A stretch of DNA of 62,553 bases from Pseudomonadota bacterium. Its GTDB lineage: Bacteria; Pseudomonadota; Alphaproteobacteria; 16-39-46. The notes under the pieces were generated by a model. The model did no database searches. It saw nothing but the letters and a program-made list of their open reading frames with translations, and was not told the origin of the DNA. A program made the translations under genes and the position numbers. Shown one piece after another: positions 1 through 62,553 of the stretch. The stretch covers positions 1-62,553 of the forward strand of contig JAFEBT010000003.1 in assembly GCA_018242545.1 (NCBI GenBank). The letters run 5' to 3'. Every line of letters begins with the position of its first letter. Within the stretch, counting starts at the first letter, position 1.

Positions 1-246
1 GGTGCTGCTTGGCATAAGGGGACGCACCTTGTTGTTCCAGCTAACATAGAAATCATGATCTTGCCTCCTTATTGTCCAGAGCTGAATCCGGTGGAAAAGC
101 TTTGGCAATTCCTCAAAAATCGTACGATTAAAAATAAGATATTCAGCACATTAGAAGAGCTCGAGCAAACTTTAATCGAAACTTTAAATGCTTTAACGCG
201 GCAGCTTATTGCTTCCATTTGCAGAACATCATACTTGTTATTTTAA
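1..246 (+). mobile_element. IS630-family (Tc1/mariner-like DDE) transposase, 3' fragment running off the left edge
   Basis: Frame 1 is open from nt 1. GAAWHKGTHLVVPANIEIMILPPYCPELNPVEKLWQFLK matches the characteristic LPPYSPELNPIE-LW block of IS630 transposases. Confidence 0.8.
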
Positions 247-450
247 TTTATGGAAATAGTATAACAACGCAGAAAGCTCTTCAACATGCCTTTCATGATC
301 CTCTTGGAATTCAGTTAATTTGTCTTTATAAGTCTGATTTTCGAGTCTTTCTATTGCAGCTTTATAAGCTTCAATTGCATCATAATCTAATTCTAAAAGA
401 GATTTTAAAGCATCCGAAAATTTTGTTTGGGTTCCCACTAATGTTGCCAT
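238..450 (-). pseudogene. Ferritin-like four-helix-bundle protein, apparently C-terminally truncated by the IS630 copy
   Basis: LELDYDAIEAYKAAIERLEN..FQEDHERHVEEL resembles the N-terminal half of small ferritin-like proteins as I recall them. The ORF is only 70 aa and its last codons overlap the transposase 3' end (238-246). Confidence 0.45.
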
Positions 451-1244
451 AATATGCTCCTTTCAAAAAATAATTAAATTATAAGTTTATTCATATGATG
501 AACTTAAAAAATTAGTCTTTTGACTCCTTTAAAAATAAAACAAAGATGGACCTTTGGCATACTTATAAGAAGGTGAAAAGATATCTTAGCTTAATACTAT
601 TTTATATTTTCTTGAAAAAATTCTTATTTATTCGTAAAAAACTTAATTCTAAATGCCGGCATAAATTTCAGTTTTTTGATGGAAATTGAATAAATGTATT
701 TTCTCAAAAAAACTTACTACAAATTTAGGGTATCTTAAAAAAAAACCACCTAACAAGTCCCTTCTTTATATATTTCATATAAATTTAACACGCGTGTAAA
801 ATGTAGATCTAAAAAAAGCGTCTTTAAGATTTCTATCATTCCAAAAATTCCTTTTTTGTATGCATAAGTGGTAATATAATTTACCTATTTATATAGGAAA
901 GTGGAAAGAAATATTTCCAGAAAGGACTCTTTAGGGTGCATGTATATAACCAAAATGATATCTCTCAAAAATACTAGAAAAAATTATATTTTTTGCCTGC
1001 TCCATAATACAAATAACGGATGAGGCTGGATATTTGGTCAAATTTCTATTATTTTTTTATTTACTTAAAGCCCCTCTTTTAATCGATTTAGTCGCATCCA
1101 ACTCGATGCGTGAATTGGTCGACCTTTTGTAGAGTCAGAAGATTATTCTAAGAAGACGACAAAAAATTATAATTAAAAGCCCAACTCTCTTTACTTCCCT
1201 ATCCCTTTTTTGTAGAAGGAGGGAAAGAAAAGAAAGGCGAGATA

Positions 1245-2054
1245 ATGATGCTCACAGAAGAAATACTCTTTAGAGAACTTAAAAAATCACCTTATCTTCC
1301 GATTAAATTTCCCATTTCTCGATATCAGCTTGAAGAAGCAGCCTCCTCTTTTTTAAAATTCTTAGAACTTCCTGAAAATCTTAAAACGCATATTGACTTA
1401 AAAATTGCACCTCTCCATCGACGTGGTGACATTGGCTTTAAACATCGTGATTCGGCAGCTGATATCTATAATGACACAAAAGATTTTTTTCACTTCCATC
1501 CCCTTATCTTTGAAAAATATGGTTCTTTTTTAAATGAAAATTCTGTCATTCAGGACTTTTTGACAAAAGCAAATCTTATTTGGACTGCAACCCATTCCGT
1601 TGTGAAAGAGCTTATGGGATTAATAGACCAGCGCTTTCCAGGAACAACTCAAAAGGTATTTGACACCGATCATGTCCACATCTTATTACGTTTTTTAAAA
1701 TACGATTGGAAAGAATGTGGGAAATATCTTGCAAAACCTCATTTTGATGCAGGTTCCTTCACCTTAGCAATTGCTGAAAGCTGCCCAGGATTAAGAATTG
1801 GCAAAGGCCCCGATGATCTAAAAATCATAAACCATCAAGAAGATCATGCTCTTTTTATGATCTCAAGTAATTTTAAGAAAACTATTAATACCAATGAGCT
1901 TTCTCCAGCATGGCACGACGTTATTCAATGCAATGAGACACAAATTGGACAACCCTTTTCAAGATGGGCGATTGTTGCTTTTATTGATGCCGCGAATGTC
2001 GAAGCTCTCGACAAGTCCGAAACCCATAAATGGCCTGTTGTTGACCTCTCCTAA
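1245..2054 (+). CDS. 2OG-Fe(II) oxygenase superfamily protein (isopenicillin N synthase-like)
   Basis: KPHFDAGSFTLAIAESCPGLRIG gives an H-x-D motif followed by the typical GL+hydrophobic strand, with a later WHDV as candidate distal His. GGAGGGAAAG lies upstream of the ATG. Confidence 0.55.
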   Translation: MMLTEEILFRELKKSPYLPIKFPISRYQLEEAASSFLKFLELPENLKTHIDLKIAPLHRRGDIGFKHRDSAADIYNDTKDFFHFHPLIFEKYGSFLNENSVIQDFLTKANLIWTATHSVVKELMGLIDQRFPGTTQKVFDTDHVHILLRFLKYDWKECGKYLAKPHFDAGSFTLAIAESCPGLRIGKGPDDLKIINHQEDHALFMISSNFKKTINTNELSPAWHDVIQCNETQIGQPFSRWAIVAFIDAANVEALDKSETHKWPVVDLS

Positions 2055-2065
2055 AGAGGGCTAAC

Positions 2066-4195
2066 TTATTTGTTACCTTCTTTTTCAATTTTTGAAAAAT
2101 CCGCGAGCTTCTCAAATAAATTCACAACGGATTTTAAAAGACGATGTCTATTTTCACGAAGAATTGCATCGGGAGAATTCACTTGAACTTCTTCAAAAAA
2201 AGAATGAAGCGTTGGTGCAAGATTTGAGAGAATTAAAAAAGCTTGTTTAAAGTGAGCATCTTTTTTATGAAAATCACCTTTCTCAAACGCGTCTTGAGCA
2301 TTTTGTAAATGGTTCCAAAGTTCTAATTCAGAAGCCTCTTGAAACATTTCTCTTTGAGGACTTTCTGAGAGATCAAAAGAGCTCTCTTTTAAGATGTGGC
2401 TTGCACGGCGATAAACTGTTAAGAAGGTTTCTCCTTCCTCTGACTTAAGAAAGGAGTCAAGGGCCTCTGACAGAAAACATGTCCGCGGAATATTATCTGA
2501 CCAAGAGGCTGTCAAACACGCAGCAACACGATCTTGAGAAATACCTTGCTCTTTTAAGCTTACCTTCAACCTTTCTTCGAAGAATTCTAAAAGTTTTTGA
2601 CATGTTTTGGGCGTATCAAAATCTATTTTTCCTTGATTTTGATAAGCTTCTAAAACAAACGTCATAAGTTTCTTGAGAGAAACTTCAAGATGATTATGAC
2701 GCAACAGACGAATCACACCAAGAGCTGCGCGCCTTAAAGCAAAAGGATCTTTGGATCCCGTTGGGAACAGACCAAGTCCAAAAAAACCAACCAACGTATC
2801 GATTCTGTCTGCTAAAGCAAGAATAATAGACGTTATTCTTTCCTGAGCATTCTCAAAAGTCATTCCGAGCTCATATTGTTCTCTAATTGCCGCACAGACT
2901 TCTTTTGCTTCACCTTGGAAAGCAGCATAATAAGATCCCATAATCCCTTGTAATTCAGGAAATTCTTCCACCATTGTACTGACAAGATCAGCTTTTGCGA
3001 GTTCACCAGCACGCGCACAATGTTTTAAAATATCATTCTCTTTTAAGCTTCTCTTTTCTAAAATATAAGCGCCAAAAGAGCCACCACATAAAACTTTTAA
3101 CCTTTCCGACTTATCATAGAGTGACCCAAGCTTATTTTGAAACACGCGCGTTTTTAATTGTACCAGCATATGATCTAAAGAGGTTTTTTGATCTTGTTCC
3201 CAAAAAAACAAAGCATCCGATAAACGTGCTCTTAAGACACTTTCGTTGCCTTTTTGAATGATCGTTTTTGCAGATTCTGGAGAAAACCCATTCGTAACGA
3301 CCACAAAGAAAGGTTCTAAGGCTTGTTCTTCAGGTTTTTTAAGAGAAAAATAACGCTGATGAACCTTCATAGACGTTGTGAGTACTTCCCGTGGTAATTT
3401 CATAAAGTCTTTTTCAATTTCTCCTAATAAAGGAATAGGCCATTCGACAAGACCTGTAATTTCTTCAAGCAAATCTTCATCTGCCACGACTTGAAAATTC
3501 CGATCTTGCGTAATTTTGAGAACATCTTTCCAGATTTTTTCTTTGCGCTTTTTTTGGTCAAGAAGGACAAAATGTTCTTCAAGCTTCTTTGAATACTCTT
3601 CAAAAGAATGAACTTCAAAAGAATTGGGACTTAGGAATAAATGCCCCCGTGTTGTATTCGAGGATGTCACACGCCAAGCACCTTCTCCTATGGTTATTGG
3701 AATAATTTGATCCTCAAAAAGCGCGAGCAGACCTCTTATTGGACGGACCCAAGAAAGATCTTGCGCTCCCCAACGCATGGATTTTGGCCAAGGAAAATTC
3801 TTAATAAGGCGTTCTATGATTGGGCCTAAAAGATCTTGCACCTTTTTTCCTTTTTCAAAAGAGCGATAAATCCAAAAAGACCCTTTGGGACTTTCTTGGA
3901 GGTGGCATTCCTCAAGTGTCTTAATTCCTTGAGATTTTAAAAATCCTTCAACCGCTTGTCTGGGAGCATCCATGCGTGGCCCACGAATCTCTTTTTCAAA
4001 ATTATCTTGGGATTCTGGCAAACCCGTTACAACAGCCACCAATCGGCGTGGGGATACATATGTGGTAATATCTTTAAAAGAAAGCCTTTCTTCTTTTAAG
4101 GCATTCCCTAAAAGATTTTTTAAATTTTCACAGGCATCCTCTTGCATGCGCGCTGGAATTTCTTCAGATAAAATTTCAAAAAAAAATGTTTTCAT
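2066..4195 (-). CDS. glyS: Glycine--tRNA ligase beta subunit
   Basis: 709 aa. N-terminus MKTFFFEILSEEIPARMQ and the overall layout are typical of GlyS, and it sits directly downstream of glyQ. Confidence 0.95.
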   Translation of the reverse strand: MKTFFFEILSEEIPARMQEDACENLKNLLGNALKEERLSFKDITTYVSPRRLVAVVTGLPESQDNFEKEIRGPRMDAPRQAVEGFLKSQGIKTLEECHLQESPKGSFWIYRSFEKGKKVQDLLGPIIERLIKNFPWPKSMRWGAQDLSWVRPIRGLLALFEDQIIPITIGEGAWRVTSSNTTRGHLFLSPNSFEVHSFEEYSKKLEEHFVLLDQKKRKEKIWKDVLKITQDRNFQVVADEDLLEEITGLVEWPIPLLGEIEKDFMKLPREVLTTSMKVHQRYFSLKKPEEQALEPFFVVVTNGFSPESAKTIIQKGNESVLRARLSDALFFWEQDQKTSLDHMLVQLKTRVFQNKLGSLYDKSERLKVLCGGSFGAYILEKRSLKENDILKHCARAGELAKADLVSTMVEEFPELQGIMGSYYAAFQGEAKEVCAAIREQYELGMTFENAQERITSIILALADRIDTLVGFFGLGLFPTGSKDPFALRRAALGVIRLLRHNHLEVSLKKLMTFVLEAYQNQGKIDFDTPKTCQKLLEFFEERLKVSLKEQGISQDRVAACLTASWSDNIPRTCFLSEALDSFLKSEEGETFLTVYRRASHILKESSFDLSESPQREMFQEASELELWNHLQNAQDAFEKGDFHKKDAHFKQAFLILSNLAPTLHSFFEEVQVNSPDAILRENRHRLLKSVVNLFEKLADFSKIEKEGNK

Positions 4196-4202
4196 AGGAA
4201 TC

Positions 4203-5075
4203 TCATTTTAAAGGCTCTTGAGACGCAACCCAAGCTTCACAACAAGCCCGTGCAAGATCGCGAACCCGTGCAATATAGGCCGCACGTTCCACAACACTTA
4301 TTTTGCCACGTGCATCTAAGAGATTAAATATATGGCTTGCCTTAACACAATAATCATAAGCTGGTGTAACGAGGCCCTTCTCAAGAAGAGCGCGTGTTTC
4401 ACATTCAGCATCTTCAAAACCTTTGAGTAAAAAGTTTGTATTCGCAAATTCAAAGTTAAAAGCAGAAAACTCTTTTTCGCGTCTCAAAAAAATATCCCCA
4501 TAAGTTATTTCTTGATCCCCTCTTCCGCCATTCCAATTTAACTCATAAACAGAATTTTTGCCTTGTAAAATGAGCGCAATACGCTCAAGCCCATAGGTAA
4601 GCTCCACCGAAACAGGATCACAAGGGAGACTTCCCATATATTGAAAATATGTAAATTGACTAATTTCTTGGCCGTTGCACCAAACTTCCCACCCCAATCC
4701 GGAAGCTCCTAAGGTGGGACTTTCCCAATCATCTTCAACAAACCGAATATCGTTTTCAGTGAGAGAAAAACCAATTTCTTTTAAACTTTCAAGATAAAGT
4801 TCTTGAGAATTTAGAGGAGAAGGCTTTAAGATCACTTGAAATTGATGAAAAGCCTGAAGCCGATTGGGGTTTTCCCCATACCGTCCATCGGAAGGCCTTC
4901 GAGAGGGCTGAACAAAAGCAGCGTTCCAAGGTTCTTTTCCGAGCGTTTTAAGCGTGGTTGCCCAATGAAATGTCCCAGCCCCCATTTCAAGGTCATAGGG
5001 CTCTAAAATAGCGCACCCTTGCCGCCCCCAAAAAGCTTTTAATTTGAAAATAAGATCTTGAAAAGAAAGGCTCAC
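4203..5075 (-). CDS. glyQ: Glycine--tRNA ligase alpha subunit
   Basis: 290 aa. [33 protein letters not shown] and [19 protein letters not shown] are highly conserved GlyQ blocks. Confidence 0.95.
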
Positions 5076-5370
5076 ATCATTTCCTTTTTAAGCGTTATTT
5101 AAAACAAAAAGACTTAAGAAGAGAGAATTGATTTGTCTTTAGAAAATTAAAAATATTTCTCAAAGCCATCTCTTTTAAAATTTTCCTCTCCAACCAAACC
5201 AGAATTTGCATTTAAATTGCATATATCCTCAAAAGTCCATCTGTAAGATAGTTCAAAGTCTATGATCTTTCAATGAAATAAGATTTTTTTTGCACATGTT
5301 CGAAAAAAGTCATATGAGGATGACATTTCTTGTCTCTCTTCTAAGAGACATCTTAACAATAAAAAATTTT

Positions 5371-6327
5371 TCAATGCTTTGATCCTTCTGCCGCACGCCT
5401 TAATCTGTCATTGATCGCTTGTCCCAATCCCTGTTCAGGAATAGATTGCACGGCAATTCCTGTAATATCCTTCTGGCGATCTAAGAGATGTAAAAAGGCA
5501 AAAAGGTTCTGCGCTGCTTCTTCTAAACTTTCTGTCTCACTCAAATTAAAAGAGACTTTATATCCTAAAAGGGGCTTTCCAAAAGCAAGAAGTCCTTCAT
5601 TTGGATTAACATTTTCCACATTAAGTCTCAAAGGAAGTCGCGGCGCATAATGTCTTAAGAGCTGTCCAGGAGCGGTAATTTTAGAAACTTTTTGAAGCTT
5701 AGAAATCTTCTGTCCCAAACACGCTTCAATTTTCTCTTTCTCAAGCCCCCCTTCTCTTAAAAGAATTGGCGTCTCTTCCGAAAGATCGAGGATAGTCGAC
5801 TCTAATCCTACCTCAATTGGTGAACTATCTAGAACCATGCTAAGTTTTGATTGAAAATCTTCTAAAACATGATGGGCTCGCGTTGGTGATAAAAAACCAG
5901 ATCGGTTCGCACTCGGCGCTGCAATAGGGCGGCCAAAAGCCTTTAAAAGTGCGCGCGCTGTGGCGTGAAGAGGAACGCGAAGGGCTACAGTTTCAAGTCC
6001 AGCGGTTACAATTTCTGATAAAGGAGAGGTTTTCTTTTTTTTTAAAACGAGCGTCAAAGGCCCTGGCCAAAATTGGTCCGCTAATTTTTGAGCTTCTTTC
6101 CCAAAAAAAGCGAGACCTTCTGCCTGCTCTTTGTCAAAACAATGGACGATAAGAGGGTTAAAGGTAGGACGGCCTTTAAGTGTATAAATTTTCTGACAGG
6201 CTTTGTCCTGAAAGGCATCCGCTCCGAGGCCATAAACCGTCTCTGTAGGAAAAGCAACGAGTTCAGCTTCTTTTAAAAGCAGAGCGGCTTTTTGAATGTT
6301 TTCAAACGTTGAAGGAAAAAGAGACAT
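5371..6327 (-). CDS. tsaC: L-threonylcarbamoyladenylate synthase, long Sua5-type
   Basis: YrdC-domain blocks FPTETVYGLGADAF, KGRPTFNPLIVH and SANRSG, plus a C-terminal Sua5 extension. 318 aa. Confidence 0.9.
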   Translation of the reverse strand: MSLFPSTFENIQKAALLLKEAELVAFPTETVYGLGADAFQDKACQKIYTLKGRPTFNPLIVHCFDKEQAEGLAFFGKEAQKLADQFWPGPLTLVLKKKKTSPLSEIVTAGLETVALRVPLHATARALLKAFGRPIAAPSANRSGFLSPTRAHHVLEDFQSKLSMVLDSSPIEVGLESTILDLSEETPILLREGGLEKEKIEACLGQKISKLQKVSKITAPGQLLRHYAPRLPLRLNVENVNPNEGLLAFGKPLLGYKVSFNLSETESLEEAAQNLFAFLHLLDRQKDITGIAVQSIPEQGLGQAINDRLRRAAEGSKH

Positions 6328-6348
6328 TATCTATCCTAAAAAAGACCT

Positions 6349-6939
6349 CTACCGATTATCTTCCAAAGAAATAACACCTGCACCCCTTAAAAGATTTCGT
6401 GTCTCGTAAAGGGGAAGACCTAAAATAGCTGTATAAGACCCATTTATCCGCTTTACAAAACTTCCTGCAATGCCTTGGATTGCATATCCTCCTGCTTTTC
6501 CAAATCCTTCATGACTCTTTATATACATTTCTTTTTCAAGAGCCTCAAGCCGCTTAAAGCATACGCGTGTTTCAACAACGCGTCGCCAAACCTTTTCCTC
6601 AGGAGAAATCAAACAAAGCGCTGTGTAAACACGATGACTTTTTCCAGAAAGCAAATCAAGGCATTGGCGGGCCTCTTCTTCTGAAGAGGGAGCTGCAACA
6701 ATGCGGCGTCCACAAGCAACGACTGTATCTGCCCCGAGAACAAATCCTGGAAGCCCTTTTTGATCTCTAAAAATTTTCCAAGCTTTTTCGAATGCAAGTC
6801 TTTCGGAAAGATTCTTTGGAAGTTCTTTTTTTAAAGGGATTTCATCAAGGCCCGCCGGAATAACTTCAAAGTTATCAATACCTATTGATTTTAAAAGGTC
6901 ACGGCGCCTTGGGGAGCTTGACGCTAAAATAAGCTTCAT
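6349..6939 (-). CDS. maf: Maf-like nucleoside triphosphate pyrophosphatase
   Basis: MKLILASSSPRRRDLLKSIGI, GADTVV and GKAGGYAIQG are canonical Maf motifs. Confidence 0.9.
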   Translation of the reverse strand: MKLILASSSPRRRDLLKSIGIDNFEVIPAGLDEIPLKKELPKNLSERLAFEKAWKIFRDQKGLPGFVLGADTVVACGRRIVAAPSSEEEARQCLDLLSGKSHRVYTALCLISPEEKVWRRVVETRVCFKRLEALEKEMYIKSHEGFGKAGGYAIQGIAGSFVKRINGSYTAILGLPLYETRNLLRGAGVISLEDNR

Positions 6940-6942
6940 TGC

Positions 6943-7161
6943 TTATTTCTCACGGAAAGAAATGCGTCCTTTGGTCAAATCATAGGGAGTCATCTCAACC
7001 ATCACACGATCCCCAACAAGAACACGAATTCTATTTTTACGCATTTTACCCGACGTATGGGCAAGAACAATGTGTTCATTATCCAGTTGCACACGAAACA
7101 TAGCATTTGGCAAAAGCTCAATTACCACTCCTTGAAATTCCATCAAATCTTCTTTGGACAT
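6943..7161 (-). CDS. infA: Translation initiation factor IF-1
   Basis: 72 aa. [43 protein letters not shown] is near-canonical IF-1. Confidence 0.95.
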
Positions 7162-7395
7162 TCTATCCTTTCTCTCTTAGCATCATAAAATATAAATATC
7201 TTTTTAGTATAAGAAACATCTTGAATTTTCCTAGTAAAATCAATTTTAAAGAGAAAAAATACGAGAAAATTTTAAAAAAATACCCATTTATGTCGCTAAA
7301 ATGCCGTTAATTTCTCTTCTTAAGAAATATTTTTTCATCTTTAAACAAAAAGAACAGGAAAGCCCTTAATTTTATCACACATCGAATAAGACTCT

Positions 7396-7436
7396 TAAAA
7401 AAAAGCACGATTTTCTTTCGTGCTTTCTTTTTTAAT
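7396..7436 (-). terminator. Rho-independent terminator (bidirectional shape) after the 178-aa terminal gene
   Basis: Stem agcacga (7404-7410) pairs with tcgtgct (7418-7424) around a 7-nt loop. An A-run precedes it and a T-run follows, so the minus strand reads hairpin plus T8. Confidence 0.6.
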
Positions 7437-7446
7437 ATTCCTCTTT

Positions 7447-8021
7447 TTAAAATTTATCAATATCCATCGGAGCTTCAAATAAAAAAGCAGAAAGAGGCGT
7501 ATATTGTATCGTTAAAAGATGATGAGGATCTTCAGGAACAGCGCCTTCTATTTTAACCACTTTTCCTATAAAAGAGCCTTCATCATTTGGAGATACAAAA
7601 TTAAATCTTCCTCTTGCTTCCTCCTCAAGTCGTTCTCTTGGCACAGGCCCAAGCCCAGCAGGTGCCCGAGGTCCCCCTTCCTCAATAGCCCAATATGTAT
7701 GTGAAACTTCCGGGGAAACCTTAGAAAGAAAATGCTGCAAGAATTGCTGACTTGTTGCAGAAAAGAAAAGATCTAAAAATCCGTCTCTCACCTCACGCAT
7801 TGGCGTCAAAGTAATAGAAAAACGGCATCCAACTGGAAATTTCTTATTAGGATCCCAAGCTGCATCATTTTCTTTCGTATAGACTCGTTTTAAAGAAGGT
7901 CCATCTCTTGTTGTTTCATAAGTTACCCCTAATATATCATCTCTTGTTTTAACACCTTGAACAGCATTCAGGGAAAAGACCAAACATCCAAAAAATATAA
8001 TTAAAAAACACGTTTAAACAT
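7447..8021 (-). pseudogene. Terminal-gene paralogue T1 (178-aa ORF 7447-7983) with an out-of-frame signal-peptide start
   Basis: The intact ORF starts at TTG 7983. An ATG at 8019-8021 reads MFKRVF then TAA. One extra base in the A6/T6 run at 8003-8008 would give MFKRVFLIIFFGCLVFSLNAVQG, a signal peptide, in frame. Paralogue of 22574-23165. Confidence 0.6.
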
Positions 8022-8169
8022 TTCCAATCTCCGATAAAATTTATAATCTCTTTTTACCCTATAGAGCTTTTCTTCTCTTTTCAATGCAAAAACAAGTATG
8101 TAAGAGTTCATAACAAATGAGACAAAAATCTCAACGAGCTCAAAGAGAAGAAAGTTGAATATACTGCAA

Positions 8170-8400
8170 AGGGGGGAGATCTTTCAAGTTACGATGAGGT
8201 CTGTAAGAGTTATATTTTGATAAAGCTTTGCGCAGAGCGGATTCCATGCCTCTGACAGAATCCTCAAGAAGATCTGATCGATTAAAAATTCTTCTCAAAA
8301 AACTCTATTAGCGCGTTCAACACCCCTGTTATATTGAAGTTTTTTAGGAGTAAGAACAATAAAGGGAATAGAAAGCTCAGAATATGCAATCCTTTGATCT
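8170..8400 (-). mobile_element. Degraded remnant of an rve-type (DDE integrase) transposase C-terminus
   Basis: Minus-strand translation reads LTPKKLQYNRGVERANRVF*EEFLIDQIFLRILSEAWNPLCAKLYQNITLTDLIVT*KISP. This follows the P-x-x-x-Q-x-NGKVER-x-NR-x-x-x-EEF...W...YN...RPH pattern but has two in-frame stops. Confidence 0.5.
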
Positions 8401-8565
8401 GCATAAAAGGCCTCCAAAGTTAGGGTTTTAAGACATTCCTATCTTAGAGGCCTTTTTGATCATAGAAAAGAGGGATGATCGTCGCTACGGTGCTATTTAA
8501 TGCGCGCTCCGCTCATCCCTCTTTTGTCTCATATGTGTTTGAACTCGGACATTCTTTAAATACTG

Positions 8566-9588
8566 CTACGACACACTATCATTTATATACCTTTCAACAA
8601 AAGCGTTCCATTCACTTTCTGAAATGCTTTCTCTAGGAATAAAAATCTCACTCTCTTCCCTAAAGTTCGGATCTTTCAATATTTCACTTGCTAGGCCTGC
8701 GGAAAGATTTCCTATCTCAATTATCCCATTATTATACCTGATAGAAGAAGCACCAAATTCTGCTAATTTTTGCTCAAACTCAAAGTTAAGAACCGCTGTT
8801 TTTATCCTAAGTCCAATGGAGGCATTAATCGGCAGTATTGTAAGTACATTCTTCAATAAAACCGGATCATAAATATGCGTCGCACCAGATCCATAATCAA
8901 TGCCCCAAAGATGAGCCCCTGATCTAATATCATATACTTCTTCCCCCATTTTCCCGACATTAAAGCTGAGCGCCCCAGCCAAAAATCTGTAGTCAACTTT
9001 TTTATCTTGAGGGAAAAATTTATTTAAGGTGTCAAAATCTTTTCCTCCTTTTTTTCCAAAAAAAGAAAACTGGCCCTTAACACCTTCCGAACGTTTATCT
9101 TTTAAAAATTTCTCAACTGAAAAAGCAGATAAATTATACTCATTACTTCCATTTCTTCCTCCAAACTCAGAAATAAGTTTCATGGCTTGAGGCGTAGAAC
9201 TTTTATCCAATTGAATATCATAGTAGACGTCACTTCTTATCTCATCATAGCTCGCTTCATACACATTTCTAAAAGCCTTAAGATCCGAACTCTTAAATTG
9301 AATTCCTTTCTCACTTCGAAATAATTCTGTCCATTTCTTTTGGCTTTGTTTTAGGTTTTCAAAAAATTTATGGCGGCTTCTTATCTTTCCAACTTCAAGG
9401 TCATGCCCAAAGTGAGAATCAGTTCTATTTTCTTTCTTTCTTTTTGGATTTTCTCCTGAAGCAACTAAAAAAGAGCTGAATACCATAAAAACTCCAAGAA
9501 AAGTTATTGTTACTTTATTGATTCTTATCATTGATCTTCTCGCCTGTTGTTTGTTCATTTCTTTCAAGTTTGGTTTTAATACTTTCAA
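8566..9588 (-). CDS. Secreted array paralogue m1 (closest to m12 and m3)
   Basis: The family leader MIRINKVTITFLGVFMVFSS starts at internal Met 21, so the likely true start is 9528. FFENLKQSQKKWTELFRSEKGIQFKSSD aligns with FFNNLKNKSKKWTEGFRTENGVHIRSSD of 24351-25388. Confidence 0.75.
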   Translation of the reverse strand: MKVLKPNLKEMNKQQARRSMIRINKVTITFLGVFMVFSSFLVASGENPKRKKENRTDSHFGHDLEVGKIRSRHKFFENLKQSQKKWTELFRSEKGIQFKSSDLKAFRNVYEASYDEIRSDVYYDIQLDKSSTPQAMKLISEFGGRNGSNEYNLSAFSVEKFLKDKRSEGVKGQFSFFGKKGGKDFDTLNKFFPQDKKVDYRFLAGALSFNVGKMGEEVYDIRSGAHLWGIDYGSGATHIYDPVLLKNVLTILPINASIGLRIKTAVLNFEFEQKLAEFGASSIRYNNGIIEIGNLSAGLASEILKDPNFREESEIFIPRESISESEWNAFVERYINDSVS

Positions 9589-9591
9589 AAA

Positions 9592-9717
9592 TCACTTACC
9601 CGCATGTGAAATCTGATTCTCTATGCCTTCTTCTTTCCCGGCTTCTAGACCTGAAAAGCAACCGATTGTAAACATCATCATCCCAATACCTGAGACCTTT
9701 TTATTTATATGTTTCAT
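9592..9717 (-). CDS. Possible 41-aa secreted or lipoprotein-like peptide (below the ORF-track cutoff)
   Basis: My own translation is MKHINKKVSGIGMMMFTIGCFSGLEAGKEEGIENQISHAGK. GGAGAAA lies upstream of the ATG and IGC is lipobox-like. It may instead be a gene remnant. Confidence 0.3.
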   Translation of the reverse strand: MKHINKKVSGIGMMMFTIGCFSGLEAGKEEGIENQISHAGK

Positions 9718-9827
9718 TATATTTCTCCCTGTTGTTTAAGCCCTTGTTATTGTTTTATTTCTTTTATATTTTGAGACTTTTGAATGAATGTTTTATCCTG
9801 CCTTACCTTTTTCATTAACCAATTTTT

Positions 9828-11093
9828 TTAAGGTCTTAATTTGAGGGTATCATATACGAGTTCGCCACCCTCTAATGATGTATTTAGGATATCTTCCCCT
9901 TGGGATCCAAACCACATTATGTCTCTCAATGTTTGGAAATCGTGCGGATGAAGAGTTTCAACGGTTAGTGCCGCACTGAGGGGACCTTCCGGTAAATTCA
10001 TGATTCTTAAAGCCTGTTCACCATTCAGACCTTTCAGGCCAAAGCCACCATTCTCAGTTCGGTAATAGGAAAGTTCTTCTTTAAGTGCAAAATCCAGAAC
10101 CTTAGGATACATTTCTGGCCAATCCATCTTAATTCTTGTGGGAGAATTTCTCTCGACTAAAGAAAATAAAATTGGCATAATTAGATGATAATGATTTGTT
10201 CTTAACGTTCTTCGATCAGAATCTACATAAGTATATCTGCCGATAGGATCCGACCATTCAATATCTCCATTCTTATAGTAATCTAGAATCATAGTGTCTG
10301 TTTGGTAATGCGTAAAGGCTCTGCCAAATGGATCTGATTCAAGATGAGAAAACCCATCAGGCGCGGCTGCATATGTCCTCCCCTGAAATTTTGCCTCAAA
10401 ACCTTTCAAAAAAGCCTTTGTCATATCCTCTTGCGTGATCCCCTTAACCCGAATAATTGCTCCTTTAGCAAGCGCTTTATTTTTTGAAAAATACGATATA
10501 GCGATGGGCCACCATTGTGCTCCCAAAAATATTCTCTTTCCATCTGGTGACCAACTTGGCGCCGCGTCTTTTATGCTTCCTTTTATAACTTCTGGCCCCT
10601 GAAATATCTCCGTTCTTCCGATTCTTTTAGGATCTTCAAGTGCAATTTTAGAGTCATAACCCTCCTCTAAATCAAGGAGCTGACGAACGAAGAATTCAGA
10701 AAACTTCTTTTGCATTTCTATTCTCTGCTCTTCTGGAACGGGTGTTTGAAATTCAATGCTTCCTGTTAAACGACCTCTCTCAAAAATATCTCTTTGAGGA
10801 ATTAATTTTTTGACACTTAACGCAAGATCTCCTTCGAAAACATGATTTTTTTGATCATAGATCCCCCTATCAGCGCTCTTTAAGTCTTCAATTAAAACAT
10901 ATCCAGCTCGAGGGGTAGAAAAACGATATACTTCTTTATAGTGTGAAAGATCTTGAGGAACAAAGCGAGAATCTGTTACAGCCAGGCGCATATCTTTTTT
11001 TTCAGGTTTCATTGCATTAAGAGCATCCACAGAAAAAATACCTGTCAAAACAACTATTCCAAATGAAAGTGTTATACTTTTAGTGAACTTCAT
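9828..11093 (-). CDS. Secreted protein m2: family leader on a non-family mature domain with one PD40-like motif
   Basis: Leader is MKFTKSITLSFGIVVLTG. The mature part lacks the array modules but contains APSWSPDGKRIFLG, which resembles a WD40-like PD40 beta-propeller repeat. Confidence 0.7.
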   Translation of the reverse strand: MKFTKSITLSFGIVVLTGIFSVDALNAMKPEKKDMRLAVTDSRFVPQDLSHYKEVYRFSTPRAGYVLIEDLKSADRGIYDQKNHVFEGDLALSVKKLIPQRDIFERGRLTGSIEFQTPVPEEQRIEMQKKFSEFFVRQLLDLEEGYDSKIALEDPKRIGRTEIFQGPEVIKGSIKDAAPSWSPDGKRIFLGAQWWPIAISYFSKNKALAKGAIIRVKGITQEDMTKAFLKGFEAKFQGRTYAAAPDGFSHLESDPFGRAFTHYQTDTMILDYYKNGDIEWSDPIGRYTYVDSDRRTLRTNHYHLIMPILFSLVERNSPTRIKMDWPEMYPKVLDFALKEELSYYRTENGGFGLKGLNGEQALRIMNLPEGPLSAALTVETLHPHDFQTLRDIMWFGSQGEDILNTSLEGGELVYDTLKLRP

Positions 11094-11266
11094 AAGCTTC
11101 CTCCTTGTTCATTTATTTTTTTAAGATTTTTTAGATTTTATTTTTGTTTTGGATTTATTTTTGACTTTTTAACGCGTTTTAATTCTTCTAATAAATCTTT
11201 CTCTTTGTGTTTTTGTTTTAATTTTAAGAAAGGCGTTCTATTCGCCTTTATCCAGCAATCTCCTTT

Positions 11267-12514
11267 TTAGGAGAACTCGTCATCCCCTTCTAAAGACAGA
11301 ATCAGGACTCTTCCATCTTCTTCTCCTACAGGAACCAGAGCAGGAAACGCTTCATTAGATCTTATATTGCCATAATCATCCTTCCAAGATTTTTCTACTT
11401 CTATAAATTTATTAAAGGCTGGCCAAAAATTCTCTAATGAGTCTTTTTCTTTGAAATGAAATTCTCCTATTTCTTTTAGAAATGTTGCATCTGTCATTAA
11501 AGGTATAACATCTCCTGCGCGTATATTTTCCGCATGGACAATTCCGTTATACTCCTTAATAGAAGCATCCATTTCTTTCAGCTTCTCTAGAACATCAGGA
11601 CTTAGGCCTCTTTTAAATCTAACATCAATTCTTGCATCAACAGAGCCTGTTTGCATCAGTTCTTTGGCTAACCTTTGGTCAAAAATTGTTAAATTGTTAG
11701 CTTGAGGATTCCATTGCCACACGGCTCTTCCTCGTTCACGGTCATAACAAAATCCTCCTAGATCTCCAGAAGCAAGTATAAATCTGCGCGCATATAAGAG
11801 ATCATAATCTTTACCTATCAGAGCCCATTCGGGAGAAGCTATTTGATCGGTATATTTTAAATGCGTCTGTATATCACTAGGCCGAAGCGCAACAGGACGA
11901 CTCAAAGCCGCATAAAGCCCGGAGGTGGGCTCATCCAACCAAAGAATTTGGGGATTGACACCTAAGGCCCGGTCATAGTCTGCATGCTTCGCCATACCCA
12001 TTTGATCGAAAAGAAGTTGAGAGAAACCTTCATTTATTCCTTTTCCTTGAAGATATATGTCTCCTCTCACCAAGGAAGATCGTTTATCATTTAAAAAGGC
12101 ATCTATGGAACCTCGAGGTAGGACAAAGATATGATTTTCCACCTGTTTCCCATAATTTTTAAGTGCTGCTTTCGTTTGAAAAGAAGAGGTATCATCCGCC
12201 CTAATATAAGCTATAGCCCTTCTTTTATCTTCTAAAGAAAGTTTCCGATAAACCTTTTTAAATGTTTCAATATCAGAGGATTGAACCTCATAATGATCTC
12301 TGTCTTTTCTAAGTTGCATCCAAGGTCCATTCGCCATTTTTTTTAACTTTTCAAGAGCAGTTAGCTTAAATTTATCTTCGGTATCCATCTCATATCGATA
12401 TAGTGCATCATGTTCCGTTCCAAAAAGTTCAGCATTGAATTTCCCCCCTTTTAATGAAGCGTTGAATAAACAAAGAATACCGAAAGAGATGAATATAATT
12501 TTAGTAAATCTCAT
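11267..12514 (-). CDS. Secreted array paralogue m3
   Basis: Leader MRFTKIIFISFGILCLF. Module A is YEVQSSDIETFKKVYRKLSLEDKRRAIAYIR and module B is GDLGGFCYDRERGRAVWQW..LTIFDQRLAKELM. Only 2 nt separate it from m4. Confidence 0.75.
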   Translation of the reverse strand: MRFTKIIFISFGILCLFNASLKGGKFNAELFGTEHDALYRYEMDTEDKFKLTALEKLKKMANGPWMQLRKDRDHYEVQSSDIETFKKVYRKLSLEDKRRAIAYIRADDTSSFQTKAALKNYGKQVENHIFVLPRGSIDAFLNDKRSSLVRGDIYLQGKGINEGFSQLLFDQMGMAKHADYDRALGVNPQILWLDEPTSGLYAALSRPVALRPSDIQTHLKYTDQIASPEWALIGKDYDLLYARRFILASGDLGGFCYDRERGRAVWQWNPQANNLTIFDQRLAKELMQTGSVDARIDVRFKRGLSPDVLEKLKEMDASIKEYNGIVHAENIRAGDVIPLMTDATFLKEIGEFHFKEKDSLENFWPAFNKFIEVEKSWKDDYGNIRSNEAFPALVPVGEEDGRVLILSLEGDDEFS

Positions 12515-12516
12515 TT

Positions 12517-13497
12517 TTACTCTCCTGCTCCCTCATCGTCAAGCTCATCGAAGAGTTCATCCAAATAAAGCCGACTCTTTCTTTTCGAAATAACCCTATC
12601 AGAAACCGTTATGAAATAAGGATGCATGTTATAATCTTCCCTCGACATTCTATCAATCCAATTAACCGCTCCTTGCGCAGGCATGCTTACATCCAGAACC
12701 TCTCCATTATCTTTTAAAACTTCTGCATCAAAAAGCTTTAATTTCTCTCTCACGTCTTCTGTATTTCGAACAGTAAGAGCAATGCCTGTATTAGGATGGG
12801 CCTTTGCGATGTCATCAACTATTTTATAGGAAAGCATAGGATCATATATATTGACTATTCCTTCTGGTATATGGCGTTCCCATAATTTTCTTCCCTCCCC
12901 TAAGTTGTAACCCGCTTCTTTACCTTGCCCCCATGTATAAGCATAATCTCCAGTCAAAATTGCCTTTTTATAACCTTCTTCTTTCATTCTTTTCCATGGA
13001 GCTTTTCTCCAACCACTTTCTATAAATTCTAAATCAGCCCATGCTAAGCTATAATCCCGACAGACAGTAAAACCTGCAACACCCTCCCTATCTTCAAGAA
13101 GATCTTTTAATTTTCCTTCTTTTACTTTGAAATAAACCCCGTCTAATGTATCTGCATATGGCAGCAAGCGCGCTTTTACACCAGGAGAAACTTCTTTTGC
13201 GAAACGAAATTCAACGTTAACCTTCTCTTTTTCGGCTGGAGTTAATGATTTTAGAGCTTCTAAAATTTTAGGAGCGTCCGTTCCTTCAATCTTATTTTCT
13301 TCAAGATTAATTTTGACAAATGATGTTGCTTTTGTCTTTCTTTCATCAAGGCCAAAAAACGGCATTACTTCAGTTTTAAGCAAAGCAGCTTTTCGATGCT
13401 CGGCTTCTTTTTTCATTGCATCCACTGGGAACAAGGAAAAGGTATTTCCTAAAACGATCATACTTAAAGAAATTATTGTGATTTTGTTTCGCCTCAT
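12517..13497 (-). CDS. Secreted array paralogue m4 (closest to m13)
   Basis: Leader MRRNKITIISLSMIVLG. Module A is IEGTDAPKILEALKSLTPAEKEKVNVEFRF and module B is WGQGKEAGYNLGEGRKLWERHIPEGIVNIYDPMLSYKIV. Confidence 0.8.
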   Translation of the reverse strand: MRRNKITIISLSMIVLGNTFSLFPVDAMKKEAEHRKAALLKTEVMPFFGLDERKTKATSFVKINLEENKIEGTDAPKILEALKSLTPAEKEKVNVEFRFAKEVSPGVKARLLPYADTLDGVYFKVKEGKLKDLLEDREGVAGFTVCRDYSLAWADLEFIESGWRKAPWKRMKEEGYKKAILTGDYAYTWGQGKEAGYNLGEGRKLWERHIPEGIVNIYDPMLSYKIVDDIAKAHPNTGIALTVRNTEDVREKLKLFDAEVLKDNGEVLDVSMPAQGAVNWIDRMSREDYNMHPYFITVSDRVISKRKSRLYLDELFDELDDEGAGE

Positions 13498-13622
13498 CTC
13501 TTTCCTCCTTGTTTTAAACGCATCTTTTATTTTTTCTGCATGTTTTCAGAGGCCTGTTGAGCGTAAATATTTTCTTTTGCGTTCAAAATACCTCTTGTCT
13601 CACAACAGACGTTTTGAAAATT

Positions 13623-14537
13623 TTACTTTTCTCGTTGTATTTCTTTATAGGCTTTCAGGGCCTCTTTCACTTTCAGAGAAGGAATTGCACTTGCTTCAAA
13701 AGAAATGGTAAAATCATCCTTCGCTTTTTTCTCTAACCCTCTAAGGACCTCCTCTGCTTTCATTTTTGACTTTCCGAAACCTGTAAACCCTTCTTTTTTA
13801 TCTCTTCCAATCATTTCTCGAGTATCTTTCGAACCCTCTTGTCCCCAAGAAATCTCGGCGTCAGGAGAAATCCTCTTAAGTATTTCTTTGGAAAGAGCCC
13901 TTCCATAAACAAAGATACGATTGTCTTCAGGTCTATAGGATGCAATTTTCTTTCCAGTTGAATCATAAAGATCCTCTATGTCTGCATTTCTTCCAGACCA
14001 ATAACTATCATGCACCATAATCTGGTCATATGGTTTTATGAAGGAACCCTCTCCTATAAAATTTGGTGTAAAAAGAACTTCTGGGCATCTAAATCCAACT
14101 CTCTTGATTGCTTTTTCAGAAACATCAGGATCCTGAAGTATCGCCCCAAAACCAAGCGCTGGTATGACATAATGATCTTTTTCAAAAGTTTCTCCCTGGG
14201 CTTCAAAGCGTGCTCGAAATTCAGGAGTAGTTTCTATAGGAAGATAAACCTCAACTCTTATTTTGTCTTTTTCGGAAGGAGACATCTTTCCAAGAGCTGT
14301 CATAAGACCTTTCATATCATTCCCTTCAACCCATTGAGTGTTTCTGTCATAAGCAAGATAAGGTTGCTTTATATCAAAAAAGAAACTTCCAACTCCCATA
14401 AAACCTGGTGATGCAAAAGAAGTTACGGCTCCGTTTCCATACATTTCTGTTTGACTCCCCTGCACTGCAGCAGAAGAAAGAACGCCTCCGATCACGAAAA
14501 TACCTAAAGAAAAAGCTGTGATTTTATTATATTTCAT
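13623..14537 (-). CDS. Secreted array paralogue m5 (closest to m14)
   Basis: Leader MKYNKITAFSLGIFVIGG. VEGNDMKGLMTALGKMSPSEKDKIRVEVYL is module A. The C-terminal FTISFEASAIPSLKVKEALKAYKE aligns with m14. Confidence 0.8.
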   Translation of the reverse strand: MKYNKITAFSLGIFVIGGVLSSAAVQGSQTEMYGNGAVTSFASPGFMGVGSFFFDIKQPYLAYDRNTQWVEGNDMKGLMTALGKMSPSEKDKIRVEVYLPIETTPEFRARFEAQGETFEKDHYVIPALGFGAILQDPDVSEKAIKRVGFRCPEVLFTPNFIGEGSFIKPYDQIMVHDSYWSGRNADIEDLYDSTGKKIASYRPEDNRIFVYGRALSKEILKRISPDAEISWGQEGSKDTREMIGRDKKEGFTGFGKSKMKAEEVLRGLEKKAKDDFTISFEASAIPSLKVKEALKAYKEIQREK

Positions 14538-14646
14538 GTTTTGTTCTCCTTGCTTTTTTTACCAATTTTTATTATTTAGATACATTTTGTATACCTGGAA
14601 TGTCCCTCTCATACGTATAAACACCTATATCTTCTACAAATTTGCC

Positions 14647-15504
14647 TCAATTTCCCGGTTGTAAAGCTGTATCTGGAAACTTCATGTATTCTATTCCTCC
14701 TGAAGTCATGAACCCAAAAGCAAGATCCCCTACAGGTACATTTTCCATTTTCAAAGATTCTCCATCTATCGTATAAGAAATTCTTTTTTCATCTAATGTA
14801 GACTGAAACTCTTTGAGGGCATTTACAGAAACCACCTGATCTTCTGGCAAAATATCTATCATTTTCCGCGTTAATCCTTTCCCCGTTACAGTAACTTCTC
14901 CAGTGCCCAAATCATGAATAAGTCTGTCACCAGTTGCAGCATTGAACACAGTTTCCTTTCCCCGTCCGCGTGCAAAAACAACATCTCCCTTCCTAAGAAA
15001 AAAATCAAAGTCTTCATGTCCTCTAAACCATTGCGTCGCAGGCGCTATCTGGGGAGCCAGCATATATATTCCTAATTCAGGATGGCCCTTCCACTGTTTT
15101 ATAAATGCGTCAACCTCTTTTCCTTGAAGCTGAACGGTTTCTCCCTTTTTACGTAGGCCATATTTCCTTAAAAATTTTCGATCTTCAGAAGAGGCATTGT
15201 TATCCAAGCGTATTTCTACAGTAAGGTTTTTCCTTTGTTCAGATGATAAAGAAAAAAAGAGTTTTGAAAACCCATCAGGATCCGTTCCTTCTAATCTTTT
15301 CTCTGTTTTGTCCCAGTATAAATAAGGATTTTCTTTGAGTTTCTTAAAATCAAAAAAAGGCTTTTTGAAAGGGTTGATACTTTTTTCTCTAACTTCAACA
15401 TCCTTCTGTTTATCTTCTTCTTTTCCAGCCTCAAGACTTGCAAAACAAAAAGAAACGCCCCCCATGAGCATAAACACAGCAGTCGTCATCTTAAGATATT
15501 TCAT
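14647..15504 (-). CDS. Secreted array paralogue m6
   Basis: Leader MKYLKMTTAVFMLMGG. Modules seen are LEGTDPDGFSKLFFSLSSEQRKNLTVEIRL, GRGKETVFNAATGDRLIH and EFQSTLDEKRISYTIDGESL. Confidence 0.8.
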   Translation of the reverse strand: MKYLKMTTAVFMLMGGVSFCFASLEAGKEEDKQKDVEVREKSINPFKKPFFDFKKLKENPYLYWDKTEKRLEGTDPDGFSKLFFSLSSEQRKNLTVEIRLDNNASSEDRKFLRKYGLRKKGETVQLQGKEVDAFIKQWKGHPELGIYMLAPQIAPATQWFRGHEDFDFFLRKGDVVFARGRGKETVFNAATGDRLIHDLGTGEVTVTGKGLTRKMIDILPEDQVVSVNALKEFQSTLDEKRISYTIDGESLKMENVPVGDLAFGFMTSGGIEYMKFPDTALQPGN

Positions 15505-15636
15505 TTCCTTCTCCTTGTTTTAAGTTATAATTTCATTGTTTTCTTTTTTATTTTCATGTTTTATGAAGACATCATTTTAAAAAGAACTTATCCAAAACAT
15601 TTCCTTATTTCCCAGGATGGGTTTTTATGAATTGGA

Positions 15637-16770
15637 TTATTTTGAATCCTCTCCTTTCAGCAACCTATTCAGCAGTTTTTCCTTTAAAAGACGCTTTTTT
15701 TGAAAATCCATCACCTCCTTAGAAAGTGTTATTTCTATATCATCCATCCACTCCTCAAATGGAATATCTGCAACTTTAACATCTTTAGAACTCCAATATC
15801 CTTGAGAATCAAGACCCAATGGGATACCATGGGCTTCAAATATAGAAGGAACAACGGACGCACTTGTTTTTTTAACTTTTATATCCACTCTTGCTGCAGG
15901 AGGGAGAGCGGCACTAATATCTCTTGCCAACGGTCCTCTGAAAGTAAATTTTCCTAAGAGAGAGTCATACCCATAGAGTTTGTCTCCCAGCTTTGTATAA
16001 AAAGCTTCTCCCCATCCGCCACGTGCAAAATAACCTCCACCCACATCCCAAAGTATAACAAAGTCCTGTTTCTTCAAATCTTCCGAAATTTTTGAAGGGA
16101 CAATCTTTAAAAAGTCCTCCTTTTCCATGCCAGTTATTTTAAAATCAGCCTCCTCTATCCCAGGAAGGTTGATTAAATTAGAATAATGTTTTAGAAACTG
16201 CTCAGGCGAGATTATATAATCTGTTCCATCATAAACAGCCCCCAAATTTACCAAACTTCTTCCAACTTCAAGTACAGACATATTATATGGAAGACGAATC
16301 CTAACGCTCTTTTCCCATTCTTCTTTACCTGTCACAACACTGCCTGTTCCTAGGACAATATGGTTCTTTTCTAAGCGAGGAGCAGTTGCAACACTTTCAT
16401 CCAGCAGTTGAGAGGCTCTCCTTGAATCTTTTTTTGAGTCCTTAACTTCTACTCGCGCAATCACTTCTAAATAATTTCTTATTTTAGATGCATCTCTGCT
16501 TCTGATCTCCCCTGCATTAAAATCCAATTCTACAGAGGACCTTTCCTTTATTTTCTCATCAGAGGGAAGATTGGACTTTCCATTAAACTGATCTTTAACA
16601 CTTCCCTTAAACATTATATGTTCGAAAAAATGCGCTAGTTCCTCTTTTTCTGATTCCCTCTGCAGCGCCTGTATGGGAGAAAAGGAAGTCCCTATTAAAA
16701 CGCCTGTAATTAAAGAAACTGTCGTAAGCGTATTGATTTTCATAAGATTTCTCCCCGTTTTTAAGGACAT
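15637..16770 (-). CDS. Secreted array paralogue m7 (closest to disrupted m15)
   Basis: The family leader MKINTLTTVSLITGVLIG begins at Met 10, so the likely start is 16743. LPSDEKIKERSSVELDFNAGEIRSRD and GGWGEAFYTKLGDKLYGY are shared with 27440-28281. Confidence 0.8.
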   Translation of the reverse strand: MSLKTGRNLMKINTLTTVSLITGVLIGTSFSPIQALQRESEKEELAHFFEHIMFKGSVKDQFNGKSNLPSDEKIKERSSVELDFNAGEIRSRDASKIRNYLEVIARVEVKDSKKDSRRASQLLDESVATAPRLEKNHIVLGTGSVVTGKEEWEKSVRIRLPYNMSVLEVGRSLVNLGAVYDGTDYIISPEQFLKHYSNLINLPGIEEADFKITGMEKEDFLKIVPSKISEDLKKQDFVILWDVGGGYFARGGWGEAFYTKLGDKLYGYDSLLGKFTFRGPLARDISAALPPAARVDIKVKKTSASVVPSIFEAHGIPLGLDSQGYWSSKDVKVADIPFEEWMDDIEITLSKEVMDFQKKRLLKEKLLNRLLKGEDSK

Positions 16771-16826
16771 TAGTTTTTTGTTTTTTTATTCAAGATTTAA
16801 AAAGAATTCGTTTGATCCTTTCAATC

Positions 16827-17771
16827 TTACATAGCTATATTTGCATTTGCATTTAAAAAATTTGCAATTTGTTTATCTATCTGCTCACTGATCATAACGT
16901 CAATAGAACTCCCATCCGTAAATCTTAGAGCATTGAGTGATTGAAGACCCTCTGCTGCAGGCACATCTTTTACATAAAAACCTGCTCCATTTTCTTCTTT
17001 GTAAACAAAGCCCAACCTCTTATTGCGCTCATTAAAAAGCAGATCATCCAATGCTTCAAATTTTATTTTAACACGTGCATTTGGATCCAGGTTCGCAAGA
17101 ACTTCTTTTGAAAGTATGGGATCCTTAATCCTCACAACACGCTCTTTATGAGAATATTCTATGATGGGTTTTCCAGTTTTCTTATCAAACAGAGACTCAG
17201 TATCTCCTGTAACGAAACCAAAATATCCAGCCCCTTCATAATATTGATCAAAATTTCCATCTTTTAATTTCTTTCCTCCCGCTACATATCCCCAAAAAAT
17301 GTCTTTTGGACAGTTAAATCTTAGAAAAGTTCTTGTTGGCAATTTGTAGAGGGTGTCAGACCATAAAGAGTTAAACTTCTCAGCCGGTACTGTATAAGCG
17401 CCCAATTCAGAAATATCTTTAAATGCTTCTAATTTTCCTTTGACTTCTGGAGCAGGAGAATATCCTTCTGGAATTTCAAACCGAATCTTTGTCTTCTTTT
17501 TTTCTTCCTCAGGGAGTAAAGCGATTACACTCCTCAAGGTCTTTAAATCTGTCCCTGATATCTCACCTTTTGACTTATCATACCTAAAATACTCTTTTTT
17601 CTTAAACTCTAACCATTCGGGGAGTACTTTTCCCGTGGCCTCTATATCGGAAGCCTGCATTGTTTGATTTCTAAAGTCTCTTCTTTCCATATCTACCTTT
17701 GCAGCATTAGAAGAGTCTCCCGCTAAAATTGCTATTCCGAAAGAGAAAATTGTAAATGTTTTCAGTTTCAT
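16827..17771 (-). CDS. Secreted array paralogue m8
   Basis: Leader MKLKTFTIFSFGIAILAG. Modules seen are ISGTDLKTLRSVIALLPEEEKKKTKIRFEI and GDTESLFDKKTGKPIIEYSHKERVVRIKDPILSKEVLANL. Confidence 0.8.
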   Translation of the reverse strand: MKLKTFTIFSFGIAILAGDSSNAAKVDMERRDFRNQTMQASDIEATGKVLPEWLEFKKKEYFRYDKSKGEISGTDLKTLRSVIALLPEEEKKKTKIRFEIPEGYSPAPEVKGKLEAFKDISELGAYTVPAEKFNSLWSDTLYKLPTRTFLRFNCPKDIFWGYVAGGKKLKDGNFDQYYEGAGYFGFVTGDTESLFDKKTGKPIIEYSHKERVVRIKDPILSKEVLANLDPNARVKIKFEALDDLLFNERNKRLGFVYKEENGAGFYVKDVPAAEGLQSLNALRFTDGSSIDVMISEQIDKQIANFLNANANIAM

Positions 17772-17887
17772 TTTATTTTTCCTTTTTTAAAGTTTATCTT
17801 AAACACCTTATTTAGACATTATTTTTTTGTCTTTTAATCTTAAAAAGCCTTTCTTCTTTTCCGAAAAACAATCTTCAAAACCTTTCT

Positions 17888-19756
17888 TTATACTTTAGAT
17901 TCCGAATGCTTTTCGACCTTCTCTTTATCAAAAGAGGATTTAGGAACAGGACGGTCTCCTTCAGACTTGAAAGACACATGTCTTTCTGGTTTTGGATGTT
18001 CCAAGATTTTAATTTCGGCCATTTCTTCAAGCTTATGACGCCGGTCTTCACGGGCTTGCTCAATAGCTTTCTTAAAAATTTCAGCACGAACTTTCGGTAT
18101 TTTAATATCCGCTTTAAGAGCTGTTATTCCGTTTTGTGTGCCAGCTATTGTGAAATTCATGTCGCAAGCACGCTTCTCATCCTCTGCCATATCTGAAAGA
18201 ACAACAAATTTTTCGCCTTTTTTCAAAACACCAACAGTTGTTCCAGTAACAAGATTTTTAAGAGGGACACCTGCATCTCTTAAAGCAACAGAAATGCCTG
18301 TAAGTGCAACGGAATCTGCAGCGCCATCGATTCCCATTATTTCAGAATCAACTTGGACCTGATAAAGAAATTCTTCTTTCAAAGGAAGGACAGGACGAAA
18401 AGCCTTTTCCATAAAAAGGTTAGAGATTCCATCAATGGTGTACAAGCCCGGCCGTCGTCTTTGTTCTATATTTGTCAGAGAATCAAAGGGTATCTTCACA
18501 AGCCATCTCTCATCGACTATAGGTTTACCTGCTTCTCTTTTTTCAAACTTTACCTTTGCTAAAGCTTGGTTTTCCCCTGAGCTCACGAATGCACTTCCAT
18601 CAGCATCCCCTGAAAAAAGCCCAGCCTCTCCTCTTAATTCTCGACTTTCTTTTAATTTACGTTTGTCTTGGCGCTTTCCGTGGGAAATTTCTTCTCGAAC
18701 AATTGCAGCATAAACTGCAAAAAACGCCTTATTGAGCCAAAACTCAGGAACGCCTTTGAAAGCAGGATCTTGTTCTAAATTCTCAAAAGCACCCTCAAGA
18801 AGAACCTTACGGTTTCTCCAATCCTGCTCTTGAGGCACAGCTTTAAGTTCCTCCAAAACTTGAGAGGATACTTTCTTTTTTATGTCTTCAAATGCTTGAA
18901 CTTCAGTCCCATACTTTTTTGTCGCAGGATTCATTCCCGCCTTGTTTGCAAGACGATCCATGGCTGCAATCAAATTCTTAAACTCTTTCTGTCCTTGGGC
19001 AAGGGCCTCTAAAACGGATGTTTCAGGAAGTTCATTTGCACGGCCCTCGATTGTTACCAAATCACGCACTGTTCCCGTCAAGAGCATGTCGAGATAAGCT
19101 TTCTTTCTTTCTTCTATCTTTGGATTAATGACATAGTTCCCATCTACCAATGCAACGCGCGCTGCACCAAAGGGCTCTCTTATTGGAACGCCGGAAAGTT
19201 TTAAAGCTGCAGAAGCCGCTAAAAATGCTGCAACGTCACGATTTTCATGGCCTTCCAAAACGTCACATGTCACAGTCATGGGACGCGCCCATCCTTCAGA
19301 TAAAAGAAGAGAAATGGTGCGTTTTAGTTGATCTGCTACATTTTCTTCAACCTCCTCAAACACTTGAGGTTTACCAGGTATTTCTTCTTGCTTTTGAAAA
19401 GCTTCAAATCCTGGTGTGCGATAAGACACCATCAGGGGATCAAAATCGGGCGCTGCTATTTGGGGTTTACCAATATCAACAGTCGCCAAAACAGTTGTAC
19501 CTCCTAATCTTACAACAGCTGATCCATCGGCTTGTCTTGCAAACCCTCCCGTTTCAATACTGAAAGGTAATCCTCCAAAGGTGGTTTCTTCCCGATAAAC
19601 ACGCGAATCGTTAAGAAACATTTCCAAGCCTTTTTTGTCTTTTTTTTCTTCATTTAAAGAATCTTGATCAGACGCAAAAGAAAAATTGAGCCCTAAAAGA
19701 AATATGCTTAAAGTGGTCATTGTTAAGGTCTTGAATCTCATAGAACTTCTCCTCAT
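17888..19756 (-). CDS. Signal-peptide-bearing PNPase-like protein: two RNase PH-like domains, no KH or S1, degenerate catalytic motifs
   Basis: LPFSIETGGFARQADGSAVVRLGGTTVLATV and GVPIREPFGAARVALVDGNYVINP match the PNPase first core. DAGVPLKNLVTGTTVGVLKKGEKFVVLSDMAEDEKRACDMNFTIAGTQNGITALKADIK matches the second core. The N-terminus MRFKTLTMTTLSIFLLGLNFSFA-SDQ is the array leader. Confidence 0.85.
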   Translation of the reverse strand: MRRSSMRFKTLTMTTLSIFLLGLNFSFASDQDSLNEEKKDKKGLEMFLNDSRVYREETTFGGLPFSIETGGFARQADGSAVVRLGGTTVLATVDIGKPQIAAPDFDPLMVSYRTPGFEAFQKQEEIPGKPQVFEEVEENVADQLKRTISLLLSEGWARPMTVTCDVLEGHENRDVAAFLAASAALKLSGVPIREPFGAARVALVDGNYVINPKIEERKKAYLDMLLTGTVRDLVTIEGRANELPETSVLEALAQGQKEFKNLIAAMDRLANKAGMNPATKKYGTEVQAFEDIKKKVSSQVLEELKAVPQEQDWRNRKVLLEGAFENLEQDPAFKGVPEFWLNKAFFAVYAAIVREEISHGKRQDKRKLKESRELRGEAGLFSGDADGSAFVSSGENQALAKVKFEKREAGKPIVDERWLVKIPFDSLTNIEQRRRPGLYTIDGISNLFMEKAFRPVLPLKEEFLYQVQVDSEIMGIDGAADSVALTGISVALRDAGVPLKNLVTGTTVGVLKKGEKFVVLSDMAEDEKRACDMNFTIAGTQNGITALKADIKIPKVRAEIFKKAIEQAREDRRHKLEEMAEIKILEHPKPERHVSFKSEGDRPVPKSSFDKEKVEKHSESKV

Positions 19757-19852
19757 TCATCTTATGTTAAATATAACTCACATTTTGATCCCAACTCTCA
19801 TCACCCATTTCTCAGAGAATCATTCTTCATTAAGATAAAATTTCGGTTTCTT

Positions 19853-21010
19853 TTACCATCTGGCACGATATCCTTCTGAAGTTCTGAAAATACTTTTTTC
19901 TTGTTTTTCATCCATAGGCGGCCTTAAAGTTTCTTTTCCTTGAAGAGCGATTTCGGGCATTTCAATAAGCTCTATTTTTGACCTAAATTCTGAAGACGTT
20001 AAGAAGCGAACGGCTTTCGCCCTCTCCAATTTTGCCAAGATATATCCATCAGGTTGAATGCTATAAGAAATCTGTTGTTTGTCTAGTTTTTGTCTTACGT
20101 TCGCCTCATCTTTCATCTTTAAAACAACAGGAAAATTTAGGGATTGAACCTTAAGATCATCCTTAAATTTCCCTCTCCAATCTCCTTCAGAAATAATTAT
20201 CTTGCCTTTTTTAAGGTCAACCATGGCATTTCTATTGGTATCATATATCCCTTCTTCAGAACGGCCAAAGGCATAAGCCTTTCCATCGGCTTCAAGAAGA
20301 TATCTCCAATTGTTGTAAGACCTATCTTTAATAGGATCTTCTCCTTCTCTCCCCCGTCCGAGATGCCATTGATCTACGACCTGGGAAGGTAAGTGTCCTT
20401 CAACTTGAACAGTATAATCTGTCCTCTCTTTCCCATCCTTATTATTTTCCCAAACAAGCCCATCAACATCATTAGGGGAGATTAAAAGCCATCCTCCTGT
20501 CACATTATTTCTTATCCAGACTTCATGACCTCTATTCAGCTCTGACCTCCTCTCATCCCAAGATCTCTTATAAACTTTAACTTTAAGAGCTTTTCTTTCT
20601 TCTGGAGAAAACCCTTTGAGAAAAGCCTTCAATTTTTCTTTTCTATTGGTTGAAAAGAGAATTTGTCCCGGTAAAATAACAAACTCCTGCCACACATGAG
20701 CATTGTTTTTGATCCCATCAAAATCCACAAAATTATAGTTATTCCTGGCATACCCTTGCAGAAAACTCTCTCCCTGATAATAATTTAAGGGGACGGAGAA
20801 AGCGGGATGGGAAGGATAAGGAACTGAAACTTCATTATCTTCTCCATAAGAATCAAATGTAACGAAGGACGAAACATTGGTTCTTTCATCTAAAACAGTT
20901 GCATCTTGCGCCTGCGAAATATCAGGGAGCTCCATTCCATGAACGGTCAAAAGAGGATACGACAAAAAAAGAACTTTAAAAGAAAGAGGGATAATTTTTC
21001 TGAATTTCAT
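19853..21010 (-). CDS. Secreted array paralogue m9
   Basis: Leader MKFRKIIPLSFKVLFLS. Modules seen are LKAFLKGFSPEERKALKVKVY, FGRSEEGIYDTNRNAMVDLKKGKIII and NVRQKLDKQQISYSIQPDGYIL. Confidence 0.8.
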   Translation of the reverse strand: MKFRKIIPLSFKVLFLSYPLLTVHGMELPDISQAQDATVLDERTNVSSFVTFDSYGEDNEVSVPYPSHPAFSVPLNYYQGESFLQGYARNNYNFVDFDGIKNNAHVWQEFVILPGQILFSTNRKEKLKAFLKGFSPEERKALKVKVYKRSWDERRSELNRGHEVWIRNNVTGGWLLISPNDVDGLVWENNKDGKERTDYTVQVEGHLPSQVVDQWHLGRGREGEDPIKDRSYNNWRYLLEADGKAYAFGRSEEGIYDTNRNAMVDLKKGKIIISEGDWRGKFKDDLKVQSLNFPVVLKMKDEANVRQKLDKQQISYSIQPDGYILAKLERAKAVRFLTSSEFRSKIELIEMPEIALQGKETLRPPMDEKQEKSIFRTSEGYRARW

Positions 21011-21080
21011 AATAGACTTTCTCCTGTGTTTTGAATAAGGTTTCGTTTTGCTTTATAAGTGAAAGAAACTTTTTCTTTTA

Positions 21081-22079
21081 TTAAGCTTCAAAAGAATTGT
21101 ATCCAGGTGATCCAAAACCGGTTTCAATGAATAAATTCCTCAATCTTTCAGCATCTTGACTGTTCTGAAAAGCGATATTTGAACGCATTATATTGTCTTT
21201 GAAGAAGTCACTATATCCTGGCTCAAACCATTTTTCATAATCATAATTATACCATTTTGTTCTAAGAAGACCATTCCCATCTATATCGTAAACAACATTC
21301 CAGTCATTTAGTTTTTGTTTGACTTCGCCAATATTTTTGAAGGTTACTTCAAAAGGATCTTTTAAATTGTGATAACTCCAATAAGCGACCCATTTTAAAG
21401 TTTCGTAATCATATATTTTTATAAATTTCTCTGCAGGAACATATTCCCAAAGTTTTTGTCCTGTTTTTGCGTCATAAGCGGTCTCTTTATTTTTTTCAGT
21501 TGCGAGAACTTTGTCAGGAGTTTTTAGGATAGAGGTAACACCATCAGGAACGAAATCTGTATGAGCGAATATTTTTATCTTCTTTTCAGGGTCAGCATCA
21601 TAAGACCATCTAAAAGTTACGTTTCTTTCCTCTAATTTGCGTTGCGCCTCTTTATCCTTTAAAAGTTCATGGATCTTTTCTTTATCAACATAGAAGGTCT
21701 TTCCTTCCACTCTGCCATATTTTTCAACAAAATTGTTCTTTCCCACGTCTTGCCACACTAACCTAAGGTCATCATCTTTTGCACCTGTTTGATCTCTCCA
21801 CAACTCATAATTCCTACAAAGCTCTATCCAATTATTACCTGTAACGAATATTCTCCTGTTCTTTTTTTCTGCCTTTATCCATCGAACGTCTCTCTTTTTA
21901 GTAATTTGACCTTCATACATAGCTCCCACGTCATCTTCTTTTGAAAACTCTATATTCGCTGGAGCTTTTCTTCTTAGAGTATCTTTGATTTCTGGCGCTG
22001 CCTTAAGTGTCTCTGCTGCCAAAGAAATTGTAAGAAAAAGAGAGCCTAGGGTTGTTACTGTATGTTTATTAAGTTTCAT
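21081..22079 (-). CDS. Secreted array paralogue m10
   Basis: Leader MKLNKHTVTTLGSLFLT. Modules seen are EKNKETAYDAKTGQKLWEYVPAEKFIKIYDYETL and EVKQKLNDWNVVYDIDGNGLL. Confidence 0.75.
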   Translation of the reverse strand: MKLNKHTVTTLGSLFLTISLAAETLKAAPEIKDTLRRKAPANIEFSKEDDVGAMYEGQITKKRDVRWIKAEKKNRRIFVTGNNWIELCRNYELWRDQTGAKDDDLRLVWQDVGKNNFVEKYGRVEGKTFYVDKEKIHELLKDKEAQRKLEERNVTFRWSYDADPEKKIKIFAHTDFVPDGVTSILKTPDKVLATEKNKETAYDAKTGQKLWEYVPAEKFIKIYDYETLKWVAYWSYHNLKDPFEVTFKNIGEVKQKLNDWNVVYDIDGNGLLRTKWYNYDYEKWFEPGYSDFFKDNIMRSNIAFQNSQDAERLRNLFIETGFGSPGYNSFEA

Positions 22080-22223
22080 TTTTTGTTCTCCTTATTTGTA
22101 CGTGATTGTTTAACTCTTTATGCTTTGCTCTAACTTTCATTCTTCAAAAGTGAGCTGAATGAAGCAAGAACTTCATATCTTTGAACTTTTACTTTTCATA
22201 TTTCACCAAGATATCCTCATTTC

Positions 22224-22340
22224 TTATAACAATGAGTTCCCCCTCCTCAATTTCAGCTTCAGCTTCGCCAAACCCCTCAAAGGGAAAGCCGCGAGAACGA
22301 TAATACTTAAATAAATTCTGGTAATTTTATTGAATTTCAT
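22224..22340 (-). CDS. 38-aa signal-peptide sORF heading unit A; possibly a decayed copy of the 28402-28602 ORF
   Basis: My translation is MKFNKITRIYLSIIVLAAFPLRGLAKLKLKLRRGNSLL. After AAFP, another frame reads FEGFGEAEAEIEEGEL..., which parallels AALPFSFV...AEDEIG in the 66-aa ORF. Confidence 0.35.
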   Translation of the reverse strand: MKFNKITRIYLSIIVLAAFPLRGLAKLKLKLRRGNSLL

Positions 22341-22452
22341 ATGTTTTCTCCGTGTTTATTGTTTTTTATTTTATTATTTTTGGTCTTTATTGTTTTTGTT
22401 TTTCTAATTTAGAATATACTAATTTTTAGAGATTGGCACGCTTAAAAAAACA
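22341..22452 (-). promoter_or_regulatory. Conserved upstream leader, copy A (repeat of 28603-28715); candidate promoter plus A-rich 5' UTR of unit A
   Basis: Aligns by eye over its whole length with the region upstream of 28602. Shared blocks include ttggtctttat, tttttctaatt, atatactaatttttaga and cttaaaaaaaca. The minus strand carries TTAAGC-N18-TAGTAT(ATT). Confidence 0.45.
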
Positions 22453-22500
22453 GTAAAGGGATCAAAATCCGGAAAATAAGGTTATGTTTCAAGTGACTAT

Positions 22501-22520
22501 CCACGGGTTAATACCCGTGG
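22501..22520. other. Perfect 8-bp hairpin between the end of unit B and the leader of unit A
   Basis: In ccacgggttaatacccgtgg the stem CCACGGGT pairs with ACCCGTGG around a 4-nt loop. No U-tract follows on either strand, so it is not a canonical intrinsic terminator. Confidence 0.4.
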
Positions 22521-22573
22521 TATCTGCGCCACCTTTTAGATAAAAGTTTTTAAAGGATCTTTCTATCTAATCT

Positions 22574-23165
22574 TTAGTCAACTTCCATAGGAGCTTCAAA
22601 TGCAACCGTAAGAGGCGTGTATTGAAGCGTTAAAAAATGGTGAGGATTTTCAGGAGTATCCTCTTCTATTTTAGCTATTCTTCCTTTAAACACCCTTCCA
22701 TCGCTTGCACCCAAATCAAATCTTCTTTTTGCTTCTTCTGCTATTCTTCTATAATCTGCTGCTGGGTCTTGGTTAGCACCCATTCTAATTACATCTTGCA
22801 CAAAAACGTCCTCTTTAAAGATCCAAAATGTATGAGGCTTTTCTGGGGAAACTTTGGAAAGAAAGTGTTGAAAGAAATTCAAATGCAAAGGTCCACTAAA
22901 GAAAAGCTCTAAAATTTCTTTTTCAATACCTTCCTGAACGGGGGTTAAGGTAAGAGAAAATCTGCTTTCTATTGGAAATTTCCTCTCAGGATCCCAATGT
23001 GCGTGTCTTTTTTTCACATAGGCACGTTTTAAAGAGCGACCTATTTCCTGACTTTCATAAGTTAATTCTAATAATCCATCGTGTATTTTCACACAAAGAA
23101 CATTATGGAAAAAAAGACAACACAGGCAAAAAAAGGCAAATGAAAAAATACGATTAAACTTTCAT
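22574..23165 (-). pseudogene. Terminal-gene paralogue T2 (172-aa ORF 22574-23092) with an out-of-frame signal-peptide start
   Basis: The ORF frame stays open upstream of GTG 23092 as KFNRIFSFAFFCLCCLFFHNVLC, a signal peptide with no in-frame ATG. The ATG at 23163-23165 reads MKV then stop. Loss of one A from its AAA would give MKFNRIFSF... in frame. Confidence 0.6.
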
Positions 23166-23238
23166 AAGCTCCTTAACTAAAATGATCTCTTTAACCTATA
23201 GTATTCCCCCCCCTCTTTTCTTCAAGATTCTAAAAAAT

Positions 23239-24329
23239 CTACCTCAGGAAAAAGCGACCACTTAGGGCAATACCCACAGAAACACCCTCAAAAACAGCTG
23301 AAGCTATACTATCTGAAACTATAGCAGCATCCTTTCCATTCCTATGTAAGATGTGAAAGGCTTGCTCAGGACGTAAGTTAGGCAATACGAGGTGCCCTGT
23401 TTCTCCAAGAGAATAAGAAAGCTCATATCTTTTCATCATACCTCTGACTTCTGGATAGTCGAAAAACTCTAGGTTGATCCTTGCCTCCTTATTCGTGTCT
23501 TTCAATAACCTTATGTGTCTTTGAATTTCTTGAAAGTCATTGGTGCGATAGATTTTTTTAACGGGGTCAAAATATCTATACTTTCCTGTAGAATCATCCC
23601 TTAAATATACCCATCCCTCATGATTGTTAACCTCCATCAAAGGGCCTTTTCTATAAATTTTTAGAGAAAAAGGGTGCCCTTGAGGAACAGCATAAAAGAA
23701 AGAGTTTAAAAGATCCTTTTTCTTATCTCGTCCCTCCCCTACCCCTATAGAATCCGGATAACGTTTATCAATTCCTATCAAATGATCAAGCCAGAAATTA
23801 TTTTCCGGCCCCCAAAAAGCTGTGGGTATAAGTTTAAAAGTGACCCTTTCAGAAAGATTTTTATTTTCTGAAATAAATTTCAAAACCGCAGGGAGGTTCT
23901 TAGGGTCTATAGCAACTTCCCTTTTATCAGGAGAAACTCTCCCTCCGTGTCTTTCGAGCCATATCATTTCCACTTCTTTCAGGGTAAACATAAAACGAAA
24001 TGTTCCTTTGGACTCAGGTATAAAGATCTCTTTTCCATCATATACTGTTTTGAAATCGTCTCCTGTTATTTCTTTTGCACCAGGATTCCATGCAAGAAAT
24101 TTTCCAGTTTTAAGATCTTCTACTCTTATATTTCCGCTTGAGTCTTTAAAAAAATGCTTCGCACTATCAAAAGACAGAGGTTTTTTTCTTTAGCGAGGTC
24201 TTCAAACTTTCTGGCTTCTTTTTGCCTCACCGTATTTTTTTCTTTATCAAGTCCAGCTTCTATAGATGTTGCTGAAAAAGTTTTTAAAATAAGAAGTCCA
24301 AGAGAAAGTGTTGTTGTATTGAGTTTCAT
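23239..24329 (-). pseudogene. Array paralogue m11, split by a frameshift in an A7 tract
   Basis: ORF 24126-24329 encodes the leader MKLNTTTLSLGLLILK...AKEK. The frame of ORF 23239-23991 is open upstream to 24189 (KKPLSFDSAKHFFKDSSGNIRVEDLKTGKF...). One extra base in the run at 24181-24187 fuses the two. Confidence 0.75.
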
Positions 24330-24350
24330 AAGATATCTCCCATGTTTTCG

Positions 24351-25388
24351 TTAAGGATTTTTTTCTTCGCTTATCGCGTTAGCTTCTAAAAAGGTGTTAG
24401 AAGATATGCCCGCGTTCCCTTCAAGCACGGGTTGCTCATTCAATTTACGCTGATTTATGTATTCCTGGAATACCTCCAGCAGGTGCTCTTTTGTCATACT
24501 TTCTTGTTGAAAATAAACTTCTGGAGACGCCCCTGCCTGTCGAATATCCAACACCATCCGCATAAGGTCTCGCCGAAGGCCACTTACTTCCATAATATCC
24601 TTATGATGCGTAACAGATGCGCCTTCTTCTATCAGCTTTCTCTCAAGCTCGAGATCTCTTTTTTGTATTCTAAATCCAACAGGTGCCTGAGGCTTTATTT
24701 TTTGAAAAGCTCTTAGAGCGAAATCCTGATCATGAAAGATCACCCACTTTGATCCACTATCAATCTGCCAAAGTTCTTTTCCTCTTCTTACATCATAGCC
24801 CGCTTCTTTTAAGGGACCAGTAATAAGAGCATATTCATCTGTCAAAAAAACATGATTAAATGCTTTGTCTCCCAAGAAAAACTTATCTGAGAAATCAGAA
24901 CCAACCGGTGTTGGTGCCCAAATAGAAAATTCTCTTCCTTCTTTTAACCATCCATTTTTTATAAGGACATCAAAGGAAGGATAAGGCAATTTCCACAAGC
25001 CCTTTTGATCTTTCATTCCATGTTTTTTAATAAATTTTTTTCCGTCACCAAACCCATGCGCGTCCAATTTAATTTTAAATTTAGCCTTTTTTTTAATCTC
25101 TTCAGGAACTGACCTATAAAATCTTTCAAATTCAAAGGGATCTGAACTTCTAATATGAACCCCATTTTCTGTTCGGAAGCCTTCTGTCCATTTTTTTGAC
25201 TTGTTTTTTAGGTTGTTAAAAAATTCCTGAGGGGTTTTTGACTCTGCCTTTGGGACCTTCTCCTCGATGGGACCATAAATTATTTCTCTCTTTTCTCCCT
25301 CAGGATAGTGTTCTGATGCCTTTAAAAAAGGACTGAATACCGTACAAACTCCAAAAGAAAGAAGGATGATGTTAGATGTTTTCATCAT
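24351..25388 (-). CDS. Secreted array paralogue m12 (closest to m1)
   Basis: Leader MMKTSNIILLSFGVCTVFS. Modules seen are FFNNLKNKSKKWTEGFRTENGVHIRSSDPFEFERFY and GPLKEAGYDVRRGKELWQID. It overlaps the end of m13 by 17 nt. Confidence 0.8.
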   Translation of the reverse strand: MMKTSNIILLSFGVCTVFSPFLKASEHYPEGEKREIIYGPIEEKVPKAESKTPQEFFNNLKNKSKKWTEGFRTENGVHIRSSDPFEFERFYRSVPEEIKKKAKFKIKLDAHGFGDGKKFIKKHGMKDQKGLWKLPYPSFDVLIKNGWLKEGREFSIWAPTPVGSDFSDKFFLGDKAFNHVFLTDEYALITGPLKEAGYDVRRGKELWQIDSGSKWVIFHDQDFALRAFQKIKPQAPVGFRIQKRDLELERKLIEEGASVTHHKDIMEVSGLRRDLMRMVLDIRQAGASPEVYFQQESMTKEHLLEVFQEYINQRKLNEQPVLEGNAGISSNTFLEANAISEEKNP

Positions 25389-26352
25389 AAACCTCCCTGC
25401 CGTTCTTGACGTTTTTTACAAATCCTTCTTGAAATAAGGCAGCAGGAAATTCAACCCTCCCTTTAAATTCTTCGCCCCCGTATGCAAACCATCCATATGC
25501 TTCCTCTAAAGAGAACTCTTTATAAAAGGTTCCATCATTTCCTCTTCTAAACGCTTCAATGCGGTTCTCTGTTAATTTTATTTCTGCTTTAGGCTCACCT
25601 TCAGCAATTAAACGAACAGGGACATTCGGAAAGCGATCTTTAAATTTCTCAATCATCTCAAGTGCAAGCGTTCGATTATAGATGCGAACCTTTCCGTCTT
25701 TAACAGAATGCTCCCAGATTTTTTTTCCAGATTTTCTATCATAAAAAGCCTCTTTTCCCGCATCCCAAGCTAAAACACTCATATCATTCACAATATAATA
25801 TCCATATTTCTGTGCTTCTAAATCGCGCCTTATTTCGAAGTCTTTAGAAGTTTCTAGACCTGGAAGCTGACCCTGACCCATAGCTTCGCGCGGATAGGTG
25901 TGCCCACGCAAAAACCAAAAGAAGATCTGACGAATGTTACTTATTTTGTGTGTCTTTAAAAAATCCTCAAAATCGTCGGGTTTTAGGGCAAAATTATATC
26001 CATCCCTCGTTTGTGCAAAGGGTTTATAAATTCTTTGAAGTTCAGGAGAAGCTTTTTGGTTAAGTGTAAATCCAAGGCGAACATTCTTTTTTTCTTCAGG
26101 AGACATTCGTTTTAAAGCTTTTTCAATTTCAGCGACATTTGTTCCTTTAAGTTCTTTTCTTTTCTGATCAACCTCAATATAAGAGCCTTTTCTAAGCTCA
26201 TTTAAAGCAATGAAATGTTCTTTCTCTTTTTTTTGAGCTTGATCACTTCTTTCCATTTCGGCTTCTGTTGCTTTTGTACCTTGCACAAAAGAAAGAGATC
26301 CACTTAAGATAAAGACACTTAAGGACAGTGTTGTTATATAATTTATTTTCAT
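25372..26352 (-). CDS. Secreted array paralogue m13 (closest to m4)
   Basis: Leader MKINYITTLSLSVFILSG. Modules seen are LKGTNVAEIEKALKRMSPEEKKNVRLGFTL and AWDAGKEAFYDRKSGKKIWEHSVKDGKVRIYNRTLALEMI. Confidence 0.8.
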   Translation of the reverse strand: MKINYITTLSLSVFILSGSLSFVQGTKATEAEMERSDQAQKKEKEHFIALNELRKGSYIEVDQKRKELKGTNVAEIEKALKRMSPEEKKNVRLGFTLNQKASPELQRIYKPFAQTRDGYNFALKPDDFEDFLKTHKISNIRQIFFWFLRGHTYPREAMGQGQLPGLETSKDFEIRRDLEAQKYGYYIVNDMSVLAWDAGKEAFYDRKSGKKIWEHSVKDGKVRIYNRTLALEMIEKFKDRFPNVPVRLIAEGEPKAEIKLTENRIEAFRRGNDGTFYKEFSLEEAYGWFAYGGEEFKGRVEFPAALFQEGFVKNVKNGREVYDENI

Positions 26353-26464
26353 TAGATTCTTCCTTTTTTTAAGTTTCTTTTTAATTTTATGATGCTCTTA
26401 TGCTCATTGCGGTAAAGAAATGTTCCTTTTAAAAACTATCTTTACAAAAGGCATAATAAGCGTT

Positions 26465-27373
26465 TTAAAGACGTTTTTTTGCTTTATAAGCAGTCAAAGC
26501 TTCTTTCATTTTTGAAGCAGAAATTTCACTCCTTTGAAAAGAAATATCAAAAGAAAGCTCTGGTTTTTCTTCCATCATTTTAAGCAAATCCCTTGCTTTT
26601 ATTGGAGTTTCTTTGAAATTTTTATCTTCCTCATTTTTATGAGGCATCATTTTCTGTTCTTCTGATCGAACAGACTTTTTCCAAGCTACAAACGTCTCAG
26701 GATTAGCTCTTTTAAGAAATTCCCTAGCAAAATCAGCTCCATAAATGGAAATATGATCGTTGGTTGGATTATACGAAGCAACCTGTTTTCCATCTTGAGT
26801 ATAAAGAAATTCTCCCGCGTGATTCATCCCATATAATAAGCCGCCCTGCCATATAATCCGATCAAATGCGTCGCTATCAACTTTTATTATACCCAAAATT
26901 TTGGTGAAAATAGGTTCTGAACATACAAATCGAATTCTCATGGGTTTTCTATCTCTGTTCTCACCATCTAACTTTTGATACTTTTTTACAAAATCATCTC
27001 CTGTCATGACAGAAAAGTCATTGATAGATGGTCTTCTGATGACCCCTTGGCTTAATTCAGGAGAAAGTACTTGATCATAATATACATTAATTTTTAGATT
27101 TTCCTTTTCTGAAGGAAGTAACTTATCAAAGCCTTTTACAAAAGTTTGTATATCATTCCCTTCAACGCGCTGGTTCTTTCTATCAAAGATCATATAAGGT
27201 TGGGCTGGATTCACAAACGCCTCACCCAATACCAACGGCTCCAAAGACACAAGAATGGTAAAATCCGCTCGGTCCTCCCTGCCTGCATGAAAATCTTTAA
27301 GAGGAGCCGAAGAAAGAGGTGCTCCAAAGGCAAGAAAACTTAAAGTAAAAGCTCTGATTTTAGTGTACTTCAT
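26465..27373 (-). CDS. Secreted array paralogue m14 (closest to m5)
   Basis: Leader MKYTKIRAFTLSFLAFG. Modules seen are VEGNDIQTFVKGFDKLLPSEKENLKINVYY and FDISFQRSEISASKMKEALTAYK. Confidence 0.8.
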   Translation of the reverse strand: MKYTKIRAFTLSFLAFGAPLSSAPLKDFHAGREDRADFTILVSLEPLVLGEAFVNPAQPYMIFDRKNQRVEGNDIQTFVKGFDKLLPSEKENLKINVYYDQVLSPELSQGVIRRPSINDFSVMTGDDFVKKYQKLDGENRDRKPMRIRFVCSEPIFTKILGIIKVDSDAFDRIIWQGGLLYGMNHAGEFLYTQDGKQVASYNPTNDHISIYGADFAREFLKRANPETFVAWKKSVRSEEQKMMPHKNEEDKNFKETPIKARDLLKMMEEKPELSFDISFQRSEISASKMKEALTAYKAKKRL

Positions 27374-27439
27374 TGAATCTCTCCTTATGTTTTAACGTTA
27401 TCTTTTCATTCCCGTATAAGACGTCATTTCAAAAAATCT

Positions 27440-28281
27440 TTAAGGATATCTTCTTGTTTCAATTGAATTATATGAACCATCTTCTAATATGCACAATCTT
27501 TCCAACCTTTCTTGTAACTGACTCTTTGCCCAGGGATCGAGCTCATGCTTAGGTAAAACAAATTCCATATCCTCTCCCCAGTCCGTCCGTAGGACATCTT
27601 TAAGCTCTACATTTTTTGCATACCAATATCCTTTTGGATCAAAAGCCCCTGTGATGCCTACTTTCTCAAATATCCCTGGCATCATACCATCCGCGTTTTG
27701 GCTTTTAATCCTTATCTCCCCTCTTATGTCTAAAGGGAGCCCTTTAAGAACGTCTCTTACAAACTTTCCATTTAAAACAAGTTGCCCTGCTCCAAAATTG
27801 TTCTCAAAGTATTTTTTGCCACTGGTATTATATCAAAGTATTTTCTGCCACTGGTATTATAATAAAACTCTCCTCTATCATTGCGCACCAAGACATACCC
27901 ACTGCCGAGAAACCAACATGGGGTTACAATTTTCTTATTCAAATCCTCTAAAATATATGGATAAATAAGTTTTTCAAACGCTTCATGTCCAATTCCTTTT
28001 ATGCGATACTGCGCTGCTCCTATTCCGGGAACCCCTATGAGATCAGGACTTCTAATTTCGTGCGCCTTAAAATCGAATATTGCCTTGGCGTTTTTCTCCA
28101 ATTTTTCATCAGAAGGAAAATAAGAGAGAGCCCTATTCAAATCTTTAGCCTGTTGTTCCATAAAAGTAGAATTTTTGTGCTTACCGATTGATTCCTGTGC
28201 CATAGCCTTTAAAGAAGAGAAAAAAGATCCCATTATAAGCACAGTTATTAAAGAGACGTACGTCAATATTTTGAATTTCAT
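27440..28281 (-). pseudogene. Array paralogue m15 (shorter relative of m7), split by a 29-bp tandem duplication
   Basis: ORF 27772-28281 has the leader MKFKILTYVSLITVLIMG and FPSDEKLEKNAKAIFDFKAHEIRSPD. ORF 27440-27685 aligns with the m7 C-terminus. The downstream frame is open up to 27832 and reads YNTSGKKYFENNFGAGQLVLNGKF... Confidence 0.8.
27809..27866. repeat. Imperfect 29-bp tandem duplication (2 copies)
   Basis: Copy 1 is gtattttttgccactggtattatatcaaa (27809-27837) and copy 2 is gtattttctgccactggtattataataaa (27838-27866). 29 is not a multiple of 3, and each copy encodes (Y)YNTSG(K/R)KY in a different frame. Confidence 0.9.
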
Positions 28282-28401
28282 GTTAACCCCCCTTGATTAT
28301 TTAGCTGCCCATGACCTTGAAATAAATTATATTCTCTTTGGACAGCTTCACCGCCGATGCTTGAATCCAACGCATCTACAACCCCTTCCTCATTTTCATC
28401 C

Positions 28402-28602
28402 TCAAAAAATAAGTCTGACCCTATGAAAATTTGCAATTTCAAGTTGTGGAACTCTCCAAGAGTTGCCTATTTCATCTTCAGCCATTTTTGCTGTTTCAGG
28501 CCTTAGAGACGCTCTATTTTCCATCGCCCTCACAAAAGAAAAAGGAAGAGCTGCAAGCATAAGCACACTTAAAGAAATCTTGTTTATCTTATTATACTTC
28601 AT
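28402..28602 (-). CDS. 66-aa signal-peptide ORF heading unit B
   Basis: MKYNKINKISLSVLMLAALPFSFVRA-MENR... carries the family leader and GGGAGAAAAA precedes the ATG. After its stop, another frame (FEDENEEGVVDALDSS...GGLT) runs on to end in an ATGA overlap with the m15 start at 28281. Confidence 0.45.
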   Translation of the reverse strand: MKYNKINKISLSVLMLAALPFSFVRAMENRASLRPETAKMAEDEIGNSWRVPQLEIANFHRVRLIF

Positions 28603-28715
28603 GGGTTTTTCTCCCTGTTTATTCTTTTTTTATTTTCTTATGTTTGGTCTTTATGGTTATTTTTCTAATTCTTATAATATACTAATTTTTAGATTTTAAC
28701 ACTCTTAAAAAAACA
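28603..28715 (-). promoter_or_regulatory. Conserved upstream leader, copy B (repeat of 22341-22452); candidate promoter plus 5' UTR of unit B
   Basis: Has the same blocks as copy A. The minus strand carries TTAAGA-N18-TAGTAT(ATT). Confidence 0.45.
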
Positions 28716-28776
28716 TACAGACTTAAAGAAAAAAATGAGAAGTTAATTTCTCCTAAACAAAAGAGTACCTATAGTT

Positions 28777-30484
28777 TTATACCTCTTGGACAAGGCAAAA
28801 TTTCTTCCCTGAAAATGAAAGCCCAATTTTTAAAAGACGCGTGAGACCGCGTTGCTCAATTTCTCTATAATAAGCTTTTTGAGAAATTTGCCTCAGGGCT
28901 TCTTCAGCTGTTTGTTTCAAAAGAGCCACCCTCTCAGTTTCCGAAAGAGGTTTACCCTCCGGTTCTTTAAGGCGCTTAAATTCCATTAGAATACTAAGTT
29001 TCTGAGCATCTCGCGATATAATTGCATAATCATAGCGTCCCTCACCACTTTCAGGGTTGGACCTAATTTCATAAAGGGAAGACGCATGCAAACTTGCCGT
29101 AAGTCCAATCATTAACCCATGATAAAAAGCTTCCGGGGTTCGGCTCGCGTCATGAACACTGACGGTGTGCTCCAAGAGTTCCTTTAAGTCAGCAGAGAAT
29201 TTCTCGATATTCCCTGTTAAAAGAGCATTCAAAAATTGATTGTACCATTCAAGTCCATAATCATGAACAAACCATTCTTTAATTATTTTTTTAAGAAGAA
29301 AGCTTACTTCTTTATTTGGAATAACAAGCGTGCATAAAGTTCCATCATCGATATATTGATGATTCATCGCCGTTAAATATCCTGTCATCAAAAATAAGCT
29401 CCAAATCGATGTCGGATTGCTTCTTTTCAGATCGGAAAACACTACATTCTCATCAATAAGTTTCTCAAGAGTATGTTCTTGAAGAAGTGATTCAAAATCC
29501 TCTTTAAAGGAAAAACTTGCCCCTGTTAGAAGAGATTTAATCAGTTCGTTATCGGATGTATTGACCCAATAAGGCTGAAAACTCCGCCTTTTTGAATAAA
29601 GTTAATAATTGACCAAGGGTTGTAAACGGTAACATCTGACATATGATATCCATTGTACCAATCTTTAACTTCTATTACTTTTCCTTCCATATGAGCTTGC
29701 GTCAAGAGATCCTCAACTTCGCCTTCTGTAAACCCAAAATAAGAACTATATTTTGAATTCAAAACAGAAAAGACATCAAGATGATTAAGTCCTGAGAATA
29801 AACTCTCACGTGATACCCGCAAGATTCCCGTCAAGACCGCTTTATAAAGACAAGGGTTATCTTTAAGACACGCACTTAGAAAATTCCGGAAAAAAGACAC
29901 GAGCGTCTCATAAAATCCTTTGAGATATCCTGCATGGATGGGAGTATCATATTCGTCTATGAGAACAATGGTTTTTTTTTATGATGCATAAAAAGGCATT
30001 CCGTGAGTGTCTTAAGAGAATCTTTAAGTTGGGCTTGATTTGCTTCTCTTTTTAAAATTCGAGTATATAAAAATTTAAGCTCTTCCGGAAGGATATCGCT
30101 TTTTTGCAAATAAGAAAAATTTTTATAAAGACTTACGATGATTTCGTAAATCTTATCATAAGCCAAAGCAAAATTATCTTCTTTGATATCTTTAAAAGAA
30201 AGAGAAATGACGGGGTATTGACCCTGATAGTCTTCATATATCGTTTCTTGAGAAATTTTAAGCCCTTTAAAAAGTCCCTTTGTCGAAATTGAGCTAACTT
30301 CCGGAGCAAAAAAGTACTGAAGCATGGAAAAGTTGAGTGTTTTTCCAAATCGTCTTGGACGCCTAATAAGAATAACTTTAGCAGCCTCTGTAATAACCTC
30401 TTTAATGAAAAGCGTTTTATCAACAAAATTAAATTTCTCATCAATGAGAGTTCTAAAGTCACTTTCTCCAATAGGAAGCTTCAT
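28777..30484 (-). pseudogene. AAA-ATPase-like / PD-(D/E)XK nuclease family protein in three fragments
   Basis: The N-terminus MKLPIGESDFRTLIDEKFNFVDKTLFIKEV..RRPRRFGKTL is typical of predicted AAA-ATPase (AAA-ATPase_like) proteins. The C-terminus ESGEGRYDYAIISRD..LMEFK looks like the PD-(D/E)XK module. Breaks lie at the A9/T9 run 29972-29980 (one extra base restores KKKTIVLIDEYDTPIHAG) and near 29560. Confidence 0.7.
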
Positions 30485-30833
30485 TGAATCCTTATCCTCT
30501 TTGTGCTCTATCTAAAGATGCTTTTAAAGCATTTTTCTGTTTAGCGTATCTTAAATCAAGCTCAAATGAAATCTTTAGAAGACTTTTTCTTGAGAGAAGA
30601 CCCAAACACCTTGTCATTAAAAAGATATTGATAGGACGCATGCATGTATCAAAAGAATTAAAAAAGAGAGAATTTTAGTCTAAAAATTCTCTCTTTCTTT
30701 CAAAGACCTCTTTAAAAAGTTATGACTTCTTCGTTTCTAAACCCGATATTGTCTCTTCTATAATTTGAAGTATAGGCATACCTTTTAAAAGATCTTGTGC
30801 AACTTGTATATTAATTAAGGATTGCTCATGGTC

Positions 30834-31676
30834 CTATACAATGGACAAAGCTTCTTTTGCTTTGATTTGCGATGCATGAAAACCCTCTTCATCTTTTATG
30901 AATCCAACAGCTCTTAGTGCCGCATTATCAGTAGGCTGAGGAGATGCCGACATTTTAAGAGTTACATCAACTTTTGCATTTTCATCTAATTTTTTCAAAA
31001 CATTTTTTGCAAGAGCAGCGTTCTCAATCCTAACCTTTCCTGATCTGAACTCATGGGATAAGAGCCGGTTTCCCCTCGTCGCATCATAAATATCTTCACC
31101 ATTTCCAGTATATGTTCTAATATAATTATCATGTACCCATATGTGAGAAAAGGGCCCGTTATTCTGAGGAAATGCCCAAGCACCCCTAATGAGGTAATGG
31201 GTCGAAGGATTTATCCTATGATAGTCCAGAAAAATGTTCTCAACCCTGGGAATCATTATCTCTTTCCTCGCCCACGTAGAAAAGTCACCTCCCGACATTT
31301 CTACACGATCCTCATTAGAAAAAGCCCCATATTTTTTTAAATTCTCTAAATCCGTTACAGAAGCGTCAGGAGAAATTTTTACTGAAACCTTAATTTTATC
31401 TTTCTCTTTCTCAGGCAAGAGGTCCAGCATGGCCGCAATTTTAAGAGCATCTGTTCCACGGATCGTTTTATTGGAGAGATCTACGACAACATAAGGTTTT
31501 TCCTTGAGCTCAGACATAGAAAAAAGTGAACGCACCTCTTTTTTCGTTTTTGGTTTTGCTTCAGAAAGTATTGTCATAGAATCATCACGCCCTCGTCATC
31601 TTTCCATGGCAAACGCAAGACTACTCGTTAAAAAGAATGCGGCCAATGAAACTGTTGTTATTTTGGTAAAATCCAT
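30834..31676 (-). pseudogene. Array paralogue m16 with an in-frame TGA between signal peptide and mature domain
   Basis: The ATG at 31674-31676 gives MDFTKITTVSLAAFFLTSSLAFAMER, then TGA (31596-31598), then RGRDDSMTILSEAKPK... in the same frame. Modules seen are IRGTDALKIAAMLDLLPEKEKDKIKVSVKI and GNGEDIYDATRGNRLLSHEFRSGKVRIENAALAKNVL. Confidence 0.75.
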
Positions 31677-31803
31677 GGTTTTTCTCCCGTATTTATGAGG
31701 CTGTTTTTATAATCTTACGGCTTTATTTTTATTGTTTCATTCTTTAATGATATCATTTTTATTAAGAATTTATAGTCTTAAAATTCTTTTAATGTTTTTG
31801 GCC

Positions 31804-33204
31804 CTACAGGGCTTTTTCTAACTCAAGATGAATGCCAAAGGACTTAAGCCGCTCAAAAAGGTCTGTTTTCAGGTGTTTTAATCCTTCAGCGGTTTCTGCT
31901 TCAATTCGCATGGTTAAAACATCTTGCGTATTTGAAGCTCTAATGCCCCACCAGCCTTCTTTAAAGGTTGCGCGAATACCATCGAGATCATTAAAAGAAA
32001 CGCCTTCCTTTAAAAGGTCTTCTTTAATCTTCTTTAAAATTTCTTTCTTATCTTTTCCTGCGCTTTCAATTCTAATCTCAGGCGTATTTTCCCGTTTTGG
32101 AAGGTCATCATAAAGCTCAGACAAACTCTTTGAAGACATATTTAAAATTTCAAGAAGTCTTAATGCCGCATAAAGAGCGTCATCATATCCATAATAACGA
32201 TCGGCAAAGAAAATATGACCGCTCATTTCACCGGCAAGAGGCGCTTTCATCTCACGCATTTTTGATTTAATCAGAGAATGTCCTGTTCTTTCCATAATCG
32301 GAACACCCCCAAATTCTTCAATCTTGTCAAAGAGAAGTTGGCTTGCCTTCACATCTGCAATAATAGGAGCTCCAGGCATTGTTTTCAAAACCCCTTCGGC
32401 AAGAAGAATCAGAATCTGATCACCCCATAAAATTCGCCCTTTTTCGTCCATAACGCCCAAACGATCGCCATCTCCATCAAAAGCAAATCCGAGATCTGCA
32501 TTGGTTTTCAAAATAAAATCTTTAAGCTGGTCTAAGTTTTCGGGAACGGTGGGATCCGGATGATGAGCAGGAAAATTTCCATCAATTTTTGTATTGAGAA
32601 GAATATGTTCTCCTGGAAGACGCTTTACCAATCGCTCTATAATTTCACCGGCAGAGCCATTTCCAGCATCCCACACAACTTTTAAAGGTTTTTTAAGCAT
32701 AAATCCTTCAAGAAGTTTTTCAACATAAAGATCGCGTAGATCATGTATCTCAAAGAAAGATGTATGGGAAGAAGAAGAAGAAGAGGAAAGATTTTTGAGT
32801 TTTAACGCAAGATTTTGAATTTCTTGCCCAAAAAAAGGCTGTTTTTGAAGGGTTATCTTAATTCCGTTATGGGTGGAAGGATTATGCGAGCCTGTAACCA
32901 TTAAAACAGCATCCACATCCAGTGCATAATGCGCAAAAGATGCCATGGGCGTTGGACCACATCCAATGGAAAATACGTGGGCTTTTTCTTCAAAAAGGCC
33001 ACGATGAAGCGCGTCTACCAATTGCGGCGTGCTTAACCTTCCATCAAATCCCACAGCAATACGCGGTTGTTCTTGATTCTTTTTTTCACGGACAAGCTCT
33101 GCAAAAAGGCGCCCGATGCTATAAAAATCTTCCGGAAAAAGCGTTTCGTTAAAAATGCCCCGAATATCATACTCTCTTAAGATTGATGGATGAAATGTAT
33201 GCAC
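31804..33204 (-). CDS. Phosphomannomutase/phosphoglucomutase (alpha-D-phosphohexomutase)
   Basis: Active-site loop MVTGSHNPSTHNGIK, metal loop FDGDGDR and sugar loop GEMSGH are all present. 466 aa. Confidence 0.9.
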   Translation of the reverse strand: MHTFHPSILREYDIRGIFNETLFPEDFYSIGRLFAELVREKKNQEQPRIAVGFDGRLSTPQLVDALHRGLFEEKAHVFSIGCGPTPMASFAHYALDVDAVLMVTGSHNPSTHNGIKITLQKQPFFGQEIQNLALKLKNLSSSSSSSHTSFFEIHDLRDLYVEKLLEGFMLKKPLKVVWDAGNGSAGEIIERLVKRLPGEHILLNTKIDGNFPAHHPDPTVPENLDQLKDFILKTNADLGFAFDGDGDRLGVMDEKGRILWGDQILILLAEGVLKTMPGAPIIADVKASQLLFDKIEEFGGVPIMERTGHSLIKSKMREMKAPLAGEMSGHIFFADRYYGYDDALYAALRLLEILNMSSKSLSELYDDLPKRENTPEIRIESAGKDKKEILKKIKEDLLKEGVSFNDLDGIRATFKEGWWGIRASNTQDVLTMRIEAETAEGLKHLKTDLFERLKSFGIHLELEKAL

Positions 33205-33217
33205 GTTAAACCTTTCT

Positions 33218-34543
33218 TTATAGATTTTGCCCTTTCACAAGGGAGCGGCCTAAAGAAATATAGGTAAAGGGTGTTTTTCTCATTTCATCAAGGGTATAGA
33301 TATTTCTAAGGTCAATCAACAAAGGTGTTTTCATAATCTGATTCATTTTTTCAAAATCAAGGGCCCTGAATTCATTCCATTCTGTTAGGATAAGACCTGC
33401 ATCTACTCCTTCCAAAGCATCATAAACGTTTTTCTCCCAAGAAATATTGGACAAAAATTTCTGAGCTTCCACCATACCTGCTGGATCATAAGCTTTTAAG
33501 ATTGCTCCTTTCTCTTGTAAGAGAGGAAGAATTGTAAGACTTGGACTTTCACGCATATCATCCGTATTGGGCTTAAATGTAACCCCTAACACACCAATTG
33601 TTTTTCCCTTAAGGTCTCCGTTGAAAAGAGCTTCTATTTTTTCTGCCATCTGCTCTTTTCGCGCCTCATTTGAGGCCACCACGGCTTCAACAATTTTTAA
33701 AGGTCTTCCAAGATCTTGAGCTGTTTTAACAAGCGCTAATGTATCTTTTGGAAAACAAGAGCCACCATATCCGGGTCCGACATGTAAGAATTTTGATCCG
33801 ATACGTTTATCAAGACCAATGGCTTTTGAAACAGCTTGCACATCAGCGCCTGAAGCTTCACATACATCTGAAATTTCATTAATAAATGCAATTTTCGTCG
33901 CTAAAAACCCATTCGCGGCATATTTAATAAGCTCCGCTGTTTCTAAATTTGTAAAAACAATAGGCGTCTCTAATAAGTTGAGAGGCCGATAAAGCTCACG
34001 AAGAGCCTCGCGTGCGTTCTCAGTTTCTGCCCCCACCACCACACGGTCAGGACGCATAAAATCTTCAATTGCAGATCCTTCTCTTAAAAATTCAGGATTA
34101 GAGGCCACATCAATTTTAAGATCCGGACGTTTTTTCTGAACAAGGTCCAAAATCTTGCGTCCTGTTCCAACAGGAACTGTTGATTTTGTTACAAGAACCG
34201 TTGGTTCAGATAAATTTTCTGCCACTTCTTCAGCCGCACTAAACACGTAGCTCAAATCTGCGTGACCATCTCCACGACGACTCGGAGTTCCAACGGCAAT
34301 AAAAACAGCATCAGCACTTTTTAAGGCTTCTTTCAGGTCATTTGTAAACGTTAAGCATCCTGTTTGAAGTCCTTGTTGTACAAGCGTTTCAAGCCCAGGT
34401 TCATAAATCGGAATTTTTCCTGCCTGGAGATCTTTTATTTTTTTTTGATCTTTATCGACAGCCGTTACATGAACTCCAAATTGAGCAAAACACGCTCCAG
34501 AAACAAGGCCTACATATCCAACACCAATCATTGCAAGACGCAT
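33218..34543 (-). CDS. ugd: UDP-glucose 6-dehydrogenase
   Basis: N-terminal Rossmann motif MIGVGYVGLVSGACFA, the block GGSCFPKD containing the conserved Cys I take to be catalytic, and 441 aa length. Confidence 0.9.
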   Translation of the reverse strand: MRLAMIGVGYVGLVSGACFAQFGVHVTAVDKDQKKIKDLQAGKIPIYEPGLETLVQQGLQTGCLTFTNDLKEALKSADAVFIAVGTPSRRGDGHADLSYVFSAAEEVAENLSEPTVLVTKSTVPVGTGRKILDLVQKKRPDLKIDVASNPEFLREGSAIEDFMRPDRVVVGAETENAREALRELYRPLNLLETPIVFTNLETAELIKYAANGFLATKIAFINEISDVCEASGADVQAVSKAIGLDKRIGSKFLHVGPGYGGSCFPKDTLALVKTAQDLGRPLKIVEAVVASNEARKEQMAEKIEALFNGDLKGKTIGVLGVTFKPNTDDMRESPSLTILPLLQEKGAILKAYDPAGMVEAQKFLSNISWEKNVYDALEGVDAGLILTEWNEFRALDFEKMNQIMKTPLLIDLRNIYTLDEMRKTPFTYISLGRSLVKGQNL

Positions 34544-34561
34544 TTATAATTCCTCATATTT

Positions 34562-35476
34562 TTAAGAATGAAACTGATACTCTTTTAAAATAGCCGACAT
34601 TTCTTCTCTTAAATCTTCACGCGCAAGAGCAAAAGCAACCGTTGCTTTTAACAGACCTTGACGTGTTCCACAATCAAATCGCTTTCCCTCAAATAAAAAT
34701 CCTTGGAGCTCTGTGAAAAATGGCCCCTCTTTAAGCCCTTTTGCTAGCGCATCTGTTAGCTGAATTTCCCCTCCCACACCTTTTGCATGAGAATTTAAGA
34801 TTTCAAAAATAGAAGGGTCCAAAATGTATCGACCTATCACAGCCATTTGAGACGGCGCTTTATGAAGCTCGGGCTTTTCAACAATCCCTTTTGCTTGAAT
34901 GAGTGTCTTAGATTGCGCTTTAACATCTAAAATACCATAGTAACATGTTTCTTCTTTTGAAACTCCTTGTACAGCAACCATATGCCCAGAATTCTTATAA
35001 GCGTCGACCATTTGTTTTAAGCATGGCGTTTTACTTTGAATAAGATCATCTGCCAAAAGAACCGCGAAGGGTTCGTCTCCAATCAAATGTCGCGCACACC
35101 AAACGGCGTGACCTAATCCTAAGGGCTCTTGCTGACGTATATAAGAAATCTGACCAGGCGCCATTAAAAGATCATTAATCATTTCGAGATCTTTTGTTTT
35201 TCCCCGTTTTTGAAGTTCTGCATTTAATTCATAGGAATAATCAAAAAAATCCTCTATTGCGCTTTTTCCTCTCCCTGTTACAAAAATAAACTCCTCAATT
35301 CCTGCAGATCGGGCTTCTTCAACAGCATATTGGATTAAAGGCTTATCAATAACGGGAAGCATTTCCTTTGGGCTTGATTTTGTAACAGGTAAAAATCGCG
35401 TTCCAAGCCCACCCACTGGAAAGACAGCTTTTTTAACAGCACTCTGCATAAAAAAAATAGTCCTTTTATAAAACAT
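34562..35476 (-). CDS. galU: UTP--glucose-1-phosphate uridylyltransferase
   Basis: KAVFPVGGLGTRFLPVTKSSPKEMLPVIDKPLIQY is the GalU signature. The probable true start is Met 10 at 35449. Confidence 0.9.
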   Translation of the reverse strand: MFYKRTIFFMQSAVKKAVFPVGGLGTRFLPVTKSSPKEMLPVIDKPLIQYAVEEARSAGIEEFIFVTGRGKSAIEDFFDYSYELNAELQKRGKTKDLEMINDLLMAPGQISYIRQQEPLGLGHAVWCARHLIGDEPFAVLLADDLIQSKTPCLKQMVDAYKNSGHMVAVQGVSKEETCYYGILDVKAQSKTLIQAKGIVEKPELHKAPSQMAVIGRYILDPSIFEILNSHAKGVGGEIQLTDALAKGLKEGPFFTELQGFLFEGKRFDCGTRQGLLKATVAFALAREDLREEMSAILKEYQFHS

Positions 35477-35678
35477 TGTTTGAAAGTGTCCTTACCCTAC
35501 AAAATTATGAGGAAACTTTCAATCACGGATGTAAGATTTTTTTTAATAACGCAGTGTAGAGGTTTTTGAAGTATTAAAAAGAAAATAAAGATCCCTTCTC
35601 AGTGAAGCTGCTGGATGGAGTTTCTTGTTTAAAAGAAAGCAAACTCTATGAACAAGAATTTTAAGACTACACGCTGCG

Positions 35679-36062
35679 TTAATTGTTAATTGGAACCAGC
35701 ATTGGTAAAGGCTCCCAAATTATAAATGGTTTAATTTTTCGCTTGGCTTTTCTAAGATCATCATAATACATGACGTCATAAACATTTTGATCTTCTGGAT
35801 AACTTTGATTGGCACGGTGTAATGAATTGTATGAAGGAACAATACCTATATTATCTTGTCCCAATAAACGTTTCACAATAGAATCAGGATCACTCATATT
35901 AATGGGCATTCCTACCTCATATAATGCCAAAAACATACGAATTGCTTCAGCCAGACAGCTTATTGCAGACGGCACTCTCATCTCTTTCCTAAAGAAAAGA
36001 GTTTTCGAGCACTTCATTATAAAAGGCCATAATTTAGTGATAAGAGCAAGAGTTAAGAGCAA
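35679..36062 (-). CDS. Hypothetical protein, weak call
   Basis: 127-aa ORF in a 700-bp gap between galU and nth. I recognise no motif, and the start is uncertain. Confidence 0.25.
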   Translation of the reverse strand: MLLTLALITKLWPFIMKCSKTLFFRKEMRVPSAISCLAEAIRMFLALYEVGMPINMSDPDSIVKRLLGQDNIGIVPSYNSLHRANQSYPEDQNVYDVMYYDDLRKAKRKIKPFIIWEPLPMLVPINN

Positions 36063-36192
36063 ATTCCATTCTTACTAAGAAAATTACTATTTCATATTAG
36101 CCAAGTAACCCTGTACAACCTTATCTGACATCTTGAAAGACCTTGTAAATTTCTCTATGGTTCTAAAATATTGACCCCTAAAGAGATTTACA

Positions 36193-36846
36193 ATGACACC
36201 AAAGAACATAAACCTTTTTTTTGAAGCTTTGGAAAAGGCAATTCCCAATCCTCAAACAGAGCTCATCTATACAAATCCTTATACACTTCTTGTTGCCGTT
36301 GTCCTCTCCGCCCAAAGCACAGACAAAGGTGTAAATCGTGCAACGCAAGACCTTTTTAAAATTGTGCATACCCCGTCAGATATGATTCACTATGGAGAAG
36401 AAAATCTAAAGAATACCATTAAAACCATTGGACTTTATAAAACAAAAGCTAAAAATATTATAAAATTGAGTCATATTTTAGAAGATCGCTTTAAGGGAAC
36501 CGTCCCGGCGACACGTGAAGAACTCGAGTCACTCCCAGGCGTTGGGCGTAAAACAGCCAATGTGGTTTTAAATGTTATTTTTGGGCTTCCAACATTTGCT
36601 GTGGACACCCATATCTTCCGTGTCTCTAATCGAACGGGTCTTGCCGTTGGAAAGACCCCCTTAGCTGTTGAAAAAATATTAGAAAATGTCGTACCAGAGA
36701 AATTCCGGCATAGTGCCCATCATCTTCTTATTCTCCATGGGCGCTACACGTGTAAGGCTCAAAAACCTCTTTGTCCGGCTTGCCCAGTAAAAAACCTCTG
36801 TTCTTACACCTTTAAAACACAAGAAATTTCTCCCAAATCCATTTAA
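36193..36846 (+). CDS. nth: Endonuclease III
   Basis: HhH-GPD block LPGVGRKTANVVL, DTHIFRVSNR, and the C-terminal 4Fe-4S cluster C-x6-C-x2-C-x5-C (CKAQKPLCPACPVKNLC). Confidence 0.92.
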   Translation: MTPKNINLFFEALEKAIPNPQTELIYTNPYTLLVAVVLSAQSTDKGVNRATQDLFKIVHTPSDMIHYGEENLKNTIKTIGLYKTKAKNIIKLSHILEDRFKGTVPATREELESLPGVGRKTANVVLNVIFGLPTFAVDTHIFRVSNRTGLAVGKTPLAVEKILENVVPEKFRHSAHHLLILHGRYTCKAQKPLCPACPVKNLCSYTFKTQEISPKSI

Positions 36847-36861
36847 AAGAATTTTTACATT

Positions 36862-37725
36862 TCATCTCTTAAACTCAGGAAGAACATAGGTTGGAACCTT
36901 CCCATGTTTTTGAAAGACATTCCTTAAATTTTTCTCAAAAGGAAGATCTTTTCCCGTCTCTAGGCATTCAAATTTATGAATTCCGGCTGGAATAAAAGCA
37001 ACGTCTAATCCTTGCTGCACAGCTCCTGTAACATCTGTTCTGAGAGAGTCCCCAATACATAAAATCTTTGATTTATTTTCAATTTCAAGAACATTTAAGG
37101 CTCTTTCATAAACACTTTTATGGGGCTTTCCATGGGAGAAAACCTTTCCACCTTGAGACTCATACCAGTCCGCCAAGGTTCCCGCACAAATCAACTCTTC
37201 TCCTTGAATATGAACAATCAAATCAGGGTTAACGCAAACAAAGGGAATATTTTTTTTGAGACCCTTTTCTAAGAGAGCCATATAATCTTCTAAAGAGTCT
37301 TCCCAACTAAACGTATGGATTCCTAAAATAAAATCAGCTTTCTCAATGGAGATGGCTTCTTTTAAGCCTGGGACATCGAGCATATGACGGTCCTTTTCTC
37401 CACCAATAAAAAAGGCATGACATCCAAAATTTGGAATATAAGTTTCAATCATGGCACCTAAAGCATCATCTCCAGAGGTAATAAGCCCCTTATAAAGATG
37501 AGGATCTATCTTAAGATCTGAGAGCCGCTCTTTAATAAATATAGATTTACGCGGTGCATTCGATAGAAAAACTATCTGCTTTTTTAAAGTTCGCAACTCT
37601 TCAAGACTTCTTAATACATCGGGATAAAGAACTTTCCCGTCATGAATGACGCCCCAAAGATCAACCACATAACCATTATAATCCTCCCAAATATCTGAAA
37701 GACCTTTAATTATTTTAAAAGACAT
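36862..37725 (-). CDS. HAD-superfamily hydrolase, subfamily IIA-like
   Basis: N-terminal DLWGV(I)HDG, C-terminal IGDSLRTD, and 287 aa length fit HAD-IIA. Confidence 0.7.
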   Translation of the reverse strand: MSFKIIKGLSDIWEDYNGYVVDLWGVIHDGKVLYPDVLRSLEELRTLKKQIVFLSNAPRKSIFIKERLSDLKIDPHLYKGLITSGDDALGAMIETYIPNFGCHAFFIGGEKDRHMLDVPGLKEAISIEKADFILGIHTFSWEDSLEDYMALLEKGLKKNIPFVCVNPDLIVHIQGEELICAGTLADWYESQGGKVFSHGKPHKSVYERALNVLEIENKSKILCIGDSLRTDVTGAVQQGLDVAFIPAGIHKFECLETGKDLPFEKNLRNVFQKHGKVPTYVLPEFKR

Positions 37726-37800
37726 TTTTACACACTCCCTTTATACTAATAAATAACAATGCAATACAAATTTAGAGAAGATAATAGCATCTAATCGTTT

Positions 37801-39651
37801 TTGGTTTCCACTTTTAAGAGACTAACTTTCATGAAAATTATACAAAACCCTAAAATTTATCACCTTTTTTGTTTCCTCATTCATTTTATGAAACCTCAAA
37901 AGGGACTTTTTATTGTTTTGATTCTCGGGCTTTTTGCGTGGCCCCTCGAACAAAGCTTTTTTCCTTATTTTATTAAACTTATCATTGATGGATTAACACG
38001 TCTTGAATCTTTACAAATTCCTTTAAATGAAATGCCTATTTTTAAAGATTTAGGAAAAATTTTACTTTTAGGTCTCGTTTTCTTTCTCGTGACAGAATTT
38101 ATCTATCGAAGTTCTGATTTTTTACGCGCTTTTTTGCTGCCTCCCTATATGGCACGTCTTCGAACTTATCTTATTGAGTATGTTGCACGTCAATCATTTA
38201 CCTACTTTTCAAATAACTTCCCAGGGGCTATTGCAAATAAAATCAATGATCTTCCCAGAGCAGCTTATGAACTTTTTGACACCATTTGCACCTCTTTCAT
38301 CCCTGGCATTCTAAATGGGCTTATTGCAATTTTACTATTGTTTATGCTCTCTCCCCTCTTAGGTCTGATTATGATGGGGTGGTTTGTTCTCCACTTAAGA
38401 ATTTCTTGGGTCGCGTCAAAAAAAGCCAGCCTTTATGCTAAAGATCAATCGGAAGCTTTAAGTACCCTTTCAGGAAAAATTGTCGATGCTCTTAATAATA
38501 TTTTTACAATTCGACTTTTTAATGGATTCCATTATGAAAAGAAATATTTAGACCATTATCAAACTTCTGCCGTTCAAAAATATACAAAAACACTTGCTTT
38601 CTCTGCCAAGCTAAAAACAATTCTTGGAATCTTAGGTCTTCTTGAATATACCGCAATGATTTCCGCAAGTCTTTATGGGTGGAAAATGGGTTGGTTAACG
38701 CTTGGCGATGTGGCATTTATCTTAACAATTCTTCAAAATATTATGCAATCTACGTGGTGGGTCACTTATGAATTTCCTCATCTTTTTGAACAAATTGGTA
38801 TCTCACTTCAAGCTTATGATCTTTTAACACAAAAAATTACAATTCAGGAAATTCCTGGAGCCCCTGCGTTAAACGTCACAAAAGGAGAGATCGTCTTTGA
38901 TAATGTAAGCTTTCATCACACATCAAATTCTTTAGAACATCCCGTTCTTTTTAAGAACTTAAACCTTACCCTTAAAGGAGGAGAAAAAATTGGTGTTGTT
39001 GGGTTTTCTGGAAGTGGAAAAACAACTTTTGTAAATCTTATCTTAAGGCAATTTGATCCACAGCAAGGTCGTATTTTAATCGATGGTCAAGATATTAAAG
39101 ATGTCTCTCAAGCCTCTCTTTGGAATGCAATTTCCGTTATTCCTCAAGATACAAGTCTTTTTCATAGAACACTTTATGAAAATATTCACTATGGCAACCT
39201 AACGGCGTCTCGAGATGACGTTCTCATCGCGGCCCAAAAAGCCCATGCTTCTGAATTTATCTCTCTCCTTCCCCATGGATATGAAACAGTTGTTGGTGAA
39301 CGTGGTGGAAATCTTTCTGGTGGAGAGCGTCAAAGAATTGCAATTGCGCGCTCAATTTTAAAAAATGCCCCCATTCTTATATTAGATGAAGCAACATCTG
39401 CCCTTGATTACAAAACTGAGAAAAACATCCAAGAAAGTCTTTTAACAGCGATGAAAAACCGCACAAGCATTGTCATTGCACATCGCTTGTCGACACTTTC
39501 TCGAATGGATCGTATTCTTGTTTTTCAAAAAGGAGAAATTATTGAATCTGGCACTCATCAAGAGCTTTTAAATCTTAATGGTTTTTACAAATATCTTTTT
39601 TCTCTTCAATCAAATGGCTTTCTACAAGAAACAAATGATTCTGTTCTTTAA
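37801..39651 (+). CDS. ABC transporter, fused permease/ATP-binding protein (MsbA/multidrug exporter type)
   Basis: Six-TM N-terminal half, Walker A GFSGSGKTT, signature LSGGERQRIAIAR and Walker B ILILDEATSALD. The probable start is the MKIIQN Met at 37831. Confidence 0.88.
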   Translation: MVSTFKRLTFMKIIQNPKIYHLFCFLIHFMKPQKGLFIVLILGLFAWPLEQSFFPYFIKLIIDGLTRLESLQIPLNEMPIFKDLGKILLLGLVFFLVTEFIYRSSDFLRAFLLPPYMARLRTYLIEYVARQSFTYFSNNFPGAIANKINDLPRAAYELFDTICTSFIPGILNGLIAILLLFMLSPLLGLIMMGWFVLHLRISWVASKKASLYAKDQSEALSTLSGKIVDALNNIFTIRLFNGFHYEKKYLDHYQTSAVQKYTKTLAFSAKLKTILGILGLLEYTAMISASLYGWKMGWLTLGDVAFILTILQNIMQSTWWVTYEFPHLFEQIGISLQAYDLLTQKITIQEIPGAPALNVTKGEIVFDNVSFHHTSNSLEHPVLFKNLNLTLKGGEKIGVVGFSGSGKTTFVNLILRQFDPQQGRILIDGQDIKDVSQASLWNAISVIPQDTSLFHRTLYENIHYGNLTASRDDVLIAAQKAHASEFISLLPHGYETVVGERGGNLSGGERQRIAIARSILKNAPILILDEATSALDYKTEKNIQESLLTAMKNRTSIVIAHRLSTLSRMDRILVFQKGEIIESGTHQELLNLNGFYKYLFSLQSNGFLQETNDSVL

Positions 39652-40655
39652 AATGTTCGACTCAGAACAAAATCCACTAAGTTCGAAAGAAGTTTACGTT
39701 CTTCAGAATCTGGAAAAATTTCAAGCATTTTTTTAGACGTTATACTGAGAGTTAAGAGCTTATTTTGAATATCTTGGAAAACGTGATGTCTTTCAAGATA
39801 ATTTTGTGCTTTCTTAAAATCATCTGGCCGTTGTTGATGCTCACAAAAAGTTCTTTTCCAAAAGGCCCTTTCTTCTTCGTTTCCTTTTTCATATGCTAAA
39901 AGCACAGGCAATGTAACTTTTCCTTCTCTAAAATCAATTCCCTTTTCTTTGCCGCCCTCTGCTTCTTTATAATCTAAAATATCATCCGTCATTTGGAAAA
40001 GAATACCTAGAAAACGACCATATTGTTTTAAATCCTCACATTCTTCGGAAGGAATGCCCCCTAAAATTGCACCAATATGGCAAGCGGCCTCAAAAAGAGA
40101 AGCTGTTTTTGCTTCAATAATTTCCTGATAGTGAGATTCCGTCATATTTAGATCATGGAGCGTTTCAAGTTGTAAAACTTCTCCTTGGGCAATTAAGGAT
40201 GAAGACCGAGACAAAATTTTAAGGACATGAAGAGATCCATCTTCAATCATACATTCAAAAGCACGCGTAAATAAAAAATCTCCGACTAAGATACTCGCTT
40301 TATTACCCCATACTGTCTGAGCTGTTTCAATCCCCCGTCTTTGAGGACTTTCATCAACAACATCATCATGTAAAAGCGTTGCCGTATGTATAAATTCTAT
40401 AGCTGCGGCAAGATTAATGGATCGTATGCCTTCATATCCCACCAACTTAGATGTTAAAAGAACTAAAAGAGGTCTAATCCTTTTTCCGCCAGCCCAAATT
40501 AAATGTTGAGAAATTTCTGAAATAAGAGAAACTGGACTCAGCAACCGCAGACGTATCAACTGATCAACAGCTTTCATCTCATTTTCTAAATAAGATTGAA
40601 TATCCACCCAAATTTGAGAGAATTTATTTTCTTTGTTTAAGCTTTTATGCACCAT
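39648..40655 (-). CDS. ispB: Polyprenyl (octaprenyl-type) diphosphate synthase
   Basis: First DDxxD in LLHDDVVDES and second in QMTDDILDY, with 335 aa length. Chain length cannot be read from the sequence. Confidence 0.85.
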   Translation of the reverse strand: MVHKSLNKENKFSQIWVDIQSYLENEMKAVDQLIRLRLLSPVSLISEISQHLIWAGGKRIRPLLVLLTSKLVGYEGIRSINLAAAIEFIHTATLLHDDVVDESPQRRGIETAQTVWGNKASILVGDFLFTRAFECMIEDGSLHVLKILSRSSSLIAQGEVLQLETLHDLNMTESHYQEIIEAKTASLFEAACHIGAILGGIPSEECEDLKQYGRFLGILFQMTDDILDYKEAEGGKEKGIDFREGKVTLPVLLAYEKGNEEERAFWKRTFCEHQQRPDDFKKAQNYLERHHVFQDIQNKLLTLSITSKKMLEIFPDSEERKLLSNLVDFVLSRTF

Positions 40656-40942
40656 ATTCCTCTTTTAAAAAACTTCCTTTTTTGCCTACCTGAACCTTTC
40701 TTTAAATACAACAAAAGAATCTTAAACTTTCTTTTTTAAAATAATTTTTTAAGTTAAAATTTCTATTTTCTTTTAAAACACTTTCTCGAAAATTCCTTGA
40801 CAAATAAAAGCTCCTTAAGCTATGAAAATGGTGAGCTTCTTAAAAGAGGGAAAATCTCATTCTGCAAGATGAAAACAGCTCTCTTCTCTATAATACACTT
40901 TTCTCTCTTTAAAAAGAACGCTTAACAAACTTGTCTCTATTT

Positions 40943-41019
40943 GGCGGAGTAGCTCAGTTGGTTAGAGCAGCGGAATCATAATCCGTGTGTCGGGGGTTCG
41001 AATCCCTCCTCCGCTACCA
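40943..41019 (+). tRNA. tRNA with CAT anticodon (elongator Met, or Ile2 if lysidine-modified), CCA encoded
   Basis: Hand-folded cloverleaf: acceptor GGCGGAG/CTCCGCT, D-arm GCTC-AGTTGGTTA-GAGC, anticodon arm GCGGA-ATCATAA-TCCGT, T-arm GGGGG-TTCGAAT-CCCTC, then ACCA. Paired 1:72 argues against an initiator. Confidence 0.85.
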
Positions 41020-41437
41020 AGAACAGCCGGCTTTTAATCTATCTCGTTGCCCATTTGCAACAAACCGAGCAAAAGAAATATTTTATTTAAAAGTCCTTCT
41101 TTTTTTATCTGTTCCATCTTCTCTATATATTTTCTGTCATTTTTTAAGCTTTATGCTTTCTTTAAGATCGATTTCTATTTCCCTTTTTTTGCAGGGCTTT
41201 TAAAAATTTGTTTTCTTCTGACCGTTTTAATCTTTGCAATCTAAAACGTGAATGATAGGATCAATTTTATAAGAAAGCGCTTAATTGTTTACCATGACGT
41301 AATTTAAGTGCTATTCTGATGAATGTAAAATATTGATTTTTACATGGGGTGGAGTTACATTAATTTAAAGGTTTCTAAAGCCCCTTCTAGAAGTTTTAGA
41401 GTGGCCGTTCTTAATAAGTTAACATAAAGGGATAAAA

Positions 41438-41893
41438 ATGAAAAAACATTTAGTTTTGATCTGTGCAAGCGTTGCTTTTGTATCATATGGGATTGATTCT
41501 GCCAGTGTAGCACAAGCAAGTGTACAAACTTCAAAAAATACGAGCGAACTAAGATCTGCAGGTGCAGCTTCTCTTGCGAGCTCACAAGAATTAACATTAA
41601 TGGAAATTATCGGCCTCGATGATATTGCGTTGAATGATTTTCTTAATGCTTCAACAAACTCACCAAACGTTACTACGAAAGTTATGGCTGCAGCCAAAAA
41701 AGATGATCGTGTTATGAAAGCTTTACTCGCAAAACTTGAGAACAACATTAACTATCGCGATCAAATGCTCGTCACACTTTTAAATGATCCAGAATTCTGT
41801 GCGCTCGTCGTATCACCAAAATTCTCTGGCATGTTTCCAAAAACTGCTTCGACATTAAGTCAAGCAACTTCGGCATTGCCTTCTGGAAATTAA
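41438..41893 (+). CDS. Small secreted protein, paralogue of 42651-43079
   Basis: Signal peptide MKKHLVLICASVAFVSYG..AQA. NSPNVTTKVMAAAKKDDRVMKALLAKLENNINYRDQML aligns with HSPSAIHQIIERSKKDPQILHAFLQKCESDVGYREHIM. Confidence 0.65.
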   Translation: MKKHLVLICASVAFVSYGIDSASVAQASVQTSKNTSELRSAGAASLASSQELTLMEIIGLDDIALNDFLNASTNSPNVTTKVMAAAKKDDRVMKALLAKLENNINYRDQMLVTLLNDPEFCALVVSPKFSGMFPKTASTLSQATSALPSGN

Positions 41894-41910
41894 AGAAATT
41901 TGAGACTCCT

Positions 41911-41945
41911 AAAAACCGCCCTTCGTTTTAGGGCGGTTTTTTATT
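41911..41945 (+). terminator. Rho-independent terminator
   Basis: In aaaaaccgccct-tcgtttt-agggcggtttttt, the GC stem ccgccc (41916-41921) pairs with gggcgg (41931-41936) and is followed by T6. Confidence 0.8.
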
Positions 41946-42650
41946 GTGTAAAATAGGGGGTTACCCTGACAAGATATCTTTTCATAACGTGTATAACTTT
42001 GTTTGTAGGCTTTGAAGAGCTTAAATCCGTGTCAGAAAAAGTGACGACAGATGTCGATCAAAAACCGATAAAACGAACAATTTTGCAAAAAATCTTTTCG
42101 AAGAGAACAGAAAGAAAAAATTTTATTAAACTCTCCCACCACAGATATAAAAAAAGAAAATCTGCTTAAAAAGATCCATCTACTGTTTCTATAGACCCAG
42201 TATAATGTTATGATTGGTAAGCTTCTTAAAGATGACAGCGCAACAGTGCAAACGATTACTTTTTCGGTTAGCCCAGTTTCAACACCAGAAGATGCTAACA
42301 TCATTGCAAGTACGACACGCTCCTGCAGAAACTCTCCAATAAAATCGTGCTTTAAAGGAAGCAAAGAGGATTTGTTAAAGACTATTTTTGACTTTTAAAA
42401 AACTTAGTTTTCTTCAAAAAAATCATAAGTTTTTTTATTTTCTTCAAATTTTGATAATCCTTGTCTGGTCAGCGTATTAAAAAAGGAAATGCGAAGTGCC
42501 TTTCTTAATTTTAATCATTTTAGAAAAAAGAACAAACCCTCAATAAAAGGATTAACATAAATCTTTAATTTGTTATAATGGAGAATAAGTCTTATTATGA
42601 GAAATCTTAAAAACGTCTCTTTCTAATAAATAAAAAAGGATTTTCTTACC

Positions 42651-43079
42651 ATGGCACAAAAAATAACATTTCTAACACCCGCTCTTTGTGTTTCTATAAT
42701 GATTGGAATGGCTTTTCTTCCTCAATCCACAAAAGCAAGCATTAGAACAATGAAATCTGTTGGACGTGGATCCCTTAAGGAGGCCCCTGAAATTCCTATG
42801 AATGCTGATTCTTTGCGGTCTTTTATCACATCTGGGGCGCATTCACCCTCAGCAATTCATCAAATCATAGAACGTTCAAAAAAAGATCCACAGATTTTGC
42901 ATGCTTTTTTACAAAAATGTGAATCGGATGTAGGATACCGCGAACACATTATGTTTTATATTTCATCTCTCGATGATCAAGAGTTGATTGATCTTATTAC
43001 CCAGCATAAAGATAAATATGGTCGTGCTTTTAAAATGCTCAGTGACTTTAAGTTAAAAAACTTAGCAAAAAATACCTAA
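42651..43079 (+). CDS. Small secreted protein, paralogue of 41438-41893
   Basis: N-terminal hydrophobic segment ITFLTPALCVSIMIGMAFLPQSTKA, plus the shared central block described for 41438-41893. Confidence 0.65.
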   Translation: MAQKITFLTPALCVSIMIGMAFLPQSTKASIRTMKSVGRGSLKEAPEIPMNADSLRSFITSGAHSPSAIHQIIERSKKDPQILHAFLQKCESDVGYREHIMFYISSLDDQELIDLITQHKDKYGRAFKMLSDFKLKNLAKNT

Positions 43080-43101
43080 TGCATGTTGCTGGCTTCTTGG
43101 A

Positions 43102-43737
43102 TTAAAAAAAGCGGCGTTCTTTTAGAGCAGTCATAAGGGTTCCATCATCTAAATAATCAAGTTCTCCCCCTAAGGGCACACCATACGCAAGATGGGTTAT
43201 TTTGAGGGTATAATTCGTATGTTGAGAAATATAATCCTTTAGATAATGGGCTGTTGTTTGCCCTTCGATTGTTGCGTTAAGCGCAAGTATGATTTCTTCA
43301 AATTGAGAGGCTTTAATGCGTCGCACAAGGCCTTCAATTTTTAAATCTTCAGGACCTCTTCCATCGAGAGCGGACAATGTCCCGCCTAAAATATGGTATC
43401 CTCCTTTGTACTCTCCCATCCTTTCGAGAGCCCAAAGATCCGATATGCTTTCAACAACACAAAGAAGATGATTCTCTCGCTCTATTGAGGTACACAAAGA
43501 ACATGGATCTTCTTCATCCCAATTACCACATGAAGAACATTCTTTTATTGCATCCGCCGCAGACTTTAAAGCTTCCATTAAAGGATAAGCAAGACTCTCT
43601 CTTTTTTTTAAAAGATGTAATGCTAATCTCCGGGCAGAACGGGGCCCAAGCCCCGGAAGCCTCGACAAATGCAAAATAAGAGTCTCTAAAGATGATATTT
43701 TCATGGTAAAATTAAAAAGGAAGCGAAAGTCCCCCAA
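43102..43737 (-). CDS. recR: Recombination protein RecR
   Basis: LPGLGPRSARRLALHLL helix-hairpin-helix, C4 zinc finger CSSCGNW..CSLC and a Toprim region. The likely start is the MKISSLE Met at 43704. Confidence 0.92.
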   Translation of the reverse strand: MGDFRFLFNFTMKISSLETLILHLSRLPGLGPRSARRLALHLLKKRESLAYPLMEALKSAADAIKECSSCGNWDEEDPCSLCTSIERENHLLCVVESISDLWALERMGEYKGGYHILGGTLSALDGRGPEDLKIEGLVRRIKASQFEEIILALNATIEGQTTAHYLKDYISQHTNYTLKITHLAYGVPLGGELDYLDDGTLMTALKERRFF

Positions 43738-44035
43738 GTCCCTTCATTCCACCCATAATTTTTTCCATTTCGGTCGCCATCATCGCTTCTGATTTGCGTT
43801 TACCATCTGAAAAAGCCGCCACAATTAAATCTTCAAGAACATCTGCCTCTTCAGGATTCAACAAACTTGGATCCAGAGAAACAGAGATCACGTCTCCTTT
43901 TCCATTAAGAACCACCTTAACAAGTCCTGCTCCAGACGTTCCTTCAACATGCTGTTGAGCAACTTTTTCTTGTACAGAAGCCATATCGGACTGTAACTTC
44001 TGAGCTTGTTTCATCATTTTTGAAAAATTTTGCAT
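43712..44035 (-). CDS. ybaB: YbaB/EbfC nucleoid-associated protein
   Basis: 107 aa with MMKQAQKLQSDMASVQEKV..EGTSGAGLVKVVLNGKGDV, in the conserved dnaX-ybaB-recR context. Confidence 0.9.
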   Translation of the reverse strand: MQNFSKMMKQAQKLQSDMASVQEKVAQQHVEGTSGAGLVKVVLNGKGDVISVSLDPSLLNPEEADVLEDLIVAAFSDGKRKSEAMMATEMEKIMGGMKGLGGLSLPF

Positions 44036-45762
44036 TATTCCTCCTTCGGTTCATCAATAATTTTTTCAACACGGGCTTCTTTAAACGTTTTTAAAACTTC
44101 CTTCACAAGAGAATCTTTTTCAATCTCTAGAAGACGCATCTTTTCAAAAGCTTCTTTTTTATCACGCAAAGTAGGCTGACCCATTTCTTGAGACAACTGA
44201 ACGATCCACTTTCGATGCGTTAAAGCTGTTAAAACCCGCGCTAACTGAAGATGATTTTTTGTCTCTGCCTCTGTATTAAGACGCAAAGTCAAAACACCCT
44301 CTTTCATATCAACCAGATGCGCTTCTTGATAAAGCATTGTATACAATCGAATCTCTTTATGTTTCAACAAAAAATCTGCTATTTCTTCCAAATTCTCAAA
44401 AGAAGGAATGCTTTCTTCTTCAGTTTTCTTTCCCGAATTTACTTTTTCTTCTAAAGGCGTCGTTTCAATGTCTTTTTCAATTTTTTCTTCAATTTTACTT
44501 TCTTCTTGATCCCGCACAAACTCTTCTTTTATGTCTGCTCCTTTTTCTGAAAAGAAAGAAGACCATGTATGAAGAGGAGGAAGATCTTGGATATATCCAA
44601 GCCGCATGAGCACCATTTGGCTTGCCAAAGCCGAAAGGGGAGATGAACGGATTTCTTCCCATCCTTTTGAAAGAATTTGCCATGTTCGTTGAAGAACAGG
44701 AACGGAAAAGGTCTTTGCAAGAGCATGAAGGTGGTGTTGATCTTCTTTTGTCCTTATGCCCAAATCAAGCATCGGGTCAACTTTAAGACGTGACAAAATA
44801 TACGTTATATCGAGCAAATCTTTTATTAAACGAGAAGAATCGCCCCCTTTTTGATAAAAGTTCTCTGTCATTTTTAATGTCTTACTCATCTCTCCCTTAT
44901 GAAGAGACTCAAACAACGTGATCATTTCTGAGCCTTCAAAAGCACCGACCATATCCCGAACATGACACGCCGTTAGAGAGAAAGCCTTTGATGATTCTGC
45001 GTCCGTTCTTTGAAACATATTAAGAGCTTGATCAAGAAGAGACATCGCATCCCGTAAAGACCCATCTGCAAATCGGGCAATAAGAGCAATGGCTTCATCA
45101 TCAACCTTGCTTTTTTCTTGAGACACAATTGTTTTTAAATAAGAACTCATTTCTTCTGCAGAAATGCGTTTTAAATCAAATCGGCAACATCTTGAAAGAA
45201 TTGTCACGGGAACTTTATGAATTTCTGTTGTTGCAAAAATAAATTTTACATGGGGAGGAGGTTCTTCCAAGGTTTTTAAAAGGGCATTAAAAGCATTCTT
45301 AGAAAGCATATGGACTTCATCGATGATATAAACTTTATACGCCGCTGATGCTGGAAGATATCGGCAAGATGAAATAATCTCGCGAATATCATCCACACTC
45401 GTGTGGCTCGCAGCATCCATTTCAATAACATCAAGATGTCTCTCTTCTAAGATATCTACACAAGGCCCACATGTTCCACATGGCTCCACGCTTTCATTAA
45501 GAGACCTCCCTACACAATTAATCGCCCGCGCTAAAATACGTGCTGTTGTTGTTTTTCCAACCCCACGTTCCCCTGTTAAAATAAAAGCATGTCCTAAACG
45601 ATTACTCTTAAGAGCATTCGATAAAATTTGAATCATCACGTCTTGGCCGATAACATCCTTAAAAGCTTGAGGACGCCATTTACGCGCAAGAACTTGATAA
45701 GAGCCCTTTGACTCTTGTGAGGATGGCGAAGAGTTTGAAGTTGAGGAATTTTGAAGGCTCAC
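44035..45762 (-). CDS. dnaX: DNA polymerase III subunit tau/gamma
   Basis: ARKWRPQAFKDVIGQD, Walker A GERGVGKTTTARILA, zinc module CGTCGPC and DEVHMLS. Confidence 0.93.
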   Translation of the reverse strand: MSLQNSSTSNSSPSSQESKGSYQVLARKWRPQAFKDVIGQDVMIQILSNALKSNRLGHAFILTGERGVGKTTTARILARAINCVGRSLNESVEPCGTCGPCVDILEERHLDVIEMDAASHTSVDDIREIISSCRYLPASAAYKVYIIDEVHMLSKNAFNALLKTLEEPPPHVKFIFATTEIHKVPVTILSRCCRFDLKRISAEEMSSYLKTIVSQEKSKVDDEAIALIARFADGSLRDAMSLLDQALNMFQRTDAESSKAFSLTACHVRDMVGAFEGSEMITLFESLHKGEMSKTLKMTENFYQKGGDSSRLIKDLLDITYILSRLKVDPMLDLGIRTKEDQHHLHALAKTFSVPVLQRTWQILSKGWEEIRSSPLSALASQMVLMRLGYIQDLPPLHTWSSFFSEKGADIKEEFVRDQEESKIEEKIEKDIETTPLEEKVNSGKKTEEESIPSFENLEEIADFLLKHKEIRLYTMLYQEAHLVDMKEGVLTLRLNTEAETKNHLQLARVLTALTHRKWIVQLSQEMGQPTLRDKKEAFEKMRLLEIEKDSLVKEVLKTFKEARVEKIIDEPKEE

Positions 45763-45807
45763 CTAAGGCACCTTAAAAGATAAGAAAGTATCAAAAAAAA
45801 TCAAAAA

Positions 45808-45903
45808 GGAATGAGCTCAATGACCCAAGGGGTGCTTTTTACGGCTGCTGCCTCTCGGCCCTGACCGGGTTTCAAAGCCCACTTGCCCAAAAAACCCATT
45901 CCC
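45808..45903 (-). ncRNA. ffs: Signal recognition particle RNA (small 4.5S type)
   Basis: The minus strand reads ...AACCCGGTCAGGGCCGAGAGGCAGCAGCCG..., matching the conserved domain IV core of E. coli 4.5S (CCAGGUCAGGUCCGGAAGGAAGCAGCC). The 5' gggaatggg and 3' ctcattcc can pair, a T-run follows, and it sits upstream of dnaX as is common. Confidence 0.75.
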
Positions 45904-46000
45904 ATCTTTCTTATATCAAACTCAAGGCGCTTTAGGATAGCTTTTTTTCTTTAAAAAATAAGAAAATCATTTTTTTGCATGAATTTTAAAAATACGGAAT

Positions 46001-47560
46001 TTATTTTAATGTTCCCGGCAAGATATCATCTTCTGTTCCAGGCCTCATATACCAACGACCTAAATTCCTTGCATAGCTTGAATCAATAACATGCATACGT
46101 AAGCGCTTTCCTACTTTGGGATTTGTAAATTCTTGAGGTATTAAATCTTCATCAAAAACACGTATGGAACCATGACAATCAAATGAATGAAAAGCTGTCG
46201 CACCGGACGCTACGATTAAAGGAACTAATTCTTCCCATGCTTCTAGAAAAGATACTCTTTGATGGTTACCTCTCAGGTGCACACGTTTTTGGTAGGCAGC
46301 CTTTTCACAAATTTCTTGGGCGCTTGGAAATGTTTTAAATGCCCATCGTGTTTGAAGAAATCTTATTAATTTACTCTCTTCACATTCAATAACTTCAAGA
46401 AATGCATCATTACTGATGGCAGACGCATATACAAACCGGCTTGTCTGTGAAACATAAAAAGCCAACATAAGATCTTCACACGGCATAAAATCTTTTGCTT
46501 TTTTTCCAGGATAGTTAGGATGGTATACATTTTGATAATGTTTCCAGGGTGTAAGGCAAAAGTCGATGGTATTTAAGAGTTTATCTTTTAACGCTGGATT
46601 TTGAGATAAGATTTTAGCAATAACACTTTCAAGTAAAAGGTCTGGAAGAGCTTGAGAATAAGGATGTGACCCAGGAGTCTTTAATTCAGCTTCTACTTGA
46701 ATGAGTTTCGTTCGGTAATCTTTATAAGCAGCATGGAGATTGTGGTGCTCATCAATAGGATTATTATCTCTATCTATGCCATTCATAAAAAGGATAAGCT
46801 CAAAAAGACCAACGTTTCTCGGGAGTTTCCCCCTTAATGTATGAGGGATAAAAAGAAAAGATCGTGAATTAACTATTGTATAGGAAAGAGGCGTTTCTTC
46901 TTCTCTGACCTCTCTTGAAACAGCATCCTGTATTCGCATCATTTTACCTTCTTGCGTTAGATAACAAGGAGTAGGAACATGAATACGAATATCTACATCT
47001 GACGCAAATTCATAACATTGATAGGGCGCATGTACGGAACGTAACAATTTTGTAATAATTCGTGTGGGAAATACTTTATGATAGAGAGAGCCATCCTCGT
47101 TTGTAAATCGTGCCATACTTGTAAATTCTTTTGTAAGGCTTTCATAATATTTTCTAAACGCGCTCTCTTCTTCTGCTAAAAGATAATCAAAAGTTCTATA
47201 AAAAACTTCTAACGAGGTACTAATATGCTGCACGGCCCATGCCGTTGCTATAAAATCTTCCTCCTCAAAGAGTCTTTCACCCCTTTGAGCTCTTTTTTTG
47301 TACTTTTGCCATAAAGGATAATTAAAGCGTGGAAATATATGACATCCATCATCGAAGAGTTTTTGTTGATAAAAAGCATATCGATTGGGAACAGGATGAT
47401 CTTTAGCAGAATGTGCCTCATACATAAAGAGGCTGAAAAAAAGAAAATTTACAGATAAAAAAAGTCGTTTTAAAATAAGGATTTTAGACAAAAAAATACC
47501 ACGCGCATTTCTACAAAAAAAGGTTTTTTCTTCCTTCAATTTAATTTTAAACCTAAGCAT
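46001..47560 (-). CDS. Hypothetical 519-aa protein with an N-terminal hydrophobic signal or anchor
   Basis: Long uninterrupted ORF with the N-terminal segment LFLSVNFLFFSLFMYEAHSA. I recognise no motif. Confidence 0.6.
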   Translation of the reverse strand: MLRFKIKLKEEKTFFCRNARGIFLSKILILKRLFLSVNFLFFSLFMYEAHSAKDHPVPNRYAFYQQKLFDDGCHIFPRFNYPLWQKYKKRAQRGERLFEEEDFIATAWAVQHISTSLEVFYRTFDYLLAEEESAFRKYYESLTKEFTSMARFTNEDGSLYHKVFPTRIITKLLRSVHAPYQCYEFASDVDIRIHVPTPCYLTQEGKMMRIQDAVSREVREEETPLSYTIVNSRSFLFIPHTLRGKLPRNVGLFELILFMNGIDRDNNPIDEHHNLHAAYKDYRTKLIQVEAELKTPGSHPYSQALPDLLLESVIAKILSQNPALKDKLLNTIDFCLTPWKHYQNVYHPNYPGKKAKDFMPCEDLMLAFYVSQTSRFVYASAISNDAFLEVIECEESKLIRFLQTRWAFKTFPSAQEICEKAAYQKRVHLRGNHQRVSFLEAWEELVPLIVASGATAFHSFDCHGSIRVFDEDLIPQEFTNPKVGKRLRMHVIDSSYARNLGRWYMRPGTEDDILPGTLK

Positions 47561-47721
47561 TATTTTAAATATTTTTCATAAAAAATAGAAACATAAATCT
47601 TAAATTCCATCCTTCAGTTAGATAGTCATTAAAATTTCAAATTTCAATAGAACGGTTTAAAATAAACACAAAAATTACATTTCAAGAAAACAAAATCCTT
47701 CTCAAAATCATACGTATTCTT

Positions 47722-48990
47722 CTAAGCATAGCCTTCCATCATATCCTTTGCGATCAAGCGCATCATGGCTTCTTTTCGCTTTTCACGGGCTCCTTCATAG
47801 TCTTTTGATTCTTCTTCAAGAAGTTGAGCCACGAGCTCTTCATAAAAGGCGCCTCTCTCAGTTTCAGAAATTTTTTCTAAGTGGGCTCTTGCTTCTCCCC
47901 ATAACTGACCTTTAAGAGCTGCTTCCACAACCAAAAGCTTTGCAACACTTGAATCGGGTGTCAAATCTAATAAGTGGAGAGCCATGCGATAAGGTTCAAG
48001 CTTATCCTGCACAGGAGAGAGAGAAAGATATGTATGTCCCAACATAAAATTTTGAGAAATTTGCCATGCACGCTCAATTGTTTTTAAAGATTTGCTTCTT
48101 TTCCCATCTTCATTTAGGTATGTTGCGTAAAGGCATGCTGTTGGAACAAAGCCGGGAGAAAATTCATTCGAGTAAGATAAGAGTTCCATTTTTTCATCGC
48201 GCGACAAATCAGGAGCTTGTGATCTTCTGTACCATAAAAGTGCTTTAAGACTATTTTTACGTTTTCTCTCCTCTTGAGAGGAAGGCTTAATTTGATCTAA
48301 AATAAGCCCGGCTTTCTCAAATTCCTCTTCTTTTAAATAAACATCAAAAAGTGTGTAAAGAACCCAAGGGAGTGTCGGATATAATTTATAAAGCTCTTCG
48401 CTTAATGTTTTTACTTGGATATTATTTTTTTCCTTTAATGCAATCTTTGTTAATCCATAAAGTCCTAAAAATAAGCCTTCTTTTTCTTTTTTAATTTTTA
48501 AAAAGAGTTTTCGAGCGGCTTCATTATTGTTTTGTCTTAGATTTTCATGAGCCTCCATATAAAGCCCAAGAACAGGAGATGGAAATAAGCTTTGAAGTTT
48601 ATGAGACTTCTCAAATATTTTTTCAATATCTTGGCCATAAAAATAAAGCATGCCTTCTAAAAGGGTGCGATATCCTTTTTTATATTTTCTTAAAGTATGG
48701 GCCTTTATAACACGGTCTTTCAATTTTAAAAAGAATTGTCCGATCATGTAAAGGCAAGTAAAAAGAATGCTAAGAAGAACGACAACCCCAACAGAAACAC
48801 CGACGGACGTGTGGATACGATATCCTTGCCATTCTATAAGTACTTCTCCTGGAATTTGGATAATCCAAAGCGCAAGAGCGGCTAGAATAAAAAGCTTTAT
48901 AAAAAAAATAAAAAACCGTACCATTAAGAGACTCCCTTTATTTACCTTTATTATCTTTAATGTTAATCCCTTTAATTTCGCCAAACGCAC
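47722..48990 (-). CDS. hemY: HemY-like membrane protein (HemY_N plus TPR-like repeats)
   Basis: MVRFFIFFIKLFILAALALWIIQIPGEVLIEWQGYRIHTSVGVSVGVVVLL is the typical HemY N-terminal domain. The likely start is Met 23 at 48924, preceded by AAGGGAG. Confidence 0.75.
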   Translation of the reverse strand: MRLAKLKGLTLKIIKVNKGSLLMVRFFIFFIKLFILAALALWIIQIPGEVLIEWQGYRIHTSVGVSVGVVVLLSILFTCLYMIGQFFLKLKDRVIKAHTLRKYKKGYRTLLEGMLYFYGQDIEKIFEKSHKLQSLFPSPVLGLYMEAHENLRQNNNEAARKLFLKIKKEKEGLFLGLYGLTKIALKEKNNIQVKTLSEELYKLYPTLPWVLYTLFDVYLKEEEFEKAGLILDQIKPSSQEERKRKNSLKALLWYRRSQAPDLSRDEKMELLSYSNEFSPGFVPTACLYATYLNEDGKRSKSLKTIERAWQISQNFMLGHTYLSLSPVQDKLEPYRMALHLLDLTPDSSVAKLLVVEAALKGQLWGEARAHLEKISETERGAFYEELVAQLLEEESKDYEGAREKRKEAMMRLIAKDMMEGYA

Positions 48991-50167
48991 TTCCTAAAAT
49001 ATAACCTTCTATTTCTTGTAAAGTTTTTTGTGTCTCCATATATTGCTCTGCGGATATTATCCATTCCCGAATCTCACCTTCTTCTCTAAGACCAATGCTT
49101 TTCAACATTTCAAGAGCCCGTTTAAGATCGCCATAGCCAAGAACCTGTTCAATATTAACAAGCGTCCTATCAAGTGTTTCTTTTGTAACGCTTCCCCCTT
49201 TAATGCGCCGAACACTAACAAGATTTTTAATCCGCGATAAAATTTTTTCTTTAAAATTCTGCGGTTCAGGACGCAAAATGATGCTAATTTTATCTGCAAC
49301 ATTAGGAAATGACAAATAAAGATCTACAGGCGTTGCAATCCCTTCATAAGAAAGAGGCTTTAAAGACTTTAAAAGATCTTGGAGCGTTTCATCACTCACC
49401 GCAATTTCGTTCATCAATGCTTTTAATTCCTCTTCAAAAGGACGCCCCGCTAAGACAACTTGTTGCAAATTTGAGAAACTCTGCATCACTTTGAGGCTTT
49501 CTTGACCTGCTTTGTTTTTTAAAAGAAGTATTTTTTCAATTTCTGAAACACGTTCTTCTAATTGACGGAGATGGGCTTGATCAGCACTACTTTGTCTTGC
49601 TAAAAGAGCTGTCTCTTGAGGAAGAATAACTTGGGAATGCCTGCTTTCAAGTGCATTTAAACGCCCGTTTAAAGCTGCCATTTCACCTTGGGTTTGGACA
49701 AAATCTTTCTCAAGAAGATCAAATTTTTCAAGCTGAGTTCTTAAAATAATTTGATTCTCCTCAAGCTTTTTTATCCTCATCTCAAGTGTTTCTTGCGTTT
49801 CTGCTAAATCAGAAACTTCGGAAGAAACGGAAGAAACATTTTTTCCCTCTTCCATTGCTTCCCAAAAAAGAGCTCCCATTAAAACGAGGACAGCCATTCC
49901 TAAAACCCATAAAAAAATAACAAAAGATTTCTGCTTAGAGCCTTTTGATTTCTCTTCATTTTTTTCATCTTTTAAAGAGACGTCAGAAATAATTTTCTCT
50001 TTTTTTATCGGCTCCTTAGAAGCTAAAGAATGTTCATGAGAAGAAGCTTGCGCTGCTTTTATCTTTTCAGAACGCTCTTCTTTCTCATTCTTGTTTTTAA
50101 CATGTTTTTTTTCTTTTGATTTTGACTGTTGTGGATGAGAGAGAGCTTTTTTTGTAATCTTTACCAT
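48938..50167 (-). CDS. Mitofilin/Mic60-family (HemX-like) membrane protein
   Basis: Lys-rich N-terminus, one TM (FVIFLWVLGMAVLVLMGALFW), a long coiled-coil region, a C-terminal block SVRRIKG...GDLKRALEMLKSIGL...IREWIISAEQYMETQKTLQEIE, and a position directly upstream of hemY. Confidence 0.6.
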   Translation of the reverse strand: MVKITKKALSHPQQSKSKEKKHVKNKNEKEERSEKIKAAQASSHEHSLASKEPIKKEKIISDVSLKDEKNEEKSKGSKQKSFVIFLWVLGMAVLVLMGALFWEAMEEGKNVSSVSSEVSDLAETQETLEMRIKKLEENQIILRTQLEKFDLLEKDFVQTQGEMAALNGRLNALESRHSQVILPQETALLARQSSADQAHLRQLEERVSEIEKILLLKNKAGQESLKVMQSFSNLQQVVLAGRPFEEELKALMNEIAVSDETLQDLLKSLKPLSYEGIATPVDLYLSFPNVADKISIILRPEPQNFKEKILSRIKNLVSVRRIKGGSVTKETLDRTLVNIEQVLGYGDLKRALEMLKSIGLREEGEIREWIISAEQYMETQKTLQEIEGYILGSAFGEIKGINIKDNKGK

Positions 50168-50368
50168 GATGAACCTTTGGCTTTAATAAGTGAAAGACAT
50201 TCCATCATAGCGTGTCTTTTTGGATTTAAGCAAGAGGGGTTAAATTTTCACAGCATTTCCTCTATGTGTCTTGCCAAGAAAAAATCTGCCTTATCGTCTT
50301 AACATACAATCAAAAATAGCTATTATAGATATAATAGCTATTTTTTTACACGTTGAGGATAAAAAATA

Positions 50369-50617
50369 ATGTTCCATATTGTTGCTAAAGATGCAAAAAA
50401 CCGTTTTGGACAATTGTTAACAAGTGCCATGAAAGGGCCTGTTACAATTGATAAAAACAACAAACCTGTTGCTGTTCTTATCTCAACAGATGAGTATAAA
50501 CGGCTTGAAAAAGTTGAAGAAGATTTTTTAGCACTTAAAGCACAATCTGCACTTAAAGAGGGCTTTATTGGGATTGAAGAAAGTGAAATTTTCTTAAAAG
50601 AATTGCTCAATGCTTAA
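50369..50617 (+). CDS. Type II antitoxin, Phd/YefM family
   Basis: 82 aa with AKNRFGQLLTSAMKGPVTIDKNNKPVAVLISTDEYKRLE. It overlaps the downstream toxin gene by 8 nt. Confidence 0.85.
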   Translation: MFHIVAKDAKNRFGQLLTSAMKGPVTIDKNNKPVAVLISTDEYKRLEKVEEDFLALKAQSALKEGFIGIEESEIFLKELLNA

Positions 50618-50852
50618 AATTAATTTTTCTAAATCAGCGCAGAAAATTTTAAAATCTCTTTCTCCTAAGCACAAACATCAATGCGCCTTAAAGATACAAG
50701 AGTTAATCTTAAAGCCCCTTCCAAATGATGTTAAGTCTATAAAAGGGACTTCTTTTTTAAGAGTTTCTGTAGGAGAATATCGAATTGTTTATCAGTACAC
50801 GAAAGAAAATTTAGAAGTTCTTCTTCTCGACAAGCGCAATAATGATTTATGA
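50610..50852 (+). CDS. Type II toxin, RelE/ParE superfamily
   Basis: 80 aa. IKGTSFLRVSVGEYRIVYQYTKENLEVLLLDKRNN follows the RelE/StbE pattern (LRVGDYRIIY...V..VGHR). Confidence 0.8.
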   Translation: MLKINFSKSAQKILKSLSPKHKHQCALKIQELILKPLPNDVKSIKGTSFLRVSVGEYRIVYQYTKENLEVLLLDKRNNDL

Positions 50853-51034
50853 AATAATTAAATTATATCAACGAGTTAAATTTTTTATGGTGAATAGATA
50901 CCTTATCTTTTAATGAGCATTTTCTTATTGTTTTATAAAGTAATTTCTTATTTTTTAAGGGTAATCAAAAAATTGAGATTGATAACATAATCATCAACGT
51001 TTAATTAAAATAGAACCTTTATACTAGGCATATC

Positions 51035-51301
51035 ATGGACAATAAATTTAAAATTGTAAATTGTAGCGCTCAAGAAAATTATATTTTAAAAATTACTTTT
51101 GCTGACGGAGAAACTGGTTTCGTAGATTTGGCCCATCTCGTTGGAAAAGGTGTGTTTTCTCTCTGGAATAATATTAATGAATTTAAAAAAGTATCTATAG
51201 ACCCTATTGTAAAAACGGTTTGCTGGGAAGGAGAGATTGATCTCGACCCTATAACTATCAGAGAACATCTTTCTATCTCACATAAAAGGAGTCTTGCCTA
51301 G
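51035..51301 (+). CDS. DUF2442-like small protein
   Basis: 88 aa. ILKITFADGETGFVDL...W..I..F..V.ID....V.W.GEIDLDP matches my recollection of the DUF2442 pattern. Confidence 0.6.
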   Translation: MDNKFKIVNCSAQENYILKITFADGETGFVDLAHLVGKGVFSLWNNINEFKKVSIDPIVKTVCWEGEIDLDPITIREHLSISHKRSLA

Positions 51302-51408
51302 GTGATTTCTACCTTTTTTGGTGATTTTCTTCTAAAGAAAGTTATTTTCAAACGGCTTAAAAACAAGTTGAGTCTTTATCATTAACAGCCTGAAAAATTT
51401 ACTTTTTC

Positions 51409-51756
51409 TTAAATCACAGAAAAAGAGGTCTTGCATCCGCAAGAAGTTGTTGCTTGCGGATTGTTTTTAATCACAAACTGGGAGCCAATGAGCTCTTCTT
51501 CATAATCTAAAGAAGCTCCTTTCAAAAGCCCTAAAGAAATGTCATCAATAATAACTTCTCCAGGCTCTTCTCCATAAATCTGATCTTCTTTATTGTAAGT
51601 GTCATCCATTTTGAAAACATACTGAAACCCAGCACATCCGCCTCCTTCTACTAAAATACGAAATCTTATATTTTTTTTAGGAGAGTCTCCCGTTTTAGAA
51701 AGAACCTTTTTTAACTGATCTTGAGCTTTAGGCGTTATTGTAAACTCGCTTGGCAC
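51409..51756 (-). CDS. erpA: Iron-sulfur cluster insertion protein (ErpA/IscA, HesB family)
   Basis: LVEGGGCAGFQY and the C-terminal SCGCKTSFSV give the three conserved Cys. Confidence 0.88.
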   Translation of the reverse strand: MPSEFTITPKAQDQLKKVLSKTGDSPKKNIRFRILVEGGGCAGFQYVFKMDDTYNKEDQIYGEEPGEVIIDDISLGLLKGASLDYEEELIGSQFVIKNNPQATTSCGCKTSFSVI

Positions 51757-51894
51757 AGCAACCTCTCTTTTAAATTTTTTCCTCTCATTTGAGGGTAAAA
51801 AATAAATTTTCTGGATAACAGACGCAATCAGAGGTATACCAAAATAATCATCGTTAAAAAATAAAATTCTTTTTAAACGTTAGGAAATAGTGCC

Positions 51895-53649
51895 GTGAAT
51901 CTTTTTCGTGATCTTCATCATCGCCTTTTAACCCTTCTAAGTGAGCTTCAACAAGAAAATACTCTACCCACGCCCTGTGAATTCTCAAAGGTGTCTTTGG
52001 AGTCTCCAAAAGATGAAACCCATGGTGATATGTCAACGAATGCAGCTCTTGTTCTTGCAAAATCTTCTTCTTTATCTTTCCAAGATTTTATTGAAACACT
52101 TAAAAAAAAGATATCTGCCTTTGAATGTGTAACATCGGTTGAAAGTGCAGGACCTGGATTTATTAATATGCGGCTTTCCGATGATTTTTGGCGCAGTTAC
52201 TTAAAAAAAATTTTAGAAAACGGCCCTTCGTATGGAAAATCCAACGAAGGCACTGGTAAAACTGTCAATGTTGAGTATGTCTCCGTGAACCCAACAGGCC
52301 CAATGCATGCAGGGCATGGACGGGTGGCTGTTGTTGGAGATGCTCTTGCGACACTTCTTGAAAATGTTGGATATCGTGTTATTCGGGAATATTACGTTAA
52401 TGATGCGGGAGGGCAAGCCGATACACTTGCAAGATCCGTATATATCCGTTATTTAGAAGCTCTTGGAGAAAAAGTCCCCCCTATCCCTGAAGGCCTTTAT
52501 CCCGGAAGTTACCTTATTCCTGTGGGAGAAGCTTTGGCCAAACAATATGGTGCTCTTTATAAAAATACACCCGAATCAGAATGGCTTGAAACTTTCCGTG
52601 CTTTTTCTGTCAAGGCCATGATGGACCTTATTCGAAGTGATTTAAATCTTCTCGGCATTCATCACGACGTTTTTACTTCTGAAAATGAACTCCTTCACAA
52701 AGGCGTCGTTGCACATATGATCGAAACACTTAAAAAAGAGAATCTTGTCTATACAGGTATTCTAGAAGCACCAAAAGGAAAAGTTCCAGAAGATTGGGAG
52801 GCAAGACCACAACTTCTTTTTAAATCAACGCTTTTTGGAGATGATATCGATCGGCCTCTTCAAAAATCTGATGGATCTTGGACGTATTTTGCAAAAGATA
52901 TCGCCTGTCATTATGATAAATATAGCCGTACACAAGGTGCTCTTTACAATGTGTGGGGAGCAGATCATGGCGGATATGTTAAACGCATTAAAGCGGCCGT
53001 TGAAGCCCTTTCCCATGGAAAAAATCATCTTGAAGTCATTTTGTGTCAAATGGTTAATTTAATGGAAAATGGAATTCCTTTAAAAATGTCCAAGCGTTCC
53101 GGAACATTTATCACGCTTCAAGAAGTCATTGAAAAAGTTGGAAAAGATGTCTTCCGACTTATTATTTTAATGCGTAAAAGTGATGCCCCTTTTGATTTTG
53201 ATTTTTCCAAAGTTCTTGAAAAGTCGACTGAAAATCCTGTTTTTTATATTCAATATGCCCATGCACGTATTCAATCTGTGAAAAGGCAAGCCTTAGAAAC
53301 GTTTCCCAATCTTGATTTAACACCTGACGGCCTCCTTAAAGCTTCTCTTTCATCTCTTCAAGAGGCAGAAGAAATTAATTTAATTAAAATTCTCTCTTCT
53401 TGGCCCCGGCATATTGAGCTTGCAGCTTCCTCTTTAGAGCCACATCGTATTGGTTTTTTCCTCCATAATCTTGCCGCTCATTTTCATGCGCTTTGGAATA
53501 TGGGAAAAGAAAATACCGAACTTCGTTTTATTCATCCTCAGTCTCTTGAAAAAACACAAGATCGCTTGGTTCTTTTAACGTGTATTGCTCAAGTTATTTC
53601 AAATGGTCTTCAACTTTTGGGTGTGCAAGCACTTGATGAAATGCGTTAG
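51895..53649 (+). CDS. argS: Arginine--tRNA ligase
   Basis: 584 aa with the HIGH-region block SVNPTGPMHAGHGR, GADHGGYV and a C-terminal anticodon-binding domain ending in M. Confidence 0.93.
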   Translation: MNLFRDLHHRLLTLLSELQQENTLPTPCEFSKVSLESPKDETHGDMSTNAALVLAKSSSLSFQDFIETLKKKISAFECVTSVESAGPGFINMRLSDDFWRSYLKKILENGPSYGKSNEGTGKTVNVEYVSVNPTGPMHAGHGRVAVVGDALATLLENVGYRVIREYYVNDAGGQADTLARSVYIRYLEALGEKVPPIPEGLYPGSYLIPVGEALAKQYGALYKNTPESEWLETFRAFSVKAMMDLIRSDLNLLGIHHDVFTSENELLHKGVVAHMIETLKKENLVYTGILEAPKGKVPEDWEARPQLLFKSTLFGDDIDRPLQKSDGSWTYFAKDIACHYDKYSRTQGALYNVWGADHGGYVKRIKAAVEALSHGKNHLEVILCQMVNLMENGIPLKMSKRSGTFITLQEVIEKVGKDVFRLIILMRKSDAPFDFDFSKVLEKSTENPVFYIQYAHARIQSVKRQALETFPNLDLTPDGLLKASLSSLQEAEEINLIKILSSWPRHIELAASSLEPHRIGFFLHNLAAHFHALWNMGKENTELRFIHPQSLEKTQDRLVLLTCIAQVISNGLQLLGVQALDEMR

Positions 53650-53664
53650 GAGCTTAAGAAAAAC

Positions 53665-54429
53665 GTGTTACAATTTTTCAAATACCTTGCGTCAGAAAAC
53701 TCTTATAAGATGAAGATTTTTCTTGCATTAGGATGCCTAAGCCTTCTTTTGATAAGTCTTCTTTTTTGGGGAATTCTTAATAAAGAATCACATCATTCTT
53801 CATCGTCTCTCTATTCGGCTCCTCTTCTTAAACCTGATTATGAAACGTTCAAAATAAAATCTCAAAACCCAGGAGGATCACCTATTCTCCATCAAGATAA
53901 AGAAATTTATAATCAACTTATCAAAAAAGAAGAAAAATTAGAAACCCCAGACGAAGACTTTTCTGCATTTCTAACCGATCCAACCTCCTTTTTAGAGGAA
54001 GGTACGGAAATTCTCAAAGATCAGCCTTTACCGCCCCCTTCTCTTGAATCTCTTTATGATCCTGAAACAAATTTCCCTTCTCCAAAAGAAAGCACCCCTC
54101 AATCTTGGTCAGACATATTTGAAGAGCTTATGGAGCAAGGTATTGAACCAGCTGCTTCTGTCCAAAATTCTCAGTTTTACTGTGTTACACTTCCTCCTGT
54201 TCAAGATAAAGAACATGCACACACAGAATGGAGACGGCTTCGTTCAAAGAATAAACTTCTTCTTCAAAATCTGCCCATGACAATTACAAGAGATGAAAAA
54301 TTAGAAGGGAAAGTTCAATTTCAAATTCAAATTGGTGCCTTTAAATCAGAATCTGAAGCAGAAAATATTTGCTTGGTTTTGCAAAACCAAAAAATCCCTT
54401 GTTATATCACAGTAATAAAAGGATCTTAA
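53665..54429 (+). CDS. SPOR-domain membrane protein
   Basis: N-terminal TM and a Pro-rich linker. The C-terminal FYCVTL...QFQIQIGAFKSESEAENICLVLQNQKIPCYI is a SPOR-type peptidoglycan-binding pattern, and argS-SPOR adjacency is common in alphaproteobacteria. Confidence 0.7.
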   Translation: MLQFFKYLASENSYKMKIFLALGCLSLLLISLLFWGILNKESHHSSSSLYSAPLLKPDYETFKIKSQNPGGSPILHQDKEIYNQLIKKEEKLETPDEDFSAFLTDPTSFLEEGTEILKDQPLPPPSLESLYDPETNFPSPKESTPQSWSDIFEELMEQGIEPAASVQNSQFYCVTLPPVQDKEHAHTEWRRLRSKNKLLLQNLPMTITRDEKLEGKVQFQIQIGAFKSESEAENICLVLQNQKIPCYITVIKGS

Positions 54430-54432
54430 CAT

Positions 54433-55134
54433 ATGGACACATTTTTCTTCATTCTTAAAAATGTTTTTCTCCTTGGATTTCCTGTTATCCTCGCTATTAC
54501 GCTTCATGAATCAGCACATGGATTTGTAGCTCTTCAGTGTGGAGATAAAACTGCTTATGAAAGAGGAAGAATTTCTTTAAATCCATTCAAACATATTGAT
54601 CTTTTTGGAACAATCCTATTACCAGCATTTCTCATAATTGTGCATGCTCCTTTTATTTTTGGATATGCAAAACCCGTGCCTGTTAATTTTAATGCTCTTA
54701 AAAATCCAAGGTGGGATACTCTTAAAGTTGCAGCAGCTGGCCCTTTAACAAATATTTTTCTTGCCTACTTTTCTGCCCTTGCATTTTATGTTATCCCTTT
54801 CTTTCCTGATTTTTTATTTACAGATTTTAAAACATTTTTGTCTACCTCCATTCAAATTAATTGTATTTTAGCTATTTTTAACATGCTTCCCATTCTGCCA
54901 CTTGATGGCGGACGTATTTTAGGGGCCCTCCTTCCTCCAACACTCGGAAAACGCTTTTTACATCTTGAACGTTATGGTATGATTATTCTTCTTGTTTTAA
55001 TTTCTTTTCCTTTTTTAACGTCAGCCCTTTTAGGATTTCCGATTCCTCTTCTGTCATGGATTCTTTTTCCTTTCCTTAACGGGCTTCTTGATATAATAAG
55101 GATCTTAAGCGGTATACCCATCGCATTTCTTTAA
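54433..55134 (+). CDS. Site-2 protease family (peptidase M50) membrane metalloprotease
   Basis: HESAHG (HExxH) lies in the first TM region with a later NMLPILPLDGGR motif, in a polytopic protein. Confidence 0.8.
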   Translation: MDTFFFILKNVFLLGFPVILAITLHESAHGFVALQCGDKTAYERGRISLNPFKHIDLFGTILLPAFLIIVHAPFIFGYAKPVPVNFNALKNPRWDTLKVAAAGPLTNIFLAYFSALAFYVIPFFPDFLFTDFKTFLSTSIQINCILAIFNMLPILPLDGGRILGALLPPTLGKRFLHLERYGMIILLVLISFPFLTSALLGFPIPLLSWILFPFLNGLLDIIRILSGIPIAFL

Positions 55135-55145
55135 GGAGTCCATAA

Positions 55146-55379
55146 ATGAGTATCGGATTTTGGCAAATCATTTTAATCCTCTTGATCGTGCTAATTGTTT
55201 TTGGATCTGGAAAACTTCCGAAGGTAATGGAAGATCTTGCGAAAGGAATTAAATCTTTTCGGGATGGTATGAATCTAGAAGATCACCCTCCCCATCAAGA
55301 AAAATCAGGACATTCCTTAGAAAAACTTCCCTCTTATAAAAAAAAGAAGGGCTCTTCTTCCAAAGTAAAAAAGCCTTGA
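55146..55379 (+). CDS. tatA: Twin-arginine translocase subunit TatA
   Basis: MSIGFWQIILILLIVLIVFGSGKLPKVMEDLAKGIKSFR is the canonical TatA/E N-terminus. Confidence 0.9.
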   Translation: MSIGFWQIILILLIVLIVFGSGKLPKVMEDLAKGIKSFRDGMNLEDHPPHQEKSGHSLEKLPSYKKKKGSSSKVKKP

Positions 55380-55389
55380 AAAAATTCTA

Positions 55390-55632
55390 ATGTTTTCGAT
55401 TGGTATTTTTGAAATTATCCTTATCTTTGTCCTTGCTGTTATCCTCTTAAAACCCGAGGATTGGCCGATTTTACTGCATAAAGCAGGTCGTCTTTATAAG
55501 AAAATGCGCATTTTCAGCCATCATTTCCAGCGCTCTATTGAAAATGCTTTAGAAGCATCAGAAATTCAAAATTTTACAAAAAAAACGCCTCCCACGCCTC
55601 CCTCCTCTTATAAAGGTGGTCGGAATGACTGA
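55390..55632 (+). CDS. tatB: Twin-arginine translocase subunit TatB
   Basis: MFSIGIFEIILIFVLAVILLKPEDWPILLHKAGRLYKKMR, positioned between tatA and tatC. Confidence 0.8.
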   Translation: MFSIGIFEIILIFVLAVILLKPEDWPILLHKAGRLYKKMRIFSHHFQRSIENALEASEIQNFTKKTPPTPPSSYKGGRND

Positions 55633-56386
55633 CTTTGATTCTCCAAAACCTTTCTTGGAACATTTTCGAGAGGCACGGAAAAGAATTCTTATTGTTTTCA
55701 TTGCCTGGACTTTTGGCAGCGGGTTATCTTATTTGTTCTCTGAAGAAATTTTTGGACTTCTCCTTCTTCCTTTTGTAAAAGAAACACAAAAGAATCCTCA
55801 TACCATAATCTATCTTGGGCTTACGGAAGCTTTTACAACTTATTTAAAAGTTGCTCTTTGGGGGGGCATTCTTTTGAGCTTTCCAATTTTTGTCTATCAA
55901 TTTTGGAAATTTATAGCACCGGGACTCAAGCCAAAAGAAAAAAAAATCATAAAATCTTGTTTTATAATTTCACCCTTTTTGTTTAATCTTGGGGCTCTTT
56001 TTTCTTATTTTGTTGTGATTCCTCTTGCCTGGCGCTTTTTTTTAAGCTTTGAACATTCCTCCTTGCCTTTACCTCTGCTTCTTGAAGCACGTATGAGTGA
56101 TTATTTTTCGCTTACCTTTAGCTTCCTTGTCTCTTTTGGGCTCAGTTTTCAATTTCCTCTTATTTTAATCGGACTTGCACACTTAAGGATTATTTCTTCA
56201 AGAGGACTTGCGTTAAACAGAAAATATGCCATAATCTTAATTTTTATTGTGGCTGCAATTTTAACGCCTCCAGACGTGTTAAGCCAAATTTTGCTAGCTA
56301 TCCCCCTAATGATCCTTTATGAAGGGACAATTTGGATCATTCGTCGTAATGAGTATTTAAGTGAGACTTTAAAAAAACATGTTTGA
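55616..56386 (+). CDS. tatC: Twin-arginine translocase subunit TatC
   Basis: 256 aa, six TM segments, with LEHFREARKRIL, FIAPGL and TPPDVLSQ motifs. Confidence 0.92.
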   Translation: MVGMTDFDSPKPFLEHFREARKRILIVFIAWTFGSGLSYLFSEEIFGLLLLPFVKETQKNPHTIIYLGLTEAFTTYLKVALWGGILLSFPIFVYQFWKFIAPGLKPKEKKIIKSCFIISPFLFNLGALFSYFVVIPLAWRFFLSFEHSSLPLPLLLEARMSDYFSLTFSFLVSFGLSFQFPLILIGLAHLRIISSRGLALNRKYAIILIFIVAAILTPPDVLSQILLAIPLMILYEGTIWIIRRNEYLSETLKKHV

Positions 56387-57668
56387 TCTCAAATGGATTC
56401 GTGAAAATAAAGATTTTTTTGATCAAGGGCTTCAACGTCGTGGGGTATCTTCCCAAAGTACACTTCTTTTAGAAATGGATGAGGCCTTACGTTCGCTCCA
56501 AACAGAAATTCAAACAATCAATGAACAGCGCAATGTTACAGCTCGTAAAATGGGAGAACTTAAGAAAAAAGGGGAAGATATAACAGCGCTTGTCCAAGAA
56601 GGCGCTCAGCTTAAAAACCTTCTCCCAGAACTTGAAGAAAAAGAAAGAACACTTCATCAACAAATTTTTAATATTCTTGCCTCTTTGCCAAACCTTCCAC
56701 AAGAAGATCTTCCGGTAGGCGATGAAACGGCCAATAAAGAAATAAAAAAAGAAGGGACCCCCCCCTCTTTTTCTTTTACACCCAAACAGCATTTTGAATT
56801 AGGTGAATCCCTTGGGCTTATGGATTTTGAGCAGGCTGCTTATATTTCGGGTGCGCGTTTTGTCATCCTAAAAGGGCCCTTAGCACATCTTGAACGTGCC
56901 CTTGCTTCTTTTATGTTAGATATCCATACACGAGAATTTGGATATCAGGAAGTTTCCCTTCCCCTTCTTGTTAAAGATGATGCTTTATTCGGAACGGGGA
57001 ATCTTCCTAAATTTTCAGAAGATCTTTTTAAAACAACAAGTGATCACTGGCTTATTCCAACAGCAGAAGTTCCTTTAACCAACATAGTTGCTCAAAAAAT
57101 CTTAGAAGAAAGTACTCTTCCTCTTCGCCTAACAGCTTACACACCCTGTTTTCGATTAGAAGCCGGATCTGCAGGCCGAGATACACGCGGCATGCTCCGT
57201 CAACATCAGTTTGGAAAGGTTGAATTGGTAAGTATTACAACGCCCTCTCAAGCTTCCGCCGAACACGAACGCATGCTCATGGCTGCTCAAACAGTTCTTA
57301 AGCGTCTTGAAATTCCCTATCGTGTTATGCTCCTTGCAACACAAGACATCAGTCCTGCCTCTCAAAAAACATACGATCTTGAAGCATGGCTTCCTGGCCA
57401 AAATTGTTACCGTGAAATCTCGAGCTGCTCTTTATGTGGCTCTTATCAAGCACGACGCATGAATGCACGATATCGTCCTCAAGATCCTCTTCATAAAAAA
57501 CCTCTTTTTGTTTCCACTCTTAATGGCTCGGGTATTGCGGTTGGACGCGCTCTTATTGCGCTTCTTGAAAACCATCAACAAGAAGATGGATCTATTCGCA
57601 TCCCTTTTGCTTTAAGTCCTTATCTTAACAACGCTGAAAAGATTACATCCCATGGTACTATTGAATAA
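56379..57668 (+). CDS. serS: Serine--tRNA ligase
   Basis: N-terminal coiled-coil arm and class II motifs (RFVILKG, FRLEAGSAGRDTRGMLRQHQF, GSGIAVGRALIALLE). Confidence 0.94.
   Translation: MFDLKWIRENKDFFDQGLQRRGVSSQSTLLLEMDEALRSLQTEIQTINEQRNVTARKMGELKKKGEDITALVQEGAQLKNLLPELEEKERTLHQQIFNILASLPNLPQEDLPVGDETANKEIKKEGTPPSFSFTPKQHFELGESLGLMDFEQAAYISGARFVILKGPLAHLERALASFMLDIHTREFGYQEVSLPLLVKDDALFGTGNLPKFSEDLFKTTSDHWLIPTAEVPLTNIVAQKILEESTLPLRLTAYTPCFRLEAGSAGRDTRGMLRQHQFGKVELVSITTPSQASAEHERMLMAAQTVLKRLEIPYRVMLLATQDISPASQKTYDLEAWLPGQNCYREISSCSLCGSYQARRMNARYRPQDPLHKKPLFVSTLNGSGIAVGRALIALLENHQQEDGSIRIPFALSPYLNNAEKITSHGTIE

Positions 57669-62553: not shown

Follow-up and report, generated by a model that had tools for sequence, protein, structure and literature searches.

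Location and Gene Content of the Island

The window (the whole stretch of DNA analysed, 62,553 nucleotides) contains, at 7.4–31.8 kb, a single chromosomal island of about 24 kb and about twenty genes, which houses a fast-evolving family of putative exported proteins. The island is hypervariable and sits in a fixed slot, bounded by pgm on one side and infA-maf-sua5 on the other, in a small uncultured alphaproteobacterial clade. Its content includes 14 paralogues of an orphan family (about 300 aa each), which possess Sec-type signal peptides and are presumably exported, and two further orphan protein types present in two copies each (m2/m11 and T1/T2). All genes of the island, and all its other features described below, are located on the minus strand; the gaps within the arrays range from −14 to 173 nt, and a scan of the island revealed no terminator-like site in the intergenic spacers inside units A and B, such sites being found at unit ends only, after T1 and after m16. 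The original prediction described two units, each headed by a leader and a short ORF; its leaders, short ORFs, listed genes, 8-bp hairpin and terminator were recovered on the minus strand, where it had placed them or at most a few bases away. Units A and B, however, do not make up the whole island: next to pgm, beyond the range considered originally, lies one more leader, the third, with its signal-peptide head (31796–31596), and it is this head copy that is orthologous in the relatives.

A comparison of synteny with related loci, which the original prediction had proposed, showed that both the pgm-side and the infA-side flanks of the slot recur. In L054 and L080/L081, pgm is followed by the first family gene, and in L079 the gene upstream of that first gene is cut and shares 85% identity with the PGM of the window; in L001, L055 and L058, family genes are followed by infA-maf-sua5, the flanks of L055 and L058 being near-identical. 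The infA-upstream flank common to the relatives starts at about 7412. The whole island is spanned by the present contig only; the contigs of all relatives break inside it. The window and L080 share 87.9% nucleotide identity over 4.2 kb of housekeeping genes and leader, and m16 shares 40% amino-acid identity with its L080 orthologue.

Leader C (31677–31796; nhmmer E = 1e-34), a head-type copy, immediately follows pgm, whose end is at 31804. It is followed by m16 (30834–31676), composed of a 26-codon signal peptide MDFTKITTVSLAAFFLTSSLAFAMER, an in-frame TGA (31596–31598) and an intact 247-aa body (P0014). This 14th family member (258 bits with the family profile) shares 35–40% identity with the gene that opens the island in the relatives and groups with P0015/P0016 at 100% bootstrap. 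A terminator-like hairpin of 17 pairs with a T run (30660–30699) closes unit C. Between units C and B lies a broken AAA-ATPase_like/PDDEXK_9 gene in three ORF pieces (28777–30484); Pfam searches related the N-terminal piece to PF09820 (E = 9e-29), the middle piece to the C-terminal end of PF09820 (4e-3) and the C-terminal piece to PF08011 (1e-15).

Unit B begins with leader B (28603–28722; internal type, nhmmer E = 8e-28) and sORF-B (28402–28602). The next gene, m15 (27440–28281), is a frameshifted counterpart of m7, which lacks m7 residues ~94–197 (about 100 residues) and is broken at a short tandem duplication (YNTSGRKYF/YNTSGKKYF); it is followed by the m5 paralogue m14 (26465–27373), the m4 paralogue m13 (25372–26352) and m12 (24351–25388), which shares 14 nt with the end of m13 and is nearest to m1, then to m3. 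The gene m11 (23239–23991), devoid of its own signal peptide, and the upstream signal-peptide-only ORF (24126–24329) are probably one broken gene (23239–24329), the counterpart of m2.

Unit A is headed by leader A (22341–22460; internal type, nhmmer E = 1e-29) and sORF-A (22224–22340), followed by the family members m10 (21081–22079; 234 bits) and m9 (19853–21010; 214 bits), a PNPase-like gene (17888–19756) and m8 (16827–17771), a family member nearest to m5/m14. Further family members are m7 (15637–16770), the counterpart of m15; m6 (14647–15504), with orthologues P0017 and gene 2 of L058 and without a counterpart in unit B; m5 (13623–14537), the counterpart of m14; m4 (12517–13497), the counterpart of m13, with an orthologue in L055; and m3 (11267–12514), located 2 nt downstream of m4 and belonging to the m1/m12/P0013 clade. 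The product of m2 (9828–11093), the counterpart of m11, is of a different type and has in common with the family the signal peptide only; its homologue adjoins infA in L001. A signal-peptide-only ORF of 41 aa (9592–9717) precedes m1 (8566–9588), a family member and the counterpart of m12, whose real start is likely the ATG at 9531. The transposase remnant predicted between m1 and T1 is a frameshifted C-terminal part of an integrase-core (rve) protein (8140–8417); with one frameshift bridged, it matches rve_3 with E = 2e-5, its 24.6 bits being just below the Pfam cut-off of 26.5.

The genes T2 (22574–23165) and T1 (7447–8021), proposed as paralogous terminal genes of units B and A, respectively, do form a pair, but neither is open from its ATG (at 23165 and 8021, both out of frame), and each needs a one-nucleotide correction a few codons in. 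Dropping one A from ATGAAAG restores MKFNRIFSFAFFCLCCLFFHNVLC and the body of T2, and one T added to the T6 run at 8003–8008 restores MFKRVFLIIFFGCLVFSLNAVQG and the body of T1. No homologue or remnant of T1/T2 was found in any relative. The perfect 8-bp hairpin expected between the units is present between T2 and leader A (22501–22520; CCACGGGT-ATTA-ACCCGTGG, with a 4-nt loop), and the spacer that holds it folds at −27.2 kcal/mol (z = −2.5); since no U tract follows, this hairpin is not a canonical terminator. The good terminator announced after T1 was found as an intrinsic-terminator-like hairpin with T8 (7396–7436).

Leaders and Short ORFs

Searches with a leader profile (E = 1e-18 to 1e-37 overall) revealed full-length copies at three sites of the window; further copies head the island on the pgm side in L054, L079 and L080/L081 or lie inside it in L056, L057 and L058. 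By sequence, the copies are of either a head or an internal type, leaders A and B being internal; a head-type copy occupies the same place in four related contigs, and leader C, the pgm-side head, is the ancestral copy. Leader C shares 85% identity with the leader on the pgm side of L080 and only 59–61% with leaders A and B.

Leaders A and B clearly represent the same leader, as had been suggested: with 28603–28715 aligned to 22341–22452, they are identical at 95 of 109 positions (87%), and their local alignment score is 131 versus 25 ± 4 for shuffled sequences, with none of 500 shuffles reaching 131. The 18-mer TCTAAAAATTAGTATATT has exact matches only at these two leaders (0.3 expected by chance). 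The A/B identity (82–87%) exceeds that of the coding pairs (48–66% nucleotide, about 28–51% amino-acid) and the ~75% identity of both to the internal leader of L058. Five of the seven other paralogous spacer pairs have local alignment scores no better than those of shuffles, and the remaining two are weakly similar, with 9 and 5 shuffles out of 500 reaching their scores. The A/B homology ends abruptly at about −120 and about +70. The leader is conserved both within and between genomes. The leader alignment contains no conserved RNA base pairs, the fold z-scores are −1.2 to −1.5, the leader has no Rfam match, and sigma-70 consensus scans flagged none of the three leaders.

The short ORFs had been considered the same small gene in both units, but they prove to be 5′ stubs of family genes rather than a distinct conserved small gene. 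The similarity of sORF-A (38 aa, a signal-peptide stub) and sORF-B (66 aa, a signal peptide with an unrelated tail, matching positions 1–39 of the family profile only) is confined to the first ~22 codons, that is, the signal peptide, which is followed by ME(N)R residues in C and B; no similarity between the short ORFs was found past about codon 25. The ORFs directly after the internal-type leaders of L056 and L058 comprise 79 and 20 aa, respectively. The short ORFs appear to be the remains of the first gene after each leader.

Paralogous Pairs and Gene Order

BLASTP searches revealed six reciprocal best pairs between units A and B: T1/T2 (E = 1e-47, 46–51% identity), m5/m14 (E = 2e-42, more precisely 1.7e-42; 32%), m1/m12 (E = 7e-32 to 7e-35; 29%), m4/m13 (E = 1e-23; 25%), m7/m15 (E = 1e-11 for each m15 piece, 3e-23 for chained tblastn) and m2/m11 (E = 4e-8), the last pair being absent from the original prediction. 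The collinearity claimed for five pairs holds and extends to m2/m11, except for one adjacent swap (m12–m11 versus m2–m1). By our own combinatorics, the chance of one inversion at most among six ordered pairs is 6/720 = 0.008, or 7/5040 = 0.0014 with the leaders added as a seventh marker. The closest paralogues lie 11–16 kb apart and not side by side, with order and orientation kept, and the adjacent m5–m4 are mirrored by m14–m13 at a common offset of about 12.85 kb. At the level of sequence, the units are evidently paralogous and collinear. By position, m12 corresponds to m3, since both the m13/m12 and the m4/m3 junctions are tight; by sequence, it corresponds to m1.

The bootstrapped neighbour-joining tree of the paralogues recovered the expected pairing in part: m5 and m14 (100%), m7 and m15 (100%) and m1 and m12 (71.5%) group together, but m13 only joins the m4 clade (95.5%), in which m4 clusters with its L055 orthologue (97.5%) and m13 stays outside. 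The core of the predicted old segmental duplication with later gain and loss stands, as the distant pairs, their order and the bootstrap values indicate, but a single event is uncertain, because leaders A and B are closest to each other, yet m4 groups with the orthologue of a relative and not with m13. Local growth of the family has also taken place, m8 being near m5, m3 near m1 and m9 with m10.

Protein Family and PNPase-like Protein

The family has no Pfam or NCBIfam match and is rare; a search among 1.84e9 representatives gave 22 matches, including 13 from this contig, 7 real ones outside it and 2 spurious repeats. AlphaFold 2 modelling of m5 gave a confident prediction (pLDDT 77.8, pTM 0.73) of a mixed α/β protein with no β-barrel, and the Foldseek search found no structural neighbour of the model (best E 0.36 in PDB and 0.16 in BFVD).

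The PNPase-like protein shares two RNase PH domains with PNPase (~530 residues aligned, 32–37% identity), its best matches being bacterial PNPases, alphaproteobacterial ones included, but, unlike PNPase, it carries the family-type N-terminal signal peptide. No KH or S1 domain was found in it, and it scores below both NCBIfam cut-offs (306.8 vs. 471 and 304.0 vs. 525). The PNPase motifs GSSSM and DMDFK are represented by GAADS and DMNFT, and RREIGHG is absent; with its degenerate catalytic motifs, the protein probably lacks phosphorylase activity. Among 5.8e9 proteins, no orthologue of such a form could be detected.

Comparison with Known Systems

The Ehrlichia omp-1/p28 locus, according to the passage devoted to it in PMC7789307, comprises 14–23 tandem paralogues, which extend over >26 kb between tr1 and secA, and species differ in their set of paralogues. 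As far as that passage goes, the locus resembles the island in size, paralogue number, a slot bounded by the same genes and a content varying among genomes; the same-strand layout is an observation made for the present island only, and the passage describes no leader-headed block duplication (PMC7789307). The Ehrlichia proteins are outer-membrane porins, whereas the island family has no match in Pfam and a mixed α/β model.

The Borrelia ‘upstream homology box’ (UHB; ospE/ospF/elp, erp) is a conserved box before divergent paralogous genes of exported proteins, and, as in the island, the leader is better conserved than the coding sequence. UHB genes are lipoprotein genes of cp32 prophage plasmids, mostly arranged in one- or two-gene units; the island, unlike them, is chromosomal, has arrays of 6 to 13 genes and no lipobox, and shows no sequence similarity to the UHB system. 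PMC10016077 lists titles on the Borrelia UHB gene family by Marconi et al. (1996) and Sung et al. (1998, 2000).

Origin of the Island

The most plausible scenario, held with moderate confidence, is that one leader-headed ancestral cassette was copied in tandem, giving units B and A, and that the island is read from three leaders. The island would be transcribed from three copies of the conserved ~120-nt leader, with leader C heading m16 and leaders B and A heading two long same-strand arrays that may be polycistronic. The leader may combine a promoter, with a conserved block at −35 and a TGnTAT../TATATT block at −10, and, after it, a ~75-nt A-rich unstructured 5′ UTR and a GGAG ribosome-binding site. 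The ancestral cassette would have contained the leader, a first-gene stub, m7′, m5′, m4′, an m3/m1-type gene, m2′ and T′. After what may have been a single duplication, the proteins would have diverged very fast, to about 28–51% identity; unit A would have acquired or retained m10, m9, the PNPase-like gene, m8, m6 and one more gene of the m1/m3 type, members of unit B would have been lost or have decayed, and an insertion sequence would have left the remnant adjoining m1. One extra rearrangement would be needed for m12–m11 versus m2–m1. There is a tension in the dating of the copies, as leaders A and B are mutually closest (82–87% vs. ~75% to L058), yet m4 goes with its L055 orthologue.

A stepwise origin, in which an older block duplication did not include the leader and the internal leader was later copied or homogenised by gene conversion, seems unlikely but deserves consideration. 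It would suit the higher identity of leaders A and B to each other than to that of L058, the 97.5% grouping of m4 with L055, the sharp ends of the A/B homology and the poor similarity of the other spacer pairs. The A/B differences (13–18%), however, are scattered throughout the leader, leaving no recent conversion tract; the orthologous leaders C and L080 are 85% identical, but their genes 40%, so purifying selection alone could have maintained the likeness of A and B since the gene pairs arose; and the placement of m13 is possibly a long-branch effect of the neighbour-joining tree.

A regulatory leader-peptide module, where translation or export of the mini-ORF tunes the downstream array of exported-protein genes, is improbable. 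The secretion monitors SecM, VemP and MifM are encoded by short upstream ORFs with a signal or membrane-targeting start, placed before export-connected genes; in the island clade, the ORFs directly after the internal leaders of the window, L056 and L058 are all short, the ORF after leader C ends at the in-frame TGA after 26 codons with the remaining gene intact, and every such ORF starts with a signal peptide, the downstream genes encoding presumably exported proteins. The lengths of these ORFs differ, however, and nothing is common to them past about codon 25, so they offer no candidate arrest motif; unlike the monitors, they have no conserved C-terminal arrest segment and resemble decayed gene heads, and the genes downstream of the leaders encode cargo and no translocon components. 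Moreover, the head gene of L054 has its full length, those of L079 and L080/L081 are truncated by ordinary frameshifts at differing positions, the ORF of L056 borders directly on an insertion sequence, and no conserved RNA structure could couple translation with transcription.

Independent single-gene duplications or transpositions, with the matching order arising by chance or by selection on order, are very improbable: the local family growth and the integrase remnant in unit A fit them, but six pairs with one swap (P = 0.008), the adjacent m5–m4 and m14–m13 at equal offset and the duplication in register of three unrelated protein types and a non-coding leader do not. An assembly artefact, joining two strains or loci with frameshifts as sequencing errors, can practically be dismissed, although the contig appears metagenomic, all related loci found are MAG or metagenome contigs broken within the island and the T1 frameshift sits in a homopolymer, because the units are far too diverged in protein sequence for strain variants or collapsed repeats, all 20 flanking housekeeping ORFs tested match Pfam profiles end to end and m15 is broken at a short tandem duplication, not by a homopolymer error.

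Several genes of the island are broken (m15, m11, m16, T1 and T2), so part of it may have lost its function. Under the tandem-copy scenario, a block of genes would have been copied along with the conserved control region that lies upstream of it; such copying is a real, but ordinary, route of gene-family growth.

Probable block duplication of units A and B

From 7.4 to 31.6 kb every large ORF is on the minus strand, and the genes of the island, which are named m1 to m16 and mostly encode an orphan family of putatively exported proteins, are read from high to low coordinates. The original prediction had described two units, A and B (7447–28715), and had explained them by a segmental duplication of a multi-gene cassette followed by gene gain and loss. 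The leaders (the conserved non-coding stretches heading the units), short ORFs, genes, 8-bp hairpin (22501–22520), terminator after the last gene of unit A and putative integrase remnant that it listed were all recovered in place, and the duplication itself is supported by reciprocal best pairs, gene order and a neighbour-joining (NJ) tree.

An all-against-all BLASTP comparison of the island ORFs, in which paralogue pairs were defined as reciprocal best matches, paired the terminal genes of the two units, T1/T2 (E = 1e-47, 46–51% identity), as well as m5/m14 (E = 2e-42, 32%), m1/m12 (E = 7e-32 to 7e-35, 29%), m4/m13 (E = 1e-23, 25%), m7 with both pieces of m15 (E = 3e-23 when chained) and, overlooked in the original prediction, m2/m11 (E = 4e-8, 33% over 85 aa). 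Gene m15 is split by a frameshift coinciding with a short tandem duplication, YNTSGRKYF/YNTSGKKYF (27680–27840, minus strand). Along the direction of transcription, unit B consists of the leader, a short ORF (stub), m15, m14, m13, m12, m11 and T2; the unit A partners, listed in this order, are the leader, stub, m7, m5, m4, m1, m2 and T1. All six pairs and the leaders lie on the minus strand, and the predicted collinearity holds except for one adjacent swap (m12–m11 versus m2/m1). According to our own combinatorics, the probability of one inversion or fewer arising by chance is 6/720 = 0.008 for six markers and 7/5040 = 0.0014 with the leaders as the seventh.

The NJ tree (200 bootstraps) joined m5 with m14 and m7 with m15 at 100%, and m1 with m12 at 71.5%, the last two being nested in a clade (99%) that also contains m3 and a homologue from outside the contig. 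The reciprocal pairing expected of collinear paralogues was thus recovered for these genes, while m13 joined a clade of m4 and its orthologue from L055, a contig of a related uncultured bacterium, at 95.5%. The closest paralogues are 11–16 kb apart and not adjacent, m5–m4 and m14–m13 are neighbours in both units at the same offset, and three unrelated protein types and one non-coding element are duplicated in register. The order, tree, spacing and in-register position of the protein types and the leader support a block (tandem) duplication as the predicted origin of units A and B, followed by gain, loss and decay; growth of gene families by block duplication is textbook evolution. Local duplication has contributed too, m8 being close to m5 and m3 to m1. 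The counterpart of m12 by position is m3, and its nearest relative by sequence is m1, a mismatch that calls for one or more additional rearrangements or for a rate anomaly; the junctions are tight in both units (m13/m12 overlap by 14 nt, m4/m3 have a gap of 2 nt). An integrase remnant adjoins m1.

The pairs show an amino acid identity of 28–51% and a third-position identity of 31–59%, with saturated sites and rates that are unequal between genes, and the relative dates obtained from the leader and from the m4/m13 tree conflict. Leaders A and B are nearer each other than to the internal leader of the related contig L058, which suggests that they split after the window lineage had parted from the L055/L058 lineage; m4 groups with the L055 gene, leaving m13 outside, which suggests that the gene duplication predates that separation. 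The closeness of the leaders may reflect purifying selection with some concerted evolution, the position of m13 may be a long-branch artefact, or the units may have had a stepwise origin; each of these would be a possible explanation of the conflict.

Gaps inside the arrays range from −14 to 173 nt on a single strand, and a scan of the intergenic spacers of units A and B found no terminator-like site, the sole sites being located after T1 and after m16. Such a layout fits that of putative polycistronic operons headed by a leader promoter. Unit A ends with a hairpin followed by T8, as predicted, and the flank shared with the relatives starts there, at ~7412. A hairpin is also present between the units at 22501–22520, but the end of unit B, although it forms a stable structure (−27 kcal/mol, z = −2.5), has no U tract, and read-through from unit B into leader A is possible. 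The idea that this hairpin is a fragment of a tRNA or marks a site of integration was rejected, ARAGORN being negative over 7–32 kb.

Leaders

Leader B (28603–28715) and leader A (22341–22452) are identical at 95 of 109 aligned positions, with a local alignment score of 131 versus 25 ± 4 for shuffled sequences, and an exact leader 18-mer occurs within the window in these two leaders only. A profile built from six leaders found full-length copies at the three leaders of the window and, in the relatives, at the head of the island beside pgm; it also recovered copies outside the profile set, which in L056, L057 and L058 lie within the island and downstream of an m6-like gene (E = 8e-18 to 4e-20). 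The eight leaders can be divided into a head type, comprising leader C of the window and those of L054, L079 and L080 (C and L080 are 85% identical), and an internal type, comprising leaders A and B of the window and those of L056 and L058, with the common blocks TTTTTTAAG, AATTAGAAA, AAAGACCAAA and AATAAACACGGAG. Leaders A and B are 82–87% identical to each other, and either is 59–66% identical to the head type; the genes behind the leaders are 28–51% identical as paralogues and 31–40% as orthologues. Among the other paralogous spacer pairs of units A and B, five of seven are at the level of shuffled sequences and two are weakly similar (scores reached by 9 and 5 of 500 shuffles).

A structured cis-regulatory RNA (riboswitch, attenuator or known leader) was rejected because neither a conserved fold nor an Rfam match was found: RNAalifold predicted no conserved base pairs in the eight leaders, the single-sequence folding energies are not unusual (z-scores −1.2 to −1.5), and Rfam returned no match for the leader at the gathering threshold or at E ≤ 1. 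The best-conserved blocks, one GTGTTAAT-like and the other AAAAATGATATTCT/TTAGTATATT, have a spacing that can be read as that between a −35 region and an extended −10 element, and are followed by an A-rich stretch of ~75 nt and a GGAG ribosome-binding site; sigma-70 consensus scans flagged none of the three window leaders. From the spacing of the blocks, the A-rich stretch, the GGAG site and the missing fold, we infer that the leader is a promoter with an unstructured 5′ UTR. The 20 metagenome loci matching the 3′ leader pattern AATAAACASGGAGAAAAN{3,4}ATGAA were all chance matches, none with a family gene.

Short ORFs and gene heads

The short ORFs, which the original prediction had taken as a shared element starting each unit, are signal peptides of the family type that stop early rather than a conserved small gene. 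The ORFs behind leaders A and B (sORF-A and sORF-B) have only the first ~22 codons in common. The ORF length is 26 aa behind leader C, where an in-frame TGA is followed by the intact remainder of m16, 66 aa behind leader B, 38 aa behind leader A, 79 aa behind the internal leader of L056, where an insertion sequence comes next, and 20 aa behind that of L058, where a fragment of a P0013-like family gene comes next. The stubs of window units A and B, L056 and L058 show no similarity past about codon 25, and sORF-B retains the AME(N)R residues found after the signal peptide of m16. The L054 head gene has its full length, those of L079 and L080/L081 carry frameshifts, and that of the window is interrupted by the in-frame TGA. 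Two further signal-peptide-only ORFs are located at 9592–9717 and 24126–24329.

A module comprising the ribosome-binding site and signal peptide is common to the family, m2 and the PNPase-like protein, and the homology between copies repeatedly stops 40–70 nt into it, which would fit recombination and decay at gene heads. One can imagine instead that the leader and a signal-peptide mini-ORF form a dedicated, portable control module copied ahead of each polycistronic array of this fast-diversifying family with its new fold, the mini-ORF coupling array expression to the state of the export machinery; the mini-ORF is cut just past the signal peptide in all four known internal-type copies and in the head copy of the window, and we consider this reading as a whole very improbable. 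A secretion-monitor leader peptide was rejected, there being no conserved C-terminal arrest motif among the stubs compared and the downstream genes being family members and not a translocon gene.

Terminal genes

At the starts of T1 (7984–8021) and T2 (23093–23165), both on the minus strand, the ATG and first codons are out of frame with the body, which is intact. The frame is repaired by one extra T in a T6 run in T1 and by one A fewer in ATGAAAG in T2, and the repaired N-termini are hydrophobic and signal-like. The early frameshifts of these paralogues are two independent ones. Programmed frameshifting was rejected: the shift required would be −1 in T1 and +1 in T2, the sequences at the two sites differ, and the opposite signs make a shared recoding signal unlikely. 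The frame breaks may reflect pseudogenes, sequencing errors or the use of internal starts. No homologue or remnant of T1/T2 was found outside the window contig: a profile search among 5.8e9 proteins returned the window's own two only, and 259 pattern matches in genome contigs included no relatives. The AlphaFold2 model of T1, made from a two-sequence alignment, was too poor for a fold search (pLDDT 50.8).

Putative exported-protein family and PNPase-like protein

Neither Pfam nor NCBIfam yielded a match to the family. When 1.84e9 representative proteins were searched exhaustively with its profile, 22 matches were obtained: 13 belong to this contig, 7 are genuine homologues outside it and 2 are spurious proteins with repeats; a word-indexed search with the same profile found the window's own proteins only, and the relatives came from the exhaustive search. 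AlphaFold2 modelling of m5 from a 19-sequence alignment yielded a model with a confident core (pLDDT 77.8, pTM 0.73), and Foldseek searches of the PDB and BFVD with this model revealed no structural neighbour, no match having an E-value under 0.1. In the alignment, 12 of 12 full-length members, as well as m2 and the PNPase-like protein, show a positively charged N-terminus, a hydrophobic stretch and a cleavage site with small residues, and all are putative Sec-exported proteins.

The PNPase-like protein (17888–19756, minus strand) contains RNase_PH and RNase_PH_C domains behind a family-type signal peptide, and no KH or S1 domain was matched. Its NCBIfam scores are sub-threshold (306.8 bits versus a cut-off of 471 in the NF008805/TIGR03591 test), and an alignment with PNPase motifs shows GSSSM replaced by GAADS, DMDFK replaced by DMNFT and RREIGHG lost. 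A true PNPase was rejected on the grounds of the score, the missing KH/S1 domains and the degenerate phosphate-binding and catalytic motifs; the protein is not expected to be active in phosphorolysis. Among 5.8e9 proteins, the best matches were ordinary PNPases at ≤37% identity, with no orthologue of such form; used as a probe for the relatives' islands, the protein likewise returned only canonical PNPases at ≤37% identity.

Unit C and the chromosomal slot

The island extends beyond the two units originally predicted, to a third leader and a further family gene beside pgm (unit C). The third leader copy is located at 31677–31796, upstream of m16, a 247-aa ORF (30834–31577) just downstream of pgm, which scores 258 bits with the family profile and shares 35–40% identity with the gene that comes first in the island in four related contigs. 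Translated from the ATG at 31676, m16 consists of a 26-codon signal peptide, one in-frame TGA and an intact body; the TGA (31596–31598, minus strand, context TGA-C) is right behind the signal peptide, with the remaining 253 codons open, and may have arisen recently by nonsense mutation or be a stop that is leaky. A strong terminator-like hairpin (30660–30699) is found downstream of m16, and a broken AAA-ATPase_like/PDDEXK_9 gene (28777–30484, minus strand, three ORFs) lies between unit C and leader B.

The nearest genome match of Sua5 is the MAG "Alphaproteobacteria bacterium 16-39-46" (78% identity), and a literature search found no papers on this nearest named relative. The window and L080 share 87.9% nucleotide identity over 4.2 kb spanning the NTP-transferase, UDP-glucose dehydrogenase, pgm and leader. 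L054 and L080/L081 contain pgm, a leader and then the first family gene, and in L079 this gene is behind a cut upstream gene 85% identical to the window PGM; on the other side, family genes or an m2-like gene precede infA-maf-sua5 in L001, L055 and L058. Since the pgm side and the infA-maf-sua5 side are both kept, the island occupies, as judged from these contigs, a fixed chromosomal slot, with gene content varying between genomes. Every relative's contig stops inside the island, so the window contig is the only complete copy.

Over its initial ~106 nt, L058 does not match the leader region before the near-identical gene in L079, which may reflect an assembly join or a junction that differs in that population. 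At L056 1740–4048, the internal leader and the 79-aa ORF are directly followed by an insertion sequence (HTH + Transposase_29), whose end is matched at 98% by nt 1–100 of L001; the same element thus borders the island in another genome, and such an island-bordering element may be behind the assembly breaks there. A Fic + HTH gene pair absent from the window is inserted between sua5 and glyQ in L055 (4116–5151). In the window, glyQ and glyS are separate genes, the remainder of the contig consists of ordinary housekeeping genes, and the only Rfam matches in the contig are a tRNA (40943–41016) and a small SRP RNA (45807–45900).

A mobile genomic island (integrative element) was rejected, the slot being conserved in relatives. 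No tRNA was found in 7–32 kb with ARAGORN, no intact integrase is present in the island, and its GC content (0.33–0.41) is the same as that of the rest of the contig; it is therefore not a recently acquired mobile island. The predicted rve transposase remnant (8140–8417) is a putative one, only the C-terminal ~65 residues matching rve_3, below the cut-off, once a frameshift is bridged (E = 2.2e-5, 24.6 bits versus 26.5). The coding strand of the island is purine-rich (8.5–31.6 kb; plus-strand GC skew −0.15 to −0.26, AT skew down to −0.2), and the skew exceeds that of most of the flanking sequence.

Comparison with known arrays and significance

Two known systems are the closest analogues. In the UHB family of Borrelia, paralogues share a conserved upstream box, which the island leaders resemble. 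This family is named in titles cited in PMC10016077, and PMC7789307 describes the Ehrlichia omp-1/p28 locus as a tandem array of paralogues encoding exported/surface proteins in a fixed slot, an arrangement that the island also resembles. The island belongs to neither family. The process is an ordinary one; the gene family, the conserved leader and the PNPase-like protein are new and uncharacterised.

The family is essentially unknown: Pfam has no model for it, and its confidently predicted fold is without a structural neighbour. It occupies a fixed slot, within which the genes present turn over from one close relative to the next. The non-coding leader is 82–88% conserved while the genes behind it fall to 28–51% identity, which suggests that the leader is a regulatory element deserving of study and that selection on the putatively exported proteins is either strongly diversifying or relaxed. 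An oddity of the island is its PNPase core, which has a signal peptide and whose catalytic motifs are degenerate. Should the organism prove host-associated, its island would be an obvious place to look for host-interaction genes.

Follow-up and report, generated by a model that had tools for sequence, protein, structure and literature searches.

A minus-strand gene in the window (the whole 62,553-nucleotide stretch of DNA that we analysed), which we refer to as PNPL, probably encodes an exported, non-catalytic paralogue of the polynucleotide phosphorylase (PNPase) core that acts as a scaffold or binding protein. PNPase is among the most conserved of RNA-decay enzymes, and is regarded as a cytoplasmic or organellar housekeeping enzyme. 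Counted against our reading are that PNPL is a singleton and that its export is predicted from sequence alone.

The initial annotation had described a PNPase core along the length of the product, and this was borne out by profile, structure and model comparisons. PNPL matches Pfam RNase_PH twice (E 2.8e-35) and RNase_PH_C twice, and residues 57–582 match the NCBIfam PNPase equivalogs NF008805 and TIGR03591, both under the curated cut-offs (306.8 bits against a cut-off of 471, and 304 bits against 525.05). The sequences of solved PNPase structures match residues 52–591 with E ~1e-65. An AlphaFold2 monomer model of PNPL (pLDDT 79, pTM 0.80, 338 residues at pLDDT >= 90), which is driven by the alignment of canonical PNPases and so owes its confidence partly to them, superposes on the E. 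coli, Caulobacter and Coxiella PNPase cores with target-normalised TM-scores of 0.82–0.86, and the best 50 Foldseek matches to the model are all PNPases. By homology, we expect that PNPL may form a trimeric ring. The domains are laid out as follows.

18986 to 19597, minus strand: RNase PH domain 1 (PH-1), in which 36 of 59 near-invariant columns are kept.
18683 to 18985, minus strand: all-helical linker domain, kept at the level of structure (helices 245–358 in the model); PF03726 undetected.
18011 to 18682, minus strand: RNase PH domain 2 (PH-2), the former catalytic domain, in which 45 of 109 near-invariant columns are kept.
17888 to 18010, minus strand: Lys/Glu/Ser-rich disordered tail in place of KH and S1, 40 residues plus stop.

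We observed no match at E <= 1 between PNPL and Pfam KH_1, S1 or PF03726, and tblastn found no KH/S1 similarity downstream of PNPL or elsewhere in the window. An earlier description of the C-terminus was thus right that KH and S1 are missing, and wrong in giving the tail about 60 residues; about 40 follow the last core helix, and residues 590–622 have a pLDDT below 50. The order of PH-1, helical domain and PH-2 is that of bacterial Pnp (E. coli P05055, 3GCM/3GME; Caulobacter 4AM3), with which PNPL shares 30–37% identity over ~530 residues, the closest sequences being alphaproteobacterial. Unlike bacterial Pnp, PNPL is without KH/S1, falls under the equivalog cut-offs, carries an export leader and does not lie beside rpsO; its metal ligands and phosphate-binding motif are also gone, as are most of the residues that contact RNA.

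These losses were located in alignments, with functional positions given in E. coli numbering. E. coli PNPase binds Mn2+ through D486, D492 and K494, and the D492G substitution alone abolishes both phosphorolysis and polymerisation (PMC2723993). Residues S437–439 bind phosphate, and the RNA-binding regions are R93/R97/R100 and R398/R399/H403 (PMC5416783). The corresponding regions of PNPL are the following.

18149 to 18175, minus strand: former metal-binding region, now KRACDMNFT, with D486K, D492N and K494T in alignments.
18314 to 18322, minus strand: former phosphate-binding motif, S437-S438-S439 aligned with A479-A480-D481.
19388 to 19399, minus strand: degenerate channel loop in PH-1, F-Q-K-Q aligned in place of FFRR.

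All of the metal ligands are replaced in PNPL (D486 by K528, D492 by N534 and K494 by T536), and D490 is kept. The initial annotation had pointed to the string CDMNFTIAG at the metal site, which captures the D492N and K494T changes but misses the loss of D486; it had paired NGSSSMA with IDGAADSVA, in agreement with the A-A-D that our alignments place at S437–S439. Its pairing of GSFFRREGRP with PGKPQVFEEV was out of register, since E. coli S76-F-F-R-R-E aligns with A-F-Q-K-Q-E of PNPL, together with 2- and 3-residue insertions. A general loss of RNA-binding residues, also proposed there, holds for FFRR, R93 (now D), R100 (now S) and H403 (now S), but not for R97, which is kept as R146; for the R398/R399 pair it depends on the alignment, the pair being kept with BLAST (RR 433–434) and lost with MAFFT, in a loop where model confidence is low. 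The former active-site loops likewise have low confidence in the model.

To place these changes against functional enzymes, we used 12 PNPase controls spanning eight lineages. The D, D and K metal ligands are kept in 12 of 12, and the metal and phosphate residues that are replaced in PNPL are conserved in every aligned control, including plant organellar, CPR, Wolbachia and Pelagibacter enzymes. PNPL keeps 83–84 of 172 near-invariant core columns (48%), compared with 131–168 (76–98%) for the controls, and the loss is concentrated in PH-2, where 41% of columns are kept, compared with 61% in PH-1. With the metal ligands, the phosphate serines and most RNA-contact residues gone, PNPL would be catalytically dead as a PNPase; judging from the replacement of S437–S439, D486, D492 and K494 in alignments, it cannot carry out PNPase chemistry, which supports the loss of catalysis first proposed in the initial annotation. 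RNA binding may have been lost completely; the retention of R97, D490 and possibly R398/R399 makes some residual binding of nucleic acids or anions possible.

The same retained residues (R97, D490 and possibly RR 433–434) would suit an exported enzyme or specific ligand binder with a changed chemistry, acting for example on extracytoplasmic nucleic acid or nucleotides through a rebuilt site. The architecture of the PH-2 pocket is predicted by the model to persist, and canonical PNPase binds citrate at both active and vestigial sites (PMC5416783). We nevertheless give this only a slim chance, because the three metal ligands and the entire phosphate-binding motif are gone, H403, R93, R100, the FFRR loop and KH/S1 are lost as well, and no new conserved motif can be defined without orthologues.

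Divergence on this scale could also mark a decaying remnant, that is, a duplicated pnp in a fast-evolving array that has lost its C-terminus and is drifting to a functionless pseudogene. Consistent with this, PNPL is a singleton without an orthologue, half of the invariant columns are lost, the C-terminus is truncated, the former active-site loops are modelled with low confidence, and there are also broken genes in the neighbourhood (28777 to 30484). However, the PNPL frame has 0 stops in 617 codons despite divergence to ~35% identity; the other sense frames have 42 and 54, and 1,000 shuffles gave ~42, with a minimum of 23. Moreover, the Shine-Dalgarno sequence is strong, GC3 and codon usage are native, and the structural motifs DAGVPLK and G.TAL..DIK are kept, with losses clustered at catalytic positions. 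We therefore regard decay as unlikely, and favour a maintained, exported scaffold or binding protein.

The claim of export depends on where translation begins. The features at the 5' end are the following.

17888 to 19741, minus strand: PNPL coding sequence, 617 aa plus stop, from Met6 of the 622-aa open reading frame.
19749 to 19752, minus strand: Shine-Dalgarno GGAG (in GAGGAGA), read from the DNA, 7 nt upstream of the ATG at 19741–19739.
19673 to 19741, minus strand: Sec-like leader of the array type, MRFKTLTMTTLSIFLLGLNFSFA; cleavage is predicted after S-F-A.
19622 to 19672, minus strand: acidic/basic linker SDQDSLNEEKKDKKGLE from the leader to the ancestral N-terminus (from translation), with low pLDDT.
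19619 to 19621, minus strand: ancestral pnp start codon, retained and now internal, Met41 of the 617-aa form.

The open reading frame listing gives a 622-aa frame at 17888 to 19756 on the minus strand, and every peptide string quoted in the initial annotation is found in its translation. The frame is as was described, but its first codon is not the true start. We assigned the start to Met6 (ATG 19741–19739), giving 617 aa, because GGAG lies 7 nt upstream of it and because the long frame's own first ATG overlaps that Shine-Dalgarno sequence. The array genes all have AAGGAG-type Shine-Dalgarno sequences with a spacing equal to that of PNPL. Promoter-like and terminator-like sites around PNPL showed no enrichment over shuffles.

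From Met6, the N-terminus of PNPL reads as a Sec-type leader, MRFKTLTMTTLSIFLLGLNFSFA, with a predicted cut before SD. It is laid out as MRFK, then TLTMTTLSIFLLGLNF, then SFA and SDQD on either side of the cut, with a basic n-region, an h-region of ~16 residues (hydrophobic stretch ~18), small residues at −3/−1 and an acidic early mature part; the 11-residue hydropathy maximum is ~2.0 and there is no lipobox Cys. Positions 1–39 of the array-family HMM match PNPL residues 6–44 (independent E 2.8e-5). With a leader-only HMM built from 14 neighbouring array genes, PNPL being left out, we obtained 20.0 bits for PNPL, and the highest score among 6,886 background N-termini was 9.4 bits. Hence, both the idea that PNPL starts with the array's own leader and that of a plausible cleavage site before SDQ were upheld, the latter as a prediction from the small residues at −3/−1 and the S-F-A/S-D motif. 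Taken together, the leader features suggest that PNPL would be exported from the cytoplasm. We rejected Tat export: Tat-signal profiles gave no match to PNPL, the N-terminal RR pair is confined to the untranslated-looking extension of the long frame, an SRRxFLK motif is absent, and the array leaders mostly have the form MKxxK. We also weighed an uncleaved signal anchor that would tether the PNPase-like core on the outer face of the inner membrane. The hydrophobic stretch of ~18 residues could serve as an anchor, and the positive-inside rule would put the core outside the cytoplasm; however, the h-region is broken by T, S, N and G, and a canonical S-F-A/S-D cleavage-type motif comes next, as in other array leaders. 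We consider an anchor very improbable.

The internal ancestral start bears on whether the leader is made at all. MFLND at Met41 lines up with the MF.. at which canonical PNPases begin, and this Met (M46 in the 622-aa count) is a nearly invariant column. PNPL could thus be a cytoplasmic dead paralogue that is translated from the ancestral Met (19621–19619), with the leader never made; leaderless, KH/S1-less dead PNPase cores are known elsewhere, in Castellaniella/Alcaligenes and as a JGI singleton. By contrast with Met6, which has GGAG 7 nt before it, the internal Met is preceded in the DNA by a weak GGA/AAGG context only, with no good Shine-Dalgarno sequence. The 40 upstream codons are open, and the leader scores 10 bits over all 6,886 background N-termini, making it very unlikely that the upstream sequence is untranslated. 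We accordingly hold an exclusively cytoplasmic product to be doubtful. Since the ancestral Met is kept in frame, a leaderless cytoplasmic isoform is possible alongside the exported form.

The leader is shared with the surrounding genes, which include the following.

8566 to 27373, minus strand: tandem array of leader-bearing orphan genes enclosing PNPL (all-against-all BLAST, family HMM).
8566, 11267, 12517, 13623, 14647 and 15637, minus strand: array family members.
16827, 19853, 21081, 24351, 25372 and 26465, minus strand: further array family members.
9828 and 27772: genes with the array leader alone, without the family body.
30834 to 31577: leaderless array-family member.

PNPL sits between two array genes. 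In the gene at 9828 to 11093, too, the array leader heads a non-family body; judging from this layout, the array leader is shuffled as a module within the locus. Beyond the leader, PNPL has no significant match to the mature body of the array proteins, GE..YD...G..LW (independent E 0.85 for the second domain). At the nucleotide level, no similarity was found between the 5' region of PNPL and other array genes, and we rejected a recent capture of the leader on this ground; the fusion is therefore old, or similarity survives at the peptide level only. The array family itself has no Pfam or PADLOC matches, searches with a single member and with a 13-member profile both matched window proteins only, and the structure model of an array member has no fold match in the PDB.

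In canonical loci, rpsO adjoins pnp on the same strand (153 of 160). We found neither rpsO nor a second pnp in the whole window, and the analysis covered one contig of the organism; a canonical pnp presumably lies elsewhere in the genome. The family-specific leader, the strong Shine-Dalgarno sequence at the leader start and the lack of an rpsO-pnp arrangement are all consistent with the proposal that PNPL was recruited to the array. None of the testable observations that the initial annotation had named as counting against its reading, such as a start downstream of the hydrophobic segment, was made. The closest matches to GlyS (72–73%) are unclassified alphaproteobacterial MAGs.

Close relatives of PNPL were not found in 5.8 billion protein clusters or in 1.84 billion representatives searched exhaustively, where the best matches have 34–37% identity. 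Similarly, an alignment-based scan of JGI metagenome contigs and GTDB genomes found canonical PNPases at <=37% but no orthologue, so that no conservation speaks for a function, and a look-up of contigs by exact sequence had no match. Among canonical PNPases, the nearest (P0005) is from a MAG, and it is best-hit taxonomy alone that suggests an origin of PNPL within Alphaproteobacteria. We did find two further dead, KH/S1-less PNPase cores, both without a signal peptide: a Castellaniella sp. S9/Alcaligenes core (WP_269496368.1, 560 aa, a cluster of 8) and a JGI singleton (P0268, 591 aa), each core-only like PNPL. S437–439, D486 and D492 are replaced in both proteins, and K494 is replaced in the Castellaniella protein and kept in P0268; PNPL and these two proteins are altered in the same active-site blocks. 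The gene neighbours in Castellaniella are of cytoplasmic type (a Cpn60 paralogue and an RF3-like GTPase), and both proteins carry a plain PNPase annotation in databases.

In 128 of 200 bootstraps of a neighbour-joining tree, PNPL grouped on a long branch with both of the other dead cores. We read this grouping as long-branch attraction, since common descent is at odds with the pairwise identities and with the derived residues that are shared: the Castellaniella protein and P0268 each resemble canonical PNPases more closely than they resemble PNPL or one another, and only 4–6 of 39–48 co-changed positions have an identical new residue among the dead cores. Based on this low sharing, the degenerations of PNPL, the Castellaniella protein and P0268 were most likely independent.

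We found no description of an exported or dead bacterial PNPase in the literature. A functional parallel may be Exo-9 of the eukaryotic exosome, an RNase PH-fold ring that has lost phosphorolysis and has a scaffold role, and PNPL may function comparably; the PH core of eukaryotes has no activity (PMC5416783). Exo-9 differs in being assembled from six separate single-PH proteins, in working inside the cell and in still threading RNA to partners that hydrolyse it. Exosome matches to PNPL are far weaker than PNPase matches, with no specific sequence relationship. Organelle-targeted PNPases (human PNPT1; plant/algal P0178, P0201 and P0216) resemble the predicted behaviour of PNPL in crossing a membrane by means of an N-terminal extension, but they are full-length, catalytically intact, eukaryotic proteins that have KH/S1, and they use transit peptides rather than a Sec leader.

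In the exported-scaffold reading that we favour, a pnp copy would have had its KH and S1 domains deleted, with a 40-residue disordered tail in their place, and the phosphorolytic site in PH-2 would have been dismantled. Upstream of its original start codon, the gene would have acquired sequences of the array kind: a ribosome-binding site, a leader of Sec type and a short linker. Sequence features place the start of translation at the leader Met; the Sec pathway would then export PNPL, and signal peptidase would cut after SFA. The mature protein, of ~594 aa, is predicted to adopt a PNPase-like core fold once outside the cytoplasm and, by homology, would probably assemble as a trimeric ring; it would act as a non-catalytic scaffold or binding protein, produced along with the exported proteins of the array. 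The organism is an uncultured, low-GC alphaproteobacterium with reduced genomes among its relatives, and so may be host-associated. A more specific version of this reading, which we put forward as a long shot, is that PNPL is the first bacterial RNase PH-fold pseudoenzyme outside the cytoplasm: a trimeric ring co-secreted with an orphan, effector-like array by a host-associated alphaproteobacterium. It would act on the host or envelope as a decoy or scaffold that might, for instance, engage partners of the host PNPase or exosome, or sequester nucleotides or nucleic acids. PNPL would then also be one example of a broader and so far unrecognised reuse of dead PNPase cores by bacteria, with three independent cases found here.

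If PNPL is indeed exported and non-catalytic, this would show that the RNase PH ring can be redeployed outside the cell purely for structure or binding, for which the exosome ring is a eukaryotic parallel inside the cell. Leader shuffling would be a route by which a fast-evolving secreted-protein locus can recruit unrelated folds. Finally, two other dead, core-only PNPases are annotated as ordinary PNPase, which suggests that a class of pseudoenzymes has been overlooked and that the annotation error recurs.

The window, a chromosomal segment from an uncultured alphaproteobacterium of low GC content (~36–40%), contains glyQS, tsaC, maf, pgm, ugd, galU, an msbA-like gene, tRNA-Met, SRP RNA, dnaX, recR, argS, tatC and serS. 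Its GlyS is 72–73% identical to that of two unclassified MAGs, and more distant relatives include a 1.46-Mb chromosome. The maf–pgm interval holds a minus-strand tandem array of ~15 leader-bearing genes, in which the gene for the PNPase-like protein, PNPL, lies between array members at 16827..17771 and 19853..21010, with spacers of 116 nt and ~111 nt:

8566..27373 and 30834..31577, minus strand: array paralogue family, 13 genes of ~250-415 aa, 13-31% identity
9828..11093, minus strand: array-type leader on a non-family body (leader HMM independent E 2e-5)
17888..19756, minus strand: PNPL long ORF, 622 aa

The array family has a common GE..YD...G..LW motif and, in most of its 13 members, the same leader. 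It had no Pfam or PADLOC match and no homologue outside this contig among 5.8 billion proteins; one member gave a confident AlphaFold model (pTM 0.73) without a fold match in the PDB (best E 0.36). It may represent a new family of exported proteins. A leaderless paralogue pair lacking Pfam matches (7447..7983 and 22574..23092, minus strand; 45% identity, ~175 aa) has one copy at the array edge and one inside it. A 169-aa ORF (27772..28281, minus strand) resembles a shortened copy of the 377-aa member at 15637..16770 (minus strand; 37–40% identity in two segments), suggesting that duplication and decay may be ongoing in the array. PDDEXK_9 and AAA-ATPase_like domains normally occur in one protein; at 28777..30484 (minus strand) separate ORFs match them, probably marking a broken gene at the array end. 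Adjacent array genes at 24351..25388 and 25372..26352 (minus strand) overlap by 17 nt, with the downstream start inside the upstream end, which suggests that translation may be coupled within the array.

The first ATG of the 622-aa ORF overlaps the Shine-Dalgarno sequence, and GGAG lies 7 nt upstream of the ATG at 19741-19739 (...ATGAATGAGGAGAAGTTCT ATG AGA TTC AAG...); the product is therefore a 617-aa protein with the N-terminus MRFKTLTMTTLSIFLLGLNFSFA|SDQD. Residue numbers below refer to the 622-aa ORF (start at Met6), except for Met41 and the linker. The initiation region looks functional. All surrounding array genes have an equally spaced AGGAG-type site, after which comes a leader with the pattern M-K/R-x-x-K-I/T-...-S-L/F-G/S. 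The first 39 positions of an HMM of ten array proteins match PNPL residues 6–44 (independent E 2.8e-5). A leader-only HMM of 14 array leaders, with PNPL left out, scored PNPL at 20.0 bits; among 6,886 N-termini drawn from 250-odd other loci of bacteria, real signal peptides included, the highest score was 9.4 bits. Thus, as the initial annotation had proposed, the leader is the array's own, beyond a generic hydrophobic N-terminus. No nucleotide-level similarity to the other array leaders remains. The leader has two basic residues, a ~16-residue hydrophobic stretch and S-F-A at -3 to -1, and the early mature region after the predicted cleavage is acidic; the leader contains no lipobox, and Pfam and NCBIfam profile searches gave no Tat match. 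We infer that PNPL is exported by Sec and cleaved; a membrane-anchored form, which would keep the hydrophobic stretch despite the S-F-A site, has some support, less than the exported form.

A 17-residue linker separates the leader from Met41 (MFLND...), which lines up with the Met-Phe start of canonical PNPases; the leader cassette was therefore attached upstream of a pnp 5' end that is otherwise complete. Initiation at this retained Met would yield a leaderless cytoplasmic isoform; Met41 is without a good Shine-Dalgarno, and this reading has some support, less than that of the leader-bearing product. The gene at 9828..11093 is a second case of the array leader heading an unrelated body, which weakly matches PD40 repeats and whose C-terminus resembles the leaderless ORF 23239..23991. 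Because the leader is also found on this non-family gene, leader shuffling seems to recur in the locus.

All peptide strings quoted in the initial annotation were found in the 622-aa translation, and its assignment of a PNPase core held. Pfam detected two RNase_PH and two RNase_PH_C domains, NCBIfam PNPase equivalogs aligned to residues 57–582 (306.8 and 304 bits versus cut-offs of 471 and 525), and solved PNPases matched residues 52–591 at E ~1e-65. An AlphaFold2 model with 73 canonical PNPases as input had a mean pLDDT of 79 and a pTM of 0.80, with disorder limited to residues 1–38, 123–128, 409–415, 422–443 and 590–622; its top 50 Foldseek matches were exclusively PNPases, with a target-normalised TM of 0.82–0.86 to the E. 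coli core. PNPL would be expected to form a trimer. KH and S1 were missing as claimed: KH_1, S1 and PF03726 had no Pfam match in PNPL even at E<=1, and the KH-S1 portions of three PNPases, used as tblastn queries, matched nothing anywhere in the window. The final core helix ends near residue 580, and a tail of 40 disordered, K/E/S/P-rich residues precedes the stop codon.

We compared PNPL, by alignment, with E. coli Pnp (from MG1655) and with a set made up of 119 canonical PNPases and controls:

Metal ligands: E. coli D486, D492, K494; PNPL K528, N534, T536
Phosphate-binding motif: E. coli S437-S438-S439; PNPL A479-A480-D481
RNA-binding region I: E. coli R93, R97, R100; PNPL D142, R146 (kept), S149
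RNA-binding region II: E. coli H403; PNPL S445
Channel loop: E. coli F77-F78-R79-R80; PNPL F-Q-K-Q with insertions

In E. coli PNPase, D486, D492 and K494 are the Mn2+ ligands, the D492G mutation eliminates both phosphorolytic and polymerising activity, and RNA is bound by the FFRR loop (PMC2723993); the RNA-binding regions, phosphate-binding motif and metal-binding region are as defined in PMC5416783. Functional residues are replaced at the metal site, phosphate motif, R93, R100, H403 and FFRR and kept at R97; for R398/R399 the outcome depends on the alignment, the pair being retained (RR 433-434) by BLAST and not by MAFFT, in a loop of low model confidence.

Near-invariant core columns kept, of 172 columns with conservation of 97% or more across the 119 canonical PNPases
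PNPL: 48%
E. coli: 94%
Firmicute: 91%
Planctomycete: 90%
Actinobacterium: 93%
Zixibacterium: 94%
Pelagibacter, two sequences: 96-98%
Wolbachia: 84%
CPR bacterium: 76%
Two plant/algal organellar enzymes: 77-78%

Every control had the full catalytic set. Loss in PNPL was heavier in the catalytic PH-2 (45/109 columns kept) than in PH-1 (36/59). Among the invariant residues, all four histidines were lost, as were 10 of 16 arginines. These substitutions indicate with high confidence that PNPase chemistry has been lost. An altered enzymatic or ligand-binding activity, with which the kept R146 would be compatible, has some support, less than a role for the dead core as a scaffold or binding protein, which we infer.

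PNPL is a singleton without a match in JGI metagenome contigs; the proteins that come nearest to it are canonical PNPases of Alphaproteobacteria (34–37% identity). An exhaustive search found two further core-only PNPases with dead sites, both lacking the leader and KH/S1. One is a Castellaniella/Alcaligenes cluster (n=8; WP_269496368.1, 560 aa, annotated PNPase, 8001..9683 of locus L162 from Castellaniella sp. S9 contig NZ_JAPFGD010000003.1), with AAA as phosphate motif and L, T and N as metal ligands. Its gene has neighbours of cytoplasmic type (a Cpn60 paralogue, RF3-like GTPase, MFS transporter and oxidoreductases nearby), and the protein is apparently an uncharacterised pseudo-PNPase of the cytoplasm. 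The other, P0268, is a 591-aa JGI metagenome singleton whose active site is degenerate and whose tail is rich in His, Ser and Lys. A neighbour-joining tree grouped all three dead cores (128/200 bootstraps); common descent was set aside, since the new residue is identical at only ~10% of co-changed invariant positions, and the clustering is most simply long-branch attraction. WP_269496368.1 and P0268 both resemble canonical PNPases more closely than they resemble PNPL or one another. Positions altered in all three are concentrated in active-site blocks, which points to catalysis having been lost repeatedly and independently.

The PNPL frame has 0 stops in 617 codons, versus 42 and 54 in the other two sense frames and a mean of 42 (minimum 23) in 1,000 composition-matched shuffles. 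GC3 (0.30) and codon usage lie within the range seen for housekeeping and array genes of the window, and structural motifs such as DAGVPLK and G.TAL..DIK are still present. Together these argue against a recent pseudogene or recent transfer. A drifting remnant without function, which the loss of half the invariant columns would also fit, has some support, less than a maintained gene. Canonical pnp adjoins rpsO in 153 of 160 loci fetched; the window contains neither rpsO nor a second pnp copy, and a separate housekeeping pnp presumably exists.

On the best-supported reading, which is that of the initial annotation, a core derived from pnp lost both catalysis and the appendages that bind RNA, and would have joined the exported set by fusion with the array leader. 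The fold, dead site, missing domains, array leader, non-housekeeping location and intact frame are shown at the sequence level. The fold and family are already known, and dead RNase PH rings are known in eukaryotes. No bacterial PNPase core both catalytically dismantled and secretion-leadered was found in searchable literature or sequence databases; PNPL, from one metagenomic occurrence, would surprise specialists in RNA decay and pseudoenzymes.
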